NCBI GenBank assembly: GCA_050249355.1
Contig: JBFWQQ010000002.1
Location: forward strand, 1 to 59,512
Length of the DNA stretch: 59,512 nucleotides
Direction: 5' to 3'
Source: Alphaproteobacteria bacterium
Lineage (GTDB): Bacteria; Pseudomonadota; Alphaproteobacteria; Rickettsiales; SXRF01
Shown: positions 1-59,512 of the stretch, one piece after another
How the letters are laid out: every line of letters starts with the position of its first letter
Numbering within the stretch: the first letter of the stretch is position 1
Notes under the pieces: generated by a model
Seen by the model: only the letters and a program-made list of their open reading frames with translations
Databases searched by the model: none
Told to the model about the DNA's origin: nothing
Program-made: the position numbers and the translations under genes

Positions 1-638
1 AATTCCTTTTCACGCGTGTAGGAAATACTGCATTCGAACCGGCTGCCATCACCGAAATATTGTTCGATGACATGTCCGAGATAATTCACAGCCAGATGGA
101 AATCATGAAAACCCTGATGCTGAAGGCGCTTGATGATCCACTCCAATATCGGCTTGTTGCCGATCTGTACCATCGGCTTGGGAATGTCGGAGGTAAGTGG
201 CAGCAGCCTGCGGCCCTTACCGCCCGCCATAACCACAACCGGATTGGGCCGTAATGCATGACGCTGCCCCAACAACTCCTCATACGTAACAATGCTGGCA
301 ATAATGCCGTTCTTATCCAAGAGCGGGATCTGCCGGATCCCTGCTGCTTCCATCATGCCCAGTATGCTGTCGCGCGGGGTGTCGAGCGGCAGGGCATGTG
401 GCGCGGTATGCATGATGTCGGCCAATGGCGATTGCAGCGATTTCCCCCTGAGCAATCCACGGCGTATATCGCCATCGGTCACTGAACCGACCAGCTTGCC
501 TGCGCTATCGACAATAAGGGCGATGCGTGCATCGGTACGGTCGATAGTGGCAACAGCATCCAGTATGGTGCCCTGCTCCGACAATATAACGTCCGAGGCC
601 TTAACCTGCGGGTATAGAGTGCTCGACTTGCTATTCAT
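1..638 (-). CDS. CBS-domain sugar-phosphate nucleotidyltransferase, N-terminal 212 codons (the gene runs off the left edge)
   Basis: Absent from the ORF track because it has no stop in the window. My reverse-complement translation from the ATG at 638-636 stays open to position 1. It reads MNSKSSTLYPQVKASDVILSEQGTILDAVATIDRTDARIALIVDSAGKLVGSVTDGDIRRGLL (CBS-like pair), then VVVMAGGKGRRLLPLTSDIPKPMVQIGNKPILEWII (GxGxR nucleotidyltransferase loop). The architecture resembles PtmE-type enzymes of legionaminic acid loci. Confidence 0.75.
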   Translation of the reverse strand, partial: MNSKSSTLYPQVKASDVILSEQGTILDAVATIDRTDARIALIVDSAGKLVGSVTDGDIRRGLLRGKSLQSPLADIMHTAPHALPLDTPRDSILGMMEAAGIRQIPLLDKNGIIASIVTYEELLGQRHALRPNPVVVMAGGKGRRLLPLTSDIPKPMVQIGNKPILEWIIKRLQHQGFHDFHLAVNYLGHVIEQYFGDGSRFECSISYTREKE

Positions 639-743
639 GGCAGGCATCATAGGCATGCTTGAACCCCTTGCCAAGCAATTCCCACCTGATTTAGCTGAAT
701 TTTTTATTGAATGTTAACTATCTCCGGCTAAAAAGCATTTGTT

Positions 744-2063
744 ATGATGGCACAGGCTCTCGATTGGCGAACCGAACTTAAGGATTTCCTGTTCACCCGG
801 GACGCCCACCAACGCCTGTGGCAGATAGCGTTTTTTGCCACCCTGATGATCCCGCCCATGCTGATCGGTCATCGTACCGCCGCGGAATTCCTGACGTCGG
901 GCATCGGCGTACTATTCCTGCTGAATTGCGCCAGCAAGAAGGAATGGGGCTGGCTGCGTGATCCACTGGTCATTGTCCTGTTTGCTACGTGGGCATGGAT
1001 ATCGTTTGTTGTCACACCCCTGGCCTTCAATATTGAAAATTCCGCCTCGATCGCTTTTCCATGGATACGCTTTGTCATTTTCTTCGCCGCCATACGCCAC
1101 TGGGTTTTCACCGAGATTAAGCCTTTTAAGGTCATGGCATTGTGGATGGCACTTATTCTTATAATGATCGTGATCGATACCATGTGGCAATATGTGCATG
1201 GGTTATCACTTTCCAACCATTACATGAAAGATTCAGGCCGCCTGACTGGGCCATTCAATAACGTAAAGGTCGGCATCTACCTGTCGCGCATGACACTCCC
1301 TGTGATCGGATTATGCCTGTTCTTCTCCTTTGAGGAAGTACGCAAACGGCTGGCACTTACCACCTATGCACTGCTGTTCTGCTTCATACTGATGACCATT
1401 GCGGTGTCGGGCGAACGCACCCCGTTTAGCACAGCCAGCGTCGGTATTTTGGTGTCGTTGAGCATGATCGCCCTGCGTGAACACCGTTTGCGCAGCTTAT
1501 GCCTGGCACTTATTGCAGGTACGATCGGGCTGATCTACGTCATGATAGCCACACAGGACTGGATATATTCCCGGCTGGTCTACACCGTCGATTTGGCAGT
1601 GGATTTCCGCAATACCAGCTACGGCCAACTATTCTGGATGGCATGGGACATGGGCAAGGAACATATAGTAAGCGGCGTGGGCCTGAAGAATTTCCGGCTG
1701 ATCGCGGAAGAATATGTCACTCAAGGGCTGGCCAATCATCACAACCTGCATCCACACCACCCCTATCTGGAGTGGTTCGCCGAAACCGGACTGATCGGGC
1801 TATCAATGTTCATCGCGTTTATTGCCATGCTGTTCATCAGAACGATCCGTGTATTCACGAAATCAACCGGGCGTCAGACGCTGATCGCAGCGTTTGCCTT
1901 CGGCACGCTGGTGCTGTTGTTCTTCCCGCTGGCTCCTACCCAGAGCTTTTTTGCCAACTGGCCCGCCATGGTGTTCTGGTTCCCTCTGAGCATGGCGATG
2001 GCATCGCTGCGGCTTTGCGAAGAACAGGTCAATGAACCCGGTGTCCACCCAACACACGGTTGA
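744..2063 (+). CDS. O-antigen ligase / Wzy_C family polytopic membrane protein (WaaL-like or PglL-like)
   Basis: 439 aa with many hydrophobic segments. It has a large loop followed by HNLHPHHPYLEWFAETGLIGL, typical of the Wzy_C domain. Confidence 0.65.
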   Translation: MMAQALDWRTELKDFLFTRDAHQRLWQIAFFATLMIPPMLIGHRTAAEFLTSGIGVLFLLNCASKKEWGWLRDPLVIVLFATWAWISFVVTPLAFNIENSASIAFPWIRFVIFFAAIRHWVFTEIKPFKVMALWMALILIMIVIDTMWQYVHGLSLSNHYMKDSGRLTGPFNNVKVGIYLSRMTLPVIGLCLFFSFEEVRKRLALTTYALLFCFILMTIAVSGERTPFSTASVGILVSLSMIALREHRLRSLCLALIAGTIGLIYVMIATQDWIYSRLVYTVDLAVDFRNTSYGQLFWMAWDMGKEHIVSGVGLKNFRLIAEEYVTQGLANHHNLHPHHPYLEWFAETGLIGLSMFIAFIAMLFIRTIRVFTKSTGRQTLIAAFAFGTLVLLFFPLAPTQSFFANWPAMVFWFPLSMAMASLRLCEEQVNEPGVHPTHG

Positions 2064-3138
2064 GAAACTTGCGCGCCGGCGCTTCGTAGAAACGAAACAG
2101 CAGGTACGCAACTACGATCGTGATACAGCAGAATACCGGCAGCATCAGCCACAGGGAGGTGCCGGGGAGATATTCCTCGAATATGCGTGTCCCGTGTTTG
2201 AATACCAGATAATGGGTAAGGTACGTGCTGAACGAGATATCACCCAGGAATTTGCACCACTTCACGCCGCGCGGGGAAATATCCTGCACAATGGCGCACA
2301 GCAGCACCGCCAATGCGGACAGGAAGATTATCAGCGGGAAATGCCAGCCCCACAAGTAATCCTTGATGTCCTTGCTGGGAAAAAAGAACACAATGAAAAT
2401 ACACAGCACGATGCCCAGTCGTGCCAGCCATTGCTGCTCAGAACTCAGTCCCGCCGGCTGGTGCTTGTAAAAACGCTGGAATAAATCGGCGCATAATATG
2501 CCAGACAGGAAATATACGATAAATACCGGGAACTGGGTGTAGATCACCCACAGCGAGCCAAAATCCCCTTCCGGAAAAATACTGGCGACATACAGCTGGT
2601 TGATGCCCAGCGCCATCAGCGTCAGCACCAGCATGGTGCGCCAGCCGCTCAGGCACGCCCACAAGAGCGGAAATGCGATGTAGAACACCCATTCGATGCC
2701 AATAGACCAGCCGCCGGTAACACCCGACAACGCACCGGGATCAGAAAACCCGAACAGGAAACTGATATTATAAATAAAAATCTTCGCATGGCTGACGCTG
2801 GTGATGTTGCTGACAAATTTCCAGTTCACCAGCAGGTAGAGCGGAAAGATACGGGCAAAGCGCGACACGTAAAATGCGCGCAGGGATTGTTTGGAAAGTT
2901 CCGTATCGGCATATACATACCACATGGAAAAACCGCTTAAAATGAAGAAGATATACACGCCGAAGGTGCCGATCTGGTGCAGCTCGATCTGATTCCACGA
3001 TAAATAATGGTACACCATGATCATGATGGCGCATACGCCACGCAATGCATCCAGCATGTGCAGGCGGGGTTTGGATGCCTGATAAGGGCGCACGGGTGGG
3101 TTCATAAGGCGATATGGTCTGGTTGACGGTTGCCGCAA
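2029..3138 (-). CDS. Acyltransferase family 3 membrane protein (candidate O-acyltransferase, Lag-1/OafA-like)
   Basis: 369 aa and polytopic. The N-terminal motif MLDALRGVCAIMIMVYHY is characteristic of acyltransferase_3. The start could be an internal Met (3105 or 3057). The 3' end overlaps the convergent ligase-like gene by 35 nt. Confidence 0.75.
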   Translation of the reverse strand: MRQPSTRPYRLMNPPVRPYQASKPRLHMLDALRGVCAIMIMVYHYLSWNQIELHQIGTFGVYIFFILSGFSMWYVYADTELSKQSLRAFYVSRFARIFPLYLLVNWKFVSNITSVSHAKIFIYNISFLFGFSDPGALSGVTGGWSIGIEWVFYIAFPLLWACLSGWRTMLVLTLMALGINQLYVASIFPEGDFGSLWVIYTQFPVFIVYFLSGILCADLFQRFYKHQPAGLSSEQQWLARLGIVLCIFIVFFFPSKDIKDYLWGWHFPLIIFLSALAVLLCAIVQDISPRGVKWCKFLGDISFSTYLTHYLVFKHGTRIFEEYLPGTSLWLMLPVFCCITIVVAYLLFRFYEAPARKFLNRVLGGHRVH

Positions 3139-3188
3139 TTACTGTATATCTGAATCGTAAACGCAAGAAAAAACCGCAGGATAGCACT

Positions 3189-3950
3189 ATGCGCCGCATC
3201 CGGCTCATTCCCCGGCTCGATATCAAAGGCCCGAACCTGATCAAGGGCATCCATCTGGAAGGATTACGCAAGATCGGCGATCCTAATGAGTATGCTGTGC
3301 GCTACTACCAGCAGGGTGCCGATGAACTGCTACTGATGGATATCGTGGCGAGCCTGTATGGCCGTAACAACTTGTCGGACATTATCGAGCGCGCGGTTAA
3401 AACCGTGTTCATTCCCATCACCGTCGGTGGTGGCATCCGTTCGATCGAAGATGGCATCCACCTGTTGCGTTCCGGCGCCGATAAACTGGCGGTCAACACC
3501 GCCGTGGTCGCACGCCCAGAACTCATCACCGAAATGGCCGAACGTTTCGGCTCGCAATGCGTGGTGCTGTCGATCGAAGCCAAGCGCAGCGCCAATGGCA
3601 AATGGGAAGCCTACACCGATAATGGCCGCGAACATACCGGCAGGGACGTGGTGGAATGGGCCAAGCAGGCCATGTCACTGGGCGCAGGGGAGATATTGCT
3701 GACCTCCGTGGATAAGGAAGGCACCCGCAAAGGCTTCGATAACGAACTCGTGCAACAGGTAGCCAGCAGCGTATCGGTACCAGTGGTTGCCAGCGGCGGC
3801 ATGGGCAGCATGGAACACGCCATCGACGTGATACAGCACGGTATGGCCGATGCCGTTTCGATGGCAGACATGCTGCACTACAACCGCACCACCATTGGCG
3901 ACATACGCAGCGCCGTGCAGGCAGCCGGCATCAATGTGAGGGCGGCATGA
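3189..3950 (+). CDS. hisF: HisF-like cyclase subunit paralogue (WbuZ-type, glycan amidotransferase partner)
   Basis: RIRLIPRLDIKGPNLIKGIHLEGLRKIGDP and GADKLAVNTA are HisF (beta/alpha)8 motifs. I chose the ATG at 3189 rather than 3114, because 3114 would overlap the divergent acyltransferase start and add a non-HisF leader. Confidence 0.8.
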   Translation: MRRIRLIPRLDIKGPNLIKGIHLEGLRKIGDPNEYAVRYYQQGADELLLMDIVASLYGRNNLSDIIERAVKTVFIPITVGGGIRSIEDGIHLLRSGADKLAVNTAVVARPELITEMAERFGSQCVVLSIEAKRSANGKWEAYTDNGREHTGRDVVEWAKQAMSLGAGEILLTSVDKEGTRKGFDNELVQQVASSVSVPVVASGGMGSMEHAIDVIQHGMADAVSMADMLHYNRTTIGDIRSAVQAAGINVRAA

Positions 3951-4594
3951 GCAAAGTAACGGTGGTGGATTACGGTGCCAGCAACCTGCTCAATGTCGTG
4001 CGTGCGCTGGAACATTGCAACGCCGATGTGGAAGTTACCAACCACGCCCCCACCATTGCACAGGCGGGCAAACTCATCCTGCCCGGCGTTGGTGCATTCA
4101 GCGATTGCAGCAAAGCGCTGGCTGATCAGGGACTGGATGCCGCCATCAGCGATTATATAAGAAGTGGCAAGCTATTCTTAGGCATCTGCGTTGGCATGCA
4201 GATATTATTCGATAGCGGCGAAGAATTCGGCACGCATAAAGGCCTCGGCATCATTCCAGGTACCGTGGTGCGCATCCCCGATCATGGCCCGGATGGCAGC
4301 GGCCACAAAATACCGCACATGGGCTGGAGCGATCTCAGGAAAGCGCACGGCCCGTGGCAAGGCACGTTGCTGGCGCCGGTAGAAAAAACAGATCGCACCG
4401 TATCGGCGTATTTCGTGCATTCGTTCATGGGCAAGCCGGTGCATGCAGAGCATATTCTGGCCGATGTCGACTATAACGGCATCTCCATCTGCGCCGCTGT
4501 GCACAAAGACAACGTATACGGCCTGCAGTTCCACCCGGAAAAAAGCGGCGAAGATGGGCTGGCCATCCTCGGCGCATTTGTGGCGCAATCATGA
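3947..4594 (+). CDS. hisH: HisH-like glutamine amidotransferase subunit paralogue (WbuY-type)
   Basis: 215 aa. Has LILPGVGAF, GICVGMQ (nucleophile Cys elbow) and FHPEKSG (His/Glu of the class I GATase triad). ATGA start/stop overlap with the hisF-like gene. Confidence 0.85.
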   Translation: MSKVTVVDYGASNLLNVVRALEHCNADVEVTNHAPTIAQAGKLILPGVGAFSDCSKALADQGLDAAISDYIRSGKLFLGICVGMQILFDSGEEFGTHKGLGIIPGTVVRIPDHGPDGSGHKIPHMGWSDLRKAHGPWQGTLLAPVEKTDRTVSAYFVHSFMGKPVHAEHILADVDYNGISICAAVHKDNVYGLQFHPEKSGEDGLAILGAFVAQS

Positions 4595-5142
4595 AGCGGG
4601 TGTTCGATGTGGTGGTGGCCATAAGCATACTGATGCTGCTGTGGCCGCTGTTTTTGGTGCTGTGGCTGCTGGTGCTGCTCACCAGCCCGGGCGGCGGTTT
4701 TTATAAGCACCCGCGCGTGGGCCGGCATTGCAAAATATTCACATTGTATAAATTCCGCTCGATGGTGCAAGGCGCGGATACGCAAGGCTACCAGACACAG
4801 GCGGGCGATGCGCGCATCACCCCGGTCGGGAAATTCCTGCGCAAAACCAGCCTCGACGAGTTGCCGCAATTATGGAATGTGCTGGCGGGCGACATGAGCC
4901 TTGTTGGCCCGCGCCCGGACACGCCGATGCAGGAAAAAGATTACACGCCTGAGCAATGGCACCGCCGCCATAGCGTGCGCCCCGGCATCACCGGGCTGGC
5001 GCAGGTCAATGGCCGCAGCAACATGAGTATGGAAGACCGGCTGGCGTGGGATCTGCAATATGTTGAAACACACGGGTTTTTGTCGGATATCGTTATCATA
5101 TTCCAAACCATTAGTGTGGTAGCAGGCAAAGGGGTGAATTAG
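4591..5142 (+). CDS. Small monotopic phosphoglycosyl transferase (PglC/WbaP C-terminal-domain type initiating sugar transferase)
   Basis: 183 aa with one N-terminal hydrophobic helix. Motifs [26 protein letters not shown] and GITGLAQV are typical of bacterial sugar transferases. ATGA overlap with the hisH-like gene. Confidence 0.85.
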
Positions 5143-5144
5143 CA

Positions 5145-5224
5145 CGTCATCGCGAGCGCCAGCGAAGCAATCCAGTATGTAAGCAAGCTGGATTGCTTCG
5201 TCACTAACGCTCCTCGCAATGACG
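5145..5224. repeat. 80-bp palindromic element (family R2: CGTCATYGCGAG...GCGAAGCAATCCAG / CTGGATTGCTTCG...CTCGCAATGACG)
   Basis: The left arm is cgtcatcgcgagcgccagcgaagcaatccag. The right arm is ctggattgcttcgtcactaacgctcctcgcaatgacg, its imperfect reverse complement. A second copy lies at 57383-57520. Confidence 0.85.
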
Positions 5225-5299
5225 GATAGTAATAAGAAATGCTTCAATATTTTTCAAAATCTACTATAAACTTATTAACCATCAATCGTTTGAGGGAAA

Positions 5300-6667
5300 A
5301 TGAGCAAACATTACGTAGTCATCGGCGCAGGGTTCCGCGGATTTTGCGACAGCCTGCAGCTACTCGAAGCCGGACACAAGGTCACCATCATCGACATGGC
5401 GCCGTTCTTTGGCGGCATATCCTACTCGGTCGATATCAAAGGCTTCGCGGTCGATAAGGGCGTGCACATGTTCGACTCCATTCCGCAGGATCTGGCCGAC
5501 ATCGTGACCGAGATTATGGACGGACAGGTGCGCACCATCGATTTCGTTTCGGTCAGTGCCTTCAACAAAAAACTCACCGACGGCTATTCCCTGCCCGACC
5601 TCGCCTCGCTGGATGACAGCGCCACCAAGCAAAAGATCAAAGCCGAACTGCTCGCATTGGCCAAACAAGGCGGCAGCAAGCGCACACCCCAAACACTGGC
5701 CGAACTGCTCGAAGACCGTTACGGCAAAACCGCGGGCGGCATCTATGCCGACATCTTCAAACATGTCTACAACATCGAAGCCGATAAGGCCCAACCGGAT
5801 GCCATTTCCAAAACCTCGCTGGGACGCCTGAAATTCCTCGACGATCCCGAGATGGTGGAACTCAAATCATCCGACCCGTGGCTGGACAGCGTACTGGCGG
5901 CGCGCCGCAAAGCCATCGGCAAGGTCGATGATCTGGTGTCGATCTATCCGGATTCCGGCGAAGCCATGCGCGGCTGGTGTGATCGTGCGGCCAAATGGCT
6001 ACAGGCCAAAGGCGCTACCGTATTGCTGGGCCAACCGATCAAGGCACTTGAAAATTCTGCCAAAGGCATCACCGTGGTCACGCAGGATCACCGCATCGAA
6101 GCCGACAAAGTGATCTGGACGAACGACAACACCAAAGCCCTCGCCCCGCTGCTGGGCTTCGATTTCGACGCGGGCACCCACATCTCGGGCACCCCGATGA
6201 TCTTTGCCACCATGATCACCAAAAAAGAACACATCAAAGATTTCACCTACCTGCAGAATTTCGATCCAGATGGCGTGACCTACCGCACCGCTTCGGCTGG
6301 CATCTATAGCGGCCAGACCCGCGAAGATGGCGCCAGCTTTATCACCTGCGAGTGCCCGGCGAACACCGAATCCGATGCGTGGAAAAACGCGCCGGATATG
6401 TTCGGCCCGATCTGGGAAGAATGCAAAGCGCTCAACATCGTGGCGCAAGAAGCCGAGCTGCTCGATCACCATATCCTGCGTGCGCCGGTAACTTTCAAAG
6501 TGGCCAAGCTGGGCTACGATGAGAAGATCGCCGAATTTCAGGCGGAAGTGCAAAAGCGCAACCCGCGCCTGATCTTCCGTGATGTGAAACCGTTCTTCCG
6601 CCGTGAGATCTGGCTGGATTCATTCAAACTACCGGAACTGGTTGCAACGGGCCGGGTGGCCGCATGA
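5300..6667 (+). CDS. FAD/NAD(P)-binding oxidoreductase (amine-oxidase / Glf-like Rossmann N-terminus), function unknown
   Basis: 455 aa. The N-terminus YVVIGAGFRGFCDSLQLLEAGHKVTIIDMAPFFGG is a GxGxxG dinucleotide-binding fold followed by an acidic residue. An SD-like gaggga lies upstream. Confidence 0.7.
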   Translation: MSKHYVVIGAGFRGFCDSLQLLEAGHKVTIIDMAPFFGGISYSVDIKGFAVDKGVHMFDSIPQDLADIVTEIMDGQVRTIDFVSVSAFNKKLTDGYSLPDLASLDDSATKQKIKAELLALAKQGGSKRTPQTLAELLEDRYGKTAGGIYADIFKHVYNIEADKAQPDAISKTSLGRLKFLDDPEMVELKSSDPWLDSVLAARRKAIGKVDDLVSIYPDSGEAMRGWCDRAAKWLQAKGATVLLGQPIKALENSAKGITVVTQDHRIEADKVIWTNDNTKALAPLLGFDFDAGTHISGTPMIFATMITKKEHIKDFTYLQNFDPDGVTYRTASAGIYSGQTREDGASFITCECPANTESDAWKNAPDMFGPIWEECKALNIVAQEAELLDHHILRAPVTFKVAKLGYDEKIAEFQAEVQKRNPRLIFRDVKPFFRREIWLDSFKLPELVATGRVAA

Positions 6668-7359
6668 GCATGAGCGCTGCCACCGACTATACCAGCCACT
6701 GGGACGAAAAGTTCAAAAGCCGCAGTTGGGGCCGCTGGCCGCCGGAAGATCTGGTGCGCTTCATGGGCCGCAACTTCAAGAACGCCGACAAATCCAAGGT
6801 GCGCGTGCTCGAAGTGGGCTGTGGGCCGGGCGCCAATATCTGGTTCCTGCAGCGCGAAGGTTTTGCCGTTTCCGCCATCGACGTATCGCCGACCGCCATC
6901 GAGCTGGCGGGCAAACGCCTTGCAGAAGAAAACAGCGGCAGCAACGCACAACAAGCCGACCTGCAGGTGGGTAATTTCCAAAAGCTGCCATGGGACGATG
7001 CCAGCTTCGACGTGGTGATCGACATTTTTGCGCTCTACGCCAACACCAACGAGGTCATCGCCAGCGCACTGGCCGAGATATCGCGCGTGCTCAAGCCGGG
7101 CGGCCTGTTCTACACCAAGCTGTGGGGTTCGAACACCAGCGGCTTTGGCGATGGAAAACAACTGGAAAATTCCACCTTCGACGAGATCACCAGCGGCCCC
7201 TGCACCAACATGGGCGTGTCGCATTTTTTCAGCCGCGATGAGATCGAAGCATTGTTCGGCCGTTTCTTCACACCACTGGCGATCGATACGATTTCACGCA
7301 GCGATGTGGTGGCCAACCAGCATATCGAAGAGTTTCACTGCCAGTTTAAGAAAGCTTAG
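6664..7359 (+). CDS. Class I SAM-dependent methyltransferase
   Basis: 231 aa. Motif I is VLEVGCGPGANIWFL and post-I is AIDVSP. ATGA overlap with the FAD oxidoreductase gene. Confidence 0.8.
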   Translation: MSMSAATDYTSHWDEKFKSRSWGRWPPEDLVRFMGRNFKNADKSKVRVLEVGCGPGANIWFLQREGFAVSAIDVSPTAIELAGKRLAEENSGSNAQQADLQVGNFQKLPWDDASFDVVIDIFALYANTNEVIASALAEISRVLKPGGLFYTKLWGSNTSGFGDGKQLENSTFDEITSGPCTNMGVSHFFSRDEIEALFGRFFTPLAIDTISRSDVVANQHIEEFHCQFKKA

Positions 7360-7361
7360 GT

Positions 7362-8549
7362 ATGCCCACCGTGGATTTTGTCACCCTCAGCCGCTCCGAT
7401 TACACCAGCCTGCGGCCGGTTGCGCTGGCCGCCCAACAAGACCCCAACATAGAAACCCGCGTCATTGTCGGTGGCAGCCACCTGCTGAAACGCTACGGCC
7501 ACAGCATCGACCAGATTAAAGAAGACGGCGTTCACGTGCATGACGTGGCAGACTTCCTCACCGAAGAGGACGACAGCCCGGAAGAGCTCGCCGCTGCCTA
7601 TGCCAAAGCCGCTGCCGAATGCGTGCGCATTTTCAGCAAAGACCGGCCGGATTATATTTTCCTGATCGGCGACCGTTGGGAAATGCTGGCCGTAGCCACC
7701 GCCGCCAGCTTGCTGCATATCCCGATCGTGCATCATTCCGGCGGCGATATCACACAAGGCTCCTCCGACAACCAGACCCGTTACGCCATATCGTGCCTTG
7801 CGCACCTGCATCTGGTGGCGCTTGACCAGCATCGCAAACGCCTGGTGCACATGGGCGAAGAAAGCTGGCGCGTGATGACCGTCGGTGAGCCGGCACTCAG
7901 CCACCTGCTGCAATACGAAGGCAGCGATGTGGATATATATAGCAAACTGAACCTTGCACCCGGCACACCGTTCGTGCTGTCCACCTTCCACCCTACATCG
8001 TTCGATCCGCTGCCGGCGGAACGACAGATCGATGTATTCCTGTCGGTGCTGAAGGGAATCAAGGAACATCTCATCATCACCGCACCCAACCCCGATAGTG
8101 GCAGCGACCTATTCCTGAAAAAACTGCGCACCTTTGCCGACAGTAGCGAGCATGTACAGCTGTTCGACAGCCTGGGCGCCAAGAATTATTATGCCGCCAT
8201 GGCGCACGCCAAATACATGATCGGCAATTCCTCCAGCGGGCTGTGGGAAGCACCCAGCTTTAAACTGCCGGTCATCAATGTCGGCCCGCGCCAGCAAGGC
8301 CGTGCGCATGGTGATAATGTGGAAAATGTTTCGCTCGACGATATCGAGATCAAGGCCGCCATCCACAAGGTCACGCGCCCGGATTTCAAGGCGTCGCTTT
8401 CCGGTCATAACCCATATGTACAGCCGAACACGGTAGAAGATATCCTGAACGTGCTCAAAAAATCGTATGACAAATCCGAACTCCTTGCAAAACGATTTGT
8501 CGACCCGCTTGCCCCACCTGTCCTATCCCCCTTGAGGGGGGAGGGTTAG
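7362..8549 (+). CDS. neuC: Hydrolysing UDP/GDP-HexNAc 2-epimerase (NeuC/LegG family)
   Basis: 395 aa. GDRWEMLAVATAASLLHIPIVHHSGGDITQGSSDNQTRYAISCLAHLHLV is the NeuC-type signature. The last ~9 codons (LSPLRGEG) are encoded by a GC hairpin repeat. Confidence 0.8.
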   Translation: MPTVDFVTLSRSDYTSLRPVALAAQQDPNIETRVIVGGSHLLKRYGHSIDQIKEDGVHVHDVADFLTEEDDSPEELAAAYAKAAAECVRIFSKDRPDYIFLIGDRWEMLAVATAASLLHIPIVHHSGGDITQGSSDNQTRYAISCLAHLHLVALDQHRKRLVHMGEESWRVMTVGEPALSHLLQYEGSDVDIYSKLNLAPGTPFVLSTFHPTSFDPLPAERQIDVFLSVLKGIKEHLIITAPNPDSGSDLFLKKLRTFADSSEHVQLFDSLGAKNYYAAMAHAKYMIGNSSSGLWEAPSFKLPVINVGPRQQGRAHGDNVENVSLDDIEIKAAIHKVTRPDFKASLSGHNPYVQPNTVEDILNVLKKSYDKSELLAKRFVDPLAPPVLSPLRGEG

Positions 8550-8550
8550 G
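8522..8550. repeat. GC hairpin repeat (family R3: CCTMTCCCCC-loop-GGGGGGAGGG)
   Basis: The sequence cctatccccc ttga ggggggagggttagg matches a related copy ccctcccccc att gggggagaggg at 48675-48698. Confidence 0.6.
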
Positions 8551-8566
8551 ATGGGGGTGCACCGCG

Positions 8567-8639
8567 TATTGCCCCCGCGAGAACCTGCTGATTTTCGCAT
8601 GGGGCGCGCTGAAGGCTCGCTCGGTCAAATGACCTCGCC
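8567..8639 (+). repeat. 73-bp palindromic element, family R1, copy A (intergenic, after the neuC-like gene)
   Basis: The sequence tattgcccccgcgagaacctgctgattttcgcatggggcgcgctgaaggctcgctcggtcaaatgacctcgcc aligns along its full length with the copies at 25658-25730 and 47184-47256. Confidence 0.85.
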
Positions 8640-8660
8640 TTTAATTCTACGAGCGTATAC

Positions 8661-9695
8661 ATGAATATTATTCCTGCCACCGAAGGCACACGCTGGCATG
8701 CGCTGCTTGACCATTTCGACGCGGTGGACTGCACCTTTTTGCCCGAATACCATTTGGCCTATGCCTTGCGCATCAAAGATTCTACGCCGCTGTTGTGGTA
8801 TTTCGAACAGGGCGGCCAACACCTGATCTACCCATTCCTGCTTACTCCCGTTGAAGTGGCAGGCGAGCATACCGGTCATCACGATATAAGCAGTATCTAC
8901 GGCTATACCGGTCCGCTGGCCACCACGCAGGATGCGGCATTTCTTACCACAGCATGGCAGGCGTTCGATGCCTATACAAAATCCCAGTGCGTGATCGCTG
9001 AGTTCATTCGCTTCAGCCCGTTCAATGAAAACCATGTTATGGCACACCCGGCATGTACCGTGGAAGAGAACCGCCAGCTAGCCGTCTCCCGCCTGCCGGA
9101 CACCGAGGAAGAACTACTGCAAAGACTCGGCAGCAAAACCAGAAATATGCTGCGCAAAGCCGAAAAATCCGGCCTTGCTGCGCGCGAGTTGCCACTGCCG
9201 GAAAAGCTTTCTGATTTCCGCCTGCTCTATGATGAAACGATGGGACGCAATCAGGCGCCGGATTTTTTCTGGTATGACGATGAATATTGGAATGAGTTGC
9301 TGAAACTAGAGGGCGGGCTTCGCCTGTTTGGCACCTATAAGGATGATGTGCTGGTAGCCGCCTCCATGTCGGTGGTGCATGGTAGGTCTGCCTTGTATCA
9401 CCTGGGGGCCAGTTTAGTAGAGTTCGCACGGCAGGGGGCCGGAAACCTGAGCATGTATGAGATGTCCAAGGCTCTGATGCAATCGGGCGTGACCTTCATC
9501 AACATGACCGGCGGGCGCACAACAGCGCTGGATGACCCGCTGCTTTTATTCAAAAAAAGCAATGCAACCGGGCTGCATCCCTTCTATATTGGCAAGCGTG
9601 TAATGGATAATGCGGCATATCGGGAAGTGGCCGCCCTCTGGCAGCAAAAGACCGGCACGCCGCCGAATGCCAATAAAATAATATTCTGGAGATAG
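8661..9695 (+). CDS. FemAB-like / GNAT (Acetyltransf_6-type) acyl- or aminoacyl-transferase
   Basis: 344 aa. TRNMLRKAEKSGL, ALYHLGAS and a C-terminal FINMTGG segment resemble FemX/FemAB-like and BioF2-like GNAT proteins. This assignment comes from pattern recognition only. Confidence 0.55.
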   Translation: MNIIPATEGTRWHALLDHFDAVDCTFLPEYHLAYALRIKDSTPLLWYFEQGGQHLIYPFLLTPVEVAGEHTGHHDISSIYGYTGPLATTQDAAFLTTAWQAFDAYTKSQCVIAEFIRFSPFNENHVMAHPACTVEENRQLAVSRLPDTEEELLQRLGSKTRNMLRKAEKSGLAARELPLPEKLSDFRLLYDETMGRNQAPDFFWYDDEYWNELLKLEGGLRLFGTYKDDVLVAASMSVVHGRSALYHLGASLVEFARQGAGNLSMYEMSKALMQSGVTFINMTGGRTTALDDPLLLFKKSNATGLHPFYIGKRVMDNAAYREVAALWQQKTGTPPNANKIIFWR

Positions 9696-9697
9696 GT

Positions 9698-10750
9698 ATG
9701 GATTTCGTATCCAAACAATTCGATTTTAAGCCGGGCGAGCGCTGCATCGTCATCGGTGAGATCGGCGTGAACCATAACCGCAATGAAGAGTTGCTGTTTA
9801 AGCTGATCGATGCCGGTATCGAAGCGGGGCTGGACATCATCAAGCTGCAGCGCTTTATTTCCGAGGAAGAAATATCTAGCTTCGCCGCCTCCACAGATTA
9901 CCAGCAAAAGGCCGGCCAAGGCGACAACCAGCTGGAAATGGCCAAGAAGCTGGAGCTGCCGGATGAGTGGCTGGTCAAAGCTTTCCATTACTGCAAGGAA
10001 AAAGGCGTAGGATTTTTATGCACCGCCTTTGAAATGAGCAGCGTGGATTTTCTTGCTGACAAGCTGGGCGTGAGTGCGGTGAAGGTCCCCTCGCCTGAGA
10101 TCAGCAACAAGCCGCTGCTGCAATATATGGCCAAGCGTTTCGATAGTTTATTGATATCTACCGGCGCCAGCGATATGGATGAAGTAGCCCGCGCGCTCGA
10201 CTGGATAAAGCCGTATAACCGGGAACTGGCGCTGATGCATTGCCTGTCGGAATATCCGGCACCTATAGCGCAGGCCAACCTGAAAGCCATCGAGACCATG
10301 CGCGACAAATTCCAGTTGCCGATCGGTTATTCTGACCATACCGAGGGGCATGTGGCAGCGGTGGTATCTGCCGGCCTCGGCGCTGCCATGATCGAGAAGC
10401 ACTACACGCTGGATAAGAACCTGCCCGGACCCGACCACAAGGCATCGGTGGATATCGCCGAGCTGAAAGCGCTGGTGGCAGCGGTACGCGATGCCTCAGC
10501 CAGCTTGGGTGACGGCGTGAAAAAGCCGGTGGCGGCCGAACGCGCCAACCGTCCGCTGATACGCAAAAGCGTGGTATGCAATGTGAAGGAACTGCCACAA
10601 GGCACCACCATCACCGAAGACATGCTGGGTGTGAAACGCCCGTGGGTGGAAGGTGCGGTCGAGCCATTTGAGTTCGATAAGATCTGTGGTAAAAAACTGC
10701 GCAAGGCCAAACAGTATGACGAACCTATCCTGTGGGAGGATGTAGCGTGA
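9698..10750 (+). CDS. neuB: Nonulosonic acid synthase (NeuB/LegI/PseI family)
   Basis: 350 aa. GEIGVNHNRNEELLFKLIDAGIEAGLDIIKLQ is the NeuB TIM-barrel N-terminus. Also has HCLSEYPAP, GYSDHTEG and a C-terminal SAF-like domain. Confidence 0.9.
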   Translation: MDFVSKQFDFKPGERCIVIGEIGVNHNRNEELLFKLIDAGIEAGLDIIKLQRFISEEEISSFAASTDYQQKAGQGDNQLEMAKKLELPDEWLVKAFHYCKEKGVGFLCTAFEMSSVDFLADKLGVSAVKVPSPEISNKPLLQYMAKRFDSLLISTGASDMDEVARALDWIKPYNRELALMHCLSEYPAPIAQANLKAIETMRDKFQLPIGYSDHTEGHVAAVVSAGLGAAMIEKHYTLDKNLPGPDHKASVDIAELKALVAAVRDASASLGDGVKKPVAAERANRPLIRKSVVCNVKELPQGTTITEDMLGVKRPWVEGAVEPFEFDKICGKKLRKAKQYDEPILWEDVA

Positions 10751-11790
10751 CCAGAATCCTGTGTATCAGCCTCGGCAGTATTGGCAAGCGCCACTTGGGC
10801 AACGCGCGTGATCTGTTGCCGGATGCGAAGATCGCCGTGTGGCGTCAATATACCAGCCCCGATGGCAAGCTACCCGATGGAGCCGATATGTTGCTGGCCA
10901 GCCAGCAGGAGGCGATCGATTTCGCGCCGGATGCCGTGATCGTATCCTCGCCTGCCAGCGAACATATAAAGAACGCACTGCCATTCATTCAAAAGAATGT
11001 GCCGGTATTCATGGAAAAGCCGCTGGCCGATACGGCCGAAGACATCGACAGTTTCCTTGATGCCTGCAAACGCTCCACCGGCTTCATCATGGTAGGCTAT
11101 GTGCTGCGCTTCCTGCCCACGCTGCATGCGATCCGCAAGCTCATCCACGACGAGATGATGGGAACTATCTACACCGCGCATATTCAGGTAGGCCAGTACC
11201 TACCCGACTGGCGGCCCGATTCGGATTACCGCGAAGGCGTATCCGCCCAGAAGAAACTCGGCGGCGGCGCACTGCTGGAGCTCAGCCACGAACTGGACTA
11301 TGCTACATGGCTTTTCGGCTGGCCCAAGAGCCTGCTGGCCAGCTGCGCCAAGCTCAGCCCGCTGGACATCGACGTGGAAGACAGTGCACACGTAGTGCTG
11401 GAATATGGCGACAAGAATGTGGTGGTGCAGCTCGATTTCCTGCAGCGCGTCGCGAACATGGCCATGCAGCTGGTATGCGAGAAAGGCACGCTGGAAGTCG
11501 ACCTGATGAACGAACAGGCATGGTTCATCACTCCGGAATTTCCCGAAGGTGCCGAGCTGGAATATGGCAGCCTGCAATCGGGCAACGAGATATACCTGCG
11601 CCAGTTCGACTTGTTCTTTTCTAAAGCGCTTATGGATTACAAACCGCGCTATGCCGAAACCAGCGACTTTAACCAGTGGGCCGATATCGACCATGCGGCC
11701 AGTGTATTGAAACTCGTGGATCTGGCGAAGAAGGCCAGCAAAACCGGATCGCGCCAGAGCGTGGATTTTAAAAGGGCCAAAGCCGCATGA
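10732..11790 (+). CDS. Gfo/Idh/MocA family oxidoreductase
   Basis: 352 aa. An N-terminal Rossmann segment ILCISLGSIGKRH is followed by EKPLA. An alternative GTG start at 10747 gives a GTGA overlap with the neuB stop. Confidence 0.75.
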   Translation: MGGCSVTRILCISLGSIGKRHLGNARDLLPDAKIAVWRQYTSPDGKLPDGADMLLASQQEAIDFAPDAVIVSSPASEHIKNALPFIQKNVPVFMEKPLADTAEDIDSFLDACKRSTGFIMVGYVLRFLPTLHAIRKLIHDEMMGTIYTAHIQVGQYLPDWRPDSDYREGVSAQKKLGGGALLELSHELDYATWLFGWPKSLLASCAKLSPLDIDVEDSAHVVLEYGDKNVVVQLDFLQRVANMAMQLVCEKGTLEVDLMNEQAWFITPEFPEGAELEYGSLQSGNEIYLRQFDLFFSKALMDYKPRYAETSDFNQWADIDHAASVLKLVDLAKKASKTGSRQSVDFKRAKAA

Positions 11791-12506
11791 GTGGGTTCAC
11801 CGCATTCATATTCGCGCGTGGCGGCAGCAAAGGCGTACCGCACAAAAACATATTCCCGGTGGCAGAAAAGCCGCTTATTGCGCACAGTATCGAATCAGCG
11901 CTGGCCAGTCAATCGGTATCCAGAGTGGTCGTATCCACCGATGATGAGCAGATAGCAAAAGCCACTCAGGCCTATGGGGCTGAAGTGTTGCACCGTCCAT
12001 CCGAACTCGCTGGCGACACCACCGCCGAAGTGCTGGCATGGCGCCACGCGATCGAGAACCTGCCGGAGCTGTTTAGAAACAACGCCCAGCCGTTCATTTC
12101 ACTGCCGGCCACCTCGCCGCTGCGCGCGCCCGTAGATATCGATAATGCCATAGCGCGTTATAAAAAAAGTGACTGTGATATGGTGTTCGGAATTACGCCT
12201 TCCCACCGCAACCCGCACCTGAACATGGTGACTATAGATGCGAACGGCCACATCCACATCGCCATCGGCGGGTCGGACGCCGTGCGCCGTCAGGATGTGC
12301 CAGACATGTACGATGTCACCACCTGCGTATATGTCGGTAGCCCGGATTACATACGTGGGTGTAAGAAGCTTATGGAAGGCCGGGTCGGCTACGTCATCAT
12401 TCCTGCCGAACGCGCACTGGACATCGATAATTATTTCGACCTGCATCTTGCCGAACTGATGATCAAACACCCCTATATCGAACCGAAGAAAGTAAGAACC
12501 GCATGA
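11787..12506 (+). CDS. neuA: CMP-nonulosonate synthetase (acylneuraminate cytidylyltransferase family, NeuA/LegF-like)
   Basis: 239 aa. FIFARGGSKGVPHKNI is the CMP-sugar synthetase P-loop-like motif. ATGA overlap with the upstream gene. Confidence 0.85.
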   Translation: MSGFTAFIFARGGSKGVPHKNIFPVAEKPLIAHSIESALASQSVSRVVVSTDDEQIAKATQAYGAEVLHRPSELAGDTTAEVLAWRHAIENLPELFRNNAQPFISLPATSPLRAPVDIDNAIARYKKSDCDMVFGITPSHRNPHLNMVTIDANGHIHIAIGGSDAVRRQDVPDMYDVTTCVYVGSPDYIRGCKKLMEGRVGYVIIPAERALDIDNYFDLHLAELMIKHPYIEPKKVRTA

Positions 12507-13258
12507 GTCATGTTGCTGCGATAACCGGCGGGGCCGGACATTTAGGAAGCGCCTTTGCAAAGAAGCTGGCGGCACGCGGCGTGAAGATCGCCATCCTCGA
12601 CAAGAACGAAGAAACAGGACGAAAGCTGGCCGGTGAGCTTGGCAATGGCTGCGCCTTCATTTATTCCGACCTGATGGAGCCTGCGAGCTTCGGTACCATT
12701 GCAAGCGACATACAAAAAGAGTTCGGACGGCTGGATTACCTTGTGAACAACGCCGCGTTCTATGATGAAACCCCCGGCTGGGGCGTGCCCTTCAATGAAG
12801 AAGGCTACGAAGCGTGGGTGAAGGTGATGCGGGTGAATTTGCTGGCGCCATTCTTTTTAGTGCAGGCATTGCATCCGCTGCTGGAAAAATCCGGTGACGC
12901 GTCGGTAGTGAATATCGGCTCCATTTATGGCATGGTCGGCCCCGACCACAGCCTGTACGAAGGCACCACGATGACCAATCCCGCCGCCTATTCGGCCAGC
13001 AAAGGCGGGCTACTCTCGGCCACGCGCTGGTTGGCCACCGTGCTGGCACCAAAAGTGCGTGTGAACATGGTATCGCCCGGCGGCATCGAGCGCGGACAAA
13101 ATGAAATATTCAAAGAGCGCTACCATAGACGCACACCGCTCGGCCGCATGGCCACCGAAGCGGATGTAGCAGGCATGGTGTCGTTCCTGCTGTCACCGGA
13201 ATCAGCTTATATCACCGGCCAGCACATGGTGATTGACGGGGGATGGACGGCATGGTGA
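12503..13258 (+). CDS. SDR family NAD(P)-dependent oxidoreductase
   Basis: 251 aa. Has ITGGAGHLGSAFAKKLAARG (TGxxxGxG), NNAA and YSASKGG (YxxxK). Confidence 0.85.
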   Translation: MSHVAAITGGAGHLGSAFAKKLAARGVKIAILDKNEETGRKLAGELGNGCAFIYSDLMEPASFGTIASDIQKEFGRLDYLVNNAAFYDETPGWGVPFNEEGYEAWVKVMRVNLLAPFFLVQALHPLLEKSGDASVVNIGSIYGMVGPDHSLYEGTTMTNPAAYSASKGGLLSATRWLATVLAPKVRVNMVSPGGIERGQNEIFKERYHRRTPLGRMATEADVAGMVSFLLSPESAYITGQHMVIDGGWTAW

Positions 13259-13989
13259 GCACCGCAACCGCGCAGGCGAACACACTGGCCGCTTATGATG
13301 CCATCGCGCCGCTATACGAGAAATATTCGGAAAAATACCGCAACTATTTAAATGCCGTTGATGCGCTGGTGATCGAACGGCTACGCCCCGGCATGCGCCT
13401 GCTGGATGTGGGTTCCGGTGACGGCCGCCGCCTGAAAAAAATCACCACGCACCATGGCATAAAGGATGTGGTGTCGGTGGAACCAAGCCTGAACATGGCC
13501 GAAATATGCCGCAAAAGCACCGGCTTTGATGTGTACACGCTATGCGGCGACCAGATCGGCACGCTGAACGAAGCACCGTTCGATGCGGTGACCGCGCTGT
13601 GGAACGTATTCGGCCACATGGCGGATTCTGGCGTGCGGCTGGCAACATTACAGGCGATCGCGCGGAAAATGAAACCCGACGCCATCATGATACTGGACGT
13701 CAACAACCGCCACAACCAGCTGGCGTATGGCCGCTGGAACGTGATGAAGCGCCGCGTGGTCGACGCGCTGGCATTTGATGAAACACGCGGCGATGCATAT
13801 TACGATTGGGAAATCGAAGGGCAGTGCTTCCCGGCATCTGGCCACCTGTTCACCCCGGCGGAAATGCAAAAGCTGTTCCGGCAGGCCGGGCTGGAAGTCA
13901 TTGAGCGCCGCTCGGTGAATTACGCCACCGGAAAAATATCCGACTCCCTGCTCAACGGCCAGCTGTTCTTTGTGTTGAAAAAAGCCTGA
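13243..13989 (+). CDS. Class I SAM-dependent methyltransferase
   Basis: 248 aa with motif I LLDVGSGDGRRL. The alternative ATG at 13252 gives an ATGGTGA overlap with the SDR stop. Confidence 0.8.
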   Translation: MDGMVSTATAQANTLAAYDAIAPLYEKYSEKYRNYLNAVDALVIERLRPGMRLLDVGSGDGRRLKKITTHHGIKDVVSVEPSLNMAEICRKSTGFDVYTLCGDQIGTLNEAPFDAVTALWNVFGHMADSGVRLATLQAIARKMKPDAIMILDVNNRHNQLAYGRWNVMKRRVVDALAFDETRGDAYYDWEIEGQCFPASGHLFTPAEMQKLFRQAGLEVIERRSVNYATGKISDSLLNGQLFFVLKKA

Positions 13990-15288
13990 TCACTTATCGT
14001 GCCACACGGCGTGGCGGAGCTTCCACTGGCCGCTATCGTATTTCCACAGGTGCGGCGAGCGGAATTCGTCGCACAACTTATCGAAATATGCACGGGTCAT
14101 GATGGGCTGCTCGAATTTCGCCACAATATCCTTGCCGAACTCCTTCTCGCGGATCGACATATATTCGAACACCTCTTTTTCAAAGCGGTGCGGATATTCG
14201 CCGTCGAACTTCTTCACCAGTGCCACGCCCTCATCGTAATCGATGTCGCCGGAACGGATCTCCTGCGAGGCATCATAGGTGGCACGGCCGATACCGAACT
14301 TGATGAAGGTGGTGTAGTAGTGGAAATCATCGACCTTATCATCGATGGAATTATATTTGGAATAGGTACCCAGCGTGCGCTCCGGCGCCGCCTCGAAGTC
14401 GCCGTGCTCCACTGCATAATAATACGCACTTTGCGGGTGCCATTTCACATAGTGGCCCAGCCAGTGCACTTCGATTCCTTTTTCATCGCACAGCTGCGGG
14501 TCGATCGGCATGTAAGGCTCGAAATCTGCTGGTTTAAATCCGAAATCCTGCTTCAGCTCGGCAAATGAGGTGCCGCTTAAGAACACATCGTTATCGTCCG
14601 ACATGGTGAAATATTCGAACTCTTTGAAATCGCGCTTGGAACTTTTGTTGTGGGCAGCCGAGTTACCATATTCCGCTCCGGACTCGCCGTAGAAGATCAG
14701 CTTAATATCGAACAGCGCCGCCATCTTGGCCGCCAGGTGACGCTGGCCGATGATGAACGGCTGGAACGGGTGCAGCAGGCGCTCGGTGGCAAGGCGCGTC
14801 AGCAGGCGATGCGTGCGGCCGTTGGGGGTAACGAGATGGTTATCGAAACCCGAATGGATCCATTTATTGAAATTGCGCCAGCCCCAGTCGGTGTAAATAT
14901 GCGGTGCCCATGTGACGGTGAGCGGATTCATGCCGTATTTGTATTTTAAGAGATGCGTCTGCATGAAGCTGTCCTTGCCGCCGGAGCCAGGTACCAGACA
15001 GTCATACGAGCCGTCCTTGGAACGGTGCTTATCGAGCAGATCCATCAGCTCTTTTTCGCGCTCCTCCCAGTTCACCGACTGTTTCCAGTTCTTGGTGCGG
15101 CAGGCATCGCAGATGCCATCAGTAAATGCGATCACTTCTTTTTTGGTTTCGCGCGTGTGTTTCTGCTCAATGGTGGAATTAGGCCGCTGGTTGGATATCA
15201 CGCAGGTCCTGCAGAAGGCCACGTCCTGAGGAAGGCCATAATAGGCCTCGTTCGGGCTGTCCGTTTCGTATTTGGCAAGGCTGCTCAT
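13990..15288 (-). CDS. N-acetyl sugar amidotransferase (WbuX / WbpG / PseA family, PP-loop ATP pyrophosphatase)
   Basis: 432 aa. An N-terminal Cys-rich segment (CRTCVISNQRPNS...CDAC) is followed by the PP-loop LVPGSGGKDS. This is typical of the LPS or flagellin acetamidino-forming amidotransferases. Confidence 0.8.
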   Translation of the reverse strand: MSSLAKYETDSPNEAYYGLPQDVAFCRTCVISNQRPNSTIEQKHTRETKKEVIAFTDGICDACRTKNWKQSVNWEEREKELMDLLDKHRSKDGSYDCLVPGSGGKDSFMQTHLLKYKYGMNPLTVTWAPHIYTDWGWRNFNKWIHSGFDNHLVTPNGRTHRLLTRLATERLLHPFQPFIIGQRHLAAKMAALFDIKLIFYGESGAEYGNSAAHNKSSKRDFKEFEYFTMSDDNDVFLSGTSFAELKQDFGFKPADFEPYMPIDPQLCDEKGIEVHWLGHYVKWHPQSAYYYAVEHGDFEAAPERTLGTYSKYNSIDDKVDDFHYYTTFIKFGIGRATYDASQEIRSGDIDYDEGVALVKKFDGEYPHRFEKEVFEYMSIREKEFGKDIVAKFEQPIMTRAYFDKLCDEFRSPHLWKYDSGQWKLRHAVWHDK

Positions 15289-16532
15289 AATAACTCCAGA
15301 ATGATGTCGGCGATCTTGGCCGCCGCCTGTTCCCTAGGCAACAACTGTTTAACCTTTTTATTAATTTTCTCAAGTTTTTTATCATCCTTCAGGGCACTGG
15401 CAATGGCAGCAACCAGTTCGCCATAGCTATTGACTCCCCACGCAATGCCCATGCTGGCCAGCGGCATATCGGCATGGAAATCGGCATCCAGTTGCAATAT
15501 TTTCTTTTCCATGATGGCCGCCTCCAGCCCCACTGTGGTGGTACGGGCGACCAGTAGATCGATATTCGCAAGCAATTCGTGTAGATTACATTCGGCTGTC
15601 AAGTATGCGCCCGGATGCGCATCCACCCAGCGGGCATAGAACGCCCTGTCCTGCGAAGGATGCGGGCGAACGAGGTATACGGCATCATTGGCAACGGTCG
15701 CGTTGTAGCACGCTTCCATCTCGCCTAATATCTCCTGCTGGGATTTGATGTGCGAACATTTCTTGATCGGATCCCAGTAGGCTGGCATATCGGCATGCAG
15801 TACCAGCGGCGCACCCCCTGCCTGCGGGAAATGCTGCTGTAGCCATTCTGCGTCTTTGTCTTTGGGCAAATCGAGTATCTTATCGAACGCCGGGTTGCCG
15901 GTGATGTAGCATTGACTGATGCGTTCATCGACCAGCCCATCGGCAATGAACATGTCTTTAGCCACTTCGTTCAGGAAGGTGATGTGCTGCGCCACCAGCG
16001 GATAATCGCCCAGCCCGGTAAAGAGGTCGGTCATGATCATGCTGGTGATGCCCTGCGCGTTGGCAGTGGCAATGGCGGCCGCTTCGCTGCGCGGCGAATT
16101 GGAGGTGATGACCATATCCGGCGCAAGATCAGCAAAGATACGCTCCATGATGGTAAGCGGATAAAAAGCGCGCCGCGATTGCTGCGCAAATAATTTTTCC
16201 GCTTCCTCCAGCCCCAGCCGGGTGACCAGGTCTTTAAAGCATAGGCCGAGATAGGCCACCGAGTCTTCCAGATCGATGCCAATAGTGGGCGAATGATGCT
16301 CGCGCGCCAACCGCCTGCCCCACTCCAGCGCATCGGCATCTTTTTCCTTATCGAGATAATCGTTAAATCCCAGCGGTTCGATGCCGTTTGCTTTCAGCGT
16401 ATGTTTGGCCGCCGGCAACCCCAGCACATGAACGGTGAGCGCATCGGTTCTTTTACGCAGTGCGTGTACCACCGGGTAGACCATGTGGGCATGGCCGCCG
16501 CCATAGGTAACAAACAGGAGATTTTTTTTCAT
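15285..16532 (-). CDS. GT-B / 2-epimerase-fold-like protein of unknown specificity (candidate nonulosonate transferase)
   Basis: 415 aa. Has MKKNLLFVTYGGGHAHMVYPV (a G-rich N-terminal loop as in MurG-like or Epimerase_2 folds), NSPRSEAAAIATANAQGI and ITGNPAFD. The start and stop overlap neighbouring genes by 4 nt on each side. Confidence 0.45.
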   Translation of the reverse strand: MKKNLLFVTYGGGHAHMVYPVVHALRKRTDALTVHVLGLPAAKHTLKANGIEPLGFNDYLDKEKDADALEWGRRLAREHHSPTIGIDLEDSVAYLGLCFKDLVTRLGLEEAEKLFAQQSRRAFYPLTIMERIFADLAPDMVITSNSPRSEAAAIATANAQGITSMIMTDLFTGLGDYPLVAQHITFLNEVAKDMFIADGLVDERISQCYITGNPAFDKILDLPKDKDAEWLQQHFPQAGGAPLVLHADMPAYWDPIKKCSHIKSQQEILGEMEACYNATVANDAVYLVRPHPSQDRAFYARWVDAHPGAYLTAECNLHELLANIDLLVARTTTVGLEAAIMEKKILQLDADFHADMPLASMGIAWGVNSYGELVAAIASALKDDKKLEKINKKVKQLLPREQAAAKIADIILELL

Positions 16533-17473
16533 GTGTTACGTGAGGCCATCATCACGACGATCCGGTAATTGGGATCGGGGTGACGGGTTTTCAGGAGATT
16601 GGAGTAGGATACTGCATAACCCGCTACCTTCAGCATGGCAGGGTAATTGTGGATATGCATGAAATTACGGTAGATCACGCTGGGTTTTGGCTCATCGCTG
16701 AATTCATACGGCTTTCCGGTTTCCCAGCTGATACCGCATTGCTCCGCCAGCAGGATATGATCGAAACCAGACTCGGCGGCCTGGCGGTAGAACTGCAGGG
16801 CAAAATGTTCCGGCAGGCATGTCATCGTGCGGATATGCATGAGCAGCGAGCCATCCCAGCGCTGGCGTTTCATAAGTTCGAATATATCCGCCGCCTCAAC
16901 CTGCAGGTTCGGCAGGTCAAACAACAGGTCATTATACAGCCTGGTCAGCGGGGAGCGATCCACACCGATAAAGGTGGTTTCAGGGAATTCCTTCGCCAGT
17001 TCGGCGTCAACATACGCGTATGACACGCCGAAATTCAATGCATACGTCATTTTCTGGCTTTTTATCACACCGGATGCCACCCGCAACACCTCGTCATACA
17101 AATCGCCCGATTCGGTGCGCTGGGTGTTCCAGTTACCTTTTAGAATTTCCTGACGGTATTTTTCAGCTGCTCCCAACTCCTTGATCTGGCTTTCATAACC
17201 ATAGCCGGAATCCACCGATTGTGCATGGGCATCATTCCTTCCTGCTTTTCTCTGGGGCTGACAATATTCCTGCGTTATCCGGTAAGCGCGTTCCGTGTTG
17301 GCCAGCTTCGTCAGGTTTTTTATGAGAAATGCCAACGCCCTGGATGCTATAGGTACATGCACCAGTGTTCTGGCAACCAGCATCCGCAGGTAATGCTGCG
17401 CATACCCGGCTATTCCCACCTGCATGTTAAGATGGTCGTAGCCAACCTGCACTTGTCTGGATTCATTCATCAC
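16529..17473 (-). CDS. Hypothetical protein, possibly a degenerate methyltransferase fold
   Basis: 314 aa. YALNFGVSYAYVD...FIGVDRSP loosely resembles motif I and post-I of class I methyltransferases, but the Gly-rich loop is missing. Coding is supported by length and the 4-nt overlap with the downstream gene. Confidence 0.4.
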   Translation of the reverse strand: MMNESRQVQVGYDHLNMQVGIAGYAQHYLRMLVARTLVHVPIASRALAFLIKNLTKLANTERAYRITQEYCQPQRKAGRNDAHAQSVDSGYGYESQIKELGAAEKYRQEILKGNWNTQRTESGDLYDEVLRVASGVIKSQKMTYALNFGVSYAYVDAELAKEFPETTFIGVDRSPLTRLYNDLLFDLPNLQVEAADIFELMKRQRWDGSLLMHIRTMTCLPEHFALQFYRQAAESGFDHILLAEQCGISWETGKPYEFSDEPKPSVIYRNFMHIHNYPAMLKVAGYAVSYSNLLKTRHPDPNYRIVVMMASRNT

Positions 17474-17598
17474 CTAAGCAACCACTCCATTTCCTGATTT
17501 TCCATATGACATGCCTGCCAAGGCCACGCAAGGCTTTGCTGGACTTGCACCTGTTTTGGCATTATGAAATAGAGATTCATAAACACAATCAGATTATT

Positions 17599-19338
17599 AT
17601 GTTGTTATCCAAACGGTTCGAGGTTTTTCTGCTATTTCAGGCAGCCATACTCATCGTGCTGTACAGTATTTTTATTATCGGCGATTATAAGACCTACTAT
17701 GTGTGGCAGCAAGTTAACAACATGGCCGGGTATAATCCGCTGACACACCTGCACCACCCGCACGGACTACGCTACCTGATCGCCAGTCCGGCCATTTTCC
17801 TGTCCGATCATCTCGGCTGGGAACGCGACAAGGTTTTTGGCCTGTTCGTTACACTGAATATGACACTATGTGCGATTATAAGCGCACTGGTGCAGGCCAC
17901 TGTCTCGCAGAACATAGAAAAGCGCTGGAGTGTGTGGCTGCTGCTGTTCATTCCCATTTTCCTTACCCTGTCTTTTCCCATGAACGGGCGGCTTTCGTAC
18001 ATGCTGCTGGGTACCGCGCTGATGATGCTGTCGTATATACGGTGGTCACAGCATATCATTCATACTGCCCCTGTGTGGAAGGTGCTGCCCTACGTGGTGC
18101 TATATAGTATCTCACTGACGCTACTTTCAGTCAGTTCCGGCTGTCTTACTGTGGGTATGATCGTAGCGTTGGCATATACCATCATTTTCCTGATACTGCC
18201 GGATAAATTATCGCACCGTGTGCTGTATGGTGCGCTTAACCTGATAGCTCCCGCTGCGCTGGCCTACCTGCAATACCGCTTGATACAGAAGAATCTGGGA
18301 TATTACGATGGTTCCGTGTTTGCCATGCTGACCCATGGCCCCGGACGTTATTTGAGCATCTTGAATCCCAATAAATACCTGATTGGGGCAGGAATGGGGC
18401 TAATCGTATTCCTGCTGCTCTACTATATTCGTCATATACGCTTTATCATAACACGAACCGCCATATTCATTGCTCCAGTACTGCTGGTTGCAGTATCTGC
18501 CATTATCGGCCTGTTCGGTTATTCTGCCATGTTGACCGGGTCCATCGCCGCTATGATACTCACGCTGCATATCATCGGAACCATATTCTACGCCCGCATA
18601 TCGCCGTACAGCCAGATACGCCAGTATGTCAAAGAAAACATACCGCACCTAAGTCATAGCCGATCACTGCTGGCCACGTCGCTACTTTGCGCATTCGCAA
18701 CCGGCGTTGGCGCAAGCCAGGTATTTCCTGATGATTGGACTGTATACAGCAGGTCCGAAGTGGAGAAAAGTTTATACAACCGCATGATCTACGAGCGCGA
18801 TGGCAAACGGGTTGTTTCCCTTATGGGGGGACACAATTTTTTCCCGACCATTATGACAACCGGAAGGGACGGTACGATGTATGTGGTTGAAGCGGGTACG
18901 CGTATCATTCGCATTACCTCCTCCGGTCAGGTTGACTGGTTCGCAGGGTACGCAAGGAAAGGACGGCGTGATAACGCAAAACAAGATAAAGATGGGCCGC
19001 GGATGGATGCACGCTTCCATAATATCTCCGATATAAAGATCGCAGATGACGGCACGCTTTACGTTGCTGACGGTGGAAACGGAAAAATAAAGAAAATTGA
19101 TGCCGCTGGCATGGTGACAACTATTGCCGGCAGTGGCAATCCAGGGGCTTTTGTGAATGGATGTAAGGCGCTGGAGTGCAGGCTTAATGAGCCTCAGGGA
19201 CTGCAGCTCTTACCCAACGGCGAACTGCTGGTAAGTGACAATATTTATATTATCCGCTTGCTGCATGATGGCACCATGCGCAGTTTCATCTCGCTGTTGC
19301 AGGATGATAAACGTGTCAGCGTCGATAACGAAGAGTAA
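17599..19338 (+). CDS. Polytopic membrane protein with a C-terminal NHL-repeat beta-propeller domain
   Basis: The ORF opens at 17506. I prefer the ATG at 17599 (MLLSKRFEVFLLF), which leaves a 125-bp divergent promoter. About 10 hydrophobic helices are followed by DGTMYVVEAGTRIIRITSSG, DGTLYVADGGNGKIKKIDAAG and PQGLQLLPNGELLVSD (NHL-type repeats). Confidence 0.65.
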   Translation: MLLSKRFEVFLLFQAAILIVLYSIFIIGDYKTYYVWQQVNNMAGYNPLTHLHHPHGLRYLIASPAIFLSDHLGWERDKVFGLFVTLNMTLCAIISALVQATVSQNIEKRWSVWLLLFIPIFLTLSFPMNGRLSYMLLGTALMMLSYIRWSQHIIHTAPVWKVLPYVVLYSISLTLLSVSSGCLTVGMIVALAYTIIFLILPDKLSHRVLYGALNLIAPAALAYLQYRLIQKNLGYYDGSVFAMLTHGPGRYLSILNPNKYLIGAGMGLIVFLLLYYIRHIRFIITRTAIFIAPVLLVAVSAIIGLFGYSAMLTGSIAAMILTLHIIGTIFYARISPYSQIRQYVKENIPHLSHSRSLLATSLLCAFATGVGASQVFPDDWTVYSRSEVEKSLYNRMIYERDGKRVVSLMGGHNFFPTIMTTGRDGTMYVVEAGTRIIRITSSGQVDWFAGYARKGRRDNAKQDKDGPRMDARFHNISDIKIADDGTLYVADGGNGKIKKIDAAGMVTTIAGSGNPGAFVNGCKALECRLNEPQGLQLLPNGELLVSDNIYIIRLLHDGTMRSFISLLQDDKRVSVDNEE

Positions 19339-19347
19339 TACGCGTCC

Positions 19348-20184
19348 TTATAATATTTTCTTTCTCTGTGCCTGCAGTTTTTGTGCAATGTGCCGTATTC
19401 TGGCGCAAGTCTCTTCGCTGTCTTGCTGCCGCTGATCTGCATTGCGCCGCGCCAGCGTTGTGTATTGCTGCTGCATGCGTTCCAGCGCCGCCTGTATGCG
19501 CTTTTTCCTTCCCTGCGGGTCTTCAATATTTATATCCTTGCAAAAACGTGACGATAATATAACCCGCGTAGATCCCAACCGCTCATGCTCACCCAGTATC
19601 TTTTCAGCTGGCAATTCCCCGCTTCCCATGATCGCGATACCGCCAAACCCGAAGGCCTTGCCTTGCTGTTTTATAATGACCGCCATCTTTTCTACAGAAC
19701 CATCTGCCAGCGGTTCGAACAGGAAATCCTGCCCCAGCGAAAGATGCAGATCATTAAGGCCAATATATAGCTCCTGCACCTCCTGCATGGCGGCGATATC
19801 GCCGATATGGTGCATAGAATAGGACGTCTCCACCAGCGGCAAGAATATGGCGCGGCCAGCAATGGCTTTTGCGCACGCATGCACCTGTTGCATGCCGGTG
19901 ATCATCGGCAACATGATCATATCGGCGCCATACTTAATCGCATGGTCGATCTCAGCATGCGATCCTTCATGCCACGGATTGATGCGCACGATCAGCTCTG
20001 CTTTATCCAGTACCGCACGCACCGTTGCAATATCTTCCTTTGTGTGGCTACTGATGAATGTATTTCGGCTGGCCTGACGCTGCTGTTTTCCGATGGACTC
20101 AAGATCTACCATGATCCTTGACACCCCGGCGGACTGTGCATCGGCAGCAACATCTGGCTGGTTAGTTATCAGGATGGTTTTCAT
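19348..20184 (-). CDS. HpcH/HpaI aldolase / citrate-lyase-beta-like TIM-barrel protein with a C-terminal coiled tail
   Basis: RINPWHEGSHAEIDHAIKYGADMIMLPMI and FLPLVETSYSMHHIGDIAAM resemble the HpcH_HpaI fold. I chose the ATG at 20184 (MKTILITNQ), which forms an ATGA overlap with the murJ stop (tcat at 20181-20184). Confidence 0.5.
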   Translation of the reverse strand: MKTILITNQPDVAADAQSAGVSRIMVDLESIGKQQRQASRNTFISSHTKEDIATVRAVLDKAELIVRINPWHEGSHAEIDHAIKYGADMIMLPMITGMQQVHACAKAIAGRAIFLPLVETSYSMHHIGDIAAMQEVQELYIGLNDLHLSLGQDFLFEPLADGSVEKMAVIIKQQGKAFGFGGIAIMGSGELPAEKILGEHERLGSTRVILSSRFCKDINIEDPQGRKKRIQAALERMQQQYTTLARRNADQRQQDSEETCARIRHIAQKLQAQRKKIL

Positions 20185-21656
20185 CTGCGGTATTTCATAG
20201 CCATGGCGGTTGTCCATTGCCGGATATCGCGATCCGATGCGCAGGCAGCCAGCAGTATCAGGCTGCCGATGAGTATCGCCAGCAACAGGCCTGGCAGCGG
20301 CGACAGGTGAAATCCGCTGAACAGCGCGGCCAGCGGAATAAACAATGCGACCGGCACTACTAGCATGCCAAAGCTACCCTTATACTGTTCTTTTGGAGAA
20401 ATCAGCTGCTGGCGGGCAGCCATGACTGAAAATGCCAGCACCGGTATAACCTGCAGCATGATATATGCCATCATGACACCTGCTTCTGCATACAAGGTCT
20501 GGCCCAGCCAGATCAGCGGCACACTGGCAATGGCCTGCACCACCCCAACCTTGAACGGCACAGCGGGACGCTCACAGGCAAAGAATATCTGTTGCCATAA
20601 ATAGCCAGCCAGCATACCGGGCAATGCCCAGATGCCAATCGCGAAGATATGCGTCACCTCGTTTATATCGGCTTCGGTCATTTCTCCGTAACCGAAACAC
20701 AGCATCACGATGTGCCAACTCGCCAGGCTCATCGCCAGCGTGATGCACAGGGCAAGTGACGTACCCATACGCAGGCTACGGCCATATTCCTGCACATCCC
20801 TTCCTTCCTTGCGCAAATGTACAAAGCGCGGCAGCATGACCACATTGATGATGGTGTTTAGTATCATCCCTGGTAAAAGCACCAGCTTGAACGCATAGTT
20901 GAACAGCGCCATCTCGCCGGACAACAGTGTAATGATCAGGTATGGTATATATTGTGGCAACAGGCTGAAGAAGCTGTTACCCACTGCGGCGGCATAATGT
21001 GACAGCAGGCGTTTGTCGACCTGCCATGGCTGGCGCGAGGGGCGCTGTGCAGCAGGACTGCGGGTAAAACCGGTAATGAACAGGGCCAGCCGTGTTAGCC
21101 CGGCAACGAATATGCCCAGCCCGAGTACGGTGAACCCACTGGGCGCCAGCCACAATGTCAGCACGATCACCAAATTAAACAGCGCATTGGCAAATGCCGG
21201 GATGGCAAAACGGCTATGGTATTGCAACCATGCGGTGATCACACCACTGGCGCCGGCCAGCGGCATCGAAAACAATGCCCAGAACAACGCTGCGCTCGAT
21301 ACTTCATCAATATCGCCATGCAAGACATGGATGATGGCATCGGCCTGCGAATACACCAACAGCACCAACACCATGAATATTGCCACCGACCCAGCCATCA
21401 CCTGCCAGAACAATGCCAACCGCTGCGCTGCATCACGCGCGGCAAAAGCCGGAAGCAGAACGGCGCTAAGCGCGCCGCCGATGAGGATACTGGTAATGTA
21501 ATCCGGGATGAGCAGCAGGCCGATGATCATGTTGGCATCAGCGCCGGTACCGTAATTAGCCGCGATCATCGCCTCTCGCAGGAAACCCAGCACGCGGGAT
21601 GCAAGCATCCCGGCCGCCACCAGCATGCCAGCAGAAACTAACGTACGCAAATTCAT
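20181..21656 (-). CDS. murJ: MurJ/MviN family lipid-linked oligosaccharide flippase (MOP superfamily)
   Basis: 491 aa. The N-terminus ASRVLGFLREAMIAANYGTGADAN is the MurJ signature, with about 14 hydrophobic segments. Confidence 0.85.
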   Translation of the reverse strand: MNLRTLVSAGMLVAAGMLASRVLGFLREAMIAANYGTGADANMIIGLLLIPDYITSILIGGALSAVLLPAFAARDAAQRLALFWQVMAGSVAIFMVLVLLVYSQADAIIHVLHGDIDEVSSAALFWALFSMPLAGASGVITAWLQYHSRFAIPAFANALFNLVIVLTLWLAPSGFTVLGLGIFVAGLTRLALFITGFTRSPAAQRPSRQPWQVDKRLLSHYAAAVGNSFFSLLPQYIPYLIITLLSGEMALFNYAFKLVLLPGMILNTIINVVMLPRFVHLRKEGRDVQEYGRSLRMGTSLALCITLAMSLASWHIVMLCFGYGEMTEADINEVTHIFAIGIWALPGMLAGYLWQQIFFACERPAVPFKVGVVQAIASVPLIWLGQTLYAEAGVMMAYIMLQVIPVLAFSVMAARQQLISPKEQYKGSFGMLVVPVALFIPLAALFSGFHLSPLPGLLLAILIGSLILLAACASDRDIRQWTTAMAMKYRR

Positions 21657-21689
21657 GAATGCCTTATAGCATGCAATCCCGGCAAACCA

Positions 21690-22199
21690 CTAGTCAAATA
21701 CCTCGGAGGAATAAACCCCCCACAGATATTTTTTTTCCAACCAGCCTTTGCGCCCGGCGATCTGCAGGCGGCACCAGTACACCTCGCATTCAATCACATC
21801 TGCCTGCACCTTGGGTTCGGCCTTGAACATGGCGCGGGCATCGTTATCCGGATTAGCGCGGATGATTTGCGGACCTGCGCCCTGGATGATGGCACTGCGC
21901 CCGCCTGACAGCATGCTTTTGTGTATCCAGCCTTCGGTGCCTTCCATATCGCGCACTTTGCGCCACAGGTCAAACTCCTCCACAATCTCCACAGGCAGGC
22001 CCTGCCGGCGGTATACCCACTGGATAGGATAGCGTGTACCCGGGCCGGTGCGGATGTTCACCTCGGAGGATTTCAGTGTCACAAAACGGGGGATGGACAG
22101 GCCGGTGTCCGAGCCGGTCTTGGCAGCGCCTACAGCGGGTAAAAGGGCACTGGCCAGTAAGAATACCAACGATATGATAGGAGTGTATCTTTCTGACAT
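21690..22199 (-). CDS. Secreted bacterial SH3-like domain protein (DUF1058-type)
   Basis: 169 aa. A signal-peptide-like N-terminus is followed by two SH3-like segments (VNIRTGPGTRYPIQWVY...GWIHKSML and CEVYWCRLQIAGRKGWLEKKYLWG). Confidence 0.7.
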   Translation of the reverse strand: MSERYTPIISLVFLLASALLPAVGAAKTGSDTGLSIPRFVTLKSSEVNIRTGPGTRYPIQWVYRRQGLPVEIVEEFDLWRKVRDMEGTEGWIHKSMLSGGRSAIIQGAGPQIIRANPDNDARAMFKAEPKVQADVIECEVYWCRLQIAGRKGWLEKKYLWGVYSSEVFD

Positions 22200-22243
22200 A
22201 CCTAAAGTATTTAGTAGGTTCTCCCACCGATTGCAAGAAAGGA

Positions 22244-22996
22244 TTACACGCTGCTACAACTCTCACAGCCGGGATTACGCACCAGCTGCACAAAGCGCAT
22301 GTCGGGGCGCAACCCGTCGATCAGCAGCAGCCAGCCTGAAAGAGACTCACCGATGCCGATAAGTTCTTTGACAGCCTCCAGCGCCTGCATACTGCCGATC
22401 ATTCCTGCCAGCGGGCCGATGATACCTTCCTGTCGGCAATCGGTTTCCAATGACGGAACTCCGGGAACCAGGCAGCGGTAGCACGGATGCTCCTCGCCCA
22501 GATACGGCTTGAAGGTGGTAAGCTGCGCGGCAAAGCCCGACATGGCCGCCGACACTAGCGGCTTTTTTGCGTGCCTGCACGCATCGCTTACCGCAAAACG
22601 GGTAGCAAAATTATCACTGCCATCCACCACCAGATCATATTGCGCCACCCGCTTGGCGGCATTTTCTGTTGTGAAGCGTTCTTCATACGTTTCAAGTTTG
22701 CATTCCGAATTTACTTCACTGATTCGATCAGCCACCGCCTGTACTTTCGGACGACCGATATCATCCTGCTCGTAGAGCACCTGCCGTTGCAAATTGGACA
22801 GCTCCACCCGGTCAGGCTCTACCACGCCAATGCGGCCAACGCCACTCGCTGCCAGATAGGCAATAGCACTGCTTCCCAAGCCGCCCGCGCCGATCACCAG
22901 CACCGACGAGCGCAATAATGTTTCCTGCCCCGCCTCGCCCAGCTGCGGCAACACAATATGCCGGGCATAACGGCGCTGCTGGTCGTTGGAAAGCAT
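22244..22996 (-). CDS. moeB: HesA/MoeB/ThiF family adenylyltransferase (no rhodanese domain)
   Basis: 250 aa. Has RYARHIVLPQLGEAGQETLLRSSVLVIGAGGLGS and CxxC pairs (CYRC, CESC). The start abuts the cysK stop with zero gap. Confidence 0.8.
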   Translation of the reverse strand: MLSNDQQRRYARHIVLPQLGEAGQETLLRSSVLVIGAGGLGSSAIAYLAASGVGRIGVVEPDRVELSNLQRQVLYEQDDIGRPKVQAVADRISEVNSECKLETYEERFTTENAAKRVAQYDLVVDGSDNFATRFAVSDACRHAKKPLVSAAMSGFAAQLTTFKPYLGEEHPCYRCLVPGVPSLETDCRQEGIIGPLAGMIGSMQALEAVKELIGIGESLSGWLLLIDGLRPDMRFVQLVRNPGCESCSSV

Positions 22997-23971
22997 TTAT
23001 CCTAAGTCAGCGAACAGGTCGGTAGAGATATAACGCTCGGCGCAGGATGCGAGGATCACCACGATCATCTTGCCTTTCATTTCCGGGCGGGCGCCCACTT
23101 CCAATGCAGCGGCCAGCGTGGCACCCGACGAGATGCCGATCGGCAGGCCTTCGAGTTTGGCGGCATTGCGCGCAGTTTCAAACGCGGTCTGGTTGCCGAT
23201 GGTTACCACTTCATCAATCACATCACGCGAAAGTATATCCGGAATGAAACCGGCCCCGATACCTTGTATCTTGTGTGGGCCGGGCGTACCACCGGACAGT
23301 ACGGGGCTGTCTTCCGGTTCTACGGCGATCACTTTAACTGATGCTTTCTTCTTTTTCAGCGTATCACCGGTTCCGGTGATGGTGCCGCCGGTACCGACAC
23401 CGGTAATGAATACATCCACTGCGCCTGCCGTATCTTTCCATATCTCTTCGGCGGTGGTACGGCGATGGATCTCCGGGTTGGCGGGATTCTGGAACTGCTG
23501 CAATATCAGTGCATGAGGATTTTCGGATACGATCTGCTCGGCTTTTTCGATCGCCCCGCGCATGCCTTTGCTGGCCTCGGTCAAAACCAGCTCGGCACCG
23601 AGCAGCTTCAGCATCTTGCGGCGCTCGATCGACATGCTTTCAGGCATGGTCAGAATGAGTTTGTAGCCTTTGGCCGCACATACGAACGCCAGCGCGATAC
23701 CGGTATTGCCGGAGGTCGGCTCCACCAGCACGCTGCCCGGCTTTATTTTGCCAGAAGCTTCGGCGGCTTCCACCATGGAAAGCGCAATGCGATCCTTCAC
23801 CGACGACAGCGGGTTGAAGAACTCGGCTTTGACTATGATATCAGCCACGCAGCCCGCATCTTTTGCCATGCGGTTCAGGCGGATCAGCGGTGTATTGCCG
23901 ATGGTCGACAGGATATTTTCGTAGATATGGCCACGTAGCGGCGCATCCAGTTTTGCGGGGGCTGGTGACAT
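22997..23971 (-). CDS. cysK: Cysteine synthase (O-acetylserine sulfhydrylase, CysK/CysM family)
   Basis: 324 aa. Has [19 protein letters not shown] (PLP lysine), [11 protein letters not shown] and [10 protein letters not shown]. Confidence 0.9.
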
Positions 23972-24067
23972 AGTGTACTCCTTATAAAATAGAATGTTGG
24001 AGGAGCGCAGCGACGACTAGCACCATTGCGGTGCGCAGCCCCAGCGGCGCTTGAGCGTTAAACAAAA

Positions 24068-24511
24068 TCATATCGCAAAGTCCATCTTCTTTTCGTTCGC
24101 CTTGCGGATGTTCTTTTTCAGTGCGTCCTCGCACAATTCCGCCAGACTTACATTTTTCAGGTGCGCCATCAGCTGCTTCTGCGCCTCTTCCCACACCGGC
24201 TCCACCACCTGCTGTCCCAGCGGCGTGCCGCCTTCATTTTCCGGTTCCTTGTCGTCGGATAACACTTCGCATATATCGCCAACGCTGATACGGCGTTTTT
24301 CTTTTGCCAGCACGTAGCCGCCATTGGGCCCGCGCACCCCGCGCAATATGCCCGCACGTACCAGCCGTTGCATCAACTGCTCAAGGTAGCGCGGCGGCAA
24401 TCCCTGCTTTTCTGCCACATCGCGGCTGCTGATCGGTCCGTTGCCCGCGTTGTAGGCAATGAACAATACCGCCTCCACCGCGTAGAACAACTTCCTTGAA
24501 GAAGTCAGCAT
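24068..24511 (-). CDS. Rrf2 family transcriptional regulator
   Basis: 147 aa. Has an N-terminal winged helix (YAVEAVLFIAYNAGNGPISSRDVAEKQGLPPRYLEQLMQRLVRAGIL). No three-Cys cluster is visible. Confidence 0.8.
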   Translation of the reverse strand: MLTSSRKLFYAVEAVLFIAYNAGNGPISSRDVAEKQGLPPRYLEQLMQRLVRAGILRGVRGPNGGYVLAKEKRRISVGDICEVLSDDKEPENEGGTPLGQQVVEPVWEEAQKQLMAHLKNVSLAELCEDALKKNIRKANEKKMDFAI

Positions 24512-24522
24512 GATGGCTCTGC

Positions 24523-24993
24523 CTACGCTGATTCTTTTATATGGGTACCGGTGGAACCGAACCCGCCTGCACTACGCTCGGTTTCATCCAGCGACTCTGC
24601 TGCTTCCCAGCGTGCATGCGTGACCGGCGCGATCACCATCTGCGCGATACGCATGCCACGCGTGACGGTGAATGGCTCATCATTCAGGTTGATCAGCAGC
24701 ACTTTCACTTCGCCACGGTAATCCGCGTCGATGGTACCGGGTGTATTCACCACCGAAAGCCCGTGCTTGAACGCAAGCCCCGAACGCGGACGAATTTGTG
24801 CTTCGTAACCTTCCGGCAGCGCCATGGCAAAACCGGTCGGGATCAGCTGGCGTTCCAGCGGAGCCAGCACGATATCCTGATGGTTGGCGGCCACCAGATC
24901 GCAGCCGGCGCTTTGCGAGGTTGCGTAATGCGGCAGCGGCAGGTCGTTGCCATGCTCTAGCTGGGTAATGCGGATGGAGATGCTTTTGGTCAT
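24523..24993 (-). CDS. dut: dUTP diphosphatase
   Basis: Has [26 protein letters not shown] and GGFGSTG motifs. The ATG at 24993 forms an ATGA overlap with the coaBC stop. Confidence 0.9.
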
Positions 24994-26300
24994 GATATGG
25001 CTTTTACTCGCTGCTGTGGGTTGCATAAGGTGAAGATGATCTTCTCCACCAGTTTTTGGGCCACCTGATGCTTCTGCATCAGCGGCCAGTACTCTTCGTC
25101 ACGTTGCGTGACCAACGTCACCTGGTTTTCCTGCCGGTCGAACACCGCGCCGCCGGAAACATCATTGGCCACGATCCAGTCGCAACCCTTTTTTTCCAGC
25201 TTGGCTTTGGCATTATCGATTAGCGCGTCGGTCTCGGCGGCGAACCCTATCACCAGCTTGGGACGGTTCGGGTGTTGCGCCAGCGTGGCAAGGATATCCG
25301 GGTTCTCACGCAGCTGCAATGATGGCACGCTGCCGGGCGTTTTCTTGATCTTGGATGTTGCTTCCTGCGCTTTCCAGTCGGCCACTGCTGCCGTGCATAT
25401 CGCCACATCGGCGGGCAGCGCCTCTTCGCAGGCATCGAGCATTTCATCGGCGGTGACCACTTCCACCAGCTTCACCCCGGCGGGCGCATCCAGCCCGGTG
25501 GGGCCGGACACCAGCGTGACGGTTGCGCCCTGACGCGCCAATTCCTCGGCCACTGCATAGCCTTGCTTGCCGGATGAATAATTGGTGATGTAACGCACCG
25601 GATCGATCGCTTCGCGCGTCGGGCCTGCTGTGACGAGGGCATGCTTACCTTGCAATGGATTGCCTCCGCGAAATTCTCCTGAATTTCGCATGAGGCGGGC
25701 TGAAGGCTCGCTTGGCCTGCTGGCCTCGCCTGAATATTCCTGCGTGGCTGGTGAAGGTTCAGACTTTGCCAACGCATGCAGCACGGCGGTCACGATATCA
25801 TCGACCTCAGCCATGCGCCCCTGCCCTTCCTCTCCGCACGCCAGCATACCGCTGCCGGGTTGGATGATGGTAGCACCGTCTTTGGTAATCTGCTTGATGT
25901 TGCGCTGGGTTGCCGGGGCTTGCCACATCTGCGTGTTCATGGCAGGGGCAACCAGCAGCGGCTTTTTGCTGGCCAGCAACGTGGCGCTGGCAAGATCACC
26001 CGCAAAACCATGCGCCATTTTGGCGATCAGGTCTGCCGATGCCGGAGCTACCACCACAAGGTCAGCCTCGCGCGATAAACGTATGTGCCCCATTTCCACT
26101 TCGTCCTTGAGTGAGAACAGTTCGCCATACACTGCGCTGCCGGAAAGGGATGCCACCGATAGCGGCGTAATGAACTCGGCGCCCCCCTTGGTAAGGATGC
26201 AGCGCAGCTCGATGCCACGCTCCTTGAGGCGGCGAATAAGGTCGAGCGACTTGTAGGCCGCTATCGAACCGCTGATGATGAGAAGTACGGATTTTGTCAT
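24990..26300 (-). CDS. coaBC: Bifunctional phosphopantothenoylcysteine decarboxylase / phosphopantothenate-cysteine ligase
   Basis: The N-terminal flavoprotein domain has [22 protein letters not shown] and PAMNTQMW. The CoaB domain has [27 protein letters not shown] chose the Met at 26300. The interdomain linker contains R1 repeat copy B. Confidence 0.9.
25658..25730 (+). repeat. 73-bp palindromic element, family R1, copy B (inside coaBC, translated in frame)
   Basis: The sequence is gattgcctccgcgaaattctcctgaatttcgcatgaggcgggctgaaggctcgcttggcctgctggcctcgcc. It contains the internal hairpin gcgaaatt/aatttcgc. On the minus strand it is read as [24 protein letters not shown]. Confidence 0.85.
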
Positions 26301-26341
26301 AGTTTTTTGTATAATACACCAAAGCACAAATTTGTCATGTG

Positions 26342-28987
26342 CTATATAGGCTGCTCACTAAGTTGCTTCAATTTATAAAGAATATCCAATGCCTCTTTAG
26401 GGCTCAGGCTATCCGGCGTAATCGTATCCAGCTCCGCCAGCACCTTATTAGGTTCTGTCTGTTTAGCAGGTTGGGGCGCAAAAGAAAAGAGCGGCAAGCT
26501 GGCAGCTACCTGTCCGCTCGAGCGCTGTGATTCCAATTGATGCAGAATATCGGCTGCCCGGCTGATGACCGCTTTGGGAAGGCCCGCCAGCTGCGCGACA
26601 TGGATACCATAGGAACGGTCGGCGGCACCCTTTTCGACCTGATGCAGGAACACCAGATCGCCTTTCCATTCCTTCACCTTCATGCTGTAGCACGACAGCG
26701 CAACGAGGCTTTCTGTGAGCGCGGTAAGCTCGTGGTAGTGGGTGGCGAACAGCGTACGACAAAAGGTTATATTGTGCAGATGCTCCATCACCGCCCACGC
26801 GATGGAAAGACCATCGAAGGTTGCGGTACCACGACCGATCTCGTCGAGTATCACCAGCGAGCGCTTGCCCGCCTGATTCAGGATGGTTGCGGTTTCCACC
26901 ATTTCCACCATGAAGGTGGATCGGCCACGCGCCAGATCATCCGCCGCACCCACGCGCGAGAATAAGCTGTCTACTACACCCATATGCGCCGAATCCGCTG
27001 GCACAAAAGACCCGGCCTGCGCGAGTATGGCGATGAGTGCGTTCTGACGCAGGAAGGTTGATTTACCGGCCATGTTCGGGCCGGTGAGCAGCCACACGCG
27101 CTGGTGTTCTGCGAGGTTGCAATCATTGCCGATGAATTTCCCGCCCGATTTTTCTAAACTTGCTTCCACTACCGGATGTCGCCCACCGTAAATGGAAAAC
27201 TCCATACTGTCATCCACCACTGGTCGCACATAACGCTTCTCAACCGCCAGTTCCGCCAGTGCAGCGAACACATCCACCGTCGCCAACGCGCGCGCCGTTT
27301 CTTTGATACGCGTGGTCATCTGCAGAACCATTTCGATCAGCTCGGCGAATATTTCCAGCTCAAGTTTGAGTGCACCGCCCTCAGCTTCCGAAATCTTACG
27401 CTCCAGCTCCGATAGCTCCACCGTGGTGTAGCGCAGGTTGCCCACCAGCGTCTGGCGATGGATGAAATCCTGAGTAACTTTTTTCTCATGCAGTTGTGTG
27501 ATCTCGATGTAATAACCCAGCACGTTATTGAATTTGATCTTCAGGCTGCTGATGCCGGTCTGCTGTTTGTATTTTTCCTGCAGGTCGGCGATCATCTGCC
27601 TGCCTTTGGATTTGAGCCTGCGCAGTTCGTCAAGCGCCGGGCTATAGCCATCGGCGACAAAATTCCCATCGCGTGCGAACAGGCCGCATTCAGCACGGAT
27701 GGACAGCACCAGCGATTCGATCAGCTCTTCATGGCCGCCGCAGGAATCGCGCAACCCGCACAGCCCGTCAGGCAGATTTTCCTGCTCGCCCTCCAGTAGC
27801 ACGCGCACATGATGCGCCGCCCTGAGCGATGCGGCGATGCAAAGCAAGTCGCGCGGGCCGCCACGCGCCATGGCAAGCCGTGTCAGCGCGCGTTCGGAAT
27901 CAGGGCAGCTTTTCAGGAAGTCGCGTATCCTGTCGCGCAGCTCATTGCGCTCGACAAGATATCCCACATGGGTCTGTCGCTGATTGATCTCGTGCACATC
28001 GGTAAGCGGTGCCGCCAGCCAGCCAGCGAACAGGCGCGCCGCCGGGGCAGTGACCGTGCGGTCGACTGTGGCAAACAGGCTGCCTTTGCGCTGGCCGGAA
28101 AGCGTCTGCATGATCTCGAGGTTGCGAAGCGACGCCGCATCGATCTGCATATGTTCGCCGGATTTGCGCACGCGCGGATTATCGAGACTCAGCCGTACAT
28201 CCTTCTGCGTGAGTTTGATGTACTCCAGCAATGCCCCGCAGGAAGCAAGCATGGCACTATCGAACGCACCAAATGCTTCCAGCGATGTCACGGCATAGGC
28301 TTCTTTCAGGCTGCGCTCGCCTCGCTTGCCGTCGAACAGGTTATCAGGCTGGATGGTGAGCTGCTGTTTATAATCGGATGCGATGGCGGCAAACTCGCCG
28401 TTTCTTATCAGCGTATCGGGCACCAGTATCTCTCTGGGTGCCAGCCGCGCCAGTTCGGAGGCCACTGCCGAAACACCGACCGGGCATACGCAAAATTCAC
28501 CGGTGGAAAGATCGACCCACGAAAGCGCCAGCTGGTTAGCGCCACCGCATAGCGCCGCAAGGTAGTTCGAGGTGCGCGCATCGAGCAGCGTGTCTTCGGT
28601 CAATGTTCCGGGGGTAACGATACGCACCACATCGCGCCGAACCACGGCCTTTGCCCCGCGCTTTTTTGCCTGCGCCGGGTCTTCCAGCTGCTCACAGACA
28701 GCAACCTTCTCGCCGCTGCGGATGAGCTTTTCAAGATAGCTATCGGCACTGTGCGCAGGCACGCCGCACATGGGAATATCCTCGCCGGCATGCTTGCCGC
28801 GCTTGGTAAGGGCAATGTCTAAAATGGCAGCCGCCCGCAGCGCATCATCAAAGAACAGCTCGTAAAAATCGCCCATGCGATAGAACAGCAACGTGTCCGG
28901 ATGGTCCTGTTTCAGGCGCAGATATTGCGCCATCGCTGGGGTAGCATTGGCAATTCGTTCTTCTATTTTAGTTGCTTGTACAGACAT
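26342..28987 (-). CDS. mutS: DNA mismatch repair protein MutS
   Basis: 881 aa. Has [22 protein letters not shown], the Walker A motif GPNMAGKST, and DEIGRGT. Confidence 0.95.
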
Positions 28988-29018
28988 ACAATGTCACAGG
29001 ACCTTAATCCATATTAAG

Positions 29019-29073
29019 TTTTGATGCTCTATAATAGGAGGTGAAATTAACAACGCAACCTTGAGCATCAAAA
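29019..29073. promoter_or_regulatory. 11-bp perfect inverted repeat TTTTGATGCTC-N33-GAGCATCAAAA bracketing a TATAAT box, an AGGAGG and a 7-codon mini-ORF
   Basis: The arms are at 29019-29029 and 29063-29073. tataat is at 29030-29035 and aggagg at 29036-29041. GTG 29041 to TGA 29064 encodes MKLTTQP. The arms and mini-ORF are read directly from the sequence. Function is unknown. Confidence 0.3.
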
Positions 29074-29502
29074 GTGACGACCGATAAGTTTAAAAAACGT
29101 CAGCCTTCTGAGATTGCCGCCGAGCTGTTGGCACTGGTGGCAGAACCGGATACCCCTGTCGGCAAGGGCGACTTCGAACAGGAGCTCGCAAGCTATAAAG
29201 ACATCCCTGATGGTCGATTAAAATTCTATTCGGATCCCAAATATGCAGGCGATGACGTAGTGAAGGCAACCCTGAGAAGGGATGAATATATTCAACTACT
29301 CGCCACTTTACAAAAACTGCGCACTGGCCAAACCCGGCTTGAGAATGCCGATAAAAAAGCTATTAGACAGTCCGGTACGTTAACAGAGCTACTAGCCAAG
29401 GCCGCTGAAGCGCATGGCGGATGGGCATATGATAACAGTACAAAGGAAGACTCATTTTTTAAACATCTCAAAGATACGGCTGATCGTGCTCCTGCCATTT
29501 GA
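29074..29502 (+). CDS. Hypothetical protein (orphan, GTG start)
   Basis: 142 aa with no recognisable motif. Codon usage looks atypical for the window (tta, cta, aga, agg, and many A/T-ending codons). The only in-frame start after the upstream TGA is the GTG at 29074. Confidence 0.5.
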   Translation: MTTDKFKKRQPSEIAAELLALVAEPDTPVGKGDFEQELASYKDIPDGRLKFYSDPKYAGDDVVKATLRRDEYIQLLATLQKLRTGQTRLENADKKAIRQSGTLTELLAKAAEAHGGWAYDNSTKEDSFFKHLKDTADRAPAI

Positions 29503-29618
29503 TAAGCCACGCGGTATCGCAGAATAGCCTTCATAACCTTTTACCCTTGCCTTTTTTCGCGTTCTGTGCGATGCAGTTCCCTCGTATTTCAACCACTTAT
29601 GCTGCGGTGCAGCAATGA

Positions 29619-31940
29619 ATGACCTGCCCTATGGCCACTGAAAAAAAACCAATCACTGATGCCGAAGCCCTCGCCTACCATTCAGAAGGTAAACCCGGAA
29701 AACTTTCCATCACCCCCACCAAGCCGCTGATGACACAGCGCGACCTTTCGCTGGGATATTCCCCGGGCGTGGCCATTCCGTGCCTTGAGATACACAAAGA
29801 CCCGAACACTGCCTATGACTACACCTCGCGCGGCAATTTTGTTGCGGTCATTTCCAACGGCACCGCCGTGCTCGGCCTTGGCGACCTTGGCGCGCTAGCA
29901 TCCAAGCCGGTGATGGAGGGCAAGGCCATCCTGTTCAAACGCTTCGCTGACATTGACGCGGTGGATATCGAGGTCGACACCAAAGACCCGGACGAGTTCA
30001 TCAACTGCGTGAAGCTGCTCGGCCCGAGCTGGGGCGGCATCAACCTTGAAGATATCGGCGCGCCGGATTGCTTCATCATTGAGCAGAAACTGCGCGAACT
30101 GATGGATATTCCCGTATTCCATGACGACCAGCACGGCACCGCCATCATCACCGCAGCAGGTCTCATCAACGCAGCGCACCTCACGGGGCGCAAACTCAAG
30201 GACATCAAAGTGGTTATGCTAGGCGCAGGCTCGGCAGGTATCGCCTGCCTGGAACTCATCAAGCGCATGGGCATACAGCAGGATAACGCACTGCTCATTG
30301 ACCGGCAGGGCGTGATCTATGAAGGCCGCACCGAAGGCATGAACCAGTGGAAATCGGCCCATGCCGCCAAGACCAAAAAGCGTACGCTGGCAGAGGCCAT
30401 GGAAGGCGCCGACATGTTCATCGGCCTGTCCTCAAAAAACGCGATCACCAAGGATATGGTCAGATCGATGGCCAAACGGCCGATCATCTTCGCCATGGCC
30501 AATCCCGATCCAGAGATTACCCCGGAAGAGGTTCTGGAAGTGCGTCCGGATGCCATCATCGCCACCGGCCGTTCGGACTACCCGAACCAGGTGAACAACG
30601 TCATGGGCTTTCCATATATTTTCCGCGGCGCGCTCGATGTACGTGCCTCGCAGATCAATGAGGAAATGAAGATCGCCGCCGCTGAAGCGCTGGCCGCCCT
30701 CGCCCGCGAGGATGTGCCGGATGAAGTGGCCACCGCCTACTCAGGCCGCCGTATGGAATATGGCCCGGAATATATCATTCCCGCGCCGTTCGACCCGCGC
30801 CTCATTACCACCATCCCGGTGGCCGTTGCCAAGGCAGCGGTGGCCAGCGGTGTTGCCCGCCGCCCGATCAGAGATATCGAAGCGTACAAGGTGGAGCTGG
30901 CCGCACGCCGTGATCCGACCGCCAACTCGATGCAGTACATCTTCAACAAGGTGAAAGCTAACCCGCAACGCATCATTTTTGCCGAGGGCGAGGAAGAAAA
31001 GATCATACGCGCCGCCGTGCAATGGCGCGATAACGGATTCGGCCAGCCGGTGCTGGTAGGCCGCGCTGATAAGGTTACGGCGCTGATGAAGAAAATGGCC
31101 ATTCATGACTGGGAAAATATCGAGATCGCCAATGCCGCCGTATCCGACCATGTAAGCGACTATATCGATTACCTGTATCCACGCCTGCAACGCCAGGGAT
31201 TCCTGTATCGCGACGTGGCGCGCATGGTGAAGAATGACCGTAACATCTTCGCCTCGTGCATGCTGGCGCTGGGACACGGCGATGCCATGATCACCGGCGT
31301 AACACGTAATTACACGGTATCGCTGGATAATGTGCGCCGTGTCATTGATACCAAACCGGGTGAGCTGCTGTTCGGCATCACGCTGGTGGTGGCCAAGGGA
31401 CGCACCCTGTTCTTCGCCGACACCACGGTGCAGGAACTGGCAAGCCCACCGGAACTGGCGCATATTGCGGTTAAAACCGCCCATGCTGCCCGACGTATGG
31501 GCCATGAGCCGCGCGTGGCACTGCTTTCTTATTCGACCTTCGGCAACCCGATGCGCGAAAAAGGCGAACGCATCCGCGAAGCCGTGCGCATCATGGATGA
31601 GATGGACATCGATTTCGAATATGACGGCGAAATGTCAGCCAACGTGGCACTGAACAAAGAAATGCTGCGCCTGTACCCGTTCTGCCGCCTGTCGGACTCG
31701 GCCAACGTGCTCATCATGCCGGGGCTGCACAGCGCCCACATCGCATCGAACATGATGCAGGAACTGGGTGATGGCGTGACCATCGGCCCGGTGCTGATGG
31801 GCCTGCAGCGCCCGACCCAGATCGCCCAGCTGAACGCCTCGGTTTCAGAGATCATGAACCTGACCGCCATCGCCGCACTGGATGCCATCAACGAAAAAGA
31901 GAACAAGATCCGCCCCCTGCGCGGCAAAAAGAAAGCATAA
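29619..31940 (+). CDS. maeB: NADP-dependent malic enzyme (malic enzyme domain fused to a PTA-like domain)
   Basis: 773 aa. Has LSLGYSPGVA, GLGDLGALASKPVMEGKAILFKRFADID, VFHDDQHGTAI, GAGSAGIA and a C-terminal phosphate-acetyltransferase-like half. Confidence 0.9.
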   Translation: MTCPMATEKKPITDAEALAYHSEGKPGKLSITPTKPLMTQRDLSLGYSPGVAIPCLEIHKDPNTAYDYTSRGNFVAVISNGTAVLGLGDLGALASKPVMEGKAILFKRFADIDAVDIEVDTKDPDEFINCVKLLGPSWGGINLEDIGAPDCFIIEQKLRELMDIPVFHDDQHGTAIITAAGLINAAHLTGRKLKDIKVVMLGAGSAGIACLELIKRMGIQQDNALLIDRQGVIYEGRTEGMNQWKSAHAAKTKKRTLAEAMEGADMFIGLSSKNAITKDMVRSMAKRPIIFAMANPDPEITPEEVLEVRPDAIIATGRSDYPNQVNNVMGFPYIFRGALDVRASQINEEMKIAAAEALAALAREDVPDEVATAYSGRRMEYGPEYIIPAPFDPRLITTIPVAVAKAAVASGVARRPIRDIEAYKVELAARRDPTANSMQYIFNKVKANPQRIIFAEGEEEKIIRAAVQWRDNGFGQPVLVGRADKVTALMKKMAIHDWENIEIANAAVSDHVSDYIDYLYPRLQRQGFLYRDVARMVKNDRNIFASCMLALGHGDAMITGVTRNYTVSLDNVRRVIDTKPGELLFGITLVVAKGRTLFFADTTVQELASPPELAHIAVKTAHAARRMGHEPRVALLSYSTFGNPMREKGERIREAVRIMDEMDIDFEYDGEMSANVALNKEMLRLYPFCRLSDSANVLIMPGLHSAHIASNMMQELGDGVTIGPVLMGLQRPTQIAQLNASVSEIMNLTAIAALDAINEKENKIRPLRGKKKA

Positions 31941-31943
31941 GGC

Positions 31944-32426
31944 GTGCAGAAATACCGCGCACTCGCCGGGTTTTTGCTACTGGTATTCGCCATCTCGGGT
32001 ATTTCGTCACTTATCACCATGCCGGCGGTGCAAGGCTGGTATACAACCATCAACAAACCGCAATGGACACCGCCGGACTGGGTATTTGGCCCGGTGTGGA
32101 CCACCCTGTACATCATGATCGCGTTTTCCGGCTGGCGCGTGTGGCGCGCCATCCCTTCGGATTACGTCAGCTTTAAACTGCGCGCCCCGGTGCTGCGAGC
32201 CTACTGGCTCCAGCTGTTGTTGAACTTTCTGTGGACCCCGGCTTTTTTCGGTCTGCAGTCTCCCGTATCGGGTGCGATAGTCATCACCTTGCTGCTGGCC
32301 GTTATTTTATGGAATATCACCGCTTTCGATAAGGCAGACAAACCCGCAAGCTGGCTTTTGATCCCCTATGCGCTTTGGGTATCTTATGCGCTCAGCCTGA
32401 ACCATGCGATCGTGCGCCTCAATTAA
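31944..32426 (+). CDS. tspO: TspO/MBR family tryptophan-rich sensory protein
   Basis: 160 aa. GTG start 3 nt after the maeB stop. Has five hydrophobic helices and W-rich motifs (WYTTINKPQWTPPDWVFGPVWTTLY, LLLNFLWTPAFF, IPYALWVSYA). Confidence 0.85.
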   Translation: MQKYRALAGFLLLVFAISGISSLITMPAVQGWYTTINKPQWTPPDWVFGPVWTTLYIMIAFSGWRVWRAIPSDYVSFKLRAPVLRAYWLQLLLNFLWTPAFFGLQSPVSGAIVITLLLAVILWNITAFDKADKPASWLLIPYALWVSYALSLNHAIVRLN

Positions 32427-32484
32427 TTGCCTGCGCTGCAATTATTCTTTTGCAGTTATTAATGTTCTTTTATAGGTTGGCGCT

Positions 32485-33336
32485 ATGACGTTCGACACGC
32501 GCATCCATTTCCCGCAATCGCAGGGTGGCCCGAATCCCGAAGCTGTAAGCCGGGGCTGTGGATTCCTTTTCGATACGCTGCACGAAAGCATGCGGTTTCA
32601 TTCCATTCCCACCGACACGGCACTTTCGGAAACCCGCAACGACATAAAGAATTACCCAGCGCTCCTGAAGAACCTTCAGACCGCTGCAACCTGGCTGAAA
32701 GGCTGCGATACCGGAACCGTGTTCATGCTCGGCGGGGACTGCAGCACCGACGTGGCGATCATCGACAAGCTCAATGCCATGCACGGTAAGGGGTTTGGGT
32801 TCATCTGGATCGATGCGCATGCTGACATCCATGTGCCGCAAGGTTCGGATTCAAAATATTTCCACGGCATGCCGATCCGCACCCTGCTGGGCGAAGGCGA
32901 CGCCGCCATGTTGGCGGCTCTTGGCACACCATTGGAGCACCGCCAGCTATGCTATGCGGGCATCAAAAGTATCGATGCCCCGGAAGCAGATTACATCCGG
33001 CAGAAAAAGCTGCCCGTGGTGACTGCAGAACAGATAAATGCGGGTAACTATACCGTATTCGATGCATGGCAAAAAAATAATGGCATCACCGCACTCCATA
33101 TCCATTTCGATCTTGATGCGCTGGACCCGGCTGATGGCATTACCGTTACCTACCCGGTGGGCGCTATCCGCCATACTGCTATGAAAGAGTTCTTGGCATA
33201 CTTGTACAAACAGGGGATCACGGTAGGCTTTACTATCACCGAATATGCCCCGATATCGCGTAATGAAGCAGAAATACGCCGCGTGTTGGAACTAATCTCT
33301 GTTATCGTTCCGCTGCCCGAAATCCTCGCTGCGTAA
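32485..33336 (+). CDS. Arginase/ureohydrolase family protein (agmatinase/formimidoylglutamase-like)
   Basis: 283 aa. Has GGDCS, IWIDAHADIH and HIHFDLDALDP (Mn-binding Asp/His motifs). Confidence 0.75.
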   Translation: MTFDTRIHFPQSQGGPNPEAVSRGCGFLFDTLHESMRFHSIPTDTALSETRNDIKNYPALLKNLQTAATWLKGCDTGTVFMLGGDCSTDVAIIDKLNAMHGKGFGFIWIDAHADIHVPQGSDSKYFHGMPIRTLLGEGDAAMLAALGTPLEHRQLCYAGIKSIDAPEADYIRQKKLPVVTAEQINAGNYTVFDAWQKNNGITALHIHFDLDALDPADGITVTYPVGAIRHTAMKEFLAYLYKQGITVGFTITEYAPISRNEAEIRRVLELISVIVPLPEILAA

Positions 33337-33630
33337 ACGGTACTGGGCCGCAACCAGCATCGCCTTGAACAGGCGGATGGATAGCAGCGCACCAATAATA
33401 ATGAAAGGGATCCAGATCGCGGCATGCAGCCACAACGGCGGCGCATATTTTACCTCAACGATCGCAGCAAACACACCCGAAAGCGTGCCTACCAACAGTA
33501 TGCCAAAGAATGCCGGGCCATCACCCTGCTCATGATTCTTCAGGTTGAACCCGCAATGCGTACATATCGGCACGACAGAGGTGATCCTCTCGAACAGCGG
33601 CGCTTGCTGGCACGCCGGACACCGAAACAA
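33292..33630 (-). CDS. DUF983 domain protein
   Basis: 112 aa. Has CPACQQAPLF...CTHCGFNL (zinc-ribbon-like) followed by two TM helices. It sits in the usual position after ctaE. The 3' end overlaps the convergent arginase-family gene by 45 nt. Confidence 0.7.
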   Translation of the reverse strand: MFRCPACQQAPLFERITSVVPICTHCGFNLKNHEQGDGPAFFGILLVGTLSGVFAAIVEVKYAPPLWLHAAIWIPFIIIGALLSIRLFKAMLVAAQYRLRSEDFGQRNDNRD

Positions 33631-33631
33631 T

Positions 33632-34582
33632 CTAATGGTGTACTACCCTGGGCAGGCTACCCGACATCATCAGTTTCCAGCCAATAAACCCCGCACCCGC
33701 AATCGACAGCAGCAGCATGACCAGCATGTTAGTACCGGTAAAGACACTCTCAAATACCGGCATCAGCTTGTTGGCCATATCGACATAGACGAAGGCAAAC
33801 AGGAACAACCATACCACGTCTACAAAATGCCAGTACCATGCGGCAAATTCAAAACCCAGATGCTGGCTGGGTTTGAAGTGGCCTTTTTTCGCCCGCATCA
33901 GGCATACGGCAAGGAAAATGGTGCCCACAAGAACGTGGAAACCATGGAAACCGGTCGCCATGTAGAAGGTGGAGGCATAAATGCCATCCTTGAAACCGAA
34001 GGCGGCGTGCGTATATTCATACGCCTGACAGGCAGTGAAAAGCACGCCAAGGCCTACCGTGTACCACAGCGCGGTGACGGTGCTTTTCTGGTCACCTTTT
34101 AAAATTGCATAATGCGCCCATGTCACCGTGGTGCCGGACAGCAGCAACACCAGCGTGTTAAAGAATGGCAGATGCCACGGATCGAACGGATGGATGCCCG
34201 CCGGCGGCCAGATGCCATGCAAAATCGCCCATACTTCTTCCAGCGGAAGTTTAGGCAGGGTGCTGGCACCAAAGAACGCCCAGAAGAATGCAGCAAAGAA
34301 CATCACCTCGGAAACGATGAACAGCGCCATACCAGCGCGCAGGCCACGGCTCACCTCACGCGTGTGCGCCTTATCTTCACGCGCTTCTTTCACTACATCG
34401 CGCCACCAGCTGTACATGCAATATAACAGCAGGAAAAATCCCACCAACGCCACTATGCCTCCGCCGGGCTTTTCATGCATATACATGGCACCACCAAAGG
34501 TCAGCATAAACAACGCGAGCGAACTTACGATAGGCCATGGGCTGGGATCTACGAGGTGATAGGGATGGTCTTGATGTGCCAT
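33632..34582 (-). CDS. ctaE: Cytochrome c oxidase subunit III
   Basis: 316 aa. Has HPYHLVDPSPWP, GFHGFHVLVGT and WYWHFVDVVWLFLF. Confidence 0.95.
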   Translation of the reverse strand: MAHQDHPYHLVDPSPWPIVSSLALFMLTFGGAMYMHEKPGGGIVALVGFFLLLYCMYSWWRDVVKEAREDKAHTREVSRGLRAGMALFIVSEVMFFAAFFWAFFGASTLPKLPLEEVWAILHGIWPPAGIHPFDPWHLPFFNTLVLLLSGTTVTWAHYAILKGDQKSTVTALWYTVGLGVLFTACQAYEYTHAAFGFKDGIYASTFYMATGFHGFHVLVGTIFLAVCLMRAKKGHFKPSQHLGFEFAAWYWHFVDVVWLFLFAFVYVDMANKLMPVFESVFTGTNMLVMLLLSIAGAGFIGWKLMMSGSLPRVVHH

Positions 34583-34620
34583 GATAATCTTCCTTGATTC
34601 CTTATGTTAAATCCATGGGT

Positions 34621-35163
34621 TCATATGTCGTCATTTTTTACAGGAAAAAACGTATAAGACAATGTTATTGTTTGCACATCGTCCATCTGCGGATCTTCCA
34701 TGATGGCAGGGTCGATGTAAAAAGAAATCGGCATATTGACCTGCTCACCGGGCTTTAACGTCTGCTCGGTAAAGCAGAAACATTCGATCTTGGCAAAATA
34801 CGGGCCAGCCTTGTGCGGTACCACATTATAGGTGGCATGGCCCACCAGCGGCTTATCGGTATTGTTGCGCGCGGTGTAATAGGTCAGGGACTGCTCGCCC
34901 ACTTTGACCTGTATTTTCGGCTGGCCGGGCTTGAATTCCCAATCCAGATCCGGTGCAATATCGGCATTAAAGGTGATCTTGATCTTACGGTTGAATACCG
35001 GACCAGTATTAGCGGCCGATTCTGCTGTGGTGCCGCCATACCCGGTAACCTGACAGAACAACCGGTACAGGGGCACCGATGCGTAGGCGAGCAGTGCCAT
35101 ACCTGCCACCACCGCAGCCAGGTTGATGGCCATTCTTACGTTGGCGCCAGCATGTGTGGTCAT
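34621..35163 (-). CDS. ctaG: Cytochrome c oxidase assembly protein CtaG/Cox11
   Basis: 180 aa. Has LYRLFCQVTGYGGT and KIECFCFTEQTLKPGE. Confidence 0.9.
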   Translation of the reverse strand: MTTHAGANVRMAINLAAVVAGMALLAYASVPLYRLFCQVTGYGGTTAESAANTGPVFNRKIKITFNADIAPDLDWEFKPGQPKIQVKVGEQSLTYYTARNNTDKPLVGHATYNVVPHKAGPYFAKIECFCFTEQTLKPGEQVNMPISFYIDPAIMEDPQMDDVQTITLSYTFFPVKNDDI

Positions 35164-35291
35164 GGTGAAAGGTCAGGCCCCCATCCGCATAACGGCAATG
35201 GCGTAGAGCAACGCAACCAGCAGCACGAGCACCACCAGCAATGCAATGTTCTTATTTTTTTGCTGTTTGTGCCTTCCGCTGATCGGCAATG

Positions 35292-35465
35292 TCAGTCGCC
35301 TTTTTCCACTTTGTTACGGCGCATGAAATCCAGCACCAGAAGCAGGAACAGTGTGAACAGGCTACCCAGAACGAAGCTGGCGCCCATCAGATAGATGGTT
35401 TCCTGTGCAATGCTGTGCAGTCCCTGCAGATTTTCCGGGGTCAGCGTCTTTTGTGTGGGTTCCAT
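35292..35465 (-). CDS. Small single-TM protein between ctaB and ctaG (57 aa)
   Basis: Below the ORF-track size cutoff. My translation is MEPTQKTLTPENLQGLHSIAQETIYLMGASFVLGSLFTLFLLLVLDFMRRNKVEKGD. AGGAGG lies 5 nt upstream of the ATG (revcomp of 35466-35476). The third codon positions are GC-rich like the neighbouring genes. Confidence 0.5.
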   Translation of the reverse strand: MEPTQKTLTPENLQGLHSIAQETIYLMGASFVLGSLFTLFLLLVLDFMRRNKVEKGD

Positions 35466-35484
35466 AATAACCTCCTGTTAAAAA

Positions 35485-36396
35485 TTACAATATACCGGCT
35501 TGCCCGATCAGGGCATCCACCCATATCAGGGTGAATAGCATGAAAAGGTAAAGAATTGAGAAACCAAATGTCTTTTTTGCCCAACGGTCATCCTTATGGA
35601 TAAGCACGCGGCAGACATAATACAAAAAACCAGCGCCCAGCAATGCTGCCCCGACCGTATACAGCCAGCCGGCCAGGCCCAAGCCCCCCAGTGCCAGTGT
35701 GCATGCCACCAACAGCACGGTATAGACGAGCATTTGCAGGCGGGTGGTTTCCTTGCCTGCCACCACCGGCAGCATCGGCACCCCGGCGCGGGCATAGTCT
35801 TCGTTCTTGTATAAGGCCAGCGCCCAGAAATGCGGTGGCGTCCACAGGAAAATGATGGCAAACAGCAACACCGGCTCCAGCGTGATACTTCCTGCAGTAG
35901 CAGCCCAACCGATCATGGGCGGGAAGGCGCCGGCGGCACCGCCAATCACAATGTTCTGCGGTGTGCGGCGCTTGAGCCACATGGTATAAACGACAGCATA
36001 GAAGAATATGGCAAATCCCAGTATGCCTGCAGCCAGCCAGTTCAGCGCTAACCCCATCAGCATCACAGAGGCAGCGGACAGGAACACGCCAAAGGCCAGC
36101 GCATCATCCGGAGCGATACGCCCAGCAGGAACGGGGCGCGTTGCGGTGCGTTTCATGATGGCATCGATATCACAGTCGTACCACATATTCATGGCCGCCC
36201 CTGCACCTGAGGCCATGGCAATGCACATGAGCGTAAGCAGCTGCTGGAACCAATTGATCTGACCCGGCGCCACCAGCATGCCCACCGCCCCGGTGAACAC
36301 CACCAGCGACATCACGCCCGGCTTGAGTAGGGTAATGTAATCGCTTACGCTCGATGAAGGATGGATGGATGAGGGATTAATAGATGCAGACTGCAT
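35485..36396 (-). CDS. ctaB: Protoheme IX farnesyltransferase (heme O synthase)
   Basis: 303 aa. A polytopic UbiA-family protein with NMWYDCDIDAIMKRTATRP and TPPHFWALAL. Confidence 0.9.
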   Translation of the reverse strand: MQSASINPSSIHPSSSVSDYITLLKPGVMSLVVFTGAVGMLVAPGQINWFQQLLTLMCIAMASGAGAAMNMWYDCDIDAIMKRTATRPVPAGRIAPDDALAFGVFLSAASVMLMGLALNWLAAGILGFAIFFYAVVYTMWLKRRTPQNIVIGGAAGAFPPMIGWAATAGSITLEPVLLFAIIFLWTPPHFWALALYKNEDYARAGVPMLPVVAGKETTRLQMLVYTVLLVACTLALGGLGLAGWLYTVGAALLGAGFLYYVCRVLIHKDDRWAKKTFGFSILYLFMLFTLIWVDALIGQAGIL

Positions 36397-36442
36397 AGCT
36401 ATTTCCTTATCTGCTCATCTTTAATCCAATCATCTTTCATTA

Positions 36443-38047
<1,605 letters not shown>

Positions 38048-38066
38048 TCAACTAACGGTACCAGAC

Positions 38067-39185
38067 TCAGTTTTCTTCCTCACCCCAGCCTTCTTCCACC
38101 CAATTGTCTTCTGCTTGGGGTTCTTGCTCAGGTTCGGTTTTGGGCTGTGGGCTGCCTGCAGCAGGTTTGGCATCCTGCATATCGCGTACCGCCACCGGAT
38201 CTGCAGTAGACGGTTTTTCATCGGTTTTCGCTTTTACGGTCTGTTCAGCATTTTCTTTTTTTGCACCGCTTTCAGATTTAGGTTTTTCCTTCTCTTCTTG
38301 CACGGCTTCAGTACCTTTGCCTTTTTCTGCTTCAACCGGCTCGGTCAGTGGCACTTCCTGCTCGACCGCACTGCTATCCTTCAAGGACTCCGGATCGATG
38401 CCGGCCTCCTTTTGTTGGGCAGCGACCCATGTATCAAATTCGTCTTTTTCCACCACATCGACACGTATCGGCATGAACCCATGGCCCACACCGCACAATT
38501 CCGAACACTGGCCATAATAGGTTCCGGTTTTGGTCGCCTTGAACCACGAGCTATTCAGTCGGCCGGGCACCGCGTCACGTTTCACACCGAAAGCCGGAAC
38601 AGCCCATGCGTGTATCACATCGCCGGCGGTCAGCAGCACTTTGACCTTGGTATTCACAGGAACCACCACGCGGTTGTCCACGGAAAGGTTGCGTACATCC
38701 CCTTCCTGCAGGTCGCCCTGTTTTTTCATGTAACTGTCAAATCCGAAACCGCCATGGTCGGGGTATTCGTAATGCCAGTACCACTGGTACCCCACCACCT
38801 TCAGGGTCATGTCTGCTTCCACATCATCTTCAATGAAATAGTGTAAACGCAGCGACGGTATGGCGATAGCGATCAGTATCAGCACCGGCACCACCGTCCA
38901 GATTATCTCCAGTTTGGTGTTGTGCGCTGTTTTACTTGGGTTCGGGTTCGACTTGCGGCTGAAACGCACACATATATATATAATGAGTACCAGTACGAAT
39001 AGGGAAATGATGGTAATCAGTATAAGCAGATAATTATGTGCAGTGTACAACTGCTCCATGACCGGGCTAGCCGGCGGCGTCAGGCCCAGCTGCCAGGGCT
39101 TGGCAAGTCCCGGCACCTCATCCGCCATGGCGTGAGAATGGAATAACATGGAAAAAATCGTAATTAAAATTGTTGAGTATCTCAT
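38067..39185 (-). CDS. ctaC: Cytochrome c oxidase subunit II with a ~110-aa acidic/lysine-rich C-terminal extension
   Basis: 372 aa with two N-terminal TM helices. The CuA site is DVIHAWAVPAFG...CSELCGVGHGFMP. The tail starts IDPESLKDSS and ends DNWVEEGWGEEEN. Confidence 0.9.
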   Translation of the reverse strand: MRYSTILITIFSMLFHSHAMADEVPGLAKPWQLGLTPPASPVMEQLYTAHNYLLILITIISLFVLVLIIYICVRFSRKSNPNPSKTAHNTKLEIIWTVVPVLILIAIAIPSLRLHYFIEDDVEADMTLKVVGYQWYWHYEYPDHGGFGFDSYMKKQGDLQEGDVRNLSVDNRVVVPVNTKVKVLLTAGDVIHAWAVPAFGVKRDAVPGRLNSSWFKATKTGTYYGQCSELCGVGHGFMPIRVDVVEKDEFDTWVAAQQKEAGIDPESLKDSSAVEQEVPLTEPVEAEKGKGTEAVQEEKEKPKSESGAKKENAEQTVKAKTDEKPSTADPVAVRDMQDAKPAAGSPQPKTEPEQEPQAEDNWVEEGWGEEEN

Positions 39186-39267
39186 TGCGATTCCTGATAG
39201 TGATTCGGCAACATCTGTGTAATCTGTCCTTGCACAATTCGCAATATTTTTTATAGGGTTAAATTCT

Positions 39268-40707
39268 ATGACGGATAATGCAATGCTCGATGAATTATTT
39301 CATGCCCGCAGCCCGCTCGATAAGGATGCAGCGATACGCCTTGTGTCATCGGTGCTCGGCGGCTTGGATGACGGCGAACTGTTCCTGGAATACTGCCAGT
39401 CGGAAAGCCTCCATTTTGACGATGGCCGCCTGAAGAATGCCAGCTTCAACACCGACCAGGGGTTCGGGTTACGCTCGGTTCTGGGCGAGGCAACCGCCTA
39501 TGCCCACTCCACCGAACTGAGTGAAAGCGCCCTCAAACGCGCGGCCGAAACCGTGCAGATGGTAAATTACGGACAAAATGGCGTGCATGCGAATATCCCA
39601 CCAGCTTTCGGCACCAATGCGCGGCTTTATGAGCCGGTAAACCCGCTGGCCGAAACACCTTTTGCCGTGAAGCTCGAAACCCTGCAGAAGATCGACAGTT
39701 ACCTGCGTGCCAAGGATGACAGGGTGAGACAAGTGTCCGCTTCGCTTACCGGCGTGTGGCAGGCAGTGCGCATCATTCGTGCCAATGGCAACATTACCGG
39801 GGACATCCGCCCGCTGGTGCGCCTGAATGTAAGCGTCACAGTGGAAGAGAATGGCCGCATGGAAAATGGCAGCAGCGGCGCTGGCGCGCGTACACTGTAT
39901 GATACATATATAGAAGAATTGTCATGGAAAAAGCTGGCCGATGAAGCACTGCGGCAGGCCACCGTGAACCTGAAGGCGGTCGATGCGCCGGCCGGCGAAA
40001 TGCCGGTGGTGATGGGTGGCGGCTGGTGCGGCGTTATACTGCATGAAGCGGTAGGGCATGGGCTGGAAGGCGATTTCAACCGTAAAGGCACGTCCGCATT
40101 TGCCGGGCTGATGGGCAAGCAGGTGGCCAGCAAGGGCGTGACCATTATCGATGATGGCACACTGCCAAACCGGCGCGGATCACTGTCTATCGACGACGAA
40201 GGCACCCCCACCTCGCGTACCACACTCATCGAAGACGGCGTCCTCACCGGCTATATGCAGGACCGGCTGAACGCGCGCTTGATGGGGATGCGCGCCACCG
40301 GCAACGGCAGACGCGAGGGCTACGCCCATGCACCTATGCCCCGTATGACCAATACCTATATGCTGGCCGGAAAAGATAAGCGCGCCGATATGATCGCCTC
40401 GGTGAAAAAAGGCATCTATGCTTCTTATTTTGGTGGCGGGCAGGTGGATATCACCTCCGGCAAATTCGTGTTTTCGGCTTCGGAAGCCTACCTGATCGAG
40501 AACGGAAAGATCACCGCGCCGCTAAAAGGCGCCACTCTCATCGGCAACGGACCGGAAGCACTCACGCATGTGCAGGCGATCGGTGATGACATGTGCCTCG
40601 ATGACGGCATTGGAACCTGCGGAAAAGCAGGGCAATCGGTACCGGTAGGCGTCGGCCAGCCCAGCATGCTGATCGACCGGCTCACGGTGGGCGGCACCCA
40701 GACCTGA
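39268..40707 (+). CDS. tldD: Metalloprotease TldD
   Basis: 479 aa. Has the HEAVGHGLEGDF zinc motif, GNGRREGYAHAPMPRMTNTY and QPSMLIDRLTVGG. Confidence 0.9.
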   Translation: MTDNAMLDELFHARSPLDKDAAIRLVSSVLGGLDDGELFLEYCQSESLHFDDGRLKNASFNTDQGFGLRSVLGEATAYAHSTELSESALKRAAETVQMVNYGQNGVHANIPPAFGTNARLYEPVNPLAETPFAVKLETLQKIDSYLRAKDDRVRQVSASLTGVWQAVRIIRANGNITGDIRPLVRLNVSVTVEENGRMENGSSGAGARTLYDTYIEELSWKKLADEALRQATVNLKAVDAPAGEMPVVMGGGWCGVILHEAVGHGLEGDFNRKGTSAFAGLMGKQVASKGVTIIDDGTLPNRRGSLSIDDEGTPTSRTTLIEDGVLTGYMQDRLNARLMGMRATGNGRREGYAHAPMPRMTNTYMLAGKDKRADMIASVKKGIYASYFGGGQVDITSGKFVFSASEAYLIENGKITAPLKGATLIGNGPEALTHVQAIGDDMCLDDGIGTCGKAGQSVPVGVGQPSMLIDRLTVGGTQT

Positions 40708-40937
40708 TTTTTTCGTAAAATACCACGTAGAAAAGTTTATTTTGATTAATGTAGTAATAAAACTACAATTCCAAAGATTCAGGTGGGGTGTATTAAGAAA
40801 TATGACAGTTCGGTTACAGTTCCGTGACAGAACTGTGAATATTCATCTTTATGTAACGTTTATATTTGAATGGCCCGGGGCTTTTGGCTATGATTAACTA
40901 AATAGAAATAAAAAATCCGCAACGAAGGATCCTAATT

Positions 40938-41123
40938 ATGAGTGCTGAAATGTTTAGTTTTGCAGGGGATATTAGCCATCTTGAAGTGGCAGGAGCAACC
41001 TCAGGCCTTGCCCAGGGGATAGGCCAGAACTTCGTAGACGGTATGCACACGGAAAGTTCTTCCATGAGCGCTTCGAACGCCACCCTTCCGGAAATGGCTA
41101 CCGAAGGCATTGGCAGATTCTAA
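40938..41123 (+). CDS. Candidate small acidic Gly/Ser/Ala-rich protein (61 aa), unknown function
   Basis: MSAEMFSFAGDISHLEVAGATSGLAQGIGQNFVDGMHTESSSMSASNATLPEMATEGIGRF. A gaagga sequence lies 9 nt upstream of the ATG. The ORF sits at the end of a visibly AT-rich 230-bp spacer. Third-position GC looks lower than in neighbouring genes, so coding status is uncertain. Confidence 0.35.
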   Translation: MSAEMFSFAGDISHLEVAGATSGLAQGIGQNFVDGMHTESSSMSASNATLPEMATEGIGRF

Positions 41124-41262
41124 CAAAATCTGCTTTTTAACAGTGCGTTAGCTGCGTGTCGGCTAATATACTGTTTTTTCTTCCCTACCACAGAAAAATC
41201 GTGTAATATTAAAGGCTAATCAACAGGGGTGGCATTGCTGTGCCCCTAAAAGGTGTGTGTAG

Positions 41263-41619
41263 ATGTCGGCAAAATGGACCAGTAAACCCATTCCGGAAGA
41301 ATCGCAGGCAAAAAAGATGTCCATGGACGAGCAGTTCGTGGTGCTCCTGATGTATGGTAAAAACTCGTTTGGCGACAAAATCTACTCCTACCTGAAGATC
41401 AGCCTGCCCAACCTGCCGCGCCTGAAAAGCGCCATCAAGGCGGGCAAAGGCTTCAACCCCAGTGATTTTGGCGAAGTGATCGCCGCCGGTAAGAACGAGC
41501 CCACCACCGATGTGCGTGCGGAAATCGCTAATGCCTACCAGGTGCTCGACAGCAGCCCGGCAGCGCAAGCCGCCGTACCGGCACAACCAGCCCCAAAAAA
41601 AGCCTGGGACGAATATTAG
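41263..41619 (+). CDS. Hypothetical protein (118 aa)
   Basis: The codon third positions are GC-rich like the housekeeping genes. There is no motif I recognise. Internal Met codons (residues 19 and 21) are possible alternative starts. Confidence 0.65.
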   Translation: MSAKWTSKPIPEESQAKKMSMDEQFVVLLMYGKNSFGDKIYSYLKISLPNLPRLKSAIKAGKGFNPSDFGEVIAAGKNEPTTDVRAEIANAYQVLDSSPAAQAAVPAQPAPKKAWDEY

Positions 41620-41620
41620 C

Positions 41621-41690
41621 AGGTTTGAGGTTGTAGGTTTGAGGTTTCAGAATTAAGTTACTGTCACCTGAAACCTGAAACCTTAAACCT
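41621..41690. repeat. Long imperfect hairpin built from tandem AGGTTTNA-type units
   Basis: Left arm aggtttgaggtttcag (41635-41650) pairs 15 of 16 with right arm ctgaaacctgaaacct (41668-41683). Additional aggttt units flank both arms. The structure ends 4 nt before the lgt ATG. Confidence 0.7.
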
Positions 41691-41693
41691 TGG

Positions 41694-42491
41694 ATGCTGA
41701 CCTTTCCTTCTATCGACCCCGTAGCCCTTTCCCTTGGGCCGCTGGCCATCCGCTGGTATTCACTGGCCTATATCGGCGGCATCTTGCTCGGCTGGTGGGT
41801 GCTGATACGCGAGCATGACCGCCGTCCCATCACAGGGCTCGACCGCAAAGCACTGGACGACACGGTGATGTGGGCGGTGCTCGGCATTATCCTTGGCGGC
41901 AGGCTGGGTTATGTGCTGTTCTATAAGCCAGCCTATTACCTGTCGCACCCTATCGAAGCCTTTTATATATGGGAAGGCGGCATGTCGTTCCATGGCGGGT
42001 TGATCGGCGTGATCGTTGCGTTCTGGCTGTTCTCGCGCAAACACGGTGTGCGCTTTTTAGAACTGATGGATGTCATCGCCAGCGCCGTCCCCATCGGTCT
42101 GTTCTTCGGCCGTGTCGCCAACTTCATCAACGGCGAATTGTTCGGCCGTATCACCGACAGCCCGCTGGGCATGGTATTCCCGCATGGCGGGCCGGAGCCG
42201 CGCCACCCCAGCCAGCTGTATGAAGCAGCGCTTGAGGGGATTTTGTTGTTCGTCGTGTTACAACTGGTTTTAAAATTCACCCGCGCACGTGACAAAATCG
42301 GCCTGATCGCGGGCCTGTTCCTGATCGGCTATTCACTGGCGCGCATGACGGCCGAATATTTCCGCGAGCCGGATGCGTATCTGGGATTCATCGTTGGCGA
42401 GATCACCATGGGCCAGCTGCTCTGCCTGCCCATGCTGGCCATAGGGCTGTACCTTGCACTGCGTCCTAAGCGCAGGCAACCTGCATCATGA
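41694..42491 (+). CDS. lgt: Prolipoprotein diacylglyceryl transferase
   Basis: 265 aa. Has IRWYSLAYIGGILLGW, GGMSFHGGLIG, GRVANFINGELFGR and HPSQLYEA. Confidence 0.95.
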   Translation: MLTFPSIDPVALSLGPLAIRWYSLAYIGGILLGWWVLIREHDRRPITGLDRKALDDTVMWAVLGIILGGRLGYVLFYKPAYYLSHPIEAFYIWEGGMSFHGGLIGVIVAFWLFSRKHGVRFLELMDVIASAVPIGLFFGRVANFINGELFGRITDSPLGMVFPHGGPEPRHPSQLYEAALEGILLFVVLQLVLKFTRARDKIGLIAGLFLIGYSLARMTAEYFREPDAYLGFIVGEITMGQLLCLPMLAIGLYLALRPKRRQPAS

Positions 42492-43588
42492 GCCTGCACA
42501 GTGTCATAGCCGCGCAGATCGCCAGCAATGGCCCCCTGACCGTTTCCGAATATATGCAGCTGGCACTCTCCCATCCTGAATATGGGTATTACATGCGCAA
42601 AGACCCGCTGGGCAGCAGCGGCGATTTCACCACCGCACCCGAGATCAGCCAGATATTCGGCGAGCTGCTGGGCGCATGGACAGCGCAACAATGGAAGCAT
42701 CTGAACCAACCGGAATGCGCACTGATCGAGCTGGGGCCGGGCCGCGGCACGCTGATGAGCGACATGCTGCGCGCCACCCGCCATGTGCAGGAATTTCATG
42801 ATGCGATTAGCGTGCATCTGGTGGAAACCAGCCCGGCGATGAAGCAGAAACAATGGCAGGCGCTGGCCGGTAAACATGATGCGTTGCACTGGCACGAATC
42901 GGTGGATGAACTGCCAAAAGACAAACCATGGCTAATTGTCGCCAATGAATTTTTTGATGCGCTGCCGATCCGCCAGTTCTTGTGCCAGAACGGCGCATGG
43001 CATGAGCGGGCGGTCGGCAGCGATGACAACGGTGCGCTCACCTTCACCAGCATGCCGCTCAATACCGACAGTTGCGACAAGCAACTCAAAGAATTCCTCG
43101 GCCAGTTCGAACCGGCCTCGCTGGCAGCAGGCGATATCGTAGAGTATGGTATGGCAGCGGTGGACATCACCAGCACCATCGCCTGCCACCTACGCGATGT
43201 CGGCGGTGTGGCACTGATCGTCGATTATGGCTATGCCGGGCTCGGCATTGGCGATACGTTCCAGGCCGTGCGTACCCACCGCTACCACCCGCCCCTGCGC
43301 GATCCGGGGCAAGCCGACCTCACCGCGCATGTCGACTTCACCCGCCTTGCCATCACCGCCGAACGTTGCCATGCGGTCGCCCACGGCCCGGTGGCACAAG
43401 GTGCATTCCTCGGCAGGCTGGGCGCCATCCCGCGAGCCATCCACCTGTGCGAACAAAGCACACCCGAACAACAGGCCAACGTGATCGGCAGCGTGCGCCG
43501 CCTGATCGACCCCGACCAGATGGGCGAACTGTTCAAGGCAATGGCGATCACAGGCGGCACCCACCCCACACCGGAAGGTTTCCGCTAA
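42488..43588 (+). CDS. NDUFAF7/MidA-like class I SAM-dependent methyltransferase (DUF185)
   Basis: 366 aa. Has SGDFTTAPEISQIFGELLG, ELGPGRGTLMSDML and IVANEFFDALP. ATGA overlap with lgt. Confidence 0.8.
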   Translation: MSLHSVIAAQIASNGPLTVSEYMQLALSHPEYGYYMRKDPLGSSGDFTTAPEISQIFGELLGAWTAQQWKHLNQPECALIELGPGRGTLMSDMLRATRHVQEFHDAISVHLVETSPAMKQKQWQALAGKHDALHWHESVDELPKDKPWLIVANEFFDALPIRQFLCQNGAWHERAVGSDDNGALTFTSMPLNTDSCDKQLKEFLGQFEPASLAAGDIVEYGMAAVDITSTIACHLRDVGGVALIVDYGYAGLGIGDTFQAVRTHRYHPPLRDPGQADLTAHVDFTRLAITAERCHAVAHGPVAQGAFLGRLGAIPRAIHLCEQSTPEQQANVIGSVRRLIDPDQMGELFKAMAITGGTHPTPEGFR

Positions 43589-44343
43589 TGCTCAAATGTA
43601 CCGAACTTGCGAGTATTTCCACTATTCGCCACGGATTCTTCACCCGCGAAGGCGGAGTAAGCAGCGGCATCTATGCCTCGCTCAACTGCGGCATGGGATC
43701 AGGAGACGACAAAGCACTGGTGCAGAAAAACCGCGACATCGCGCAAGAAGCGCTCGGTGCCGATACGTTGTGCATCGCTTATCAGGTGCATAGTGCCGAT
43801 GTGCTCATCGTCGACAAACCCTTTGATAACCCGCCCGAACTTGATGCATTGGTGACCAGCACGCCCGGCCTTGCCATCGGCATACTCACCGCTGACTGTG
43901 CGCCGGTATTGCTGGCCGATCATAAGGCGGGTGTGGTCGCCGCTGCCCATGCCGGTTGGAAAGGCGCTTTTACCGGCGTGCTGGAAAACACGGTTGCCGC
44001 CATGCAGACACTCGGCGCTGAGCCGGAACGCATTATCGCCGCTATCGGCCCCACCATATGCCAGCAATCCTACGAAGTGGATATCGCCTTCAAGGAGCGC
44101 TTTGTGGAGCAGGATATCCAGAACGATATTTACTTCCTTGCGGGCCAACGCGATGGCCATTTCCTGTTCGACCTGCCCGGCTATTGCAAAGACCGGCTGA
44201 CCACGGCAGGCGTAAAGCATATAAATATACTTGCACACGATACGTATTCGGATGAGAATAGCTTTTTCAGTTTCCGGCGCGCCACCCATCGGGGTGAAAC
44301 CATGTATGGCCGCCAGCTATCTGCGATTTCGATAACCCGATGA
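43588..44343 (+). CDS. pgeF: Peptidoglycan editing factor PgeF (YfiH/laccase-domain family)
   Basis: The ORF-track entry 43072..44343 carries a spurious Arg/Pro-rich extension that overlaps the previous gene. The real start is the ATG at 43588 (TAATG overlap). It reads MLKCTELASISTIRHGFFTREGGVSSGIYASLNCG, then QVHSADV, TADCAPVLL and HAGWKG. Confidence 0.85.
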   Translation: MLKCTELASISTIRHGFFTREGGVSSGIYASLNCGMGSGDDKALVQKNRDIAQEALGADTLCIAYQVHSADVLIVDKPFDNPPELDALVTSTPGLAIGILTADCAPVLLADHKAGVVAAAHAGWKGAFTGVLENTVAAMQTLGAEPERIIAAIGPTICQQSYEVDIAFKERFVEQDIQNDIYFLAGQRDGHFLFDLPGYCKDRLTTAGVKHINILAHDTYSDENSFFSFRRATHRGETMYGRQLSAISITR

Positions 44344-44406
44344 CCCGTAACCGGATAACTTGTAATTTTTTTAGGCATCGAGTAATCCAGTTACGAATAA
44401 TCGAAC
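44331..44406. repeat. Inverted arrays of tandem 8-mers (GATRACYC type) around an AT spacer, family R4
   Basis: The left array is gataaccc gatgaccc gtaaccg gataact. The spacer is tgtaatttttttagg. The right array is catcgagtaatccagttacgaataatcgaac, in opposite orientation. The element overlaps the last codons and the stop of pgeF. A related element is at 47923-48016. Confidence 0.6.
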
Positions 44407-44428
44407 TTTCATATATTCGAGGAATGAT

Positions 44429-45322
44429 ATGACGCTTTTACCCTACGACGATCGCGACGGGATTATCTGGCTGGATGGGAACTTCGTGCCCTGGCGCGAG
44501 GCACAGACGCATGTGCTGACGCACGGGCTGCATTACGGCAGTTGCGTATTCGAAGGCGAGCGCGCTTACAGTGGCCATATCTTCAAATCGCGCGAGCACA
44601 GCCAGCGCCTGCATAATTCGGCCGAGCTGCTGGATTTTACCATCCCCTTTTCGGTGGATGAACTGGAAGACGCCAAGAAAAAGATACTCGCAAAAAACAA
44701 TCTGGTGAACGCATACATCCGGCCGGTCGCTTGGCGCGGCAGCGAAATGATGGCCGTATCCGCACAACAGGCTAAGATTCATGTCGCCATCGCCGCATGG
44801 GAATGGCCGAGCTATTTCAAAGGTGGTGCAAAAGAGCGTGGGCTGCGCCTGAAGCAATCCAGCTGGGTGCGTCCAGCGCCCAACATGGCTCCCACCGCCA
44901 GCAAGGCCGCCGGCCTGTATATGATCTGCACACTTTCAAAACATGCCGCCGAGCGTGAAGGCTTCGATGATGCGCTGATGCTGGATTATCGCGGCTTCGT
45001 AGCCGAAGCGACCGGCGCCAATATGTTCTTTTTGATGGATGGCAAGCTGCACACCCCTAACCCAGACTGTTTCCTGAACGGCATCACCCGCCGCACGGCC
45101 ATGGATCTGGCAAGAAAGCGCGGAGTAGAAATAGTAGAACGCCACATCAAACCCGAAGAGATAACCAAAGCCAGCGAAGTGTTCTTAACCGGCACCGCGG
45201 CCGAGATCACTCCGGTCGGCGAGATAAACGGCCACACCTTCAAGGTGGGTGACCTGACCAAAACACTGATGGAAGATTACGGAAAACTAGTGAACTCGGC
45301 ACCTGCCGCGCAGGTAGCTTAA
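44429..45322 (+). CDS. ilvE: Branched-chain amino acid aminotransferase
   Basis: 297 aa. Has HGLHYGSCVFEGERAY and a fold-type IV PLP enzyme pattern (GANMFFLMDGKLHTP, GITR). Confidence 0.9.
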   Translation: MTLLPYDDRDGIIWLDGNFVPWREAQTHVLTHGLHYGSCVFEGERAYSGHIFKSREHSQRLHNSAELLDFTIPFSVDELEDAKKKILAKNNLVNAYIRPVAWRGSEMMAVSAQQAKIHVAIAAWEWPSYFKGGAKERGLRLKQSSWVRPAPNMAPTASKAAGLYMICTLSKHAAEREGFDDALMLDYRGFVAEATGANMFFLMDGKLHTPNPDCFLNGITRRTAMDLARKRGVEIVERHIKPEEITKASEVFLTGTAAEITPVGEINGHTFKVGDLTKTLMEDYGKLVNSAPAAQVA

Positions 45323-45410
45323 CTTTTTATGCCCCTGTCAAAATCTACTGATTTTTACAGGGGACATCGTTCATGGCTGACTCGCACACCTGCGCTCGTA
45401 TAACAAAAAA

Positions 45411-45478
45411 GGAAGGCCAGCAGCCCGACCGAGCCTTCAGCACGCTTCATGCGAAATGCTATTCCTGCAAATGCTTCC
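45411..45478 (-). repeat. Family R1 palindromic element, copy C (reverse orientation), overlapping the pgsA 3' end. An adjacent partial copy lies at about 45372-45400.
   Basis: The reverse complement ggaagcatttgcaggaatagcatttcgcatgaagcgtgctgaaggctcggtcgggctgctggccttcc aligns with copy B. The pgsA codons WKHLQE and the stop lie inside the element. Confidence 0.8.
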
Positions 45479-46043
45479 AGCCGGTTTTGAAGTAAGCATA
45501 ACCGGTCACCAGCGTCAGTATGCCCGCGATCCACAGCAGGATGCGGCCCAGCACGTCGGCATGCAGCCCATCCGGCCCGCCCACGCCGAGCAGTAACAGG
45601 AATATCGCCACCATCTGCGCCGCCGTTTTCCATTTCGCAAGGCGCGACACCGGCACGCTCACCTGTATCTCGGCCAGGAATTCGCGCAGGCCCGAAACCA
45701 GTATCTCGCGGCAGACGATGGCAATGGCGGGAATAATATCAGCACGTATCACCGTGTCGCTGTTGGATTGCACCAGCAACATCAGCGCCGTCGCCACCAG
45801 CAGCTTATCGGCGATAGGGTCGAGGAAGCGACCGATGTTGGATTGGGCCTGCCACATGCGCGCCATGTAACCATCCAGCCAGTCGGTAACGCTGGCCAGC
45901 AGGAATATGCCCGCCGACAGCCAGTAGCCCCAATCACCCTTGATAAAAAACACCATGATCAACGCAGGAATGGCCCCGATACGGCCGTAGGTCAACCAGT
46001 TCGGCAGGTTCTTCTTCCATGCTGCGATATGCCCGTTGCTCAT
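45459..46043 (-). CDS. pgsA: CDP-diacylglycerol--glycerol-3-phosphate 3-phosphatidyltransferase
   Basis: 194 aa. Has the CDP-alcohol phosphatidyltransferase motif DWLDGYMARMWQAQSNIGRFLDPIADK. Confidence 0.9.
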   Translation of the reverse strand: MSNGHIAAWKKNLPNWLTYGRIGAIPALIMVFFIKGDWGYWLSAGIFLLASVTDWLDGYMARMWQAQSNIGRFLDPIADKLLVATALMLLVQSNSDTVIRADIIPAIAIVCREILVSGLREFLAEIQVSVPVSRLAKWKTAAQMVAIFLLLLGVGGPDGLHADVLGRILLWIAGILTLVTGYAYFKTGWKHLQE

Positions 46044-46101
46044 GCCTTATCCGGTTTTTTTGTTGGAACCGTCTCTTACCATGTCTGGCGGTGGGTTTCC
46101 A

Positions 46102-47988
46102 TCACTTTGTCTGGGCTATATCTTCAATATGCAGGCTAACAGAGCGTCGCCCCTGCCATTCGTTGCTGCGCATCTGCCCAACAAGGTCCACCGTCTGGCC
46201 CCGTGTGGCCAGCAGTGCCTCGCCCAATTTGGTGCCCACCGAGCGAAAGGCGATGGCAGACAGGCTGGCGCCGCCACTGGGGTCTTTCACATAGGTGCGG
46301 ATATGCGACTGGTCTTTGCCTATATACTCGGGCTTCATGTTGACTACGCCGCGCAGAACCACTCGTATGGAAGGATTCCCCTGTCCGAACGGCCCGATCT
46401 GCTCCAGCTTTTCGATCAGTTCGTCGGTGATGCCGCCGATATGCAGTTCGGCATCCAGCCTTATCACCCGGTTGCGGGTTAAAAGCTCCTGATGTTTAGC
46501 CGCGCGCTGTGCCATAAATTCCTTGAATGCTACTAGCTTACCGGATTCCACCGTAAAGCCCGCCGCCATCGAGTGCCCACCGCCAGCCACCAGCAAACCA
46601 GATTCACAGGCCGCGATCACCGCCGAGCCGATATCGAAGCCGCTCACCGAACGCGCCGACGCTTTACCTACGCCATTTTCCATGGCAATGACGGCTGTGG
46701 GTTTATTGAATGCTTCTTTCAGCCTGCCCGCTACGATACCGATCACGCCGGGATGCCAGTTCTCACCTTCCACCAGCAACACCAGCTGGTCGAGCTGCTG
46801 CTCGGCTTTGGCCATCGCTTCTTCTAGCACCATGCTCTCAATGGTTTTGCGTTCACTGTTGTGGGTGTCAAGTTGCAGCGCCAGCTGTTTCGCTATCGTA
46901 TCATCGCCGCAGGTCAGCAGGCGCACGCCCAGATCGGATTTTCCTACGCGCCCCCCGGCATTGATGCGCGGCCCCAGCACAAACCCGGCATGGAACACAC
47001 CCGGCGGCTGGTCGATACCGGCAATGTCGAGCAGCGTGCGGATACCAAGGTTCTGCCGTGCCGCCATCACCTTCAGCCCCTGCGCCACGAACGCCCGGTT
47101 CACTCCCGTCAGCGGCACCACATCGCACACCGTGCCGAGCGCTACCATATCCAGCCATTGCATGAGGTTGGGTGGAGGTATTTTATTGCCCCCGAAGTTT
47201 TCTGCTGAAAACTCCATGGGGCGCAGCTCAGGGCTGACTCGGCCTGCTGGCCTCGCTTCCTCATAAAATCCGGAAGTTCGCAACCTGCTATTCACCGCTA
47301 CAGCCAACAGAAATGATACGCCGACCGCTGCCATGTGGCCATGCGGCGAATCCTCATCCAGCCGATTGGGGTTTACTACTGCCACTGCCCTTGGCAGTTT
47401 GGCCTCGGCCTGATGGTGGTCGATCACGATCACATCCAGCCCGGCATCGGCGGCGGCAGCAAGCGGCTCGAATGCCAGCGTGCCGCAATCCACTGTGATA
47501 GCCACGTGTGCGCCCTGCTCTTTTAACTTCAGCAATCCGGCTGTGTTTGGGCCGTAGCCTTCGGTCATGCGGTCGGGGATGTAGACCAGCGGCGTAACGC
47601 CTATGCTTTGGAAAAACTGGCTGAGCACCGCAGACGAGGTGGCACCATCGACATCGTAATCGCCCCAGATGGCAATGGTTTCCTTGTTCTGTATCGCGCG
47701 CACGATACGATCGGCCGCCTTGTCCATATCCTTCAGGTGGAACGGGTCGGGTAGCTGCGATTTCAGGCTGGGATTGAGAAAATCCTCCACGTCATCTTCG
47801 GCGATACCGCGCGCCGCCAGAATGCGCGCCACAATCTCCGGCAGACCATAGCGCTGCACCAGCAGTGCCGCCTTGCGCTCGTCGGCTGCGCGCAGCAGCC
47901 ACTCGCAGCCAGTAAGTGACAAATGACCCGGTAATTCGATGACCCGATGACTCGTGTCAAAAGCTATGCTAGGTTCATTCTCCGTCAT
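46102..47988 (-). CDS. recJ: Single-stranded-DNA-specific exonuclease RecJ
   Basis: 628 aa. Has DHH motifs (IAIWGDYDVDGATS, ITVDCG, VIVIDHH, ALGTVCDVVPL) and DHHA1 (GGGHSMAAG). R1 repeat copy D lies between DHH motifs III and IV. The first ~20 codons lie in an R4 repeat. Confidence 0.9.
   Translation of the reverse strand: MTENEPSIAFDTSHRVIELPGHLSLTGCEWLLRAADERKAALLVQRYGLPEIVARILAARGIAEDDVEDFLNPSLKSQLPDPFHLKDMDKAADRIVRAIQNKETIAIWGDYDVDGATSSAVLSQFFQSIGVTPLVYIPDRMTEGYGPNTAGLLKLKEQGAHVAITVDCGTLAFEPLAAAADAGLDVIVIDHHQAEAKLPRAVAVVNPNRLDEDSPHGHMAAVGVSFLLAVAVNSRLRTSGFYEEARPAGRVSPELRPMEFSAENFGGNKIPPPNLMQWLDMVALGTVCDVVPLTGVNRAFVAQGLKVMAARQNLGIRTLLDIAGIDQPPGVFHAGFVLGPRINAGGRVGKSDLGVRLLTCGDDTIAKQLALQLDTHNSERKTIESMVLEEAMAKAEQQLDQLVLLVEGENWHPGVIGIVAGRLKEAFNKPTAVIAMENGVGKASARSVSGFDIGSAVIAACESGLLVAGGGHSMAAGFTVESGKLVAFKEFMAQRAAKHQELLTRNRVIRLDAELHIGGITDELIEKLEQIGPFGQGNPSIRVVLRGVVNMKPEYIGKDQSHIRTYVKDPSGGASLSAIAFRSVGTKLGEALLATRGQTVDLVGQMRSNEWQGRRSVSLHIEDIAQTK
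47184..47256 (+). repeat. 73-bp palindromic element, family R1, copy D (inside recJ, translated in frame)
   Basis: The sequence is tattgcccccgaagttttctgctgaaaactccatggggcgcagctcagggctgactcggcctgctggcctcgc. On the minus strand it is read as ARPAGRVSPELRPMEFSAENFGGN. Confidence 0.85.
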
Positions 47989-48016
47989 CCAGTCATCCAG
48001 TTATCGAGTTATCCAC
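47923..48016. repeat. Inverted arrays of tandem 8-mers (family R4) spanning the recJ / O-methyltransferase divergent region
   Basis: The left array is atgacccg gtaattc gatgaccc gatgactc. The spacer is 47954-47983. The right array is gtcatccag tcatccag ttatcgag ttatccac. The recJ ATG (47988-47986) and the methyltransferase ATG (48017) both abut or lie within it. Confidence 0.6.
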
Positions 48017-48670
48017 ATGTCACGCACTTTAACACCCGCCATCGACTATATCCGCAAGCTTTACGCACCGCAAGACGCGCTGCAGCAGGAAATCAACGCC
48101 ACACTGAAAGATATCGGCATGGAAATTCAGGTCGGCCCGGAAGAAGGCAAGCTGCTGGGCCTGCTGGTGAAAATGCACGGCGTAAAAACTATTGTGGAAG
48201 TGGGCACGCTGGGCGGCTATTCCACTCTGTGGATGGCACGCGCCCTGCCCGATGGCGGCCAGATCCACACGTTGGAGCGCGATGCCAGACATGCCGGAAT
48301 CGCACGCGGTTTTTTTGCAAAGTCGGATGTGGCAGACCGTATCACACTACACGAAGGTGACGCCACCCAAACGCTGGCATCCTTAAATGATAAAGGGCCG
48401 TTCGATATGATATTCATCGACGCCGATAAGATCAGCTACCCCACCTATCTCGACTGGGCAGAAGCAAATATCTGCAAAGGCGGGCTGATCGTGGCCGATA
48501 ACACTTTCCTGTTCGGCGCGGTGCTGCAGGATTCGCCACCGGAAGATGTCGCTAAATCTACATGGGAGAATATGCGCAGCTTCAATGCACGGCTTGCCGA
48601 CCCCGAAAAATATTACGGCCTGATCATTCCTACACAGGAAGGGTTGAGCGTAGCGGTGAAGTTGTTCTAA
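48017..48670 (+). CDS. Class I SAM-dependent O-methyltransferase (caffeoyl-CoA OMT / YrrM-like)
   Basis: Has IVEVGTLGGYSTLWMA, MIFIDADK and LIVADN. I prefer the ATG at 48017 over the GTG at 47954, which lies inside the repeat. Confidence 0.8.
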   Translation: MSRTLTPAIDYIRKLYAPQDALQQEINATLKDIGMEIQVGPEEGKLLGLLVKMHGVKTIVEVGTLGGYSTLWMARALPDGGQIHTLERDARHAGIARGFFAKSDVADRITLHEGDATQTLASLNDKGPFDMIFIDADKISYPTYLDWAEANICKGGLIVADNTFLFGAVLQDSPPEDVAKSTWENMRSFNARLADPEKYYGLIIPTQEGLSVAVKLF

Positions 48671-48674
48671 TGCT

Positions 48675-48698
48675 CCCTCCCCCCATTGGGGGAGAGGG
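48675..48698. repeat. GC hairpin repeat (family R3), between convergent genes
   Basis: The sequence is ccctcccccc att gggggagaggg followed by aaaaaaa on the plus strand. The related copy is at 8522-8550. Confidence 0.6.
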
Positions 48699-48710
48699 AA
48701 AAAAATGGCT

Positions 48711-49259
48711 TTAGAAATCTATCACCTTCAGCACGTCGTCAACCTTGTCGACCACGTTGAAAAACCCCTTCACCTCTTCTTTAGCAAAGTTGTTATCGAT
48801 GATGTTGTACATGAGTTTGATCAGCGGCGTCCAATATTCCTCGAAGTTGAATATCACCACCGGCTTGTTGTGCAGGCGCAGCTGCCGCCATGTGATGATC
48901 TCGAACATTTCGTCCATGGTGCCGAAGCCGCCGGGGAACACAATAAACGCATCCGATTTCTCGAACATTAGCTGTTTGCGCTCGTGCATGGTATTTACGA
49001 TGACGATCTCGCTTAAGCTTTGGTGCTCGTTCTCGATGTCGCGCAGCGATTCAGGGAATACGCCGGTCACGTAGCCGCCATTTTGCAGGCTGGCATTGGC
49101 CACCGCACCCATGACACCGCAATCACCCCCGCCGTATACGAGATTGATATTTTTTTGCGCCAGAATCTTTCCGAACGCACTGCCGATATCCAGAAACTTC
49201 TTGGGAACGTCATTAGATGCGCCGCAGAACACGCACACCGATTTGGGATTACTCATCAA
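48711..49259 (-). CDS. LOG family protein (TIGR00730-type nucleotide phosphoribohydrolase)
   Basis: 182 aa. Has VFCGAS, LVYGGGDCGVMG and PGGFGTMDEMFE. Confidence 0.85.
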   Translation of the reverse strand: MMSNPKSVCVFCGASNDVPKKFLDIGSAFGKILAQKNINLVYGGGDCGVMGAVANASLQNGGYVTGVFPESLRDIENEHQSLSEIVIVNTMHERKQLMFEKSDAFIVFPGGFGTMDEMFEIITWRQLRLHNKPVVIFNFEEYWTPLIKLMYNIIDNNFAKEEVKGFFNVVDKVDDVLKVIDF

Positions 49260-49330
49260 CTTCCTACAATTATTATTGCTTTTGATTGGTTTACCAGTTC
49301 TTATAATAACAAGGTAATAGTTATTTTTCT

Positions 49331-50107
49331 ATGAAAGATCCAAAAAATATAGTTATTACAGGTGCTAGCAGCGGCCTTGGCGCCGCCCTCGCCCGCTATT
49401 ACGCGGCGCCGGGCATCACCTTGCATCTGCATGGCCGCAATCATGCACGTATCGACGCGATCTGTGCGACGTGTCAGAAAAAGGGTGCCGTAACACATGG
49501 CTATGCCTGCGATGTGACGAATGCCGCCGCTATGGAAGATTGGATAAAATTCGCCGACACGCAAACACCGATCGACCTTGTAATCGCCAATGCCGGTATT
49601 TCGGCAGGCATCGGTGGTGGTGGCGAGAACGCCAACCAATCGCGCGCCATATTTGCTACCAACATGGACGGTGTGAACAATACCATACAACCGTTGATTC
49701 CCCGCATGTGTGAACGTGGGCGCGGCCAGATCGCGCTGGTCAGCTCGCTGGCGGGGATACGCGGCCTTTCGAGTTCGCCAGCCTATAGCGCCTCCAAAGG
49801 TTGGGCACGACTGTATGGCGAAGGGCTGCGCGGCTGGCTGAAGGATTTCGGCGTGCAGGTGAATGTGGTCTGCCCCGGCTTTATACGCACGCCACTCACC
49901 GATGTGAACCCGTACAAAATGCCACTCATCATGGAAGCAGACAAAGCTGCGCGCATCATCGCCGACGGCCTTGCGAAAAACAAAGCGCGCATCGCATTTC
50001 CAAAATTGCTCTACATTCCACTATGGCTGGTGAACAGCCTGCCCTACAGGCTGACCGAATGGTATTTTGACCGCATGCCAGCAAAACCTGCTTCGCCTGA
50101 GCTTTAG
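49331..50107 (+). CDS. SDR family NAD(P)-dependent oxidoreductase
   Basis: 258 aa. Has IVITGASSGLGAALA, NAGI and YSASKGW. Confidence 0.85.
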   Translation: MKDPKNIVITGASSGLGAALARYYAAPGITLHLHGRNHARIDAICATCQKKGAVTHGYACDVTNAAAMEDWIKFADTQTPIDLVIANAGISAGIGGGGENANQSRAIFATNMDGVNNTIQPLIPRMCERGRGQIALVSSLAGIRGLSSSPAYSASKGWARLYGEGLRGWLKDFGVQVNVVCPGFIRTPLTDVNPYKMPLIMEADKAARIIADGLAKNKARIAFPKLLYIPLWLVNSLPYRLTEWYFDRMPAKPASPEL

Positions 50108-50145
50108 ATTGCCTCCGCGATTTTCTCCTGCAAATCGCATGAGGC
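50107..50145 (+). repeat. Family R1 element, half copy E (hairpin half only)
   Basis: The sequence gattgcctccgcgattttctcctgcaaatcgcatgaggc aligns with the first 39 nt of copy B. It begins at the last base of the SDR gene's stop codon. Confidence 0.75.
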
Positions 50146-50154
50146 AAAAAAACC

Positions 50155-51489
50155 TCAAACCAGCCGTATCTTCATCAGTTTCGACAACGCTTCTAAAAAC
50201 GAGTGGCAGGCATCGTACAGCGCCGGATCTTTAATATCCTGCGGCGGCAGCTGCATCGGGTAATGCGCTTCGATCAGCCGTTCTAATTTTTTCAGCATCG
50301 CATCCCCTGTTATCACACCGCAATACTCACGTATCGCCGCCAGTTGCCCATCAGTCATCGGCACGCGCAAGCGCAGGCAGGCCGGGCCGCCGCCGTTGCG
50401 CATACTCTGGCGCAGGTCGGCTGTGCGTACCTCGTTGATCGGGTTGCTGTTGTCGGCCACGATATCCTGCAATATTTTTGCGGCTTTGCCATCGAACAAC
50501 TCCTGCACTTCGGTCGGCGCGATCACCGCCATGCCGCCGTCGGGTTTGCTGATGATCTGGCTGTTAAAGAGATAGGTATGCACCGCTTCTTTCACCGTCA
50601 GCCTGCTTTCCGGTACTACCAGCATGTGCAGTATTTTGCCCGGGTGTAGCGCTGCATACGCCGCCTCTATTTTGGCAATATCATCACCGCCATTGGCATA
50701 CGCACGCTCATGTACGAAATACAGGTTCTGGTTGCCCACCGCGATCACATCGTTATGGAACACTCCATCATTTATCACCTCTGGGTTCTGCTTGATGAAT
50801 ACCACCTGATCGTCCGGCAGGGCATGCGCCTTGGCAATAGCCTGCGATGCAGCAAGGCTCTGGCGTGCGGTCTTGGCATCACCGGCCGAGCCGTCCTTGC
50901 CATAGACGAACACATGCAGGCCCTTGTCACTATGCTGCGGGGCAAGGCGTGTGTGGTTGGCTGCACCCTCGTCCGGCATGCTGTCGGGCAACGGTTCGTG
51001 CACCACACAATCCGGCGCATGCTCAAATATCTGGCTTAGCACGTGGTGCGTATCCCTGGTCTCAATGCGGCGGTGCAGATTGGTGAATAAATTGGCGGTG
51101 GTCAGGTGCAGTTTGCCATCGGCAGCATCCACCCCGGGCGTTACCGTTGCCGCATTGGCCACCCACATCGCCGAACTGGACGACGCTTTTTCGAGCAGCG
51201 CGACATCTTCTGCGGCGGCCTGAGCGATCACTTCTTCGCGCGTACCCATGAAATGTTCGTTCAGGAGCGGCACATGCGGGCGCAGCTGGGGCGGCAATAT
51301 GCCTGCCGGAATGTCCAGCGCGATTAGCTGCCGCACCAGCCCCACCGCTTGCTTTGCCGCCAGCTGCGGACTGGATATCTGGCCCCGGTTCTTGCCCGAT
51401 GCCACATTGTCGCCGGATAGTCCGCCGTAGTTATGCGTCGGGCCGGGCAGACCAACAAAAATAACTTCGGTTGTTTCGCCTGTTGACAT
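50155..51489 (-). CDS. astB: N-succinylarginine dihydrolase
   Basis: 444 aa. The N-terminus is VGLPGPTHNYGGLSGDNVAS and the C-terminus GGGPACLRLRV has the catalytic Cys context. Confidence 0.85.
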   Translation of the reverse strand: MSTGETTEVIFVGLPGPTHNYGGLSGDNVASGKNRGQISSPQLAAKQAVGLVRQLIALDIPAGILPPQLRPHVPLLNEHFMGTREEVIAQAAAEDVALLEKASSSSAMWVANAATVTPGVDAADGKLHLTTANLFTNLHRRIETRDTHHVLSQIFEHAPDCVVHEPLPDSMPDEGAANHTRLAPQHSDKGLHVFVYGKDGSAGDAKTARQSLAASQAIAKAHALPDDQVVFIKQNPEVINDGVFHNDVIAVGNQNLYFVHERAYANGGDDIAKIEAAYAALHPGKILHMLVVPESRLTVKEAVHTYLFNSQIISKPDGGMAVIAPTEVQELFDGKAAKILQDIVADNSNPINEVRTADLRQSMRNGGGPACLRLRVPMTDGQLAAIREYCGVITGDAMLKKLERLIEAHYPMQLPPQDIKDPALYDACHSFLEALSKLMKIRLV

Positions 51490-51519
51490 AAATATCAGAA
51501 TGTTATTGAGCTATAGGGT

Positions 51520-52860
51520 ATGACAGACCCTATCAACGACATTTTGTCCAGCTATTTCGCTCGCGAGCTCAGCCACCTGTCCGATCCGGAGGTGGTCACC
51601 CAACTATTCTTTGAAACGCGCTTCACCCATGGCAACCTGGAGCCAGTGTGCCGTATTGTCTGCGAAAGCAGCGCCGATATTGGCGGCCGTAAGATTCCCG
51701 GCAGCCTCCTGATCAAAGGCAAAACTTCAGCTGCACCGCTGATCATCCAGACCCAGCTGCACGGCAACGAGCCGGCCGGACTGGCTGGCATATTGCTCAG
51801 CATGCTACTGTCTAAAACAGGCCTGCTGGAAAAGGATGTCCTGGCCGTAGTCGGCAACCCGCTGGCTGCCCGCCAGTATTATGCCGCGCTGGAAGAAAAC
51901 CCCAAAGCCCGCCAGCAAACGCGCGATGCCTATCGCTGTGGACTGGATAAGAACGGCAGCCTGCTGCCCGATATGAACCGCATCCCGGTGGATTTCGCCA
52001 CGCGTGATCCCTCCGACCCGCATACCAAACGCGCGCAGGAGTTATACCACCTGTGCCAGCATGCCTGCGGCATACTCGACCTGCATACGGCACGCGGCAA
52101 TATGGTGTGCATCACCGACCACAAGCATGATGCCGACCTGAAACACACCCCCATCCGAGCCATCCTGCTGGAGCTGGCTGATGCGATATCGGCCAACGTG
52201 TCCAACAGCAGCGAAAAGAAAGTGACCCTGAAAACACTGGTCAGCCCGCTGGAAAATATCCGGCACCAGATCGGCATCGAAGCGGGCACACACGAATCGC
52301 CGGATGCCCCTTATATCGCGGCCAGCTTCGTTCTGGCGTCCCTGTACCGTATGGGCTTCACCGCCGCTGAACCGGTGAATGGCACCGATGACGACGGTGA
52401 GTTTGAAGGCTATCACGTAAAACCGCGCATCACTTACGCCGACCTCGAGATCGATGGAACGCTCGATGCCAATGACAAGGTGTATATGGTAGAACCCTGC
52501 ACTGAGCCGGAAGAACTACCCTCGGACGCCACCAGCGTGGTGATCCGCAAAGACGATGGTGCGTTCGGTCTGCAAACCTTCATGCAGTTCATGGTGCAGC
52601 CCAAGGGCGAGCTGTATTATGCACTGCGCCAGTACGATGAAATGGAGCCGGTTCAAGCCGGACAGGTGATCGCAGTGGCGGTGCCTTCGGGCATTGAGCT
52701 AAAAACCAAAGAGGCATTCTCCGGCATATTCTGGAGCAAATACGGTGTGCTGTACGACAAAGACCCCGCCGTCGGCCCATGGCCGGTAAAGGCCAGCGAA
52801 CTGGATAAGGTGAAGTTGTGCTATCCCTGCGAGGTGAAAGCAACCAGGATCAAATTCTGA
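51520..52860 (+). CDS. Succinylglutamate desuccinylase/aspartoacylase (AstE/AspA, M14-like) family protein with a C-terminal extension
   Basis: 446 aa. IQTQLHGNEPAGLAG is the zinc-binding HxxE motif of the family. It is longer than typical AstE. Confidence 0.65.
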   Translation: MTDPINDILSSYFARELSHLSDPEVVTQLFFETRFTHGNLEPVCRIVCESSADIGGRKIPGSLLIKGKTSAAPLIIQTQLHGNEPAGLAGILLSMLLSKTGLLEKDVLAVVGNPLAARQYYAALEENPKARQQTRDAYRCGLDKNGSLLPDMNRIPVDFATRDPSDPHTKRAQELYHLCQHACGILDLHTARGNMVCITDHKHDADLKHTPIRAILLELADAISANVSNSSEKKVTLKTLVSPLENIRHQIGIEAGTHESPDAPYIAASFVLASLYRMGFTAAEPVNGTDDDGEFEGYHVKPRITYADLEIDGTLDANDKVYMVEPCTEPEELPSDATSVVIRKDDGAFGLQTFMQFMVQPKGELYYALRQYDEMEPVQAGQVIAVAVPSGIELKTKEAFSGIFWSKYGVLYDKDPAVGPWPVKASELDKVKLCYPCEVKATRIKF

Positions 52861-53412
52861 TCACTTAATCACGCAGCAGCTTTTTATTCGCGACTGGTTC
52901 CATGGCATCTTTGCCAGCACCTGCGCTAAGCCACAAAATCCTGTGGCGCCTGCGACCGTCAGGCCCACGCCGACAAACCCGGTAAGTAGCAGGAAAAGTG
53001 AACTTACGTAATAGGCCAGCAAGCTGCCCACGATTAGTATGATGCCAATAGTCAACTGCACCTGACGATCAAGTGACAGCATCTGTCTTTTTGCGCTGTT
53101 CACCGGCAAGCCTGCGGCTTCCCATGCCAGTATGCCGCCTTCGAGGTTATACAACTCCAGCCCGGCATCTTCAAACGTGAGTTTCTCGCACGCCATGGCA
53201 CCGCGACCACCCTTCTGGCAATGTACGACAATTTTCTTACCTTTGCTATATTCAGGCAAGGCGGCGCTACAACAGCTGGATACAGGCAATAGCAGCGAAC
53301 CCGGGATATGTTTACTGGCATACTCTGCCGGTTCACGCACATCTATCAACACGGCCTCCTTGTTGGCAAGCCAGTGCTTTGCAGTCTGTATATCGATAGA
53401 TTGATGGGTCAT
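52861..53412 (-). CDS. Rhodanese domain protein fused to a DUF2892 membrane anchor (YgaP-like)
   Basis: I chose the ATG at 53412 (MTHQSIDIQ). The active-site loop is VHCQKGGRG. The C-terminus has two TM helices ending GFCGLAQVLAKMPWN (DUF2892). Confidence 0.8.
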   Translation of the reverse strand: MTHQSIDIQTAKHWLANKEAVLIDVREPAEYASKHIPGSLLLPVSSCCSAALPEYSKGKKIVVHCQKGGRGAMACEKLTFEDAGLELYNLEGGILAWEAAGLPVNSAKRQMLSLDRQVQLTIGIILIVGSLLAYYVSSLFLLLTGFVGVGLTVAGATGFCGLAQVLAKMPWNQSRIKSCCVIK

Positions 53413-53443
53413 GCATATCTCCGAATTAGATAACACTAAAATA

Positions 53444-53761
53444 TTAGCCTTTGTTACAGTACATGTGATACAGAACCGATACGATCGTCTGTGCCTGCAT
53501 GCTGCATATTCGGTAATACACCATCTGGCCACGCTTTTCTGAAGAAACTAGCGTAGCCTCGCGCATTTTTGCCAAGTGCTGCGATACGGCAGAGTGTGAT
53601 AATCCAGTAATATCAACCAGTTCTGACACTGTACGCTCACCACCGGTCAGGCTACATACTATCATTAACCGCTTGGCATTGGCCAACTGCTTTAAAAGCG
53701 CCTCAGCGGCTTCTGCGTTATGTTCCAGTGCAGCGAATCGATGTGTATTCTTTGCTTGCAT
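53444..53761 (-). CDS. ArsR/SmtB family transcriptional regulator (YgaV-like)
   Basis: 105 aa. Has LANAKRLMIVCSLTGGERTVSELVDITGLSHSAVSQHLAKMREATLV (winged HTH). Confidence 0.85.
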   Translation of the reverse strand: MQAKNTHRFAALEHNAEAAEALLKQLANAKRLMIVCSLTGGERTVSELVDITGLSHSAVSQHLAKMREATLVSSEKRGQMVYYRICSMQAQTIVSVLYHMYCNKG

Positions 53762-53779
53762 ATTGCTATTATATTAGTA

Positions 53780-53801
53780 TATGCTAAAGTAATCAAGCAT
53801 A
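53780..53801. promoter_or_regulatory. Candidate operator: inverted repeat TATGCT-N10-AGCATA in the ArsR/CMD divergent promoter
   Basis: The arms tatgct (53780-53785) and agcata (53796-53801) are perfect reverse complements within a 57-bp AT-rich divergent spacer. Protein binding is not demonstrated. Confidence 0.3.
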
Positions 53802-53818
53802 AATATATGAGGTTCCTT

Positions 53819-54181
53819 ATGGAAAAATACTACCCCGACATCACCAGGCGCATTAGCAGCAGCATGAAGGAATTACGCAAAGATATTGCCGATACCATGC
53901 AGGGCTTTTCTGCTATGGCAGGTGCCGCCACCAAAGATGGCGCACTGGATAAAAAGACCAAAGAATTTATCGCACTGGCGATCGGTGTTTCCACGCGCTG
54001 CGACGGCTGCATCGGCTTTCACAGCGAAGCTCTGGTCAAGTTAGGGGCCACAAAAGAAGAATTTGAAGAGGTGCTGGGCATGGCCGTGTATATGGGAGGC
54101 GGACCGTCATTGATGTATGCGGCCGATGCCATGCTGGCCTATGAGCAATTTAAAGATAAGCAAGGAACTGCCGCCGCATAA
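53819..54181 (+). CDS. Carboxymuconolactone decarboxylase (AhpD-like) family protein
   Basis: I chose the ATG at 53819 (a gagg lies 7 nt upstream). Has the CxxC motif in STRCDGCIGFH. Confidence 0.8.
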   Translation: MEKYYPDITRRISSSMKELRKDIADTMQGFSAMAGAATKDGALDKKTKEFIALAIGVSTRCDGCIGFHSEALVKLGATKEEFEEVLGMAVYMGGGPSLMYAADAMLAYEQFKDKQGTAAA

Positions 54182-54195
54182 AAGGGAGAGTGACC

Positions 54196-54378
54196 ATGAA
54201 ATGCAACGTAGGAAAAACTGATCGTATGCTACGCATCATTGCGGGCATTGCCATTATTGGCGCAGGCATTGCCATGCAACAATGGTGGGGTGTAATAGGG
54301 CTTGTGCCACTGATAACCGGCATGGCACGCTGGTGTCCTGCCTATGTACCGCTGGGAATCTCCACTGACAAAAAATAA
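54196..54378 (+). CDS. DUF2892 (YgaP-C-terminal-like) small membrane protein
   Basis: MKCNVGKTDRMLRIIAGIAIIGAGI...GMARWCPAY. The ORF track begins at GTG 54190, but the ATG at 54196 seems more likely. Confidence 0.7.
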   Translation: MKCNVGKTDRMLRIIAGIAIIGAGIAMQQWWGVIGLVPLITGMARWCPAYVPLGISTDKK

Positions 54379-54380
54379 CA

Positions 54381-55916
54381 TTACGCCTGCAACACGATCT
54401 CTTTGTTCAAAGCTATACGCGTGAATTTTCCAGGCCGGGTAAATGCCGCCAGTGGGTCGGCGCTGTTGAGTATCTCGCCGCAGCCTGAATCCTTGTTGCC
54501 GCCAAATCCCATGCCATAGGCTGGTGTGCCGGTGCCTTTGGGTGAGTTGATCAGCGCATGCCCTGCTTCGCAATGCGCGGCGAACTCATCTGCCTCTTGC
54601 TGGCTTAACGTGTAAATACCCGCAACCAACCCGGCATTTTCCGGCGCGTTCATCAGCGCCAAACCGTTTTGCAGCGCACCTTCATACGGCACAACATATA
54701 GCAGCGGCGCAAAGGTTTCGGTGTGCATCACCGGGGTTTGCTGCGGCATCAGCACCAGTGCCGGTTCAACATAGAACGCATTCGGGAATTTTTCCGTATG
54801 CAGCCGGTTGCCGAACAGCACCGTGCCGCCTTCTTCGGTGGCCTGCTGTTTGGCGTGCTCAAAATTGCCGAACTCAATGGAGTCGATCAGCGCACCATAA
54901 CCGAACGAGTTGGCACGGTCGAACCCGTCGCCGGTGCTATACTGGCTCAGGAAGTTCTCGATCTCGTTCTTGAATGTGGCCACCACCTCACCCAGCTTGC
55001 TGGCATGCACGATGATACGGCGGGTGTTGGTGCAGCGCTGGCCGGTCGTACCCAGAAACGATTGCATGATGGCCGCCACCGACCATGCGATATGTTCGGG
55101 TGTCACATGCTCGCCGATGATCACGCCGTTATTGCCGCCCAGCTCCAGTATTGGGTGCAGCGTGTTGTTCTTTTTATCGCTTAAAGTCTGCTGGATGCCC
55201 TTACCCATGCCGACGCTGCCGGTCGCGCTGATGATATCGACATCTTCATGCGCCACCATCGGCCCGCCGACCGCATGCCGGTCGCCAATGGCCACCTGCA
55301 GCAGATCGGCAAATGCCGGTAACGCCTTATCGAACACCGCTTTGCAGGCCAGTGCGGATAGCGGAGTTTTTTCCGACGGTTTCCAGATGATGCCGTTACC
55401 GGCAATAAAGGCCGCACCGGCTGTCCAGTGCGCCACCACCATAGGGAAATTGAAAGAGGTTATAAGCCCGACAATGCCAGCCGGCGGGCGTTCCTTGATG
55501 CGCTGGATGGCGCCGACATCGGGCAGCGTGGTATCAGCGATCGCTTTGAGCAGTACATCGGCCGAAGCGCCAGCCTCGCCTGCCGCTTCCTTCGGTGTTT
55601 TACCTGCTTCAATATGTATAATGTCAGCCAGATGCTGCTGGTTGTCTTTGAGCGCCTTGGCATATGTCTCGACCAGCTTTACCCGGCCGCGTCGCGGCAG
55701 GGAAGAAAAACGTTGCTGAGCAGCTTTAGCGCGGGCAACCTTCTCATTCAATGAAGCTGTATCATCCAGCGGGATATGCGCAACATTCTCGCCCGTCCAT
55801 GGTGTCGTGACCTTAAGCCCCTGCAGGGTTTCAAGGTTCACATCACTGCCTAAGCTACGGAAAATTTCAATTACTCTGCTGTGTGTTGTCATGGAGTGAG
55901 CATAGCGGGTATTCAT
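54381..55916 (-). CDS. Aldehyde dehydrogenase family protein (ALDH7/AmaB-like catalytic-loop context)
   Basis: 511 aa. Has ELGGNN and GTTGQRCTNTRR (catalytic Cys). The alternative start Met9 at 55892 would open a promoter gap. Confidence 0.8.
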   Translation of the reverse strand: MNTRYAHSMTTHSRVIEIFRSLGSDVNLETLQGLKVTTPWTGENVAHIPLDDTASLNEKVARAKAAQQRFSSLPRRGRVKLVETYAKALKDNQQHLADIIHIEAGKTPKEAAGEAGASADVLLKAIADTTLPDVGAIQRIKERPPAGIVGLITSFNFPMVVAHWTAGAAFIAGNGIIWKPSEKTPLSALACKAVFDKALPAFADLLQVAIGDRHAVGGPMVAHEDVDIISATGSVGMGKGIQQTLSDKKNNTLHPILELGGNNGVIIGEHVTPEHIAWSVAAIMQSFLGTTGQRCTNTRRIIVHASKLGEVVATFKNEIENFLSQYSTGDGFDRANSFGYGALIDSIEFGNFEHAKQQATEEGGTVLFGNRLHTEKFPNAFYVEPALVLMPQQTPVMHTETFAPLLYVVPYEGALQNGLALMNAPENAGLVAGIYTLSQQEADEFAAHCEAGHALINSPKGTGTPAYGMGFGGNKDSGCGEILNSADPLAAFTRPGKFTRIALNKEIVLQA

Positions 55917-55917
55917 T

Positions 55918-56280
55918 ATGAATCAATATGACTTTGCACGCAGCCAACATTGCTTTAGACTGGTTCCAGCTACTGAAAGATACGCTATGCCCACACTGAT
56001 ATGCAGGAACATCATCTATTACTCGCCCTTAGATGAACAGGCTTTTTTTGAGTGGGTTAAGCGAATCCCATGTATCAGCAAGATAACCGGTACGGGAAAT
56101 GCATTACAACTGGAAATAGCCGACACAATACTTACCGATGATGAACTACGCGAGCTGCTGTCACTGTTCTATCGCTACGACATAGATATGAAGCAACTGG
56201 CACAGTTTGCCACAAAAGAGAATGCTGTATGGTTTAAAGAAAACCACACCGCATATTGGCATAAAAAAGTTTTCGGCTAG
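55918..56280 (+). CDS. Hypothetical protein
   Basis: 120 aa with no recognisable motif. The internal start at 55987 (MPTLICRN) is likely, because 55918 leaves a 1-nt divergent gap. The 3' end overlaps the nrdB stop by 4 nt. Confidence 0.5.
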   Translation: MNQYDFARSQHCFRLVPATERYAMPTLICRNIIYYSPLDEQAFFEWVKRIPCISKITGTGNALQLEIADTILTDDELRELLSLFYRYDIDMKQLAQFATKENAVWFKENHTAYWHKKVFG

Positions 56281-57362
56281 GCTGCCACGCCCTTATGCTT
56301 CACATCGAACGATGCCCACACGCCGCCCTCGCCGTGCCACTCGCCTTTGGTGGCGCCTTTGGAATATTCGGTGGCGCGCGCCTCGAAAAAGTTGGCATGC
56401 TCGACACCGTTGAGCATGGCCGACAGCCACGGTAACGGATGTTCTTTTTCCTGCGTGTATTCGCCCGCTTCGCCAGCGAAGTAGCCATACACCGGGCGCA
56501 GCTTCAGTTGGGTCAGGCGCCAGTCGCAGATATAGCGCACATAGTTCTGGATATCTTTTGCGGTCATGCCTTCCACCGCACCCAGCCCGAAGGCCAGCTC
56601 GATGAATTTATCTTCCAGCCCCACCATGGTCTTGCCGACCTCGGTGATGTCATCGGCCACCGATTTGGTGACAGCCCCGGTTTCCTTGGCCCATTCGTGA
56701 TACAGGTGGATCACCGATTCGCAGTGCAGCGATTCATCGCGCACCGACCATGACACGATCTGGCCCATGCCCTTCATTTTGTTAAAACGCGGGAAATTCA
56801 TCAGCATGGCAAAACTGGCAAACAGCGCCATACCCTCGGTGAACGCGCCGAACATGGCCAGCGTGCGCGCCACATCGGCGCAGGTACTGGTGCCGAAACT
56901 ATGCATATAATCGGTTTTATTACGCAGGCATTCATAATCGCGGAACGCTTCAAATTCGGTTTTCGGCATGCCGAGCGTTTTGAGCAGCAGCGCATAGGCG
57001 TCGATATGCACGGTTTCCATGTTGGTGAACGCCGCCATCATCATCTGCACTTCCAGCGGCTGGAAAATGGGAATGTAACGCTTGAAATAGTTGTCGCTCA
57101 CCTCAATATCCGACTGGGTGAAGAAACGGAAAATCTGCGTCAGCAAATTACGGTCTTCTGCGGTCAGGCGCGTGCCGTTCCAGTCTTTCACATCTTCGCC
57201 CAGCGGCACTTCTTCACCCATCCAGTGGATCTGCTGCTGGCGTTTCCATGCGTCATACGCCCACGGGTAGCGCTCGACATCGTAGGTGCCGGTGGTTTCA
57301 AGTAATCCGATCACGCCTTTGCCTTGCAGCTCCAGCGGGTTCTTTTTACTGTAATCGGTCAT
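56277..57362 (-). CDS. nrdB: Ribonucleotide reductase beta subunit (class I, tyrosyl-radical type)
   Basis: 361 aa. The metal and radical motif is NMETVHIDAY (ExxHxxxY), followed by RDESLH. Confidence 0.9.
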   Translation of the reverse strand: MTDYSKKNPLELQGKGVIGLLETTGTYDVERYPWAYDAWKRQQQIHWMGEEVPLGEDVKDWNGTRLTAEDRNLLTQIFRFFTQSDIEVSDNYFKRYIPIFQPLEVQMMMAAFTNMETVHIDAYALLLKTLGMPKTEFEAFRDYECLRNKTDYMHSFGTSTCADVARTLAMFGAFTEGMALFASFAMLMNFPRFNKMKGMGQIVSWSVRDESLHCESVIHLYHEWAKETGAVTKSVADDITEVGKTMVGLEDKFIELAFGLGAVEGMTAKDIQNYVRYICDWRLTQLKLRPVYGYFAGEAGEYTQEKEHPLPWLSAMLNGVEHANFFEARATEYSKGATKGEWHGEGGVWASFDVKHKGVAA

Positions 57363-57382
57363 TGGTTGTTCTCCCTTTTATT

Positions 57383-57520
57383 CGTCATTGCGAGCGTTAG
57401 CGAAGCAATCAAATTCTTCCTTTTTCATTATGAGGCATAGCCGAAGAATTTTTAAGATCCTTCGCTTTGCTCAGGATGAAAGGTCTGGATTGCCGCGTCG
57501 CTACACTCCTCGCAATGACG
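57383..57520. repeat. 138-bp nested palindromic element (family R2 arms enclosing further hairpins) in the nrdA-nrdB spacer
   Basis: The outer arms are cgtcattgcgagcgttagcgaagcaatc and ggattgccgcgtcgctacactcctcgcaatgacg. Inside is a perfect 9-bp stem aaattcttc/gaagaattt (57411-57419 with 57444-57452), plus atcct/aggat. Confidence 0.85.
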
Positions 57521-57524
57521 GTTA

Positions 57525-59456
57525 TCATTGGCAAGCCAGACACTCTTCATAATCGGTCTTGGCGGCTTGCTGCATACCGGTAGCGGCTGTTTCTTTTTTA
57601 CCGACCTTTTCTGCGCGCTGGATGGATTTCGAGCGGCAGTAATAGAGGCTTTTCACGCCACGCTCCCACGCCATCCAATGCAGCATGAGTAAGTCCCACT
57701 TGTCGATATCGGCGGGCAGGAACAGGTTGATCGACTGGCCCTGACAGATGTAAGGCGAGCGGTCACCAGCGAATTCCACGATCCACCGCTGGTCGATCTC
57801 GAACGCCGTTTTATAGGTATCTTTCTCATCCTGTGTCAGGAAATCGAGGTGCTGTACCGAGCCTTCATGCTCGACGATGGACTGCCAGGTGGCGTCATCG
57901 TTCTTGCCTTTTTCGTCCAGCAGTTTGGCAAGGTAGCGATTCTTCACCGAGAAGTTACCGGACAGGGTTTTGTGGGTATAGACGTTGGCCGGGATCGGCT
58001 CGATACAGGCCGACGTGCCGCCGCAGATGATGCTGATCGAGGCAGTCGGCGCGATCGCCATCTTGTGCGAGAAGCGCGCCTTGATGCCGCGTTCTTCGGC
58101 ATCCGGGCAGGCACCGCGCTCTTCGGCCAGCTTCACCGAAGCGGCATCGGCCTGACGGCGGATATGACGGAACATGCGCATGTTCCACGATTTGGCCACC
58201 GCACTTTCAAACGGTATGCCTTTTTGCTGCAACAGTGAGTGGAAACCCATCAGCCCCAGCCCCACCGAGCGTTCGCGCATGGCGGAATATTTGGCGCGCG
58301 CCATACCGTCCGGCGCCTGCTCGATAAAATCGGTCAGTACGTTATCGAGCATGCGCATCACGTCTTCGATCATCTGCGGATGATCGTGCCACTCGTCCCA
58401 TGTTTCGGCGTTGAGCGACGACAGGCAGCACACCGCCGTGCGGTCTTTGCCCAGATGGTCAGGCCCGGTATGCAGCAATATCTCGCTGCACAGGTTGGAC
58501 ATGCGCACCTTCATGCCCAGCTCACGCTGGTGCTTGGGCAAGAATTTGTTGGCGGTGTCGATATAGATCAGGTACGGCTCGCCGGTCTGGATGCGGATCT
58601 CGAGAATTTTCTGGAACAGCTTGCGGGCATTCACCGTTTTTATCACCTCATCGGTTTTCGGGCTGCGCAGGCCGAACTCGCTGTCGGTGCGCACGGCTTC
58701 CATGAATTCATCGGTGATGTTGATGCCGTGGTGCAGGTTCAGGCTTTTGCGGTTAAAGTCACCCGACGGCTTGCGGATCTCAAGGAATTCCTCGATCTCC
58801 GGGTGATGTACATCGAGATACACCGCCGCCGAACCACGGCGCAGCGAACCTTGCGAAATGGCCAGCGTCAGCGAATCCATCACGCGCACGAACGGAATGA
58901 TACCGGAGGTTTTGCCGGCACGGCCCACTTTTTCGCCGACGCCACGGACAAAGCCCCAATAGGTGCCAATGCCGCCGCCGTTGGAGGCTAATAATACGTT
59001 CTCGTTCCAGGTGGAAACGATGCCGTCCAGCGAATCGGACACGGTGTTGAGGAAGCAGGAGATAGGCAGTCCGCGCTTGGCGCCGCCGTTCGACAGGATG
59101 GGGGTGGACGGCATGAACCACAGCTGCGAAATATAGTCATACAGGCGCTGGGCATGGTGTTTATCATCAGCATAGGCGCAGGCGACGCGTGCGAACATGC
59201 TCTGGTAGGTCTCGCCCTCCAGCAGGTAGCGGTCGTCCAGCGTGGCTTTGCCAAAATCGGTAAGCAGGTGGTCACGGTCATAATTCAGTGTCAGGTCGGA
59301 TATCTTGACCTTGGTGCGCACTTCTTTGGCCGGCGCGGCCGATTTTTTATAGAGTTCTTTTTGCTCTTTGGTCTGAGGGAATTTCAATACGGTCTCGGTC
59401 GGATCGTAACTGATGAGGTTCCCATTTCTGTCGAAATCATAGGCGTTTGTCAGCAT
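57525..59456 (-). CDS. nrdA: Ribonucleoside-diphosphate reductase alpha subunit (short form, no recognisable ATP-cone)
   Basis: 643 aa. Has PSTPILSNGG, NLCSEI, and a C-terminal CxxC-type tail (YEECLACQ). The N-terminal 60 aa do not resemble an ATP-cone. Confidence 0.9.
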   Translation of the reverse strand: MLTNAYDFDRNGNLISYDPTETVLKFPQTKEQKELYKKSAAPAKEVRTKVKISDLTLNYDRDHLLTDFGKATLDDRYLLEGETYQSMFARVACAYADDKHHAQRLYDYISQLWFMPSTPILSNGGAKRGLPISCFLNTVSDSLDGIVSTWNENVLLASNGGGIGTYWGFVRGVGEKVGRAGKTSGIIPFVRVMDSLTLAISQGSLRRGSAAVYLDVHHPEIEEFLEIRKPSGDFNRKSLNLHHGINITDEFMEAVRTDSEFGLRSPKTDEVIKTVNARKLFQKILEIRIQTGEPYLIYIDTANKFLPKHQRELGMKVRMSNLCSEILLHTGPDHLGKDRTAVCCLSSLNAETWDEWHDHPQMIEDVMRMLDNVLTDFIEQAPDGMARAKYSAMRERSVGLGLMGFHSLLQQKGIPFESAVAKSWNMRMFRHIRRQADAASVKLAEERGACPDAEERGIKARFSHKMAIAPTASISIICGGTSACIEPIPANVYTHKTLSGNFSVKNRYLAKLLDEKGKNDDATWQSIVEHEGSVQHLDFLTQDEKDTYKTAFEIDQRWIVEFAGDRSPYICQGQSINLFLPADIDKWDLLMLHWMAWERGVKSLYYCRSKSIQRAEKVGKKETAATGMQQAAKTDYEECLACQ

Positions 59457-59485
59457 ACCTCTCCCCCTGTTTATTAATAGTTATT

Positions 59486-59501
59486 TAGATATATATTGTG
59501 T
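59486..59501 (-). promoter_or_regulatory. Possible NrdR box upstream of nrdA
   Basis: The sequence tagatatatattgtgt matches the right half and AT core of the NrdR-box palindrome (acacwatatatwgtgt). The left half is degenerate. It lies 30 nt upstream of the nrdA ATG. The window ends at 59512, so a second box cannot be checked. Confidence 0.35.
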
Positions 59502-59512
59502 GTATTCCTGTT

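Follow-up and report, generated by a model that had tools for sequence, protein, structure and literature searches.

Small palindromic repeats that sit behind genes, and also within genes for replication and repair, have been described for the REP and RPE families (PMC3733652, PMC10969869); RPE-1 to RPE-10 belong to the latter (Ogata et al. 2000, 2002, summarised in PMC10969869). The CGTC families are without an associated transposase, as the repeat described here, R1, seems to be, and predominate in Alphaproteobacteria (PMC3733652). So far, selfish DNA within protein-coding genes has been known mainly from Rickettsia and from a few REP families. The ends of IS200/IS605 elements and their miniature derivatives (PATEs) are mobilised by the Y1 HUH transposase TnpA; they carry subterminal hairpins on one strand and no terminal inverted repeats, and always insert in one orientation, 3′ of a target that is short and asymmetric, with no target duplication. 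R1 is a new family within an element type that is already known (REP and Rickettsia palindromic elements), and is present in several copies in the 59,512-nt stretch of DNA analysed here (the window).

An earlier sequence-only reading had proposed a covariance-model scan of the whole genome and its relatives. Such a model, derived from 24 copies and run on the window with filters off, returned exactly six significant matches (35–88 bits; the next match scores 9.3 bits), in agreement with the five to six copies claimed by that reading (Table 1). The diagnostic pattern CATGRRGCGN{1,2}GCTSARGGCTSRSTYGG matches four times in the window, against 0.00 expected. All of the copies listed earlier were found at the coordinates given for them, with corrections to extent and status. 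The unit of 73 bp becomes one of ~79–81 nt with its weak A/T-rich 5′ tail (7 nt) and its 3′ tail (4 nt). A copy does exist at the position of the supposed partial copy (about 45372–45400), but it is not partial: the segment is the 3′ part of copy F, a degenerate full copy (core 45329–45397, plus strand) arranged tail-to-tail with copy C. Copy E, previously a half copy, does comprise the 5′ hairpin module, but its extent is that of a 47-nt insertion which includes AAAAAAACC.

Table 1 R1 copies in the window and the two genes that carry copies B and D (CM, covariance model).
Feature	Coordinates	Strand	Evidence
R1 copy A, full length	8562..8640	+	CM 77.1 bits, match span 8562-8644
Host gene coaBC, 436 aa, carries copy B	24990..26300	-	TIGR00521, E = 2e-126
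R1 copy B, full length	25653..25731	+	CM 87.3 bits, match span 25653-25735
R1 copy F, full length, degenerate	45323..45401	+	CM 40.9 bits, span 45322-45405
R1 copy C, 5′-truncated	45413..45458	-	CM 44.4 bits over 45405-45483, 5′ part mismatched
Host gene recJ, 628 aa, carries copy D	46102..47988	-	TIGR00644, E = 2e-165
R1 copy D, full length, one-extra-base subfamily	47179..47258	+	CM 87.8 bits, span 47179-47262
R1 copy E, 5′ hairpin module (P1/P2) plus AAAAAAACC	50108..50154	+	CM 34.7 bits, span 50102-50173

R1 runs from the A/T-rich 5′ tail through a conserved 5′ module and a linker to a second small hairpin. The 5′ module, which folds as a hairpin of ~40 nt (P1 and P2), consists of TTGCCYCCG, a variable stem of 7–9 bp, a CTNCTG loop, the returning stem, and CATGRRGCG. 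The conserved linker reads GCTSARGGCTG.CTCGG, and the second hairpin (P4) repeats the CTNCTG loop of the first and ends in CCTCG. Compensatory changes reported for the internal hairpin are real and the stem covariation is strong: 89.9% of stem cells in the alignment are paired, against 36–48% in slid controls, and double changes occur in 15 of the 19 stem pairs. Mismatches among 805 stem cells comprise 12 G-T and 19 A-C, with no G-U strand asymmetry. Folding z-scores fall between −2.8 and −5.5 for four of five copies tested, including hairpin values of −5.5 for copy F and −4.9 for copy E. The element has no terminal inverted repeats, its ends (TTGCCYCCG and GGCCTCG) not being complementary, and its flanks share only A/T-rich similarities that are inconsistent between copies. 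GTAG, CTAC, CGTC, and GACG are absent at the stem feet in alignments of 24 and 32 copies, where the feet are TTGCCYCCG and CATGRRGCG. Rfam gave no match at gathering score in the window, and only a chance-level match over copy B (E = 4.8).

Intergenic R1 sits overwhelmingly directly past a TAA or TAG stop codon and is oriented as the gene that ends there. At 15 of about 27 distinct intergenic sites, R1 starts 0–19 nt past the stop of a co-oriented gene, with only one clear case of the opposite orientation; all but one of these 15 genes end in TAA or TAG (14 of 15, against a background of 60%), and native stop positions are retained. The alignable copies of the window had been placed inside genes or just past stops, and this holds: B and D are genic, while A, E, and F start 1–19 nt past the stop of a co-oriented gene. 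Copy A is located within a sugar-biosynthesis gene cluster, its core 19 nt past the TAG stop of a co-oriented UDP-GlcNAc 2-epimerase gene (7362–8549) and 24 nt upstream of the next gene (8661–9695). Copy F begins directly past the TAA stop of a co-oriented class IV aminotransferase gene (44429–45322), a stop that has the orthologous position in the syntenic relative L020. Copy E fits exactly between the TAG stop of a short-chain dehydrogenase gene (49331–50107) and the stop of astB (50155–51489, minus strand). Copy C, which keeps the 3′ arm of P2 and the entire 3′ half, begins directly past the pgsA stop codon (45459–45461). Contrary to the suggestion that it forms the terminus of this gene, copy C abuts the pgsA end rather than clearly forming it, because the WKHL residues before the stop belong to the ancestral pgsA gene (in L020, the orthologue has WRYL before its stop).

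A terminator scan identified the P4 hairpin of copy C and the T-run behind it as a terminator-like site for pgsA; C alone qualifies as an intrinsic terminator (G+C-rich hairpin plus U-tract), by way of its flanking T-run, and A, D, E, and F do not. Five copies (F and those at L012, L013, L026, and L028) have TAA or TAG on both sides at variable distances, and about half of the copies, judged by eye, have a TAA within 20 nt 3′ of the core. No target-site duplication could be demonstrated around R1 copies, nor does the empty E site in L020 show one. Apart from the F/C pair, the only tail-to-tail arrangement, copies are singletons or form head-to-tail arrays (L009, L033, L005, and L027), and no head-to-head dimers were seen among the collected copies.

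Copies B and D are both in frame and antisense to their host genes. They had been described as lying inside two essential genes; the locations in coaBC and recJ stand, but recJ is not generally essential. Copy B, translated in the coaBC frame as 24 protein letters, falls in the CoaC–CoaB interdomain linker, and the NCBIfam coaBC model matches the invaded protein in two stretches. Copy D, read as EEARPAGRVSPELRPMEFSAENFGGNK, falls in a loop joining two helices of the RecJ DHH domain. The invaded RecJ has 628 aa versus ~590 aa in orthologues, and residues 249–267 have pLDDT values below 50 in an AlphaFold2 model with a mean pLDDT of 83, the insert thus being a loop of low confidence within a model that is confident elsewhere. 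Other genomes carry in-frame copies in hemF, xseA, a MobA/MobL relaxase gene, and a GNAT gene, the last as a tandem array within the ORF. Intragenic copies are mostly antisense to the host gene; copies with a TGA in the antisense frame (the GCTCAAGGCT variant) are all intergenic, and genic copies have open frames. Intragenic copies survive only with an open frame and in a protein that tolerates ~25–29 extra residues, in linkers and surface loops. Many orthologues have extra residues at the RecJ loop and the CoaC–CoaB linker, and these come from different, unrelated palindromic repeat families. At least four unrelated repeat families have invaded these same permissive sites, the CoaC–CoaB linker and one RecJ loop, again and again in this clade.

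The sequence-only reading had proposed looking in relatives for further copies and for presence or absence at orthologous sites, and both were found. We gathered 45 distinct copies outside the window; R1 is present in related genomes, comprising 12 MAG assemblies labelled Rickettsiales or Alphaproteobacteria, with one labelled Caldilinea. It also turned up on 12 contigs from metagenomes and on phage-like contigs, and is absent from the plasmid and phage collections searched and from Rfam. The GC content of the window is ~55%, and the hosts are environmental MAGs of free-living type. On the phage contig L028, a copy lies between the stop of a capsid gene and a separate intrinsic terminator, and would be transcribed because it is positioned before that terminator; at a second phage locus (L034/L025), R1 likewise lies past a capsid gene.

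R1 has inserted repeatedly and independently, and its copies are gained, truncated, and decaying. Copies C, D, E, and F are absent from L020, where the two stop codons flanking copy E directly abut, so that copy E is a clean 47-nt insertion. The segment of copy D is missing in RecJ orthologues at 75%, 69%, and 65% identity, and distant orthologues do not share it. The hemF gene was hit at three different sites in L002 and L029: the two genes (70% identical) have one old, decayed copy in common, and each has one well-preserved copy at a differing site. The window, L037, and L039 have the coaBC copy in intact form; in L036 its hairpin is deleted and the rest has decayed. Between the window and L037, the 3′ half of this copy is 92% identical, against 66% for the remaining gene (44% at third positions). 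Conservation to this degree is not expected of a selfish insert that decays passively, and so counts against a purely selfish reading; it would need gene conversion, a new insertion into the same site, or a function.

The behaviour of R1 bears out the likeness to Rickettsia palindromic elements proposed at the outset: it is dispersed, forms hairpins, lies in frame in coaBC and recJ, is missing in the closest RecJ orthologues, and is also intergenic. In our judgement, R1 is probably a selfish dispersed repeat of the REP/RPE kind, non-autonomous and with hairpins, that is carried by uncultured freshwater alphaproteobacteria of one clade and by some phages of these bacteria. Against this stand the missing GTAG or CGTC tag, terminal inverted repeats, and demonstrable target-site duplication, as well as the outcome of the search for a mobilising gene. 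No recurrent transposase was found among 126 ORFs within 3 kb of copies, which are housekeeping or phage structural genes; none was found in 20 selected neighbouring ORFs or phage ORFs examined individually, and no transposase domain in 30 scanned window ORFs or in the gene list of the remaining window region. A candidate trans-acting enzyme, most likely an HUH/tyrosine transposase of RAYT or IS200/IS605 type, would copy R1 by recognising the hairpin and the conserved single-stranded flanks on one DNA strand, and would insert it in fixed orientation beside an asymmetric TA-containing target, which would account for both stop adjacency and orientation. The paired stem changes may arise in DNA, through correction of quasi-palindromes or through gene conversion between copies, and not from selection acting on RNA. 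It is conceivable, though unlikely, that R1 is a distinct class: an untagged, two-hairpin REP-like element that homes strand-specifically 3′ of TAA/TAG stops via a hairpin-recognising single-strand DNA transposase, with near-identity across bacteria of ~60–65% protein identity maintained by concerted evolution (gene conversion or renewed insertion where old copies lie) and by transport on phages and conjugative elements. If so, the in-frame “protein decoration” would be a by-product of active targeting, not of random insertion.

Several of these observations would also fit a functional role. R1 could mainly be a cis-acting 3′-UTR RNA element whose two stable hairpins, directly past the stop, shield upstream mRNA from 3′ exonucleases or modulate termination or processing, a role that has been proposed for REPs, with the genic copies as by-products: it is co-oriented with and adjoins the upstream gene at 15 of ~27 intergenic sites, follows capsid genes at both phage loci and would be transcribed at L028, scores as a terminator through the P4 hairpin and T-run of copy C, keeps its structure through compensatory changes, and in coaBC is conserved in situ beyond the host gene. 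We nevertheless consider this unlikely, as the stems are nearly pure Watson–Crick and G-U pairs do not outnumber A-C pairs on the co-transcribed strand (12 vs. 19), a U-tract is generally missing past R1, and no Rfam match exists; the mostly antisense intragenic copies, the truncated and hairpin-only copies, the head-to-tail arrays inside an ORF, and the same loci without copies in close relatives also speak against it.

If R1 were a classical MITE, mobilised by a DDE transposase of IS5 or Harbinger type that duplicates TAA or TWA so that insertion into TAA regenerates the stop, this would explain why adjoining stops are nearly always TAA or TAG, why five copies are flanked by such triplets on both sides, and why a TAA follows within 20 nt in about half. 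This is very improbable given that terminal inverted repeats are missing, TAA distances vary and many copies have no flanking TAA, no related IS occurs among ORFs near copies, and the strong orientation bias is unexpected for symmetric cut-and-paste. The insertion sites are indeed variable linkers and loops at which many orthologues have extra residues, as expected if R1 segments were ancestral, fast-evolving protein sequence or chance low-complexity similarity; we give this practically no credence, since the other orthologues’ extra residues stem from unrelated repeat families. The ancestral-sequence reading is refuted by the same ~75-nt DNA in non-homologous genes and intergenic DNA, together with closest orthologues that do not have the segment.

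As a probable selfish repeat of the REP/RPE kind, R1 extends the range of DNA that invades protein-coding genes to freshwater alphaproteobacteria that are G+C-rich, apparently free-living, and represented by metagenomes alone. Its stop association and orientation bias offer a handle on the long-standing question of how repeats of the RPE and CGTC types, for which no transposase is known, are mobilised. MAG assemblies break at such repeats, which also make predicted proteins longer and give rise to spurious ORFs; because they disturb assembly and gene prediction, a model of them aids annotation.

Like RPEs, R1 is dispersed, forms hairpins, is often in frame in unrelated housekeeping genes, where it strongly prefers one frame, inserts in loops and linkers, proliferates and then decays, occurs in a lineage in which several families coexist, and has no known transposase. 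The NCBIfam library should include RPE domain models, and no RPE-named model matches either invaded protein, CoaBC or RecJ, at E ≤ 1; judged by this protein-level comparison, R1 shows no similarity to RPE peptides. It is also shorter (~80 nt versus 100–150 nt), G+C-rich, and found in free-living-type MAGs of ~55% GC rather than in AT-rich, obligate intracellular Rickettsia. Unlike the single long palindrome of RPEs, R1 is a 40-nt hairpin, a linker, and a second hairpin, with strong stop adjacency, orientation bias, and head-to-tail arrays.

The likeness to IS200/IS605 is architectural only, as no TnpA or TnpB gene was found near R1 and no defined cleavage tetranucleotide was identified. The 3′-UTR-located MITE-like repeats QMITE2 of Coxiella and SPRITE of pneumococci can be likened to R1 (PMC10969869), but they are bounded by terminal inverted repeats or carry a U-tract like that of a terminator, neither of which R1 has, except copy C by context. 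Compared with REP/REPIN elements, R1 has no GTAG/CGTC tag and no CCA tail, is composite (two hairpins and a ~25-nt linker) and longer than the usual 20–40 nt, shows none of the head-to-head dimers that are the usual REP arrangement, and has no RAYT gene in sight of any copy. With REP/REPIN elements it shares short stem-loops whose stems vary while structure is kept and unpaired flanks are conserved, a preference for the space behind ORFs where neighbouring genes are co-directional or convergent, occasional copies within genes, notably those for replication and repair (recJ and xseA for R1), and a patchy occurrence among related genomes (PMC3733652).

A covariance model of R1, the hairpin repeat family under study, was built from 24 copies, a type of model that the earlier sequence-only reading had proposed, and run over the window with filters off. 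It returned six copies scoring 34.7–87.8 bits, the next best match reaching 9.3 bits. The pattern CATGRRGCGN{1,2}GCTSARGGCTSRSTYGG was found in copies A, B, C, and D against a chance expectation of 0.00 in the window, and a repeat search of the window recovered R1 as families D1, D2, D5, I1, I2, and I6. Every copy listed in that reading was found where it had been placed. Its additional partial copy does consist of R1 sequence, but proved to be the 3′ part of a sixth, full-length copy (F), which lies tail-to-tail with C. A tRNA scan of the window found none.

R1 copies and other features of the window
Feature	Position	Strand	Setting
R1 copy A	8562-8640	+	Between UDP-GlcNAc 2-epimerase and acetyltransferase-like genes, sugar-biosynthesis cluster
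R1 copy B	25653-25731	+	Linker between the two CoaBC enzyme domains; translated in frame
R1 copy F	45323-45401 (core 45329-45397)	+	Directly 3′ of aminotransferase gene stop codon; degenerate
R1 copy C	45413-45458	-	Adjoins pgsA stop codon; lacks its 5′ third
R1 copy D	47179-47258	+	Inside recJ
R1 copy E	50108-50154	+	3′ of short-chain dehydrogenase gene stop codon
coaBC ORF	24990-26300	-	TIGR00521, E = 2e-126, matched in two stretches
recJ			TIGR00644, E = 2e-165
UDP-GlcNAc 2-epimerase ORF	7362-8549		C-terminus (..PPVLSPLRGEG-stop) is the quasi-palindrome
G/C-rich quasi-palindrome CCCCACCTGTCCTATCCCCCTTGAGGGGGGAGGGTTAGGATGGGGGTG	8505-8560		Directly upstream of copy A; single copy in window
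Second repeat family, 80 nt	5145-5224		Intergenic
Second repeat family, 138 nt	57383-57520		Intergenic
Sites at the convergent aminotransferase and pgsA genes	45303-45317, 45414-45430		The two genes have no independent terminators in the window
Three consecutive ORFs (432, 415, 314 aa)	13993-17473	-	Polysaccharide/nonulosonic-acid cluster; no Pfam match even at E <= 0.01

Aligned copies divide into four parts: a 5′ module, a linker, a second hairpin, and weakly conserved flanks. The 5′ module comprises TTGCCYCCG, a variable 7–9 bp stem, a CTNCTG loop, the complementary stem, and CATGRRGCG, forming a hairpin of ~40 nt with outer GCYYC/GRRGC pairs (P1) and an inner stem (P2). It is followed by the conserved linker GCTSARGGCTG.CTCGG, which occurs in two subfamilies, one with an extra base before GCT, and by a second small hairpin (P4, GGNC-TNCT-GNCC) ending in CCTCG. 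Information content drops to the background level at 7 nt on the 5′ side and 4 nt on the 3′ side, giving a unit of ~79–81 nt, longer than the 73 bp originally described. The A/T-rich 7-nt 5′ tail and the 4-nt 3′ tail are the only consistent flank signal, and neither inspection nor information content revealed consistent terminal inverted repeats or a target-site duplication.

Among 32 copies, 89.9% of stem cells hold standard pairs, compared to 36–48% with partners slid, and both-sided changes occur in 15 of 19 stem pairs, in agreement with the compensatory hairpin changes read from the window alone. Taken singly, copies give good DNA folds whichever strand is used. The stems are almost wholly Watson-Crick and the mismatch spectrum is symmetric (12 G-T vs. 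19 A-C in 805 stem cells, an absence of asymmetry that assigns no RNA strand), which suits a palindrome acting at the DNA level better than an RNA under selection. Rfam returned nothing at gathering score for the window, nor at the E-value threshold for copy B.

Comparison with orthologues shows that the R1 copies are inserted DNA. Ancestral protein sequence, the explanation under which orthologues would carry the same segments, fails for RecJ: the window protein is 628 aa long, while its closest relatives (75%, 69%, and 65% identity) measure 595–601 aa and lack the D segment. Contig L020, the syntenic relative carrying the 75%-identical RecJ, has no R1 copy along its length, so that D, E, C, and F are all absent. 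There the convergent stop codons abut (TAG directly followed by TTA), where the window has 47 nt between them (copy E) and both flanking protein C-termini are unchanged. For recJ, the DNA-level empty-site alignment is too divergent to give the exact ends of D. Translation of this copy uses the antisense frame that B also uses, giving EEARPAGRVSPELRPMEFSAENFGGNK. In an AlphaFold2 model of RecJ (mean pLDDT 83), residues 249–267 within the insert score below 50 between two helices, and since the rest of the model is confident, the insert is predicted to be a tolerated loop.

Presence and absence also vary among other relatives. R1 occupies one and the same point of the coaBC linker in the window, L037 (a contig from the same sample as L020), and L039, the last with the other subfamily. 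In the 68%-identical orthologue of L036 the hairpin has been deleted and a decayed remnant of the 3′ half (..SESSARL..) is all that persists. L002 and L029 have hemF genes (70% identical) with one old degenerate R1 in common near the N-terminus; in addition, each gene has a well-preserved copy of its own, at a site where the other has none. In-frame copies were also found in xseA (sense frame), in a MobA/MobL relaxase gene, and in a GNAT acetyltransferase ORF with three units at an 81-nt period beside related repeats. Copies with a stop in the common antisense frame (GCTCAAGGCT variant, ..PSQP-stop-AR..) are all intergenic and genic frames are open, which is the signature expected of a selection filter. 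A search for invaded proteins with a peptide profile of the common antisense frame (27-aa query, doubled) gave 120 word candidates and no match at E <= 10. One copy had been read as forming a gene terminus; copy C does lie at the end of pgsA, but the WKHL preceding it is ancestral, as the L020 orthologue ends in WRYL-stop.

The coaBC copies of the window and L037 share 92% identity in the R1 3′ half (39 nt), against 66% nucleotide identity for the genes and 44% at third positions, an unexpectedly high conservation of the element. Their P2 stems are wholly different but paired (CGAAATT/AATTTCG vs. GAGTTTT/AAACTC). Either the copy was homogenised by gene conversion or re-insertion, or R1 is under selection of its own.

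Judging from the orthologues, the linker between CoaC and CoaB and a single loop of RecJ are hot spots of insertion, at which different relatives have at least four unrelated repeat-derived peptide types: R1, PLEGEG, VIPAQAGI..DSRLRGND (P0192), and ..ALAMT (P0226). Peptides of the PSPLEGEG/PLPxGEG type, similar to the C-terminus encoded by the quasi-palindrome next to copy A, occur at the RecJ R1 site (P0008, P0009, P0036, P0048, P0058) and in the CoaBC linker (P0128, P0142). RecJ orthologues P0012, P0022, and P0038 (733–765 aa) contain endonuclease-like PF04480 and PF18741 between the usual RecJ domains, which points to recJ having also received a larger mobile insertion. The second repeat family of the window has inverted termini, CGTCATYGCGAGCG ... 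CCTCGCAATGACG, and looks like the CGTC-tagged REP superfamily (PMC3733652). Similar sequence is translated in the P0226 CoaBC linker (..RHAPSALAMTK), and a copy lies at ~1141-1225 of L029.

Intergenic placement was evaluated with the longest non-overlapping ORFs as gene proxies and duplicate loci removed. At 15 of ~27 distinct intergenic sites, the R1 core begins 0–19 nt (median about 7) 3′ of a co-oriented stop codon, and the A/T-rich tail therefore lies directly against the stop; the opposite orientation has one clear case only. Of the 15 stops, 14 are TAA or TAG (background 60%), and comparison with L020 shows the stops to be native rather than element-supplied. Several copies have TAA on both sides, at variable distances.

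The R1 pattern was found at 19 loci in 12 assemblies (one-genome-per-species contigs), as well as in 12 metagenome contigs, one of them identical to a single matching IMG/VR viral contig. BLASTN of copies B and D against plasmid and phage collections gave no match. Several matches in both contig sets lie near contig ends, as is to be expected of assembly-breaking repeats. The 12 assemblies are all MAGs, and their label is Rickettsiales or Alphaproteobacteria bacterium in every case but one, Caldilinea (L019, CAYMQA010000002.1), the sole match outside Alphaproteobacteria-labelled MAGs, where the copy (6472-6555) is the one in frame in the relaxase. The study that produced this contig also produced a Rickettsiales MAG (L007); the contig may represent a plasmid or conjugative element that was mis-binned, or reflect a horizontal-transfer route. 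The phage-like contig L028 (= L040, IMGVR_UViG_3300031787_009444), encoding terminase, portal, capsid, and tail tube proteins, carries R1 at 9959-10041 between the major capsid TAA and a canonical intrinsic terminator, and a second phage capsid locus (L034/L025) has R1 directly 3′ of the major capsid gene. Phages may spread R1 between hosts or use it as a 3′-UTR hairpin. Head-to-tail arrays occur downstream of infA (L018, L031, L033) and in L009, L005, and L027, and orthologous loci differ in their number of units: downstream of infA, L031 and L018 each have a single copy and a stub, L033 at least two copies and a stub. The last unit of an array is often followed by short stubs that repeat the R1 5′ end.

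R1 has thus undergone repeated insertion and decay, with frame filtering, stop-codon adjacency, and orientation bias. We propose that R1 would be mobilised in trans by an enzyme reading the hairpin and conserved single-stranded flanks on one strand and inserting the element next to an asymmetric TA-containing target. RAYT/REP (PMC3733652) and IS200/IS605 systems work by this logic of reading a hairpin on one strand and inserting at an asymmetric target. No transposase was identified near R1 in a Pfam census of 126 ORFs located 3 kb or less from a copy, which yielded only housekeeping and phage structural genes, or among 20 selected ORFs next to copies, and no transposase domain in the 30 scanned window ORFs or the gene list for the remaining region. 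The main rival holds that R1 is a functional 3′-UTR RNA stem-loop, which could coexist with mobility. A terminator scan scored only copy C among the window copies; in L020, the aminotransferase-pgsA interval holds a 127-aa ORF and, by eye, an apparent intrinsic terminator 3′ of the aminotransferase gene. An RNA role is made less likely by the symmetric mismatches, by genic copies being antisense, and by close relatives managing without the copies.

Many unrelated genes carry in-frame insertions of Rickettsia palindromic elements (RPEs) (PMC10969869). Most members of the GTAG- and CGTC-tagged REP families are located 3′ of ORFs and some within genes, notably those for replication and repair; the CGTC families, which predominate in Alphaproteobacteria, have no transposase of their own (PMC3733652). 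R1 resembles both in behaviour, and the RPE-like behaviour first suggested for it holds as an analogy, given in-frame insertion in unrelated genes and dispersed hairpins. R1 differs from RPEs in lacking similarity to RPE peptides, as no RPE-named NCBIfam model matched the invaded CoaBC and RecJ; unlike REPs, it has no GTAG or CGTC tag, is a composite two-hairpin unit, and forms no head-to-head dimers. On these grounds, R1 is a new family of a known kind of repeat. Its stop-adjacent, strand-specific placement and cross-species homogeneity are the features worth pursuing.
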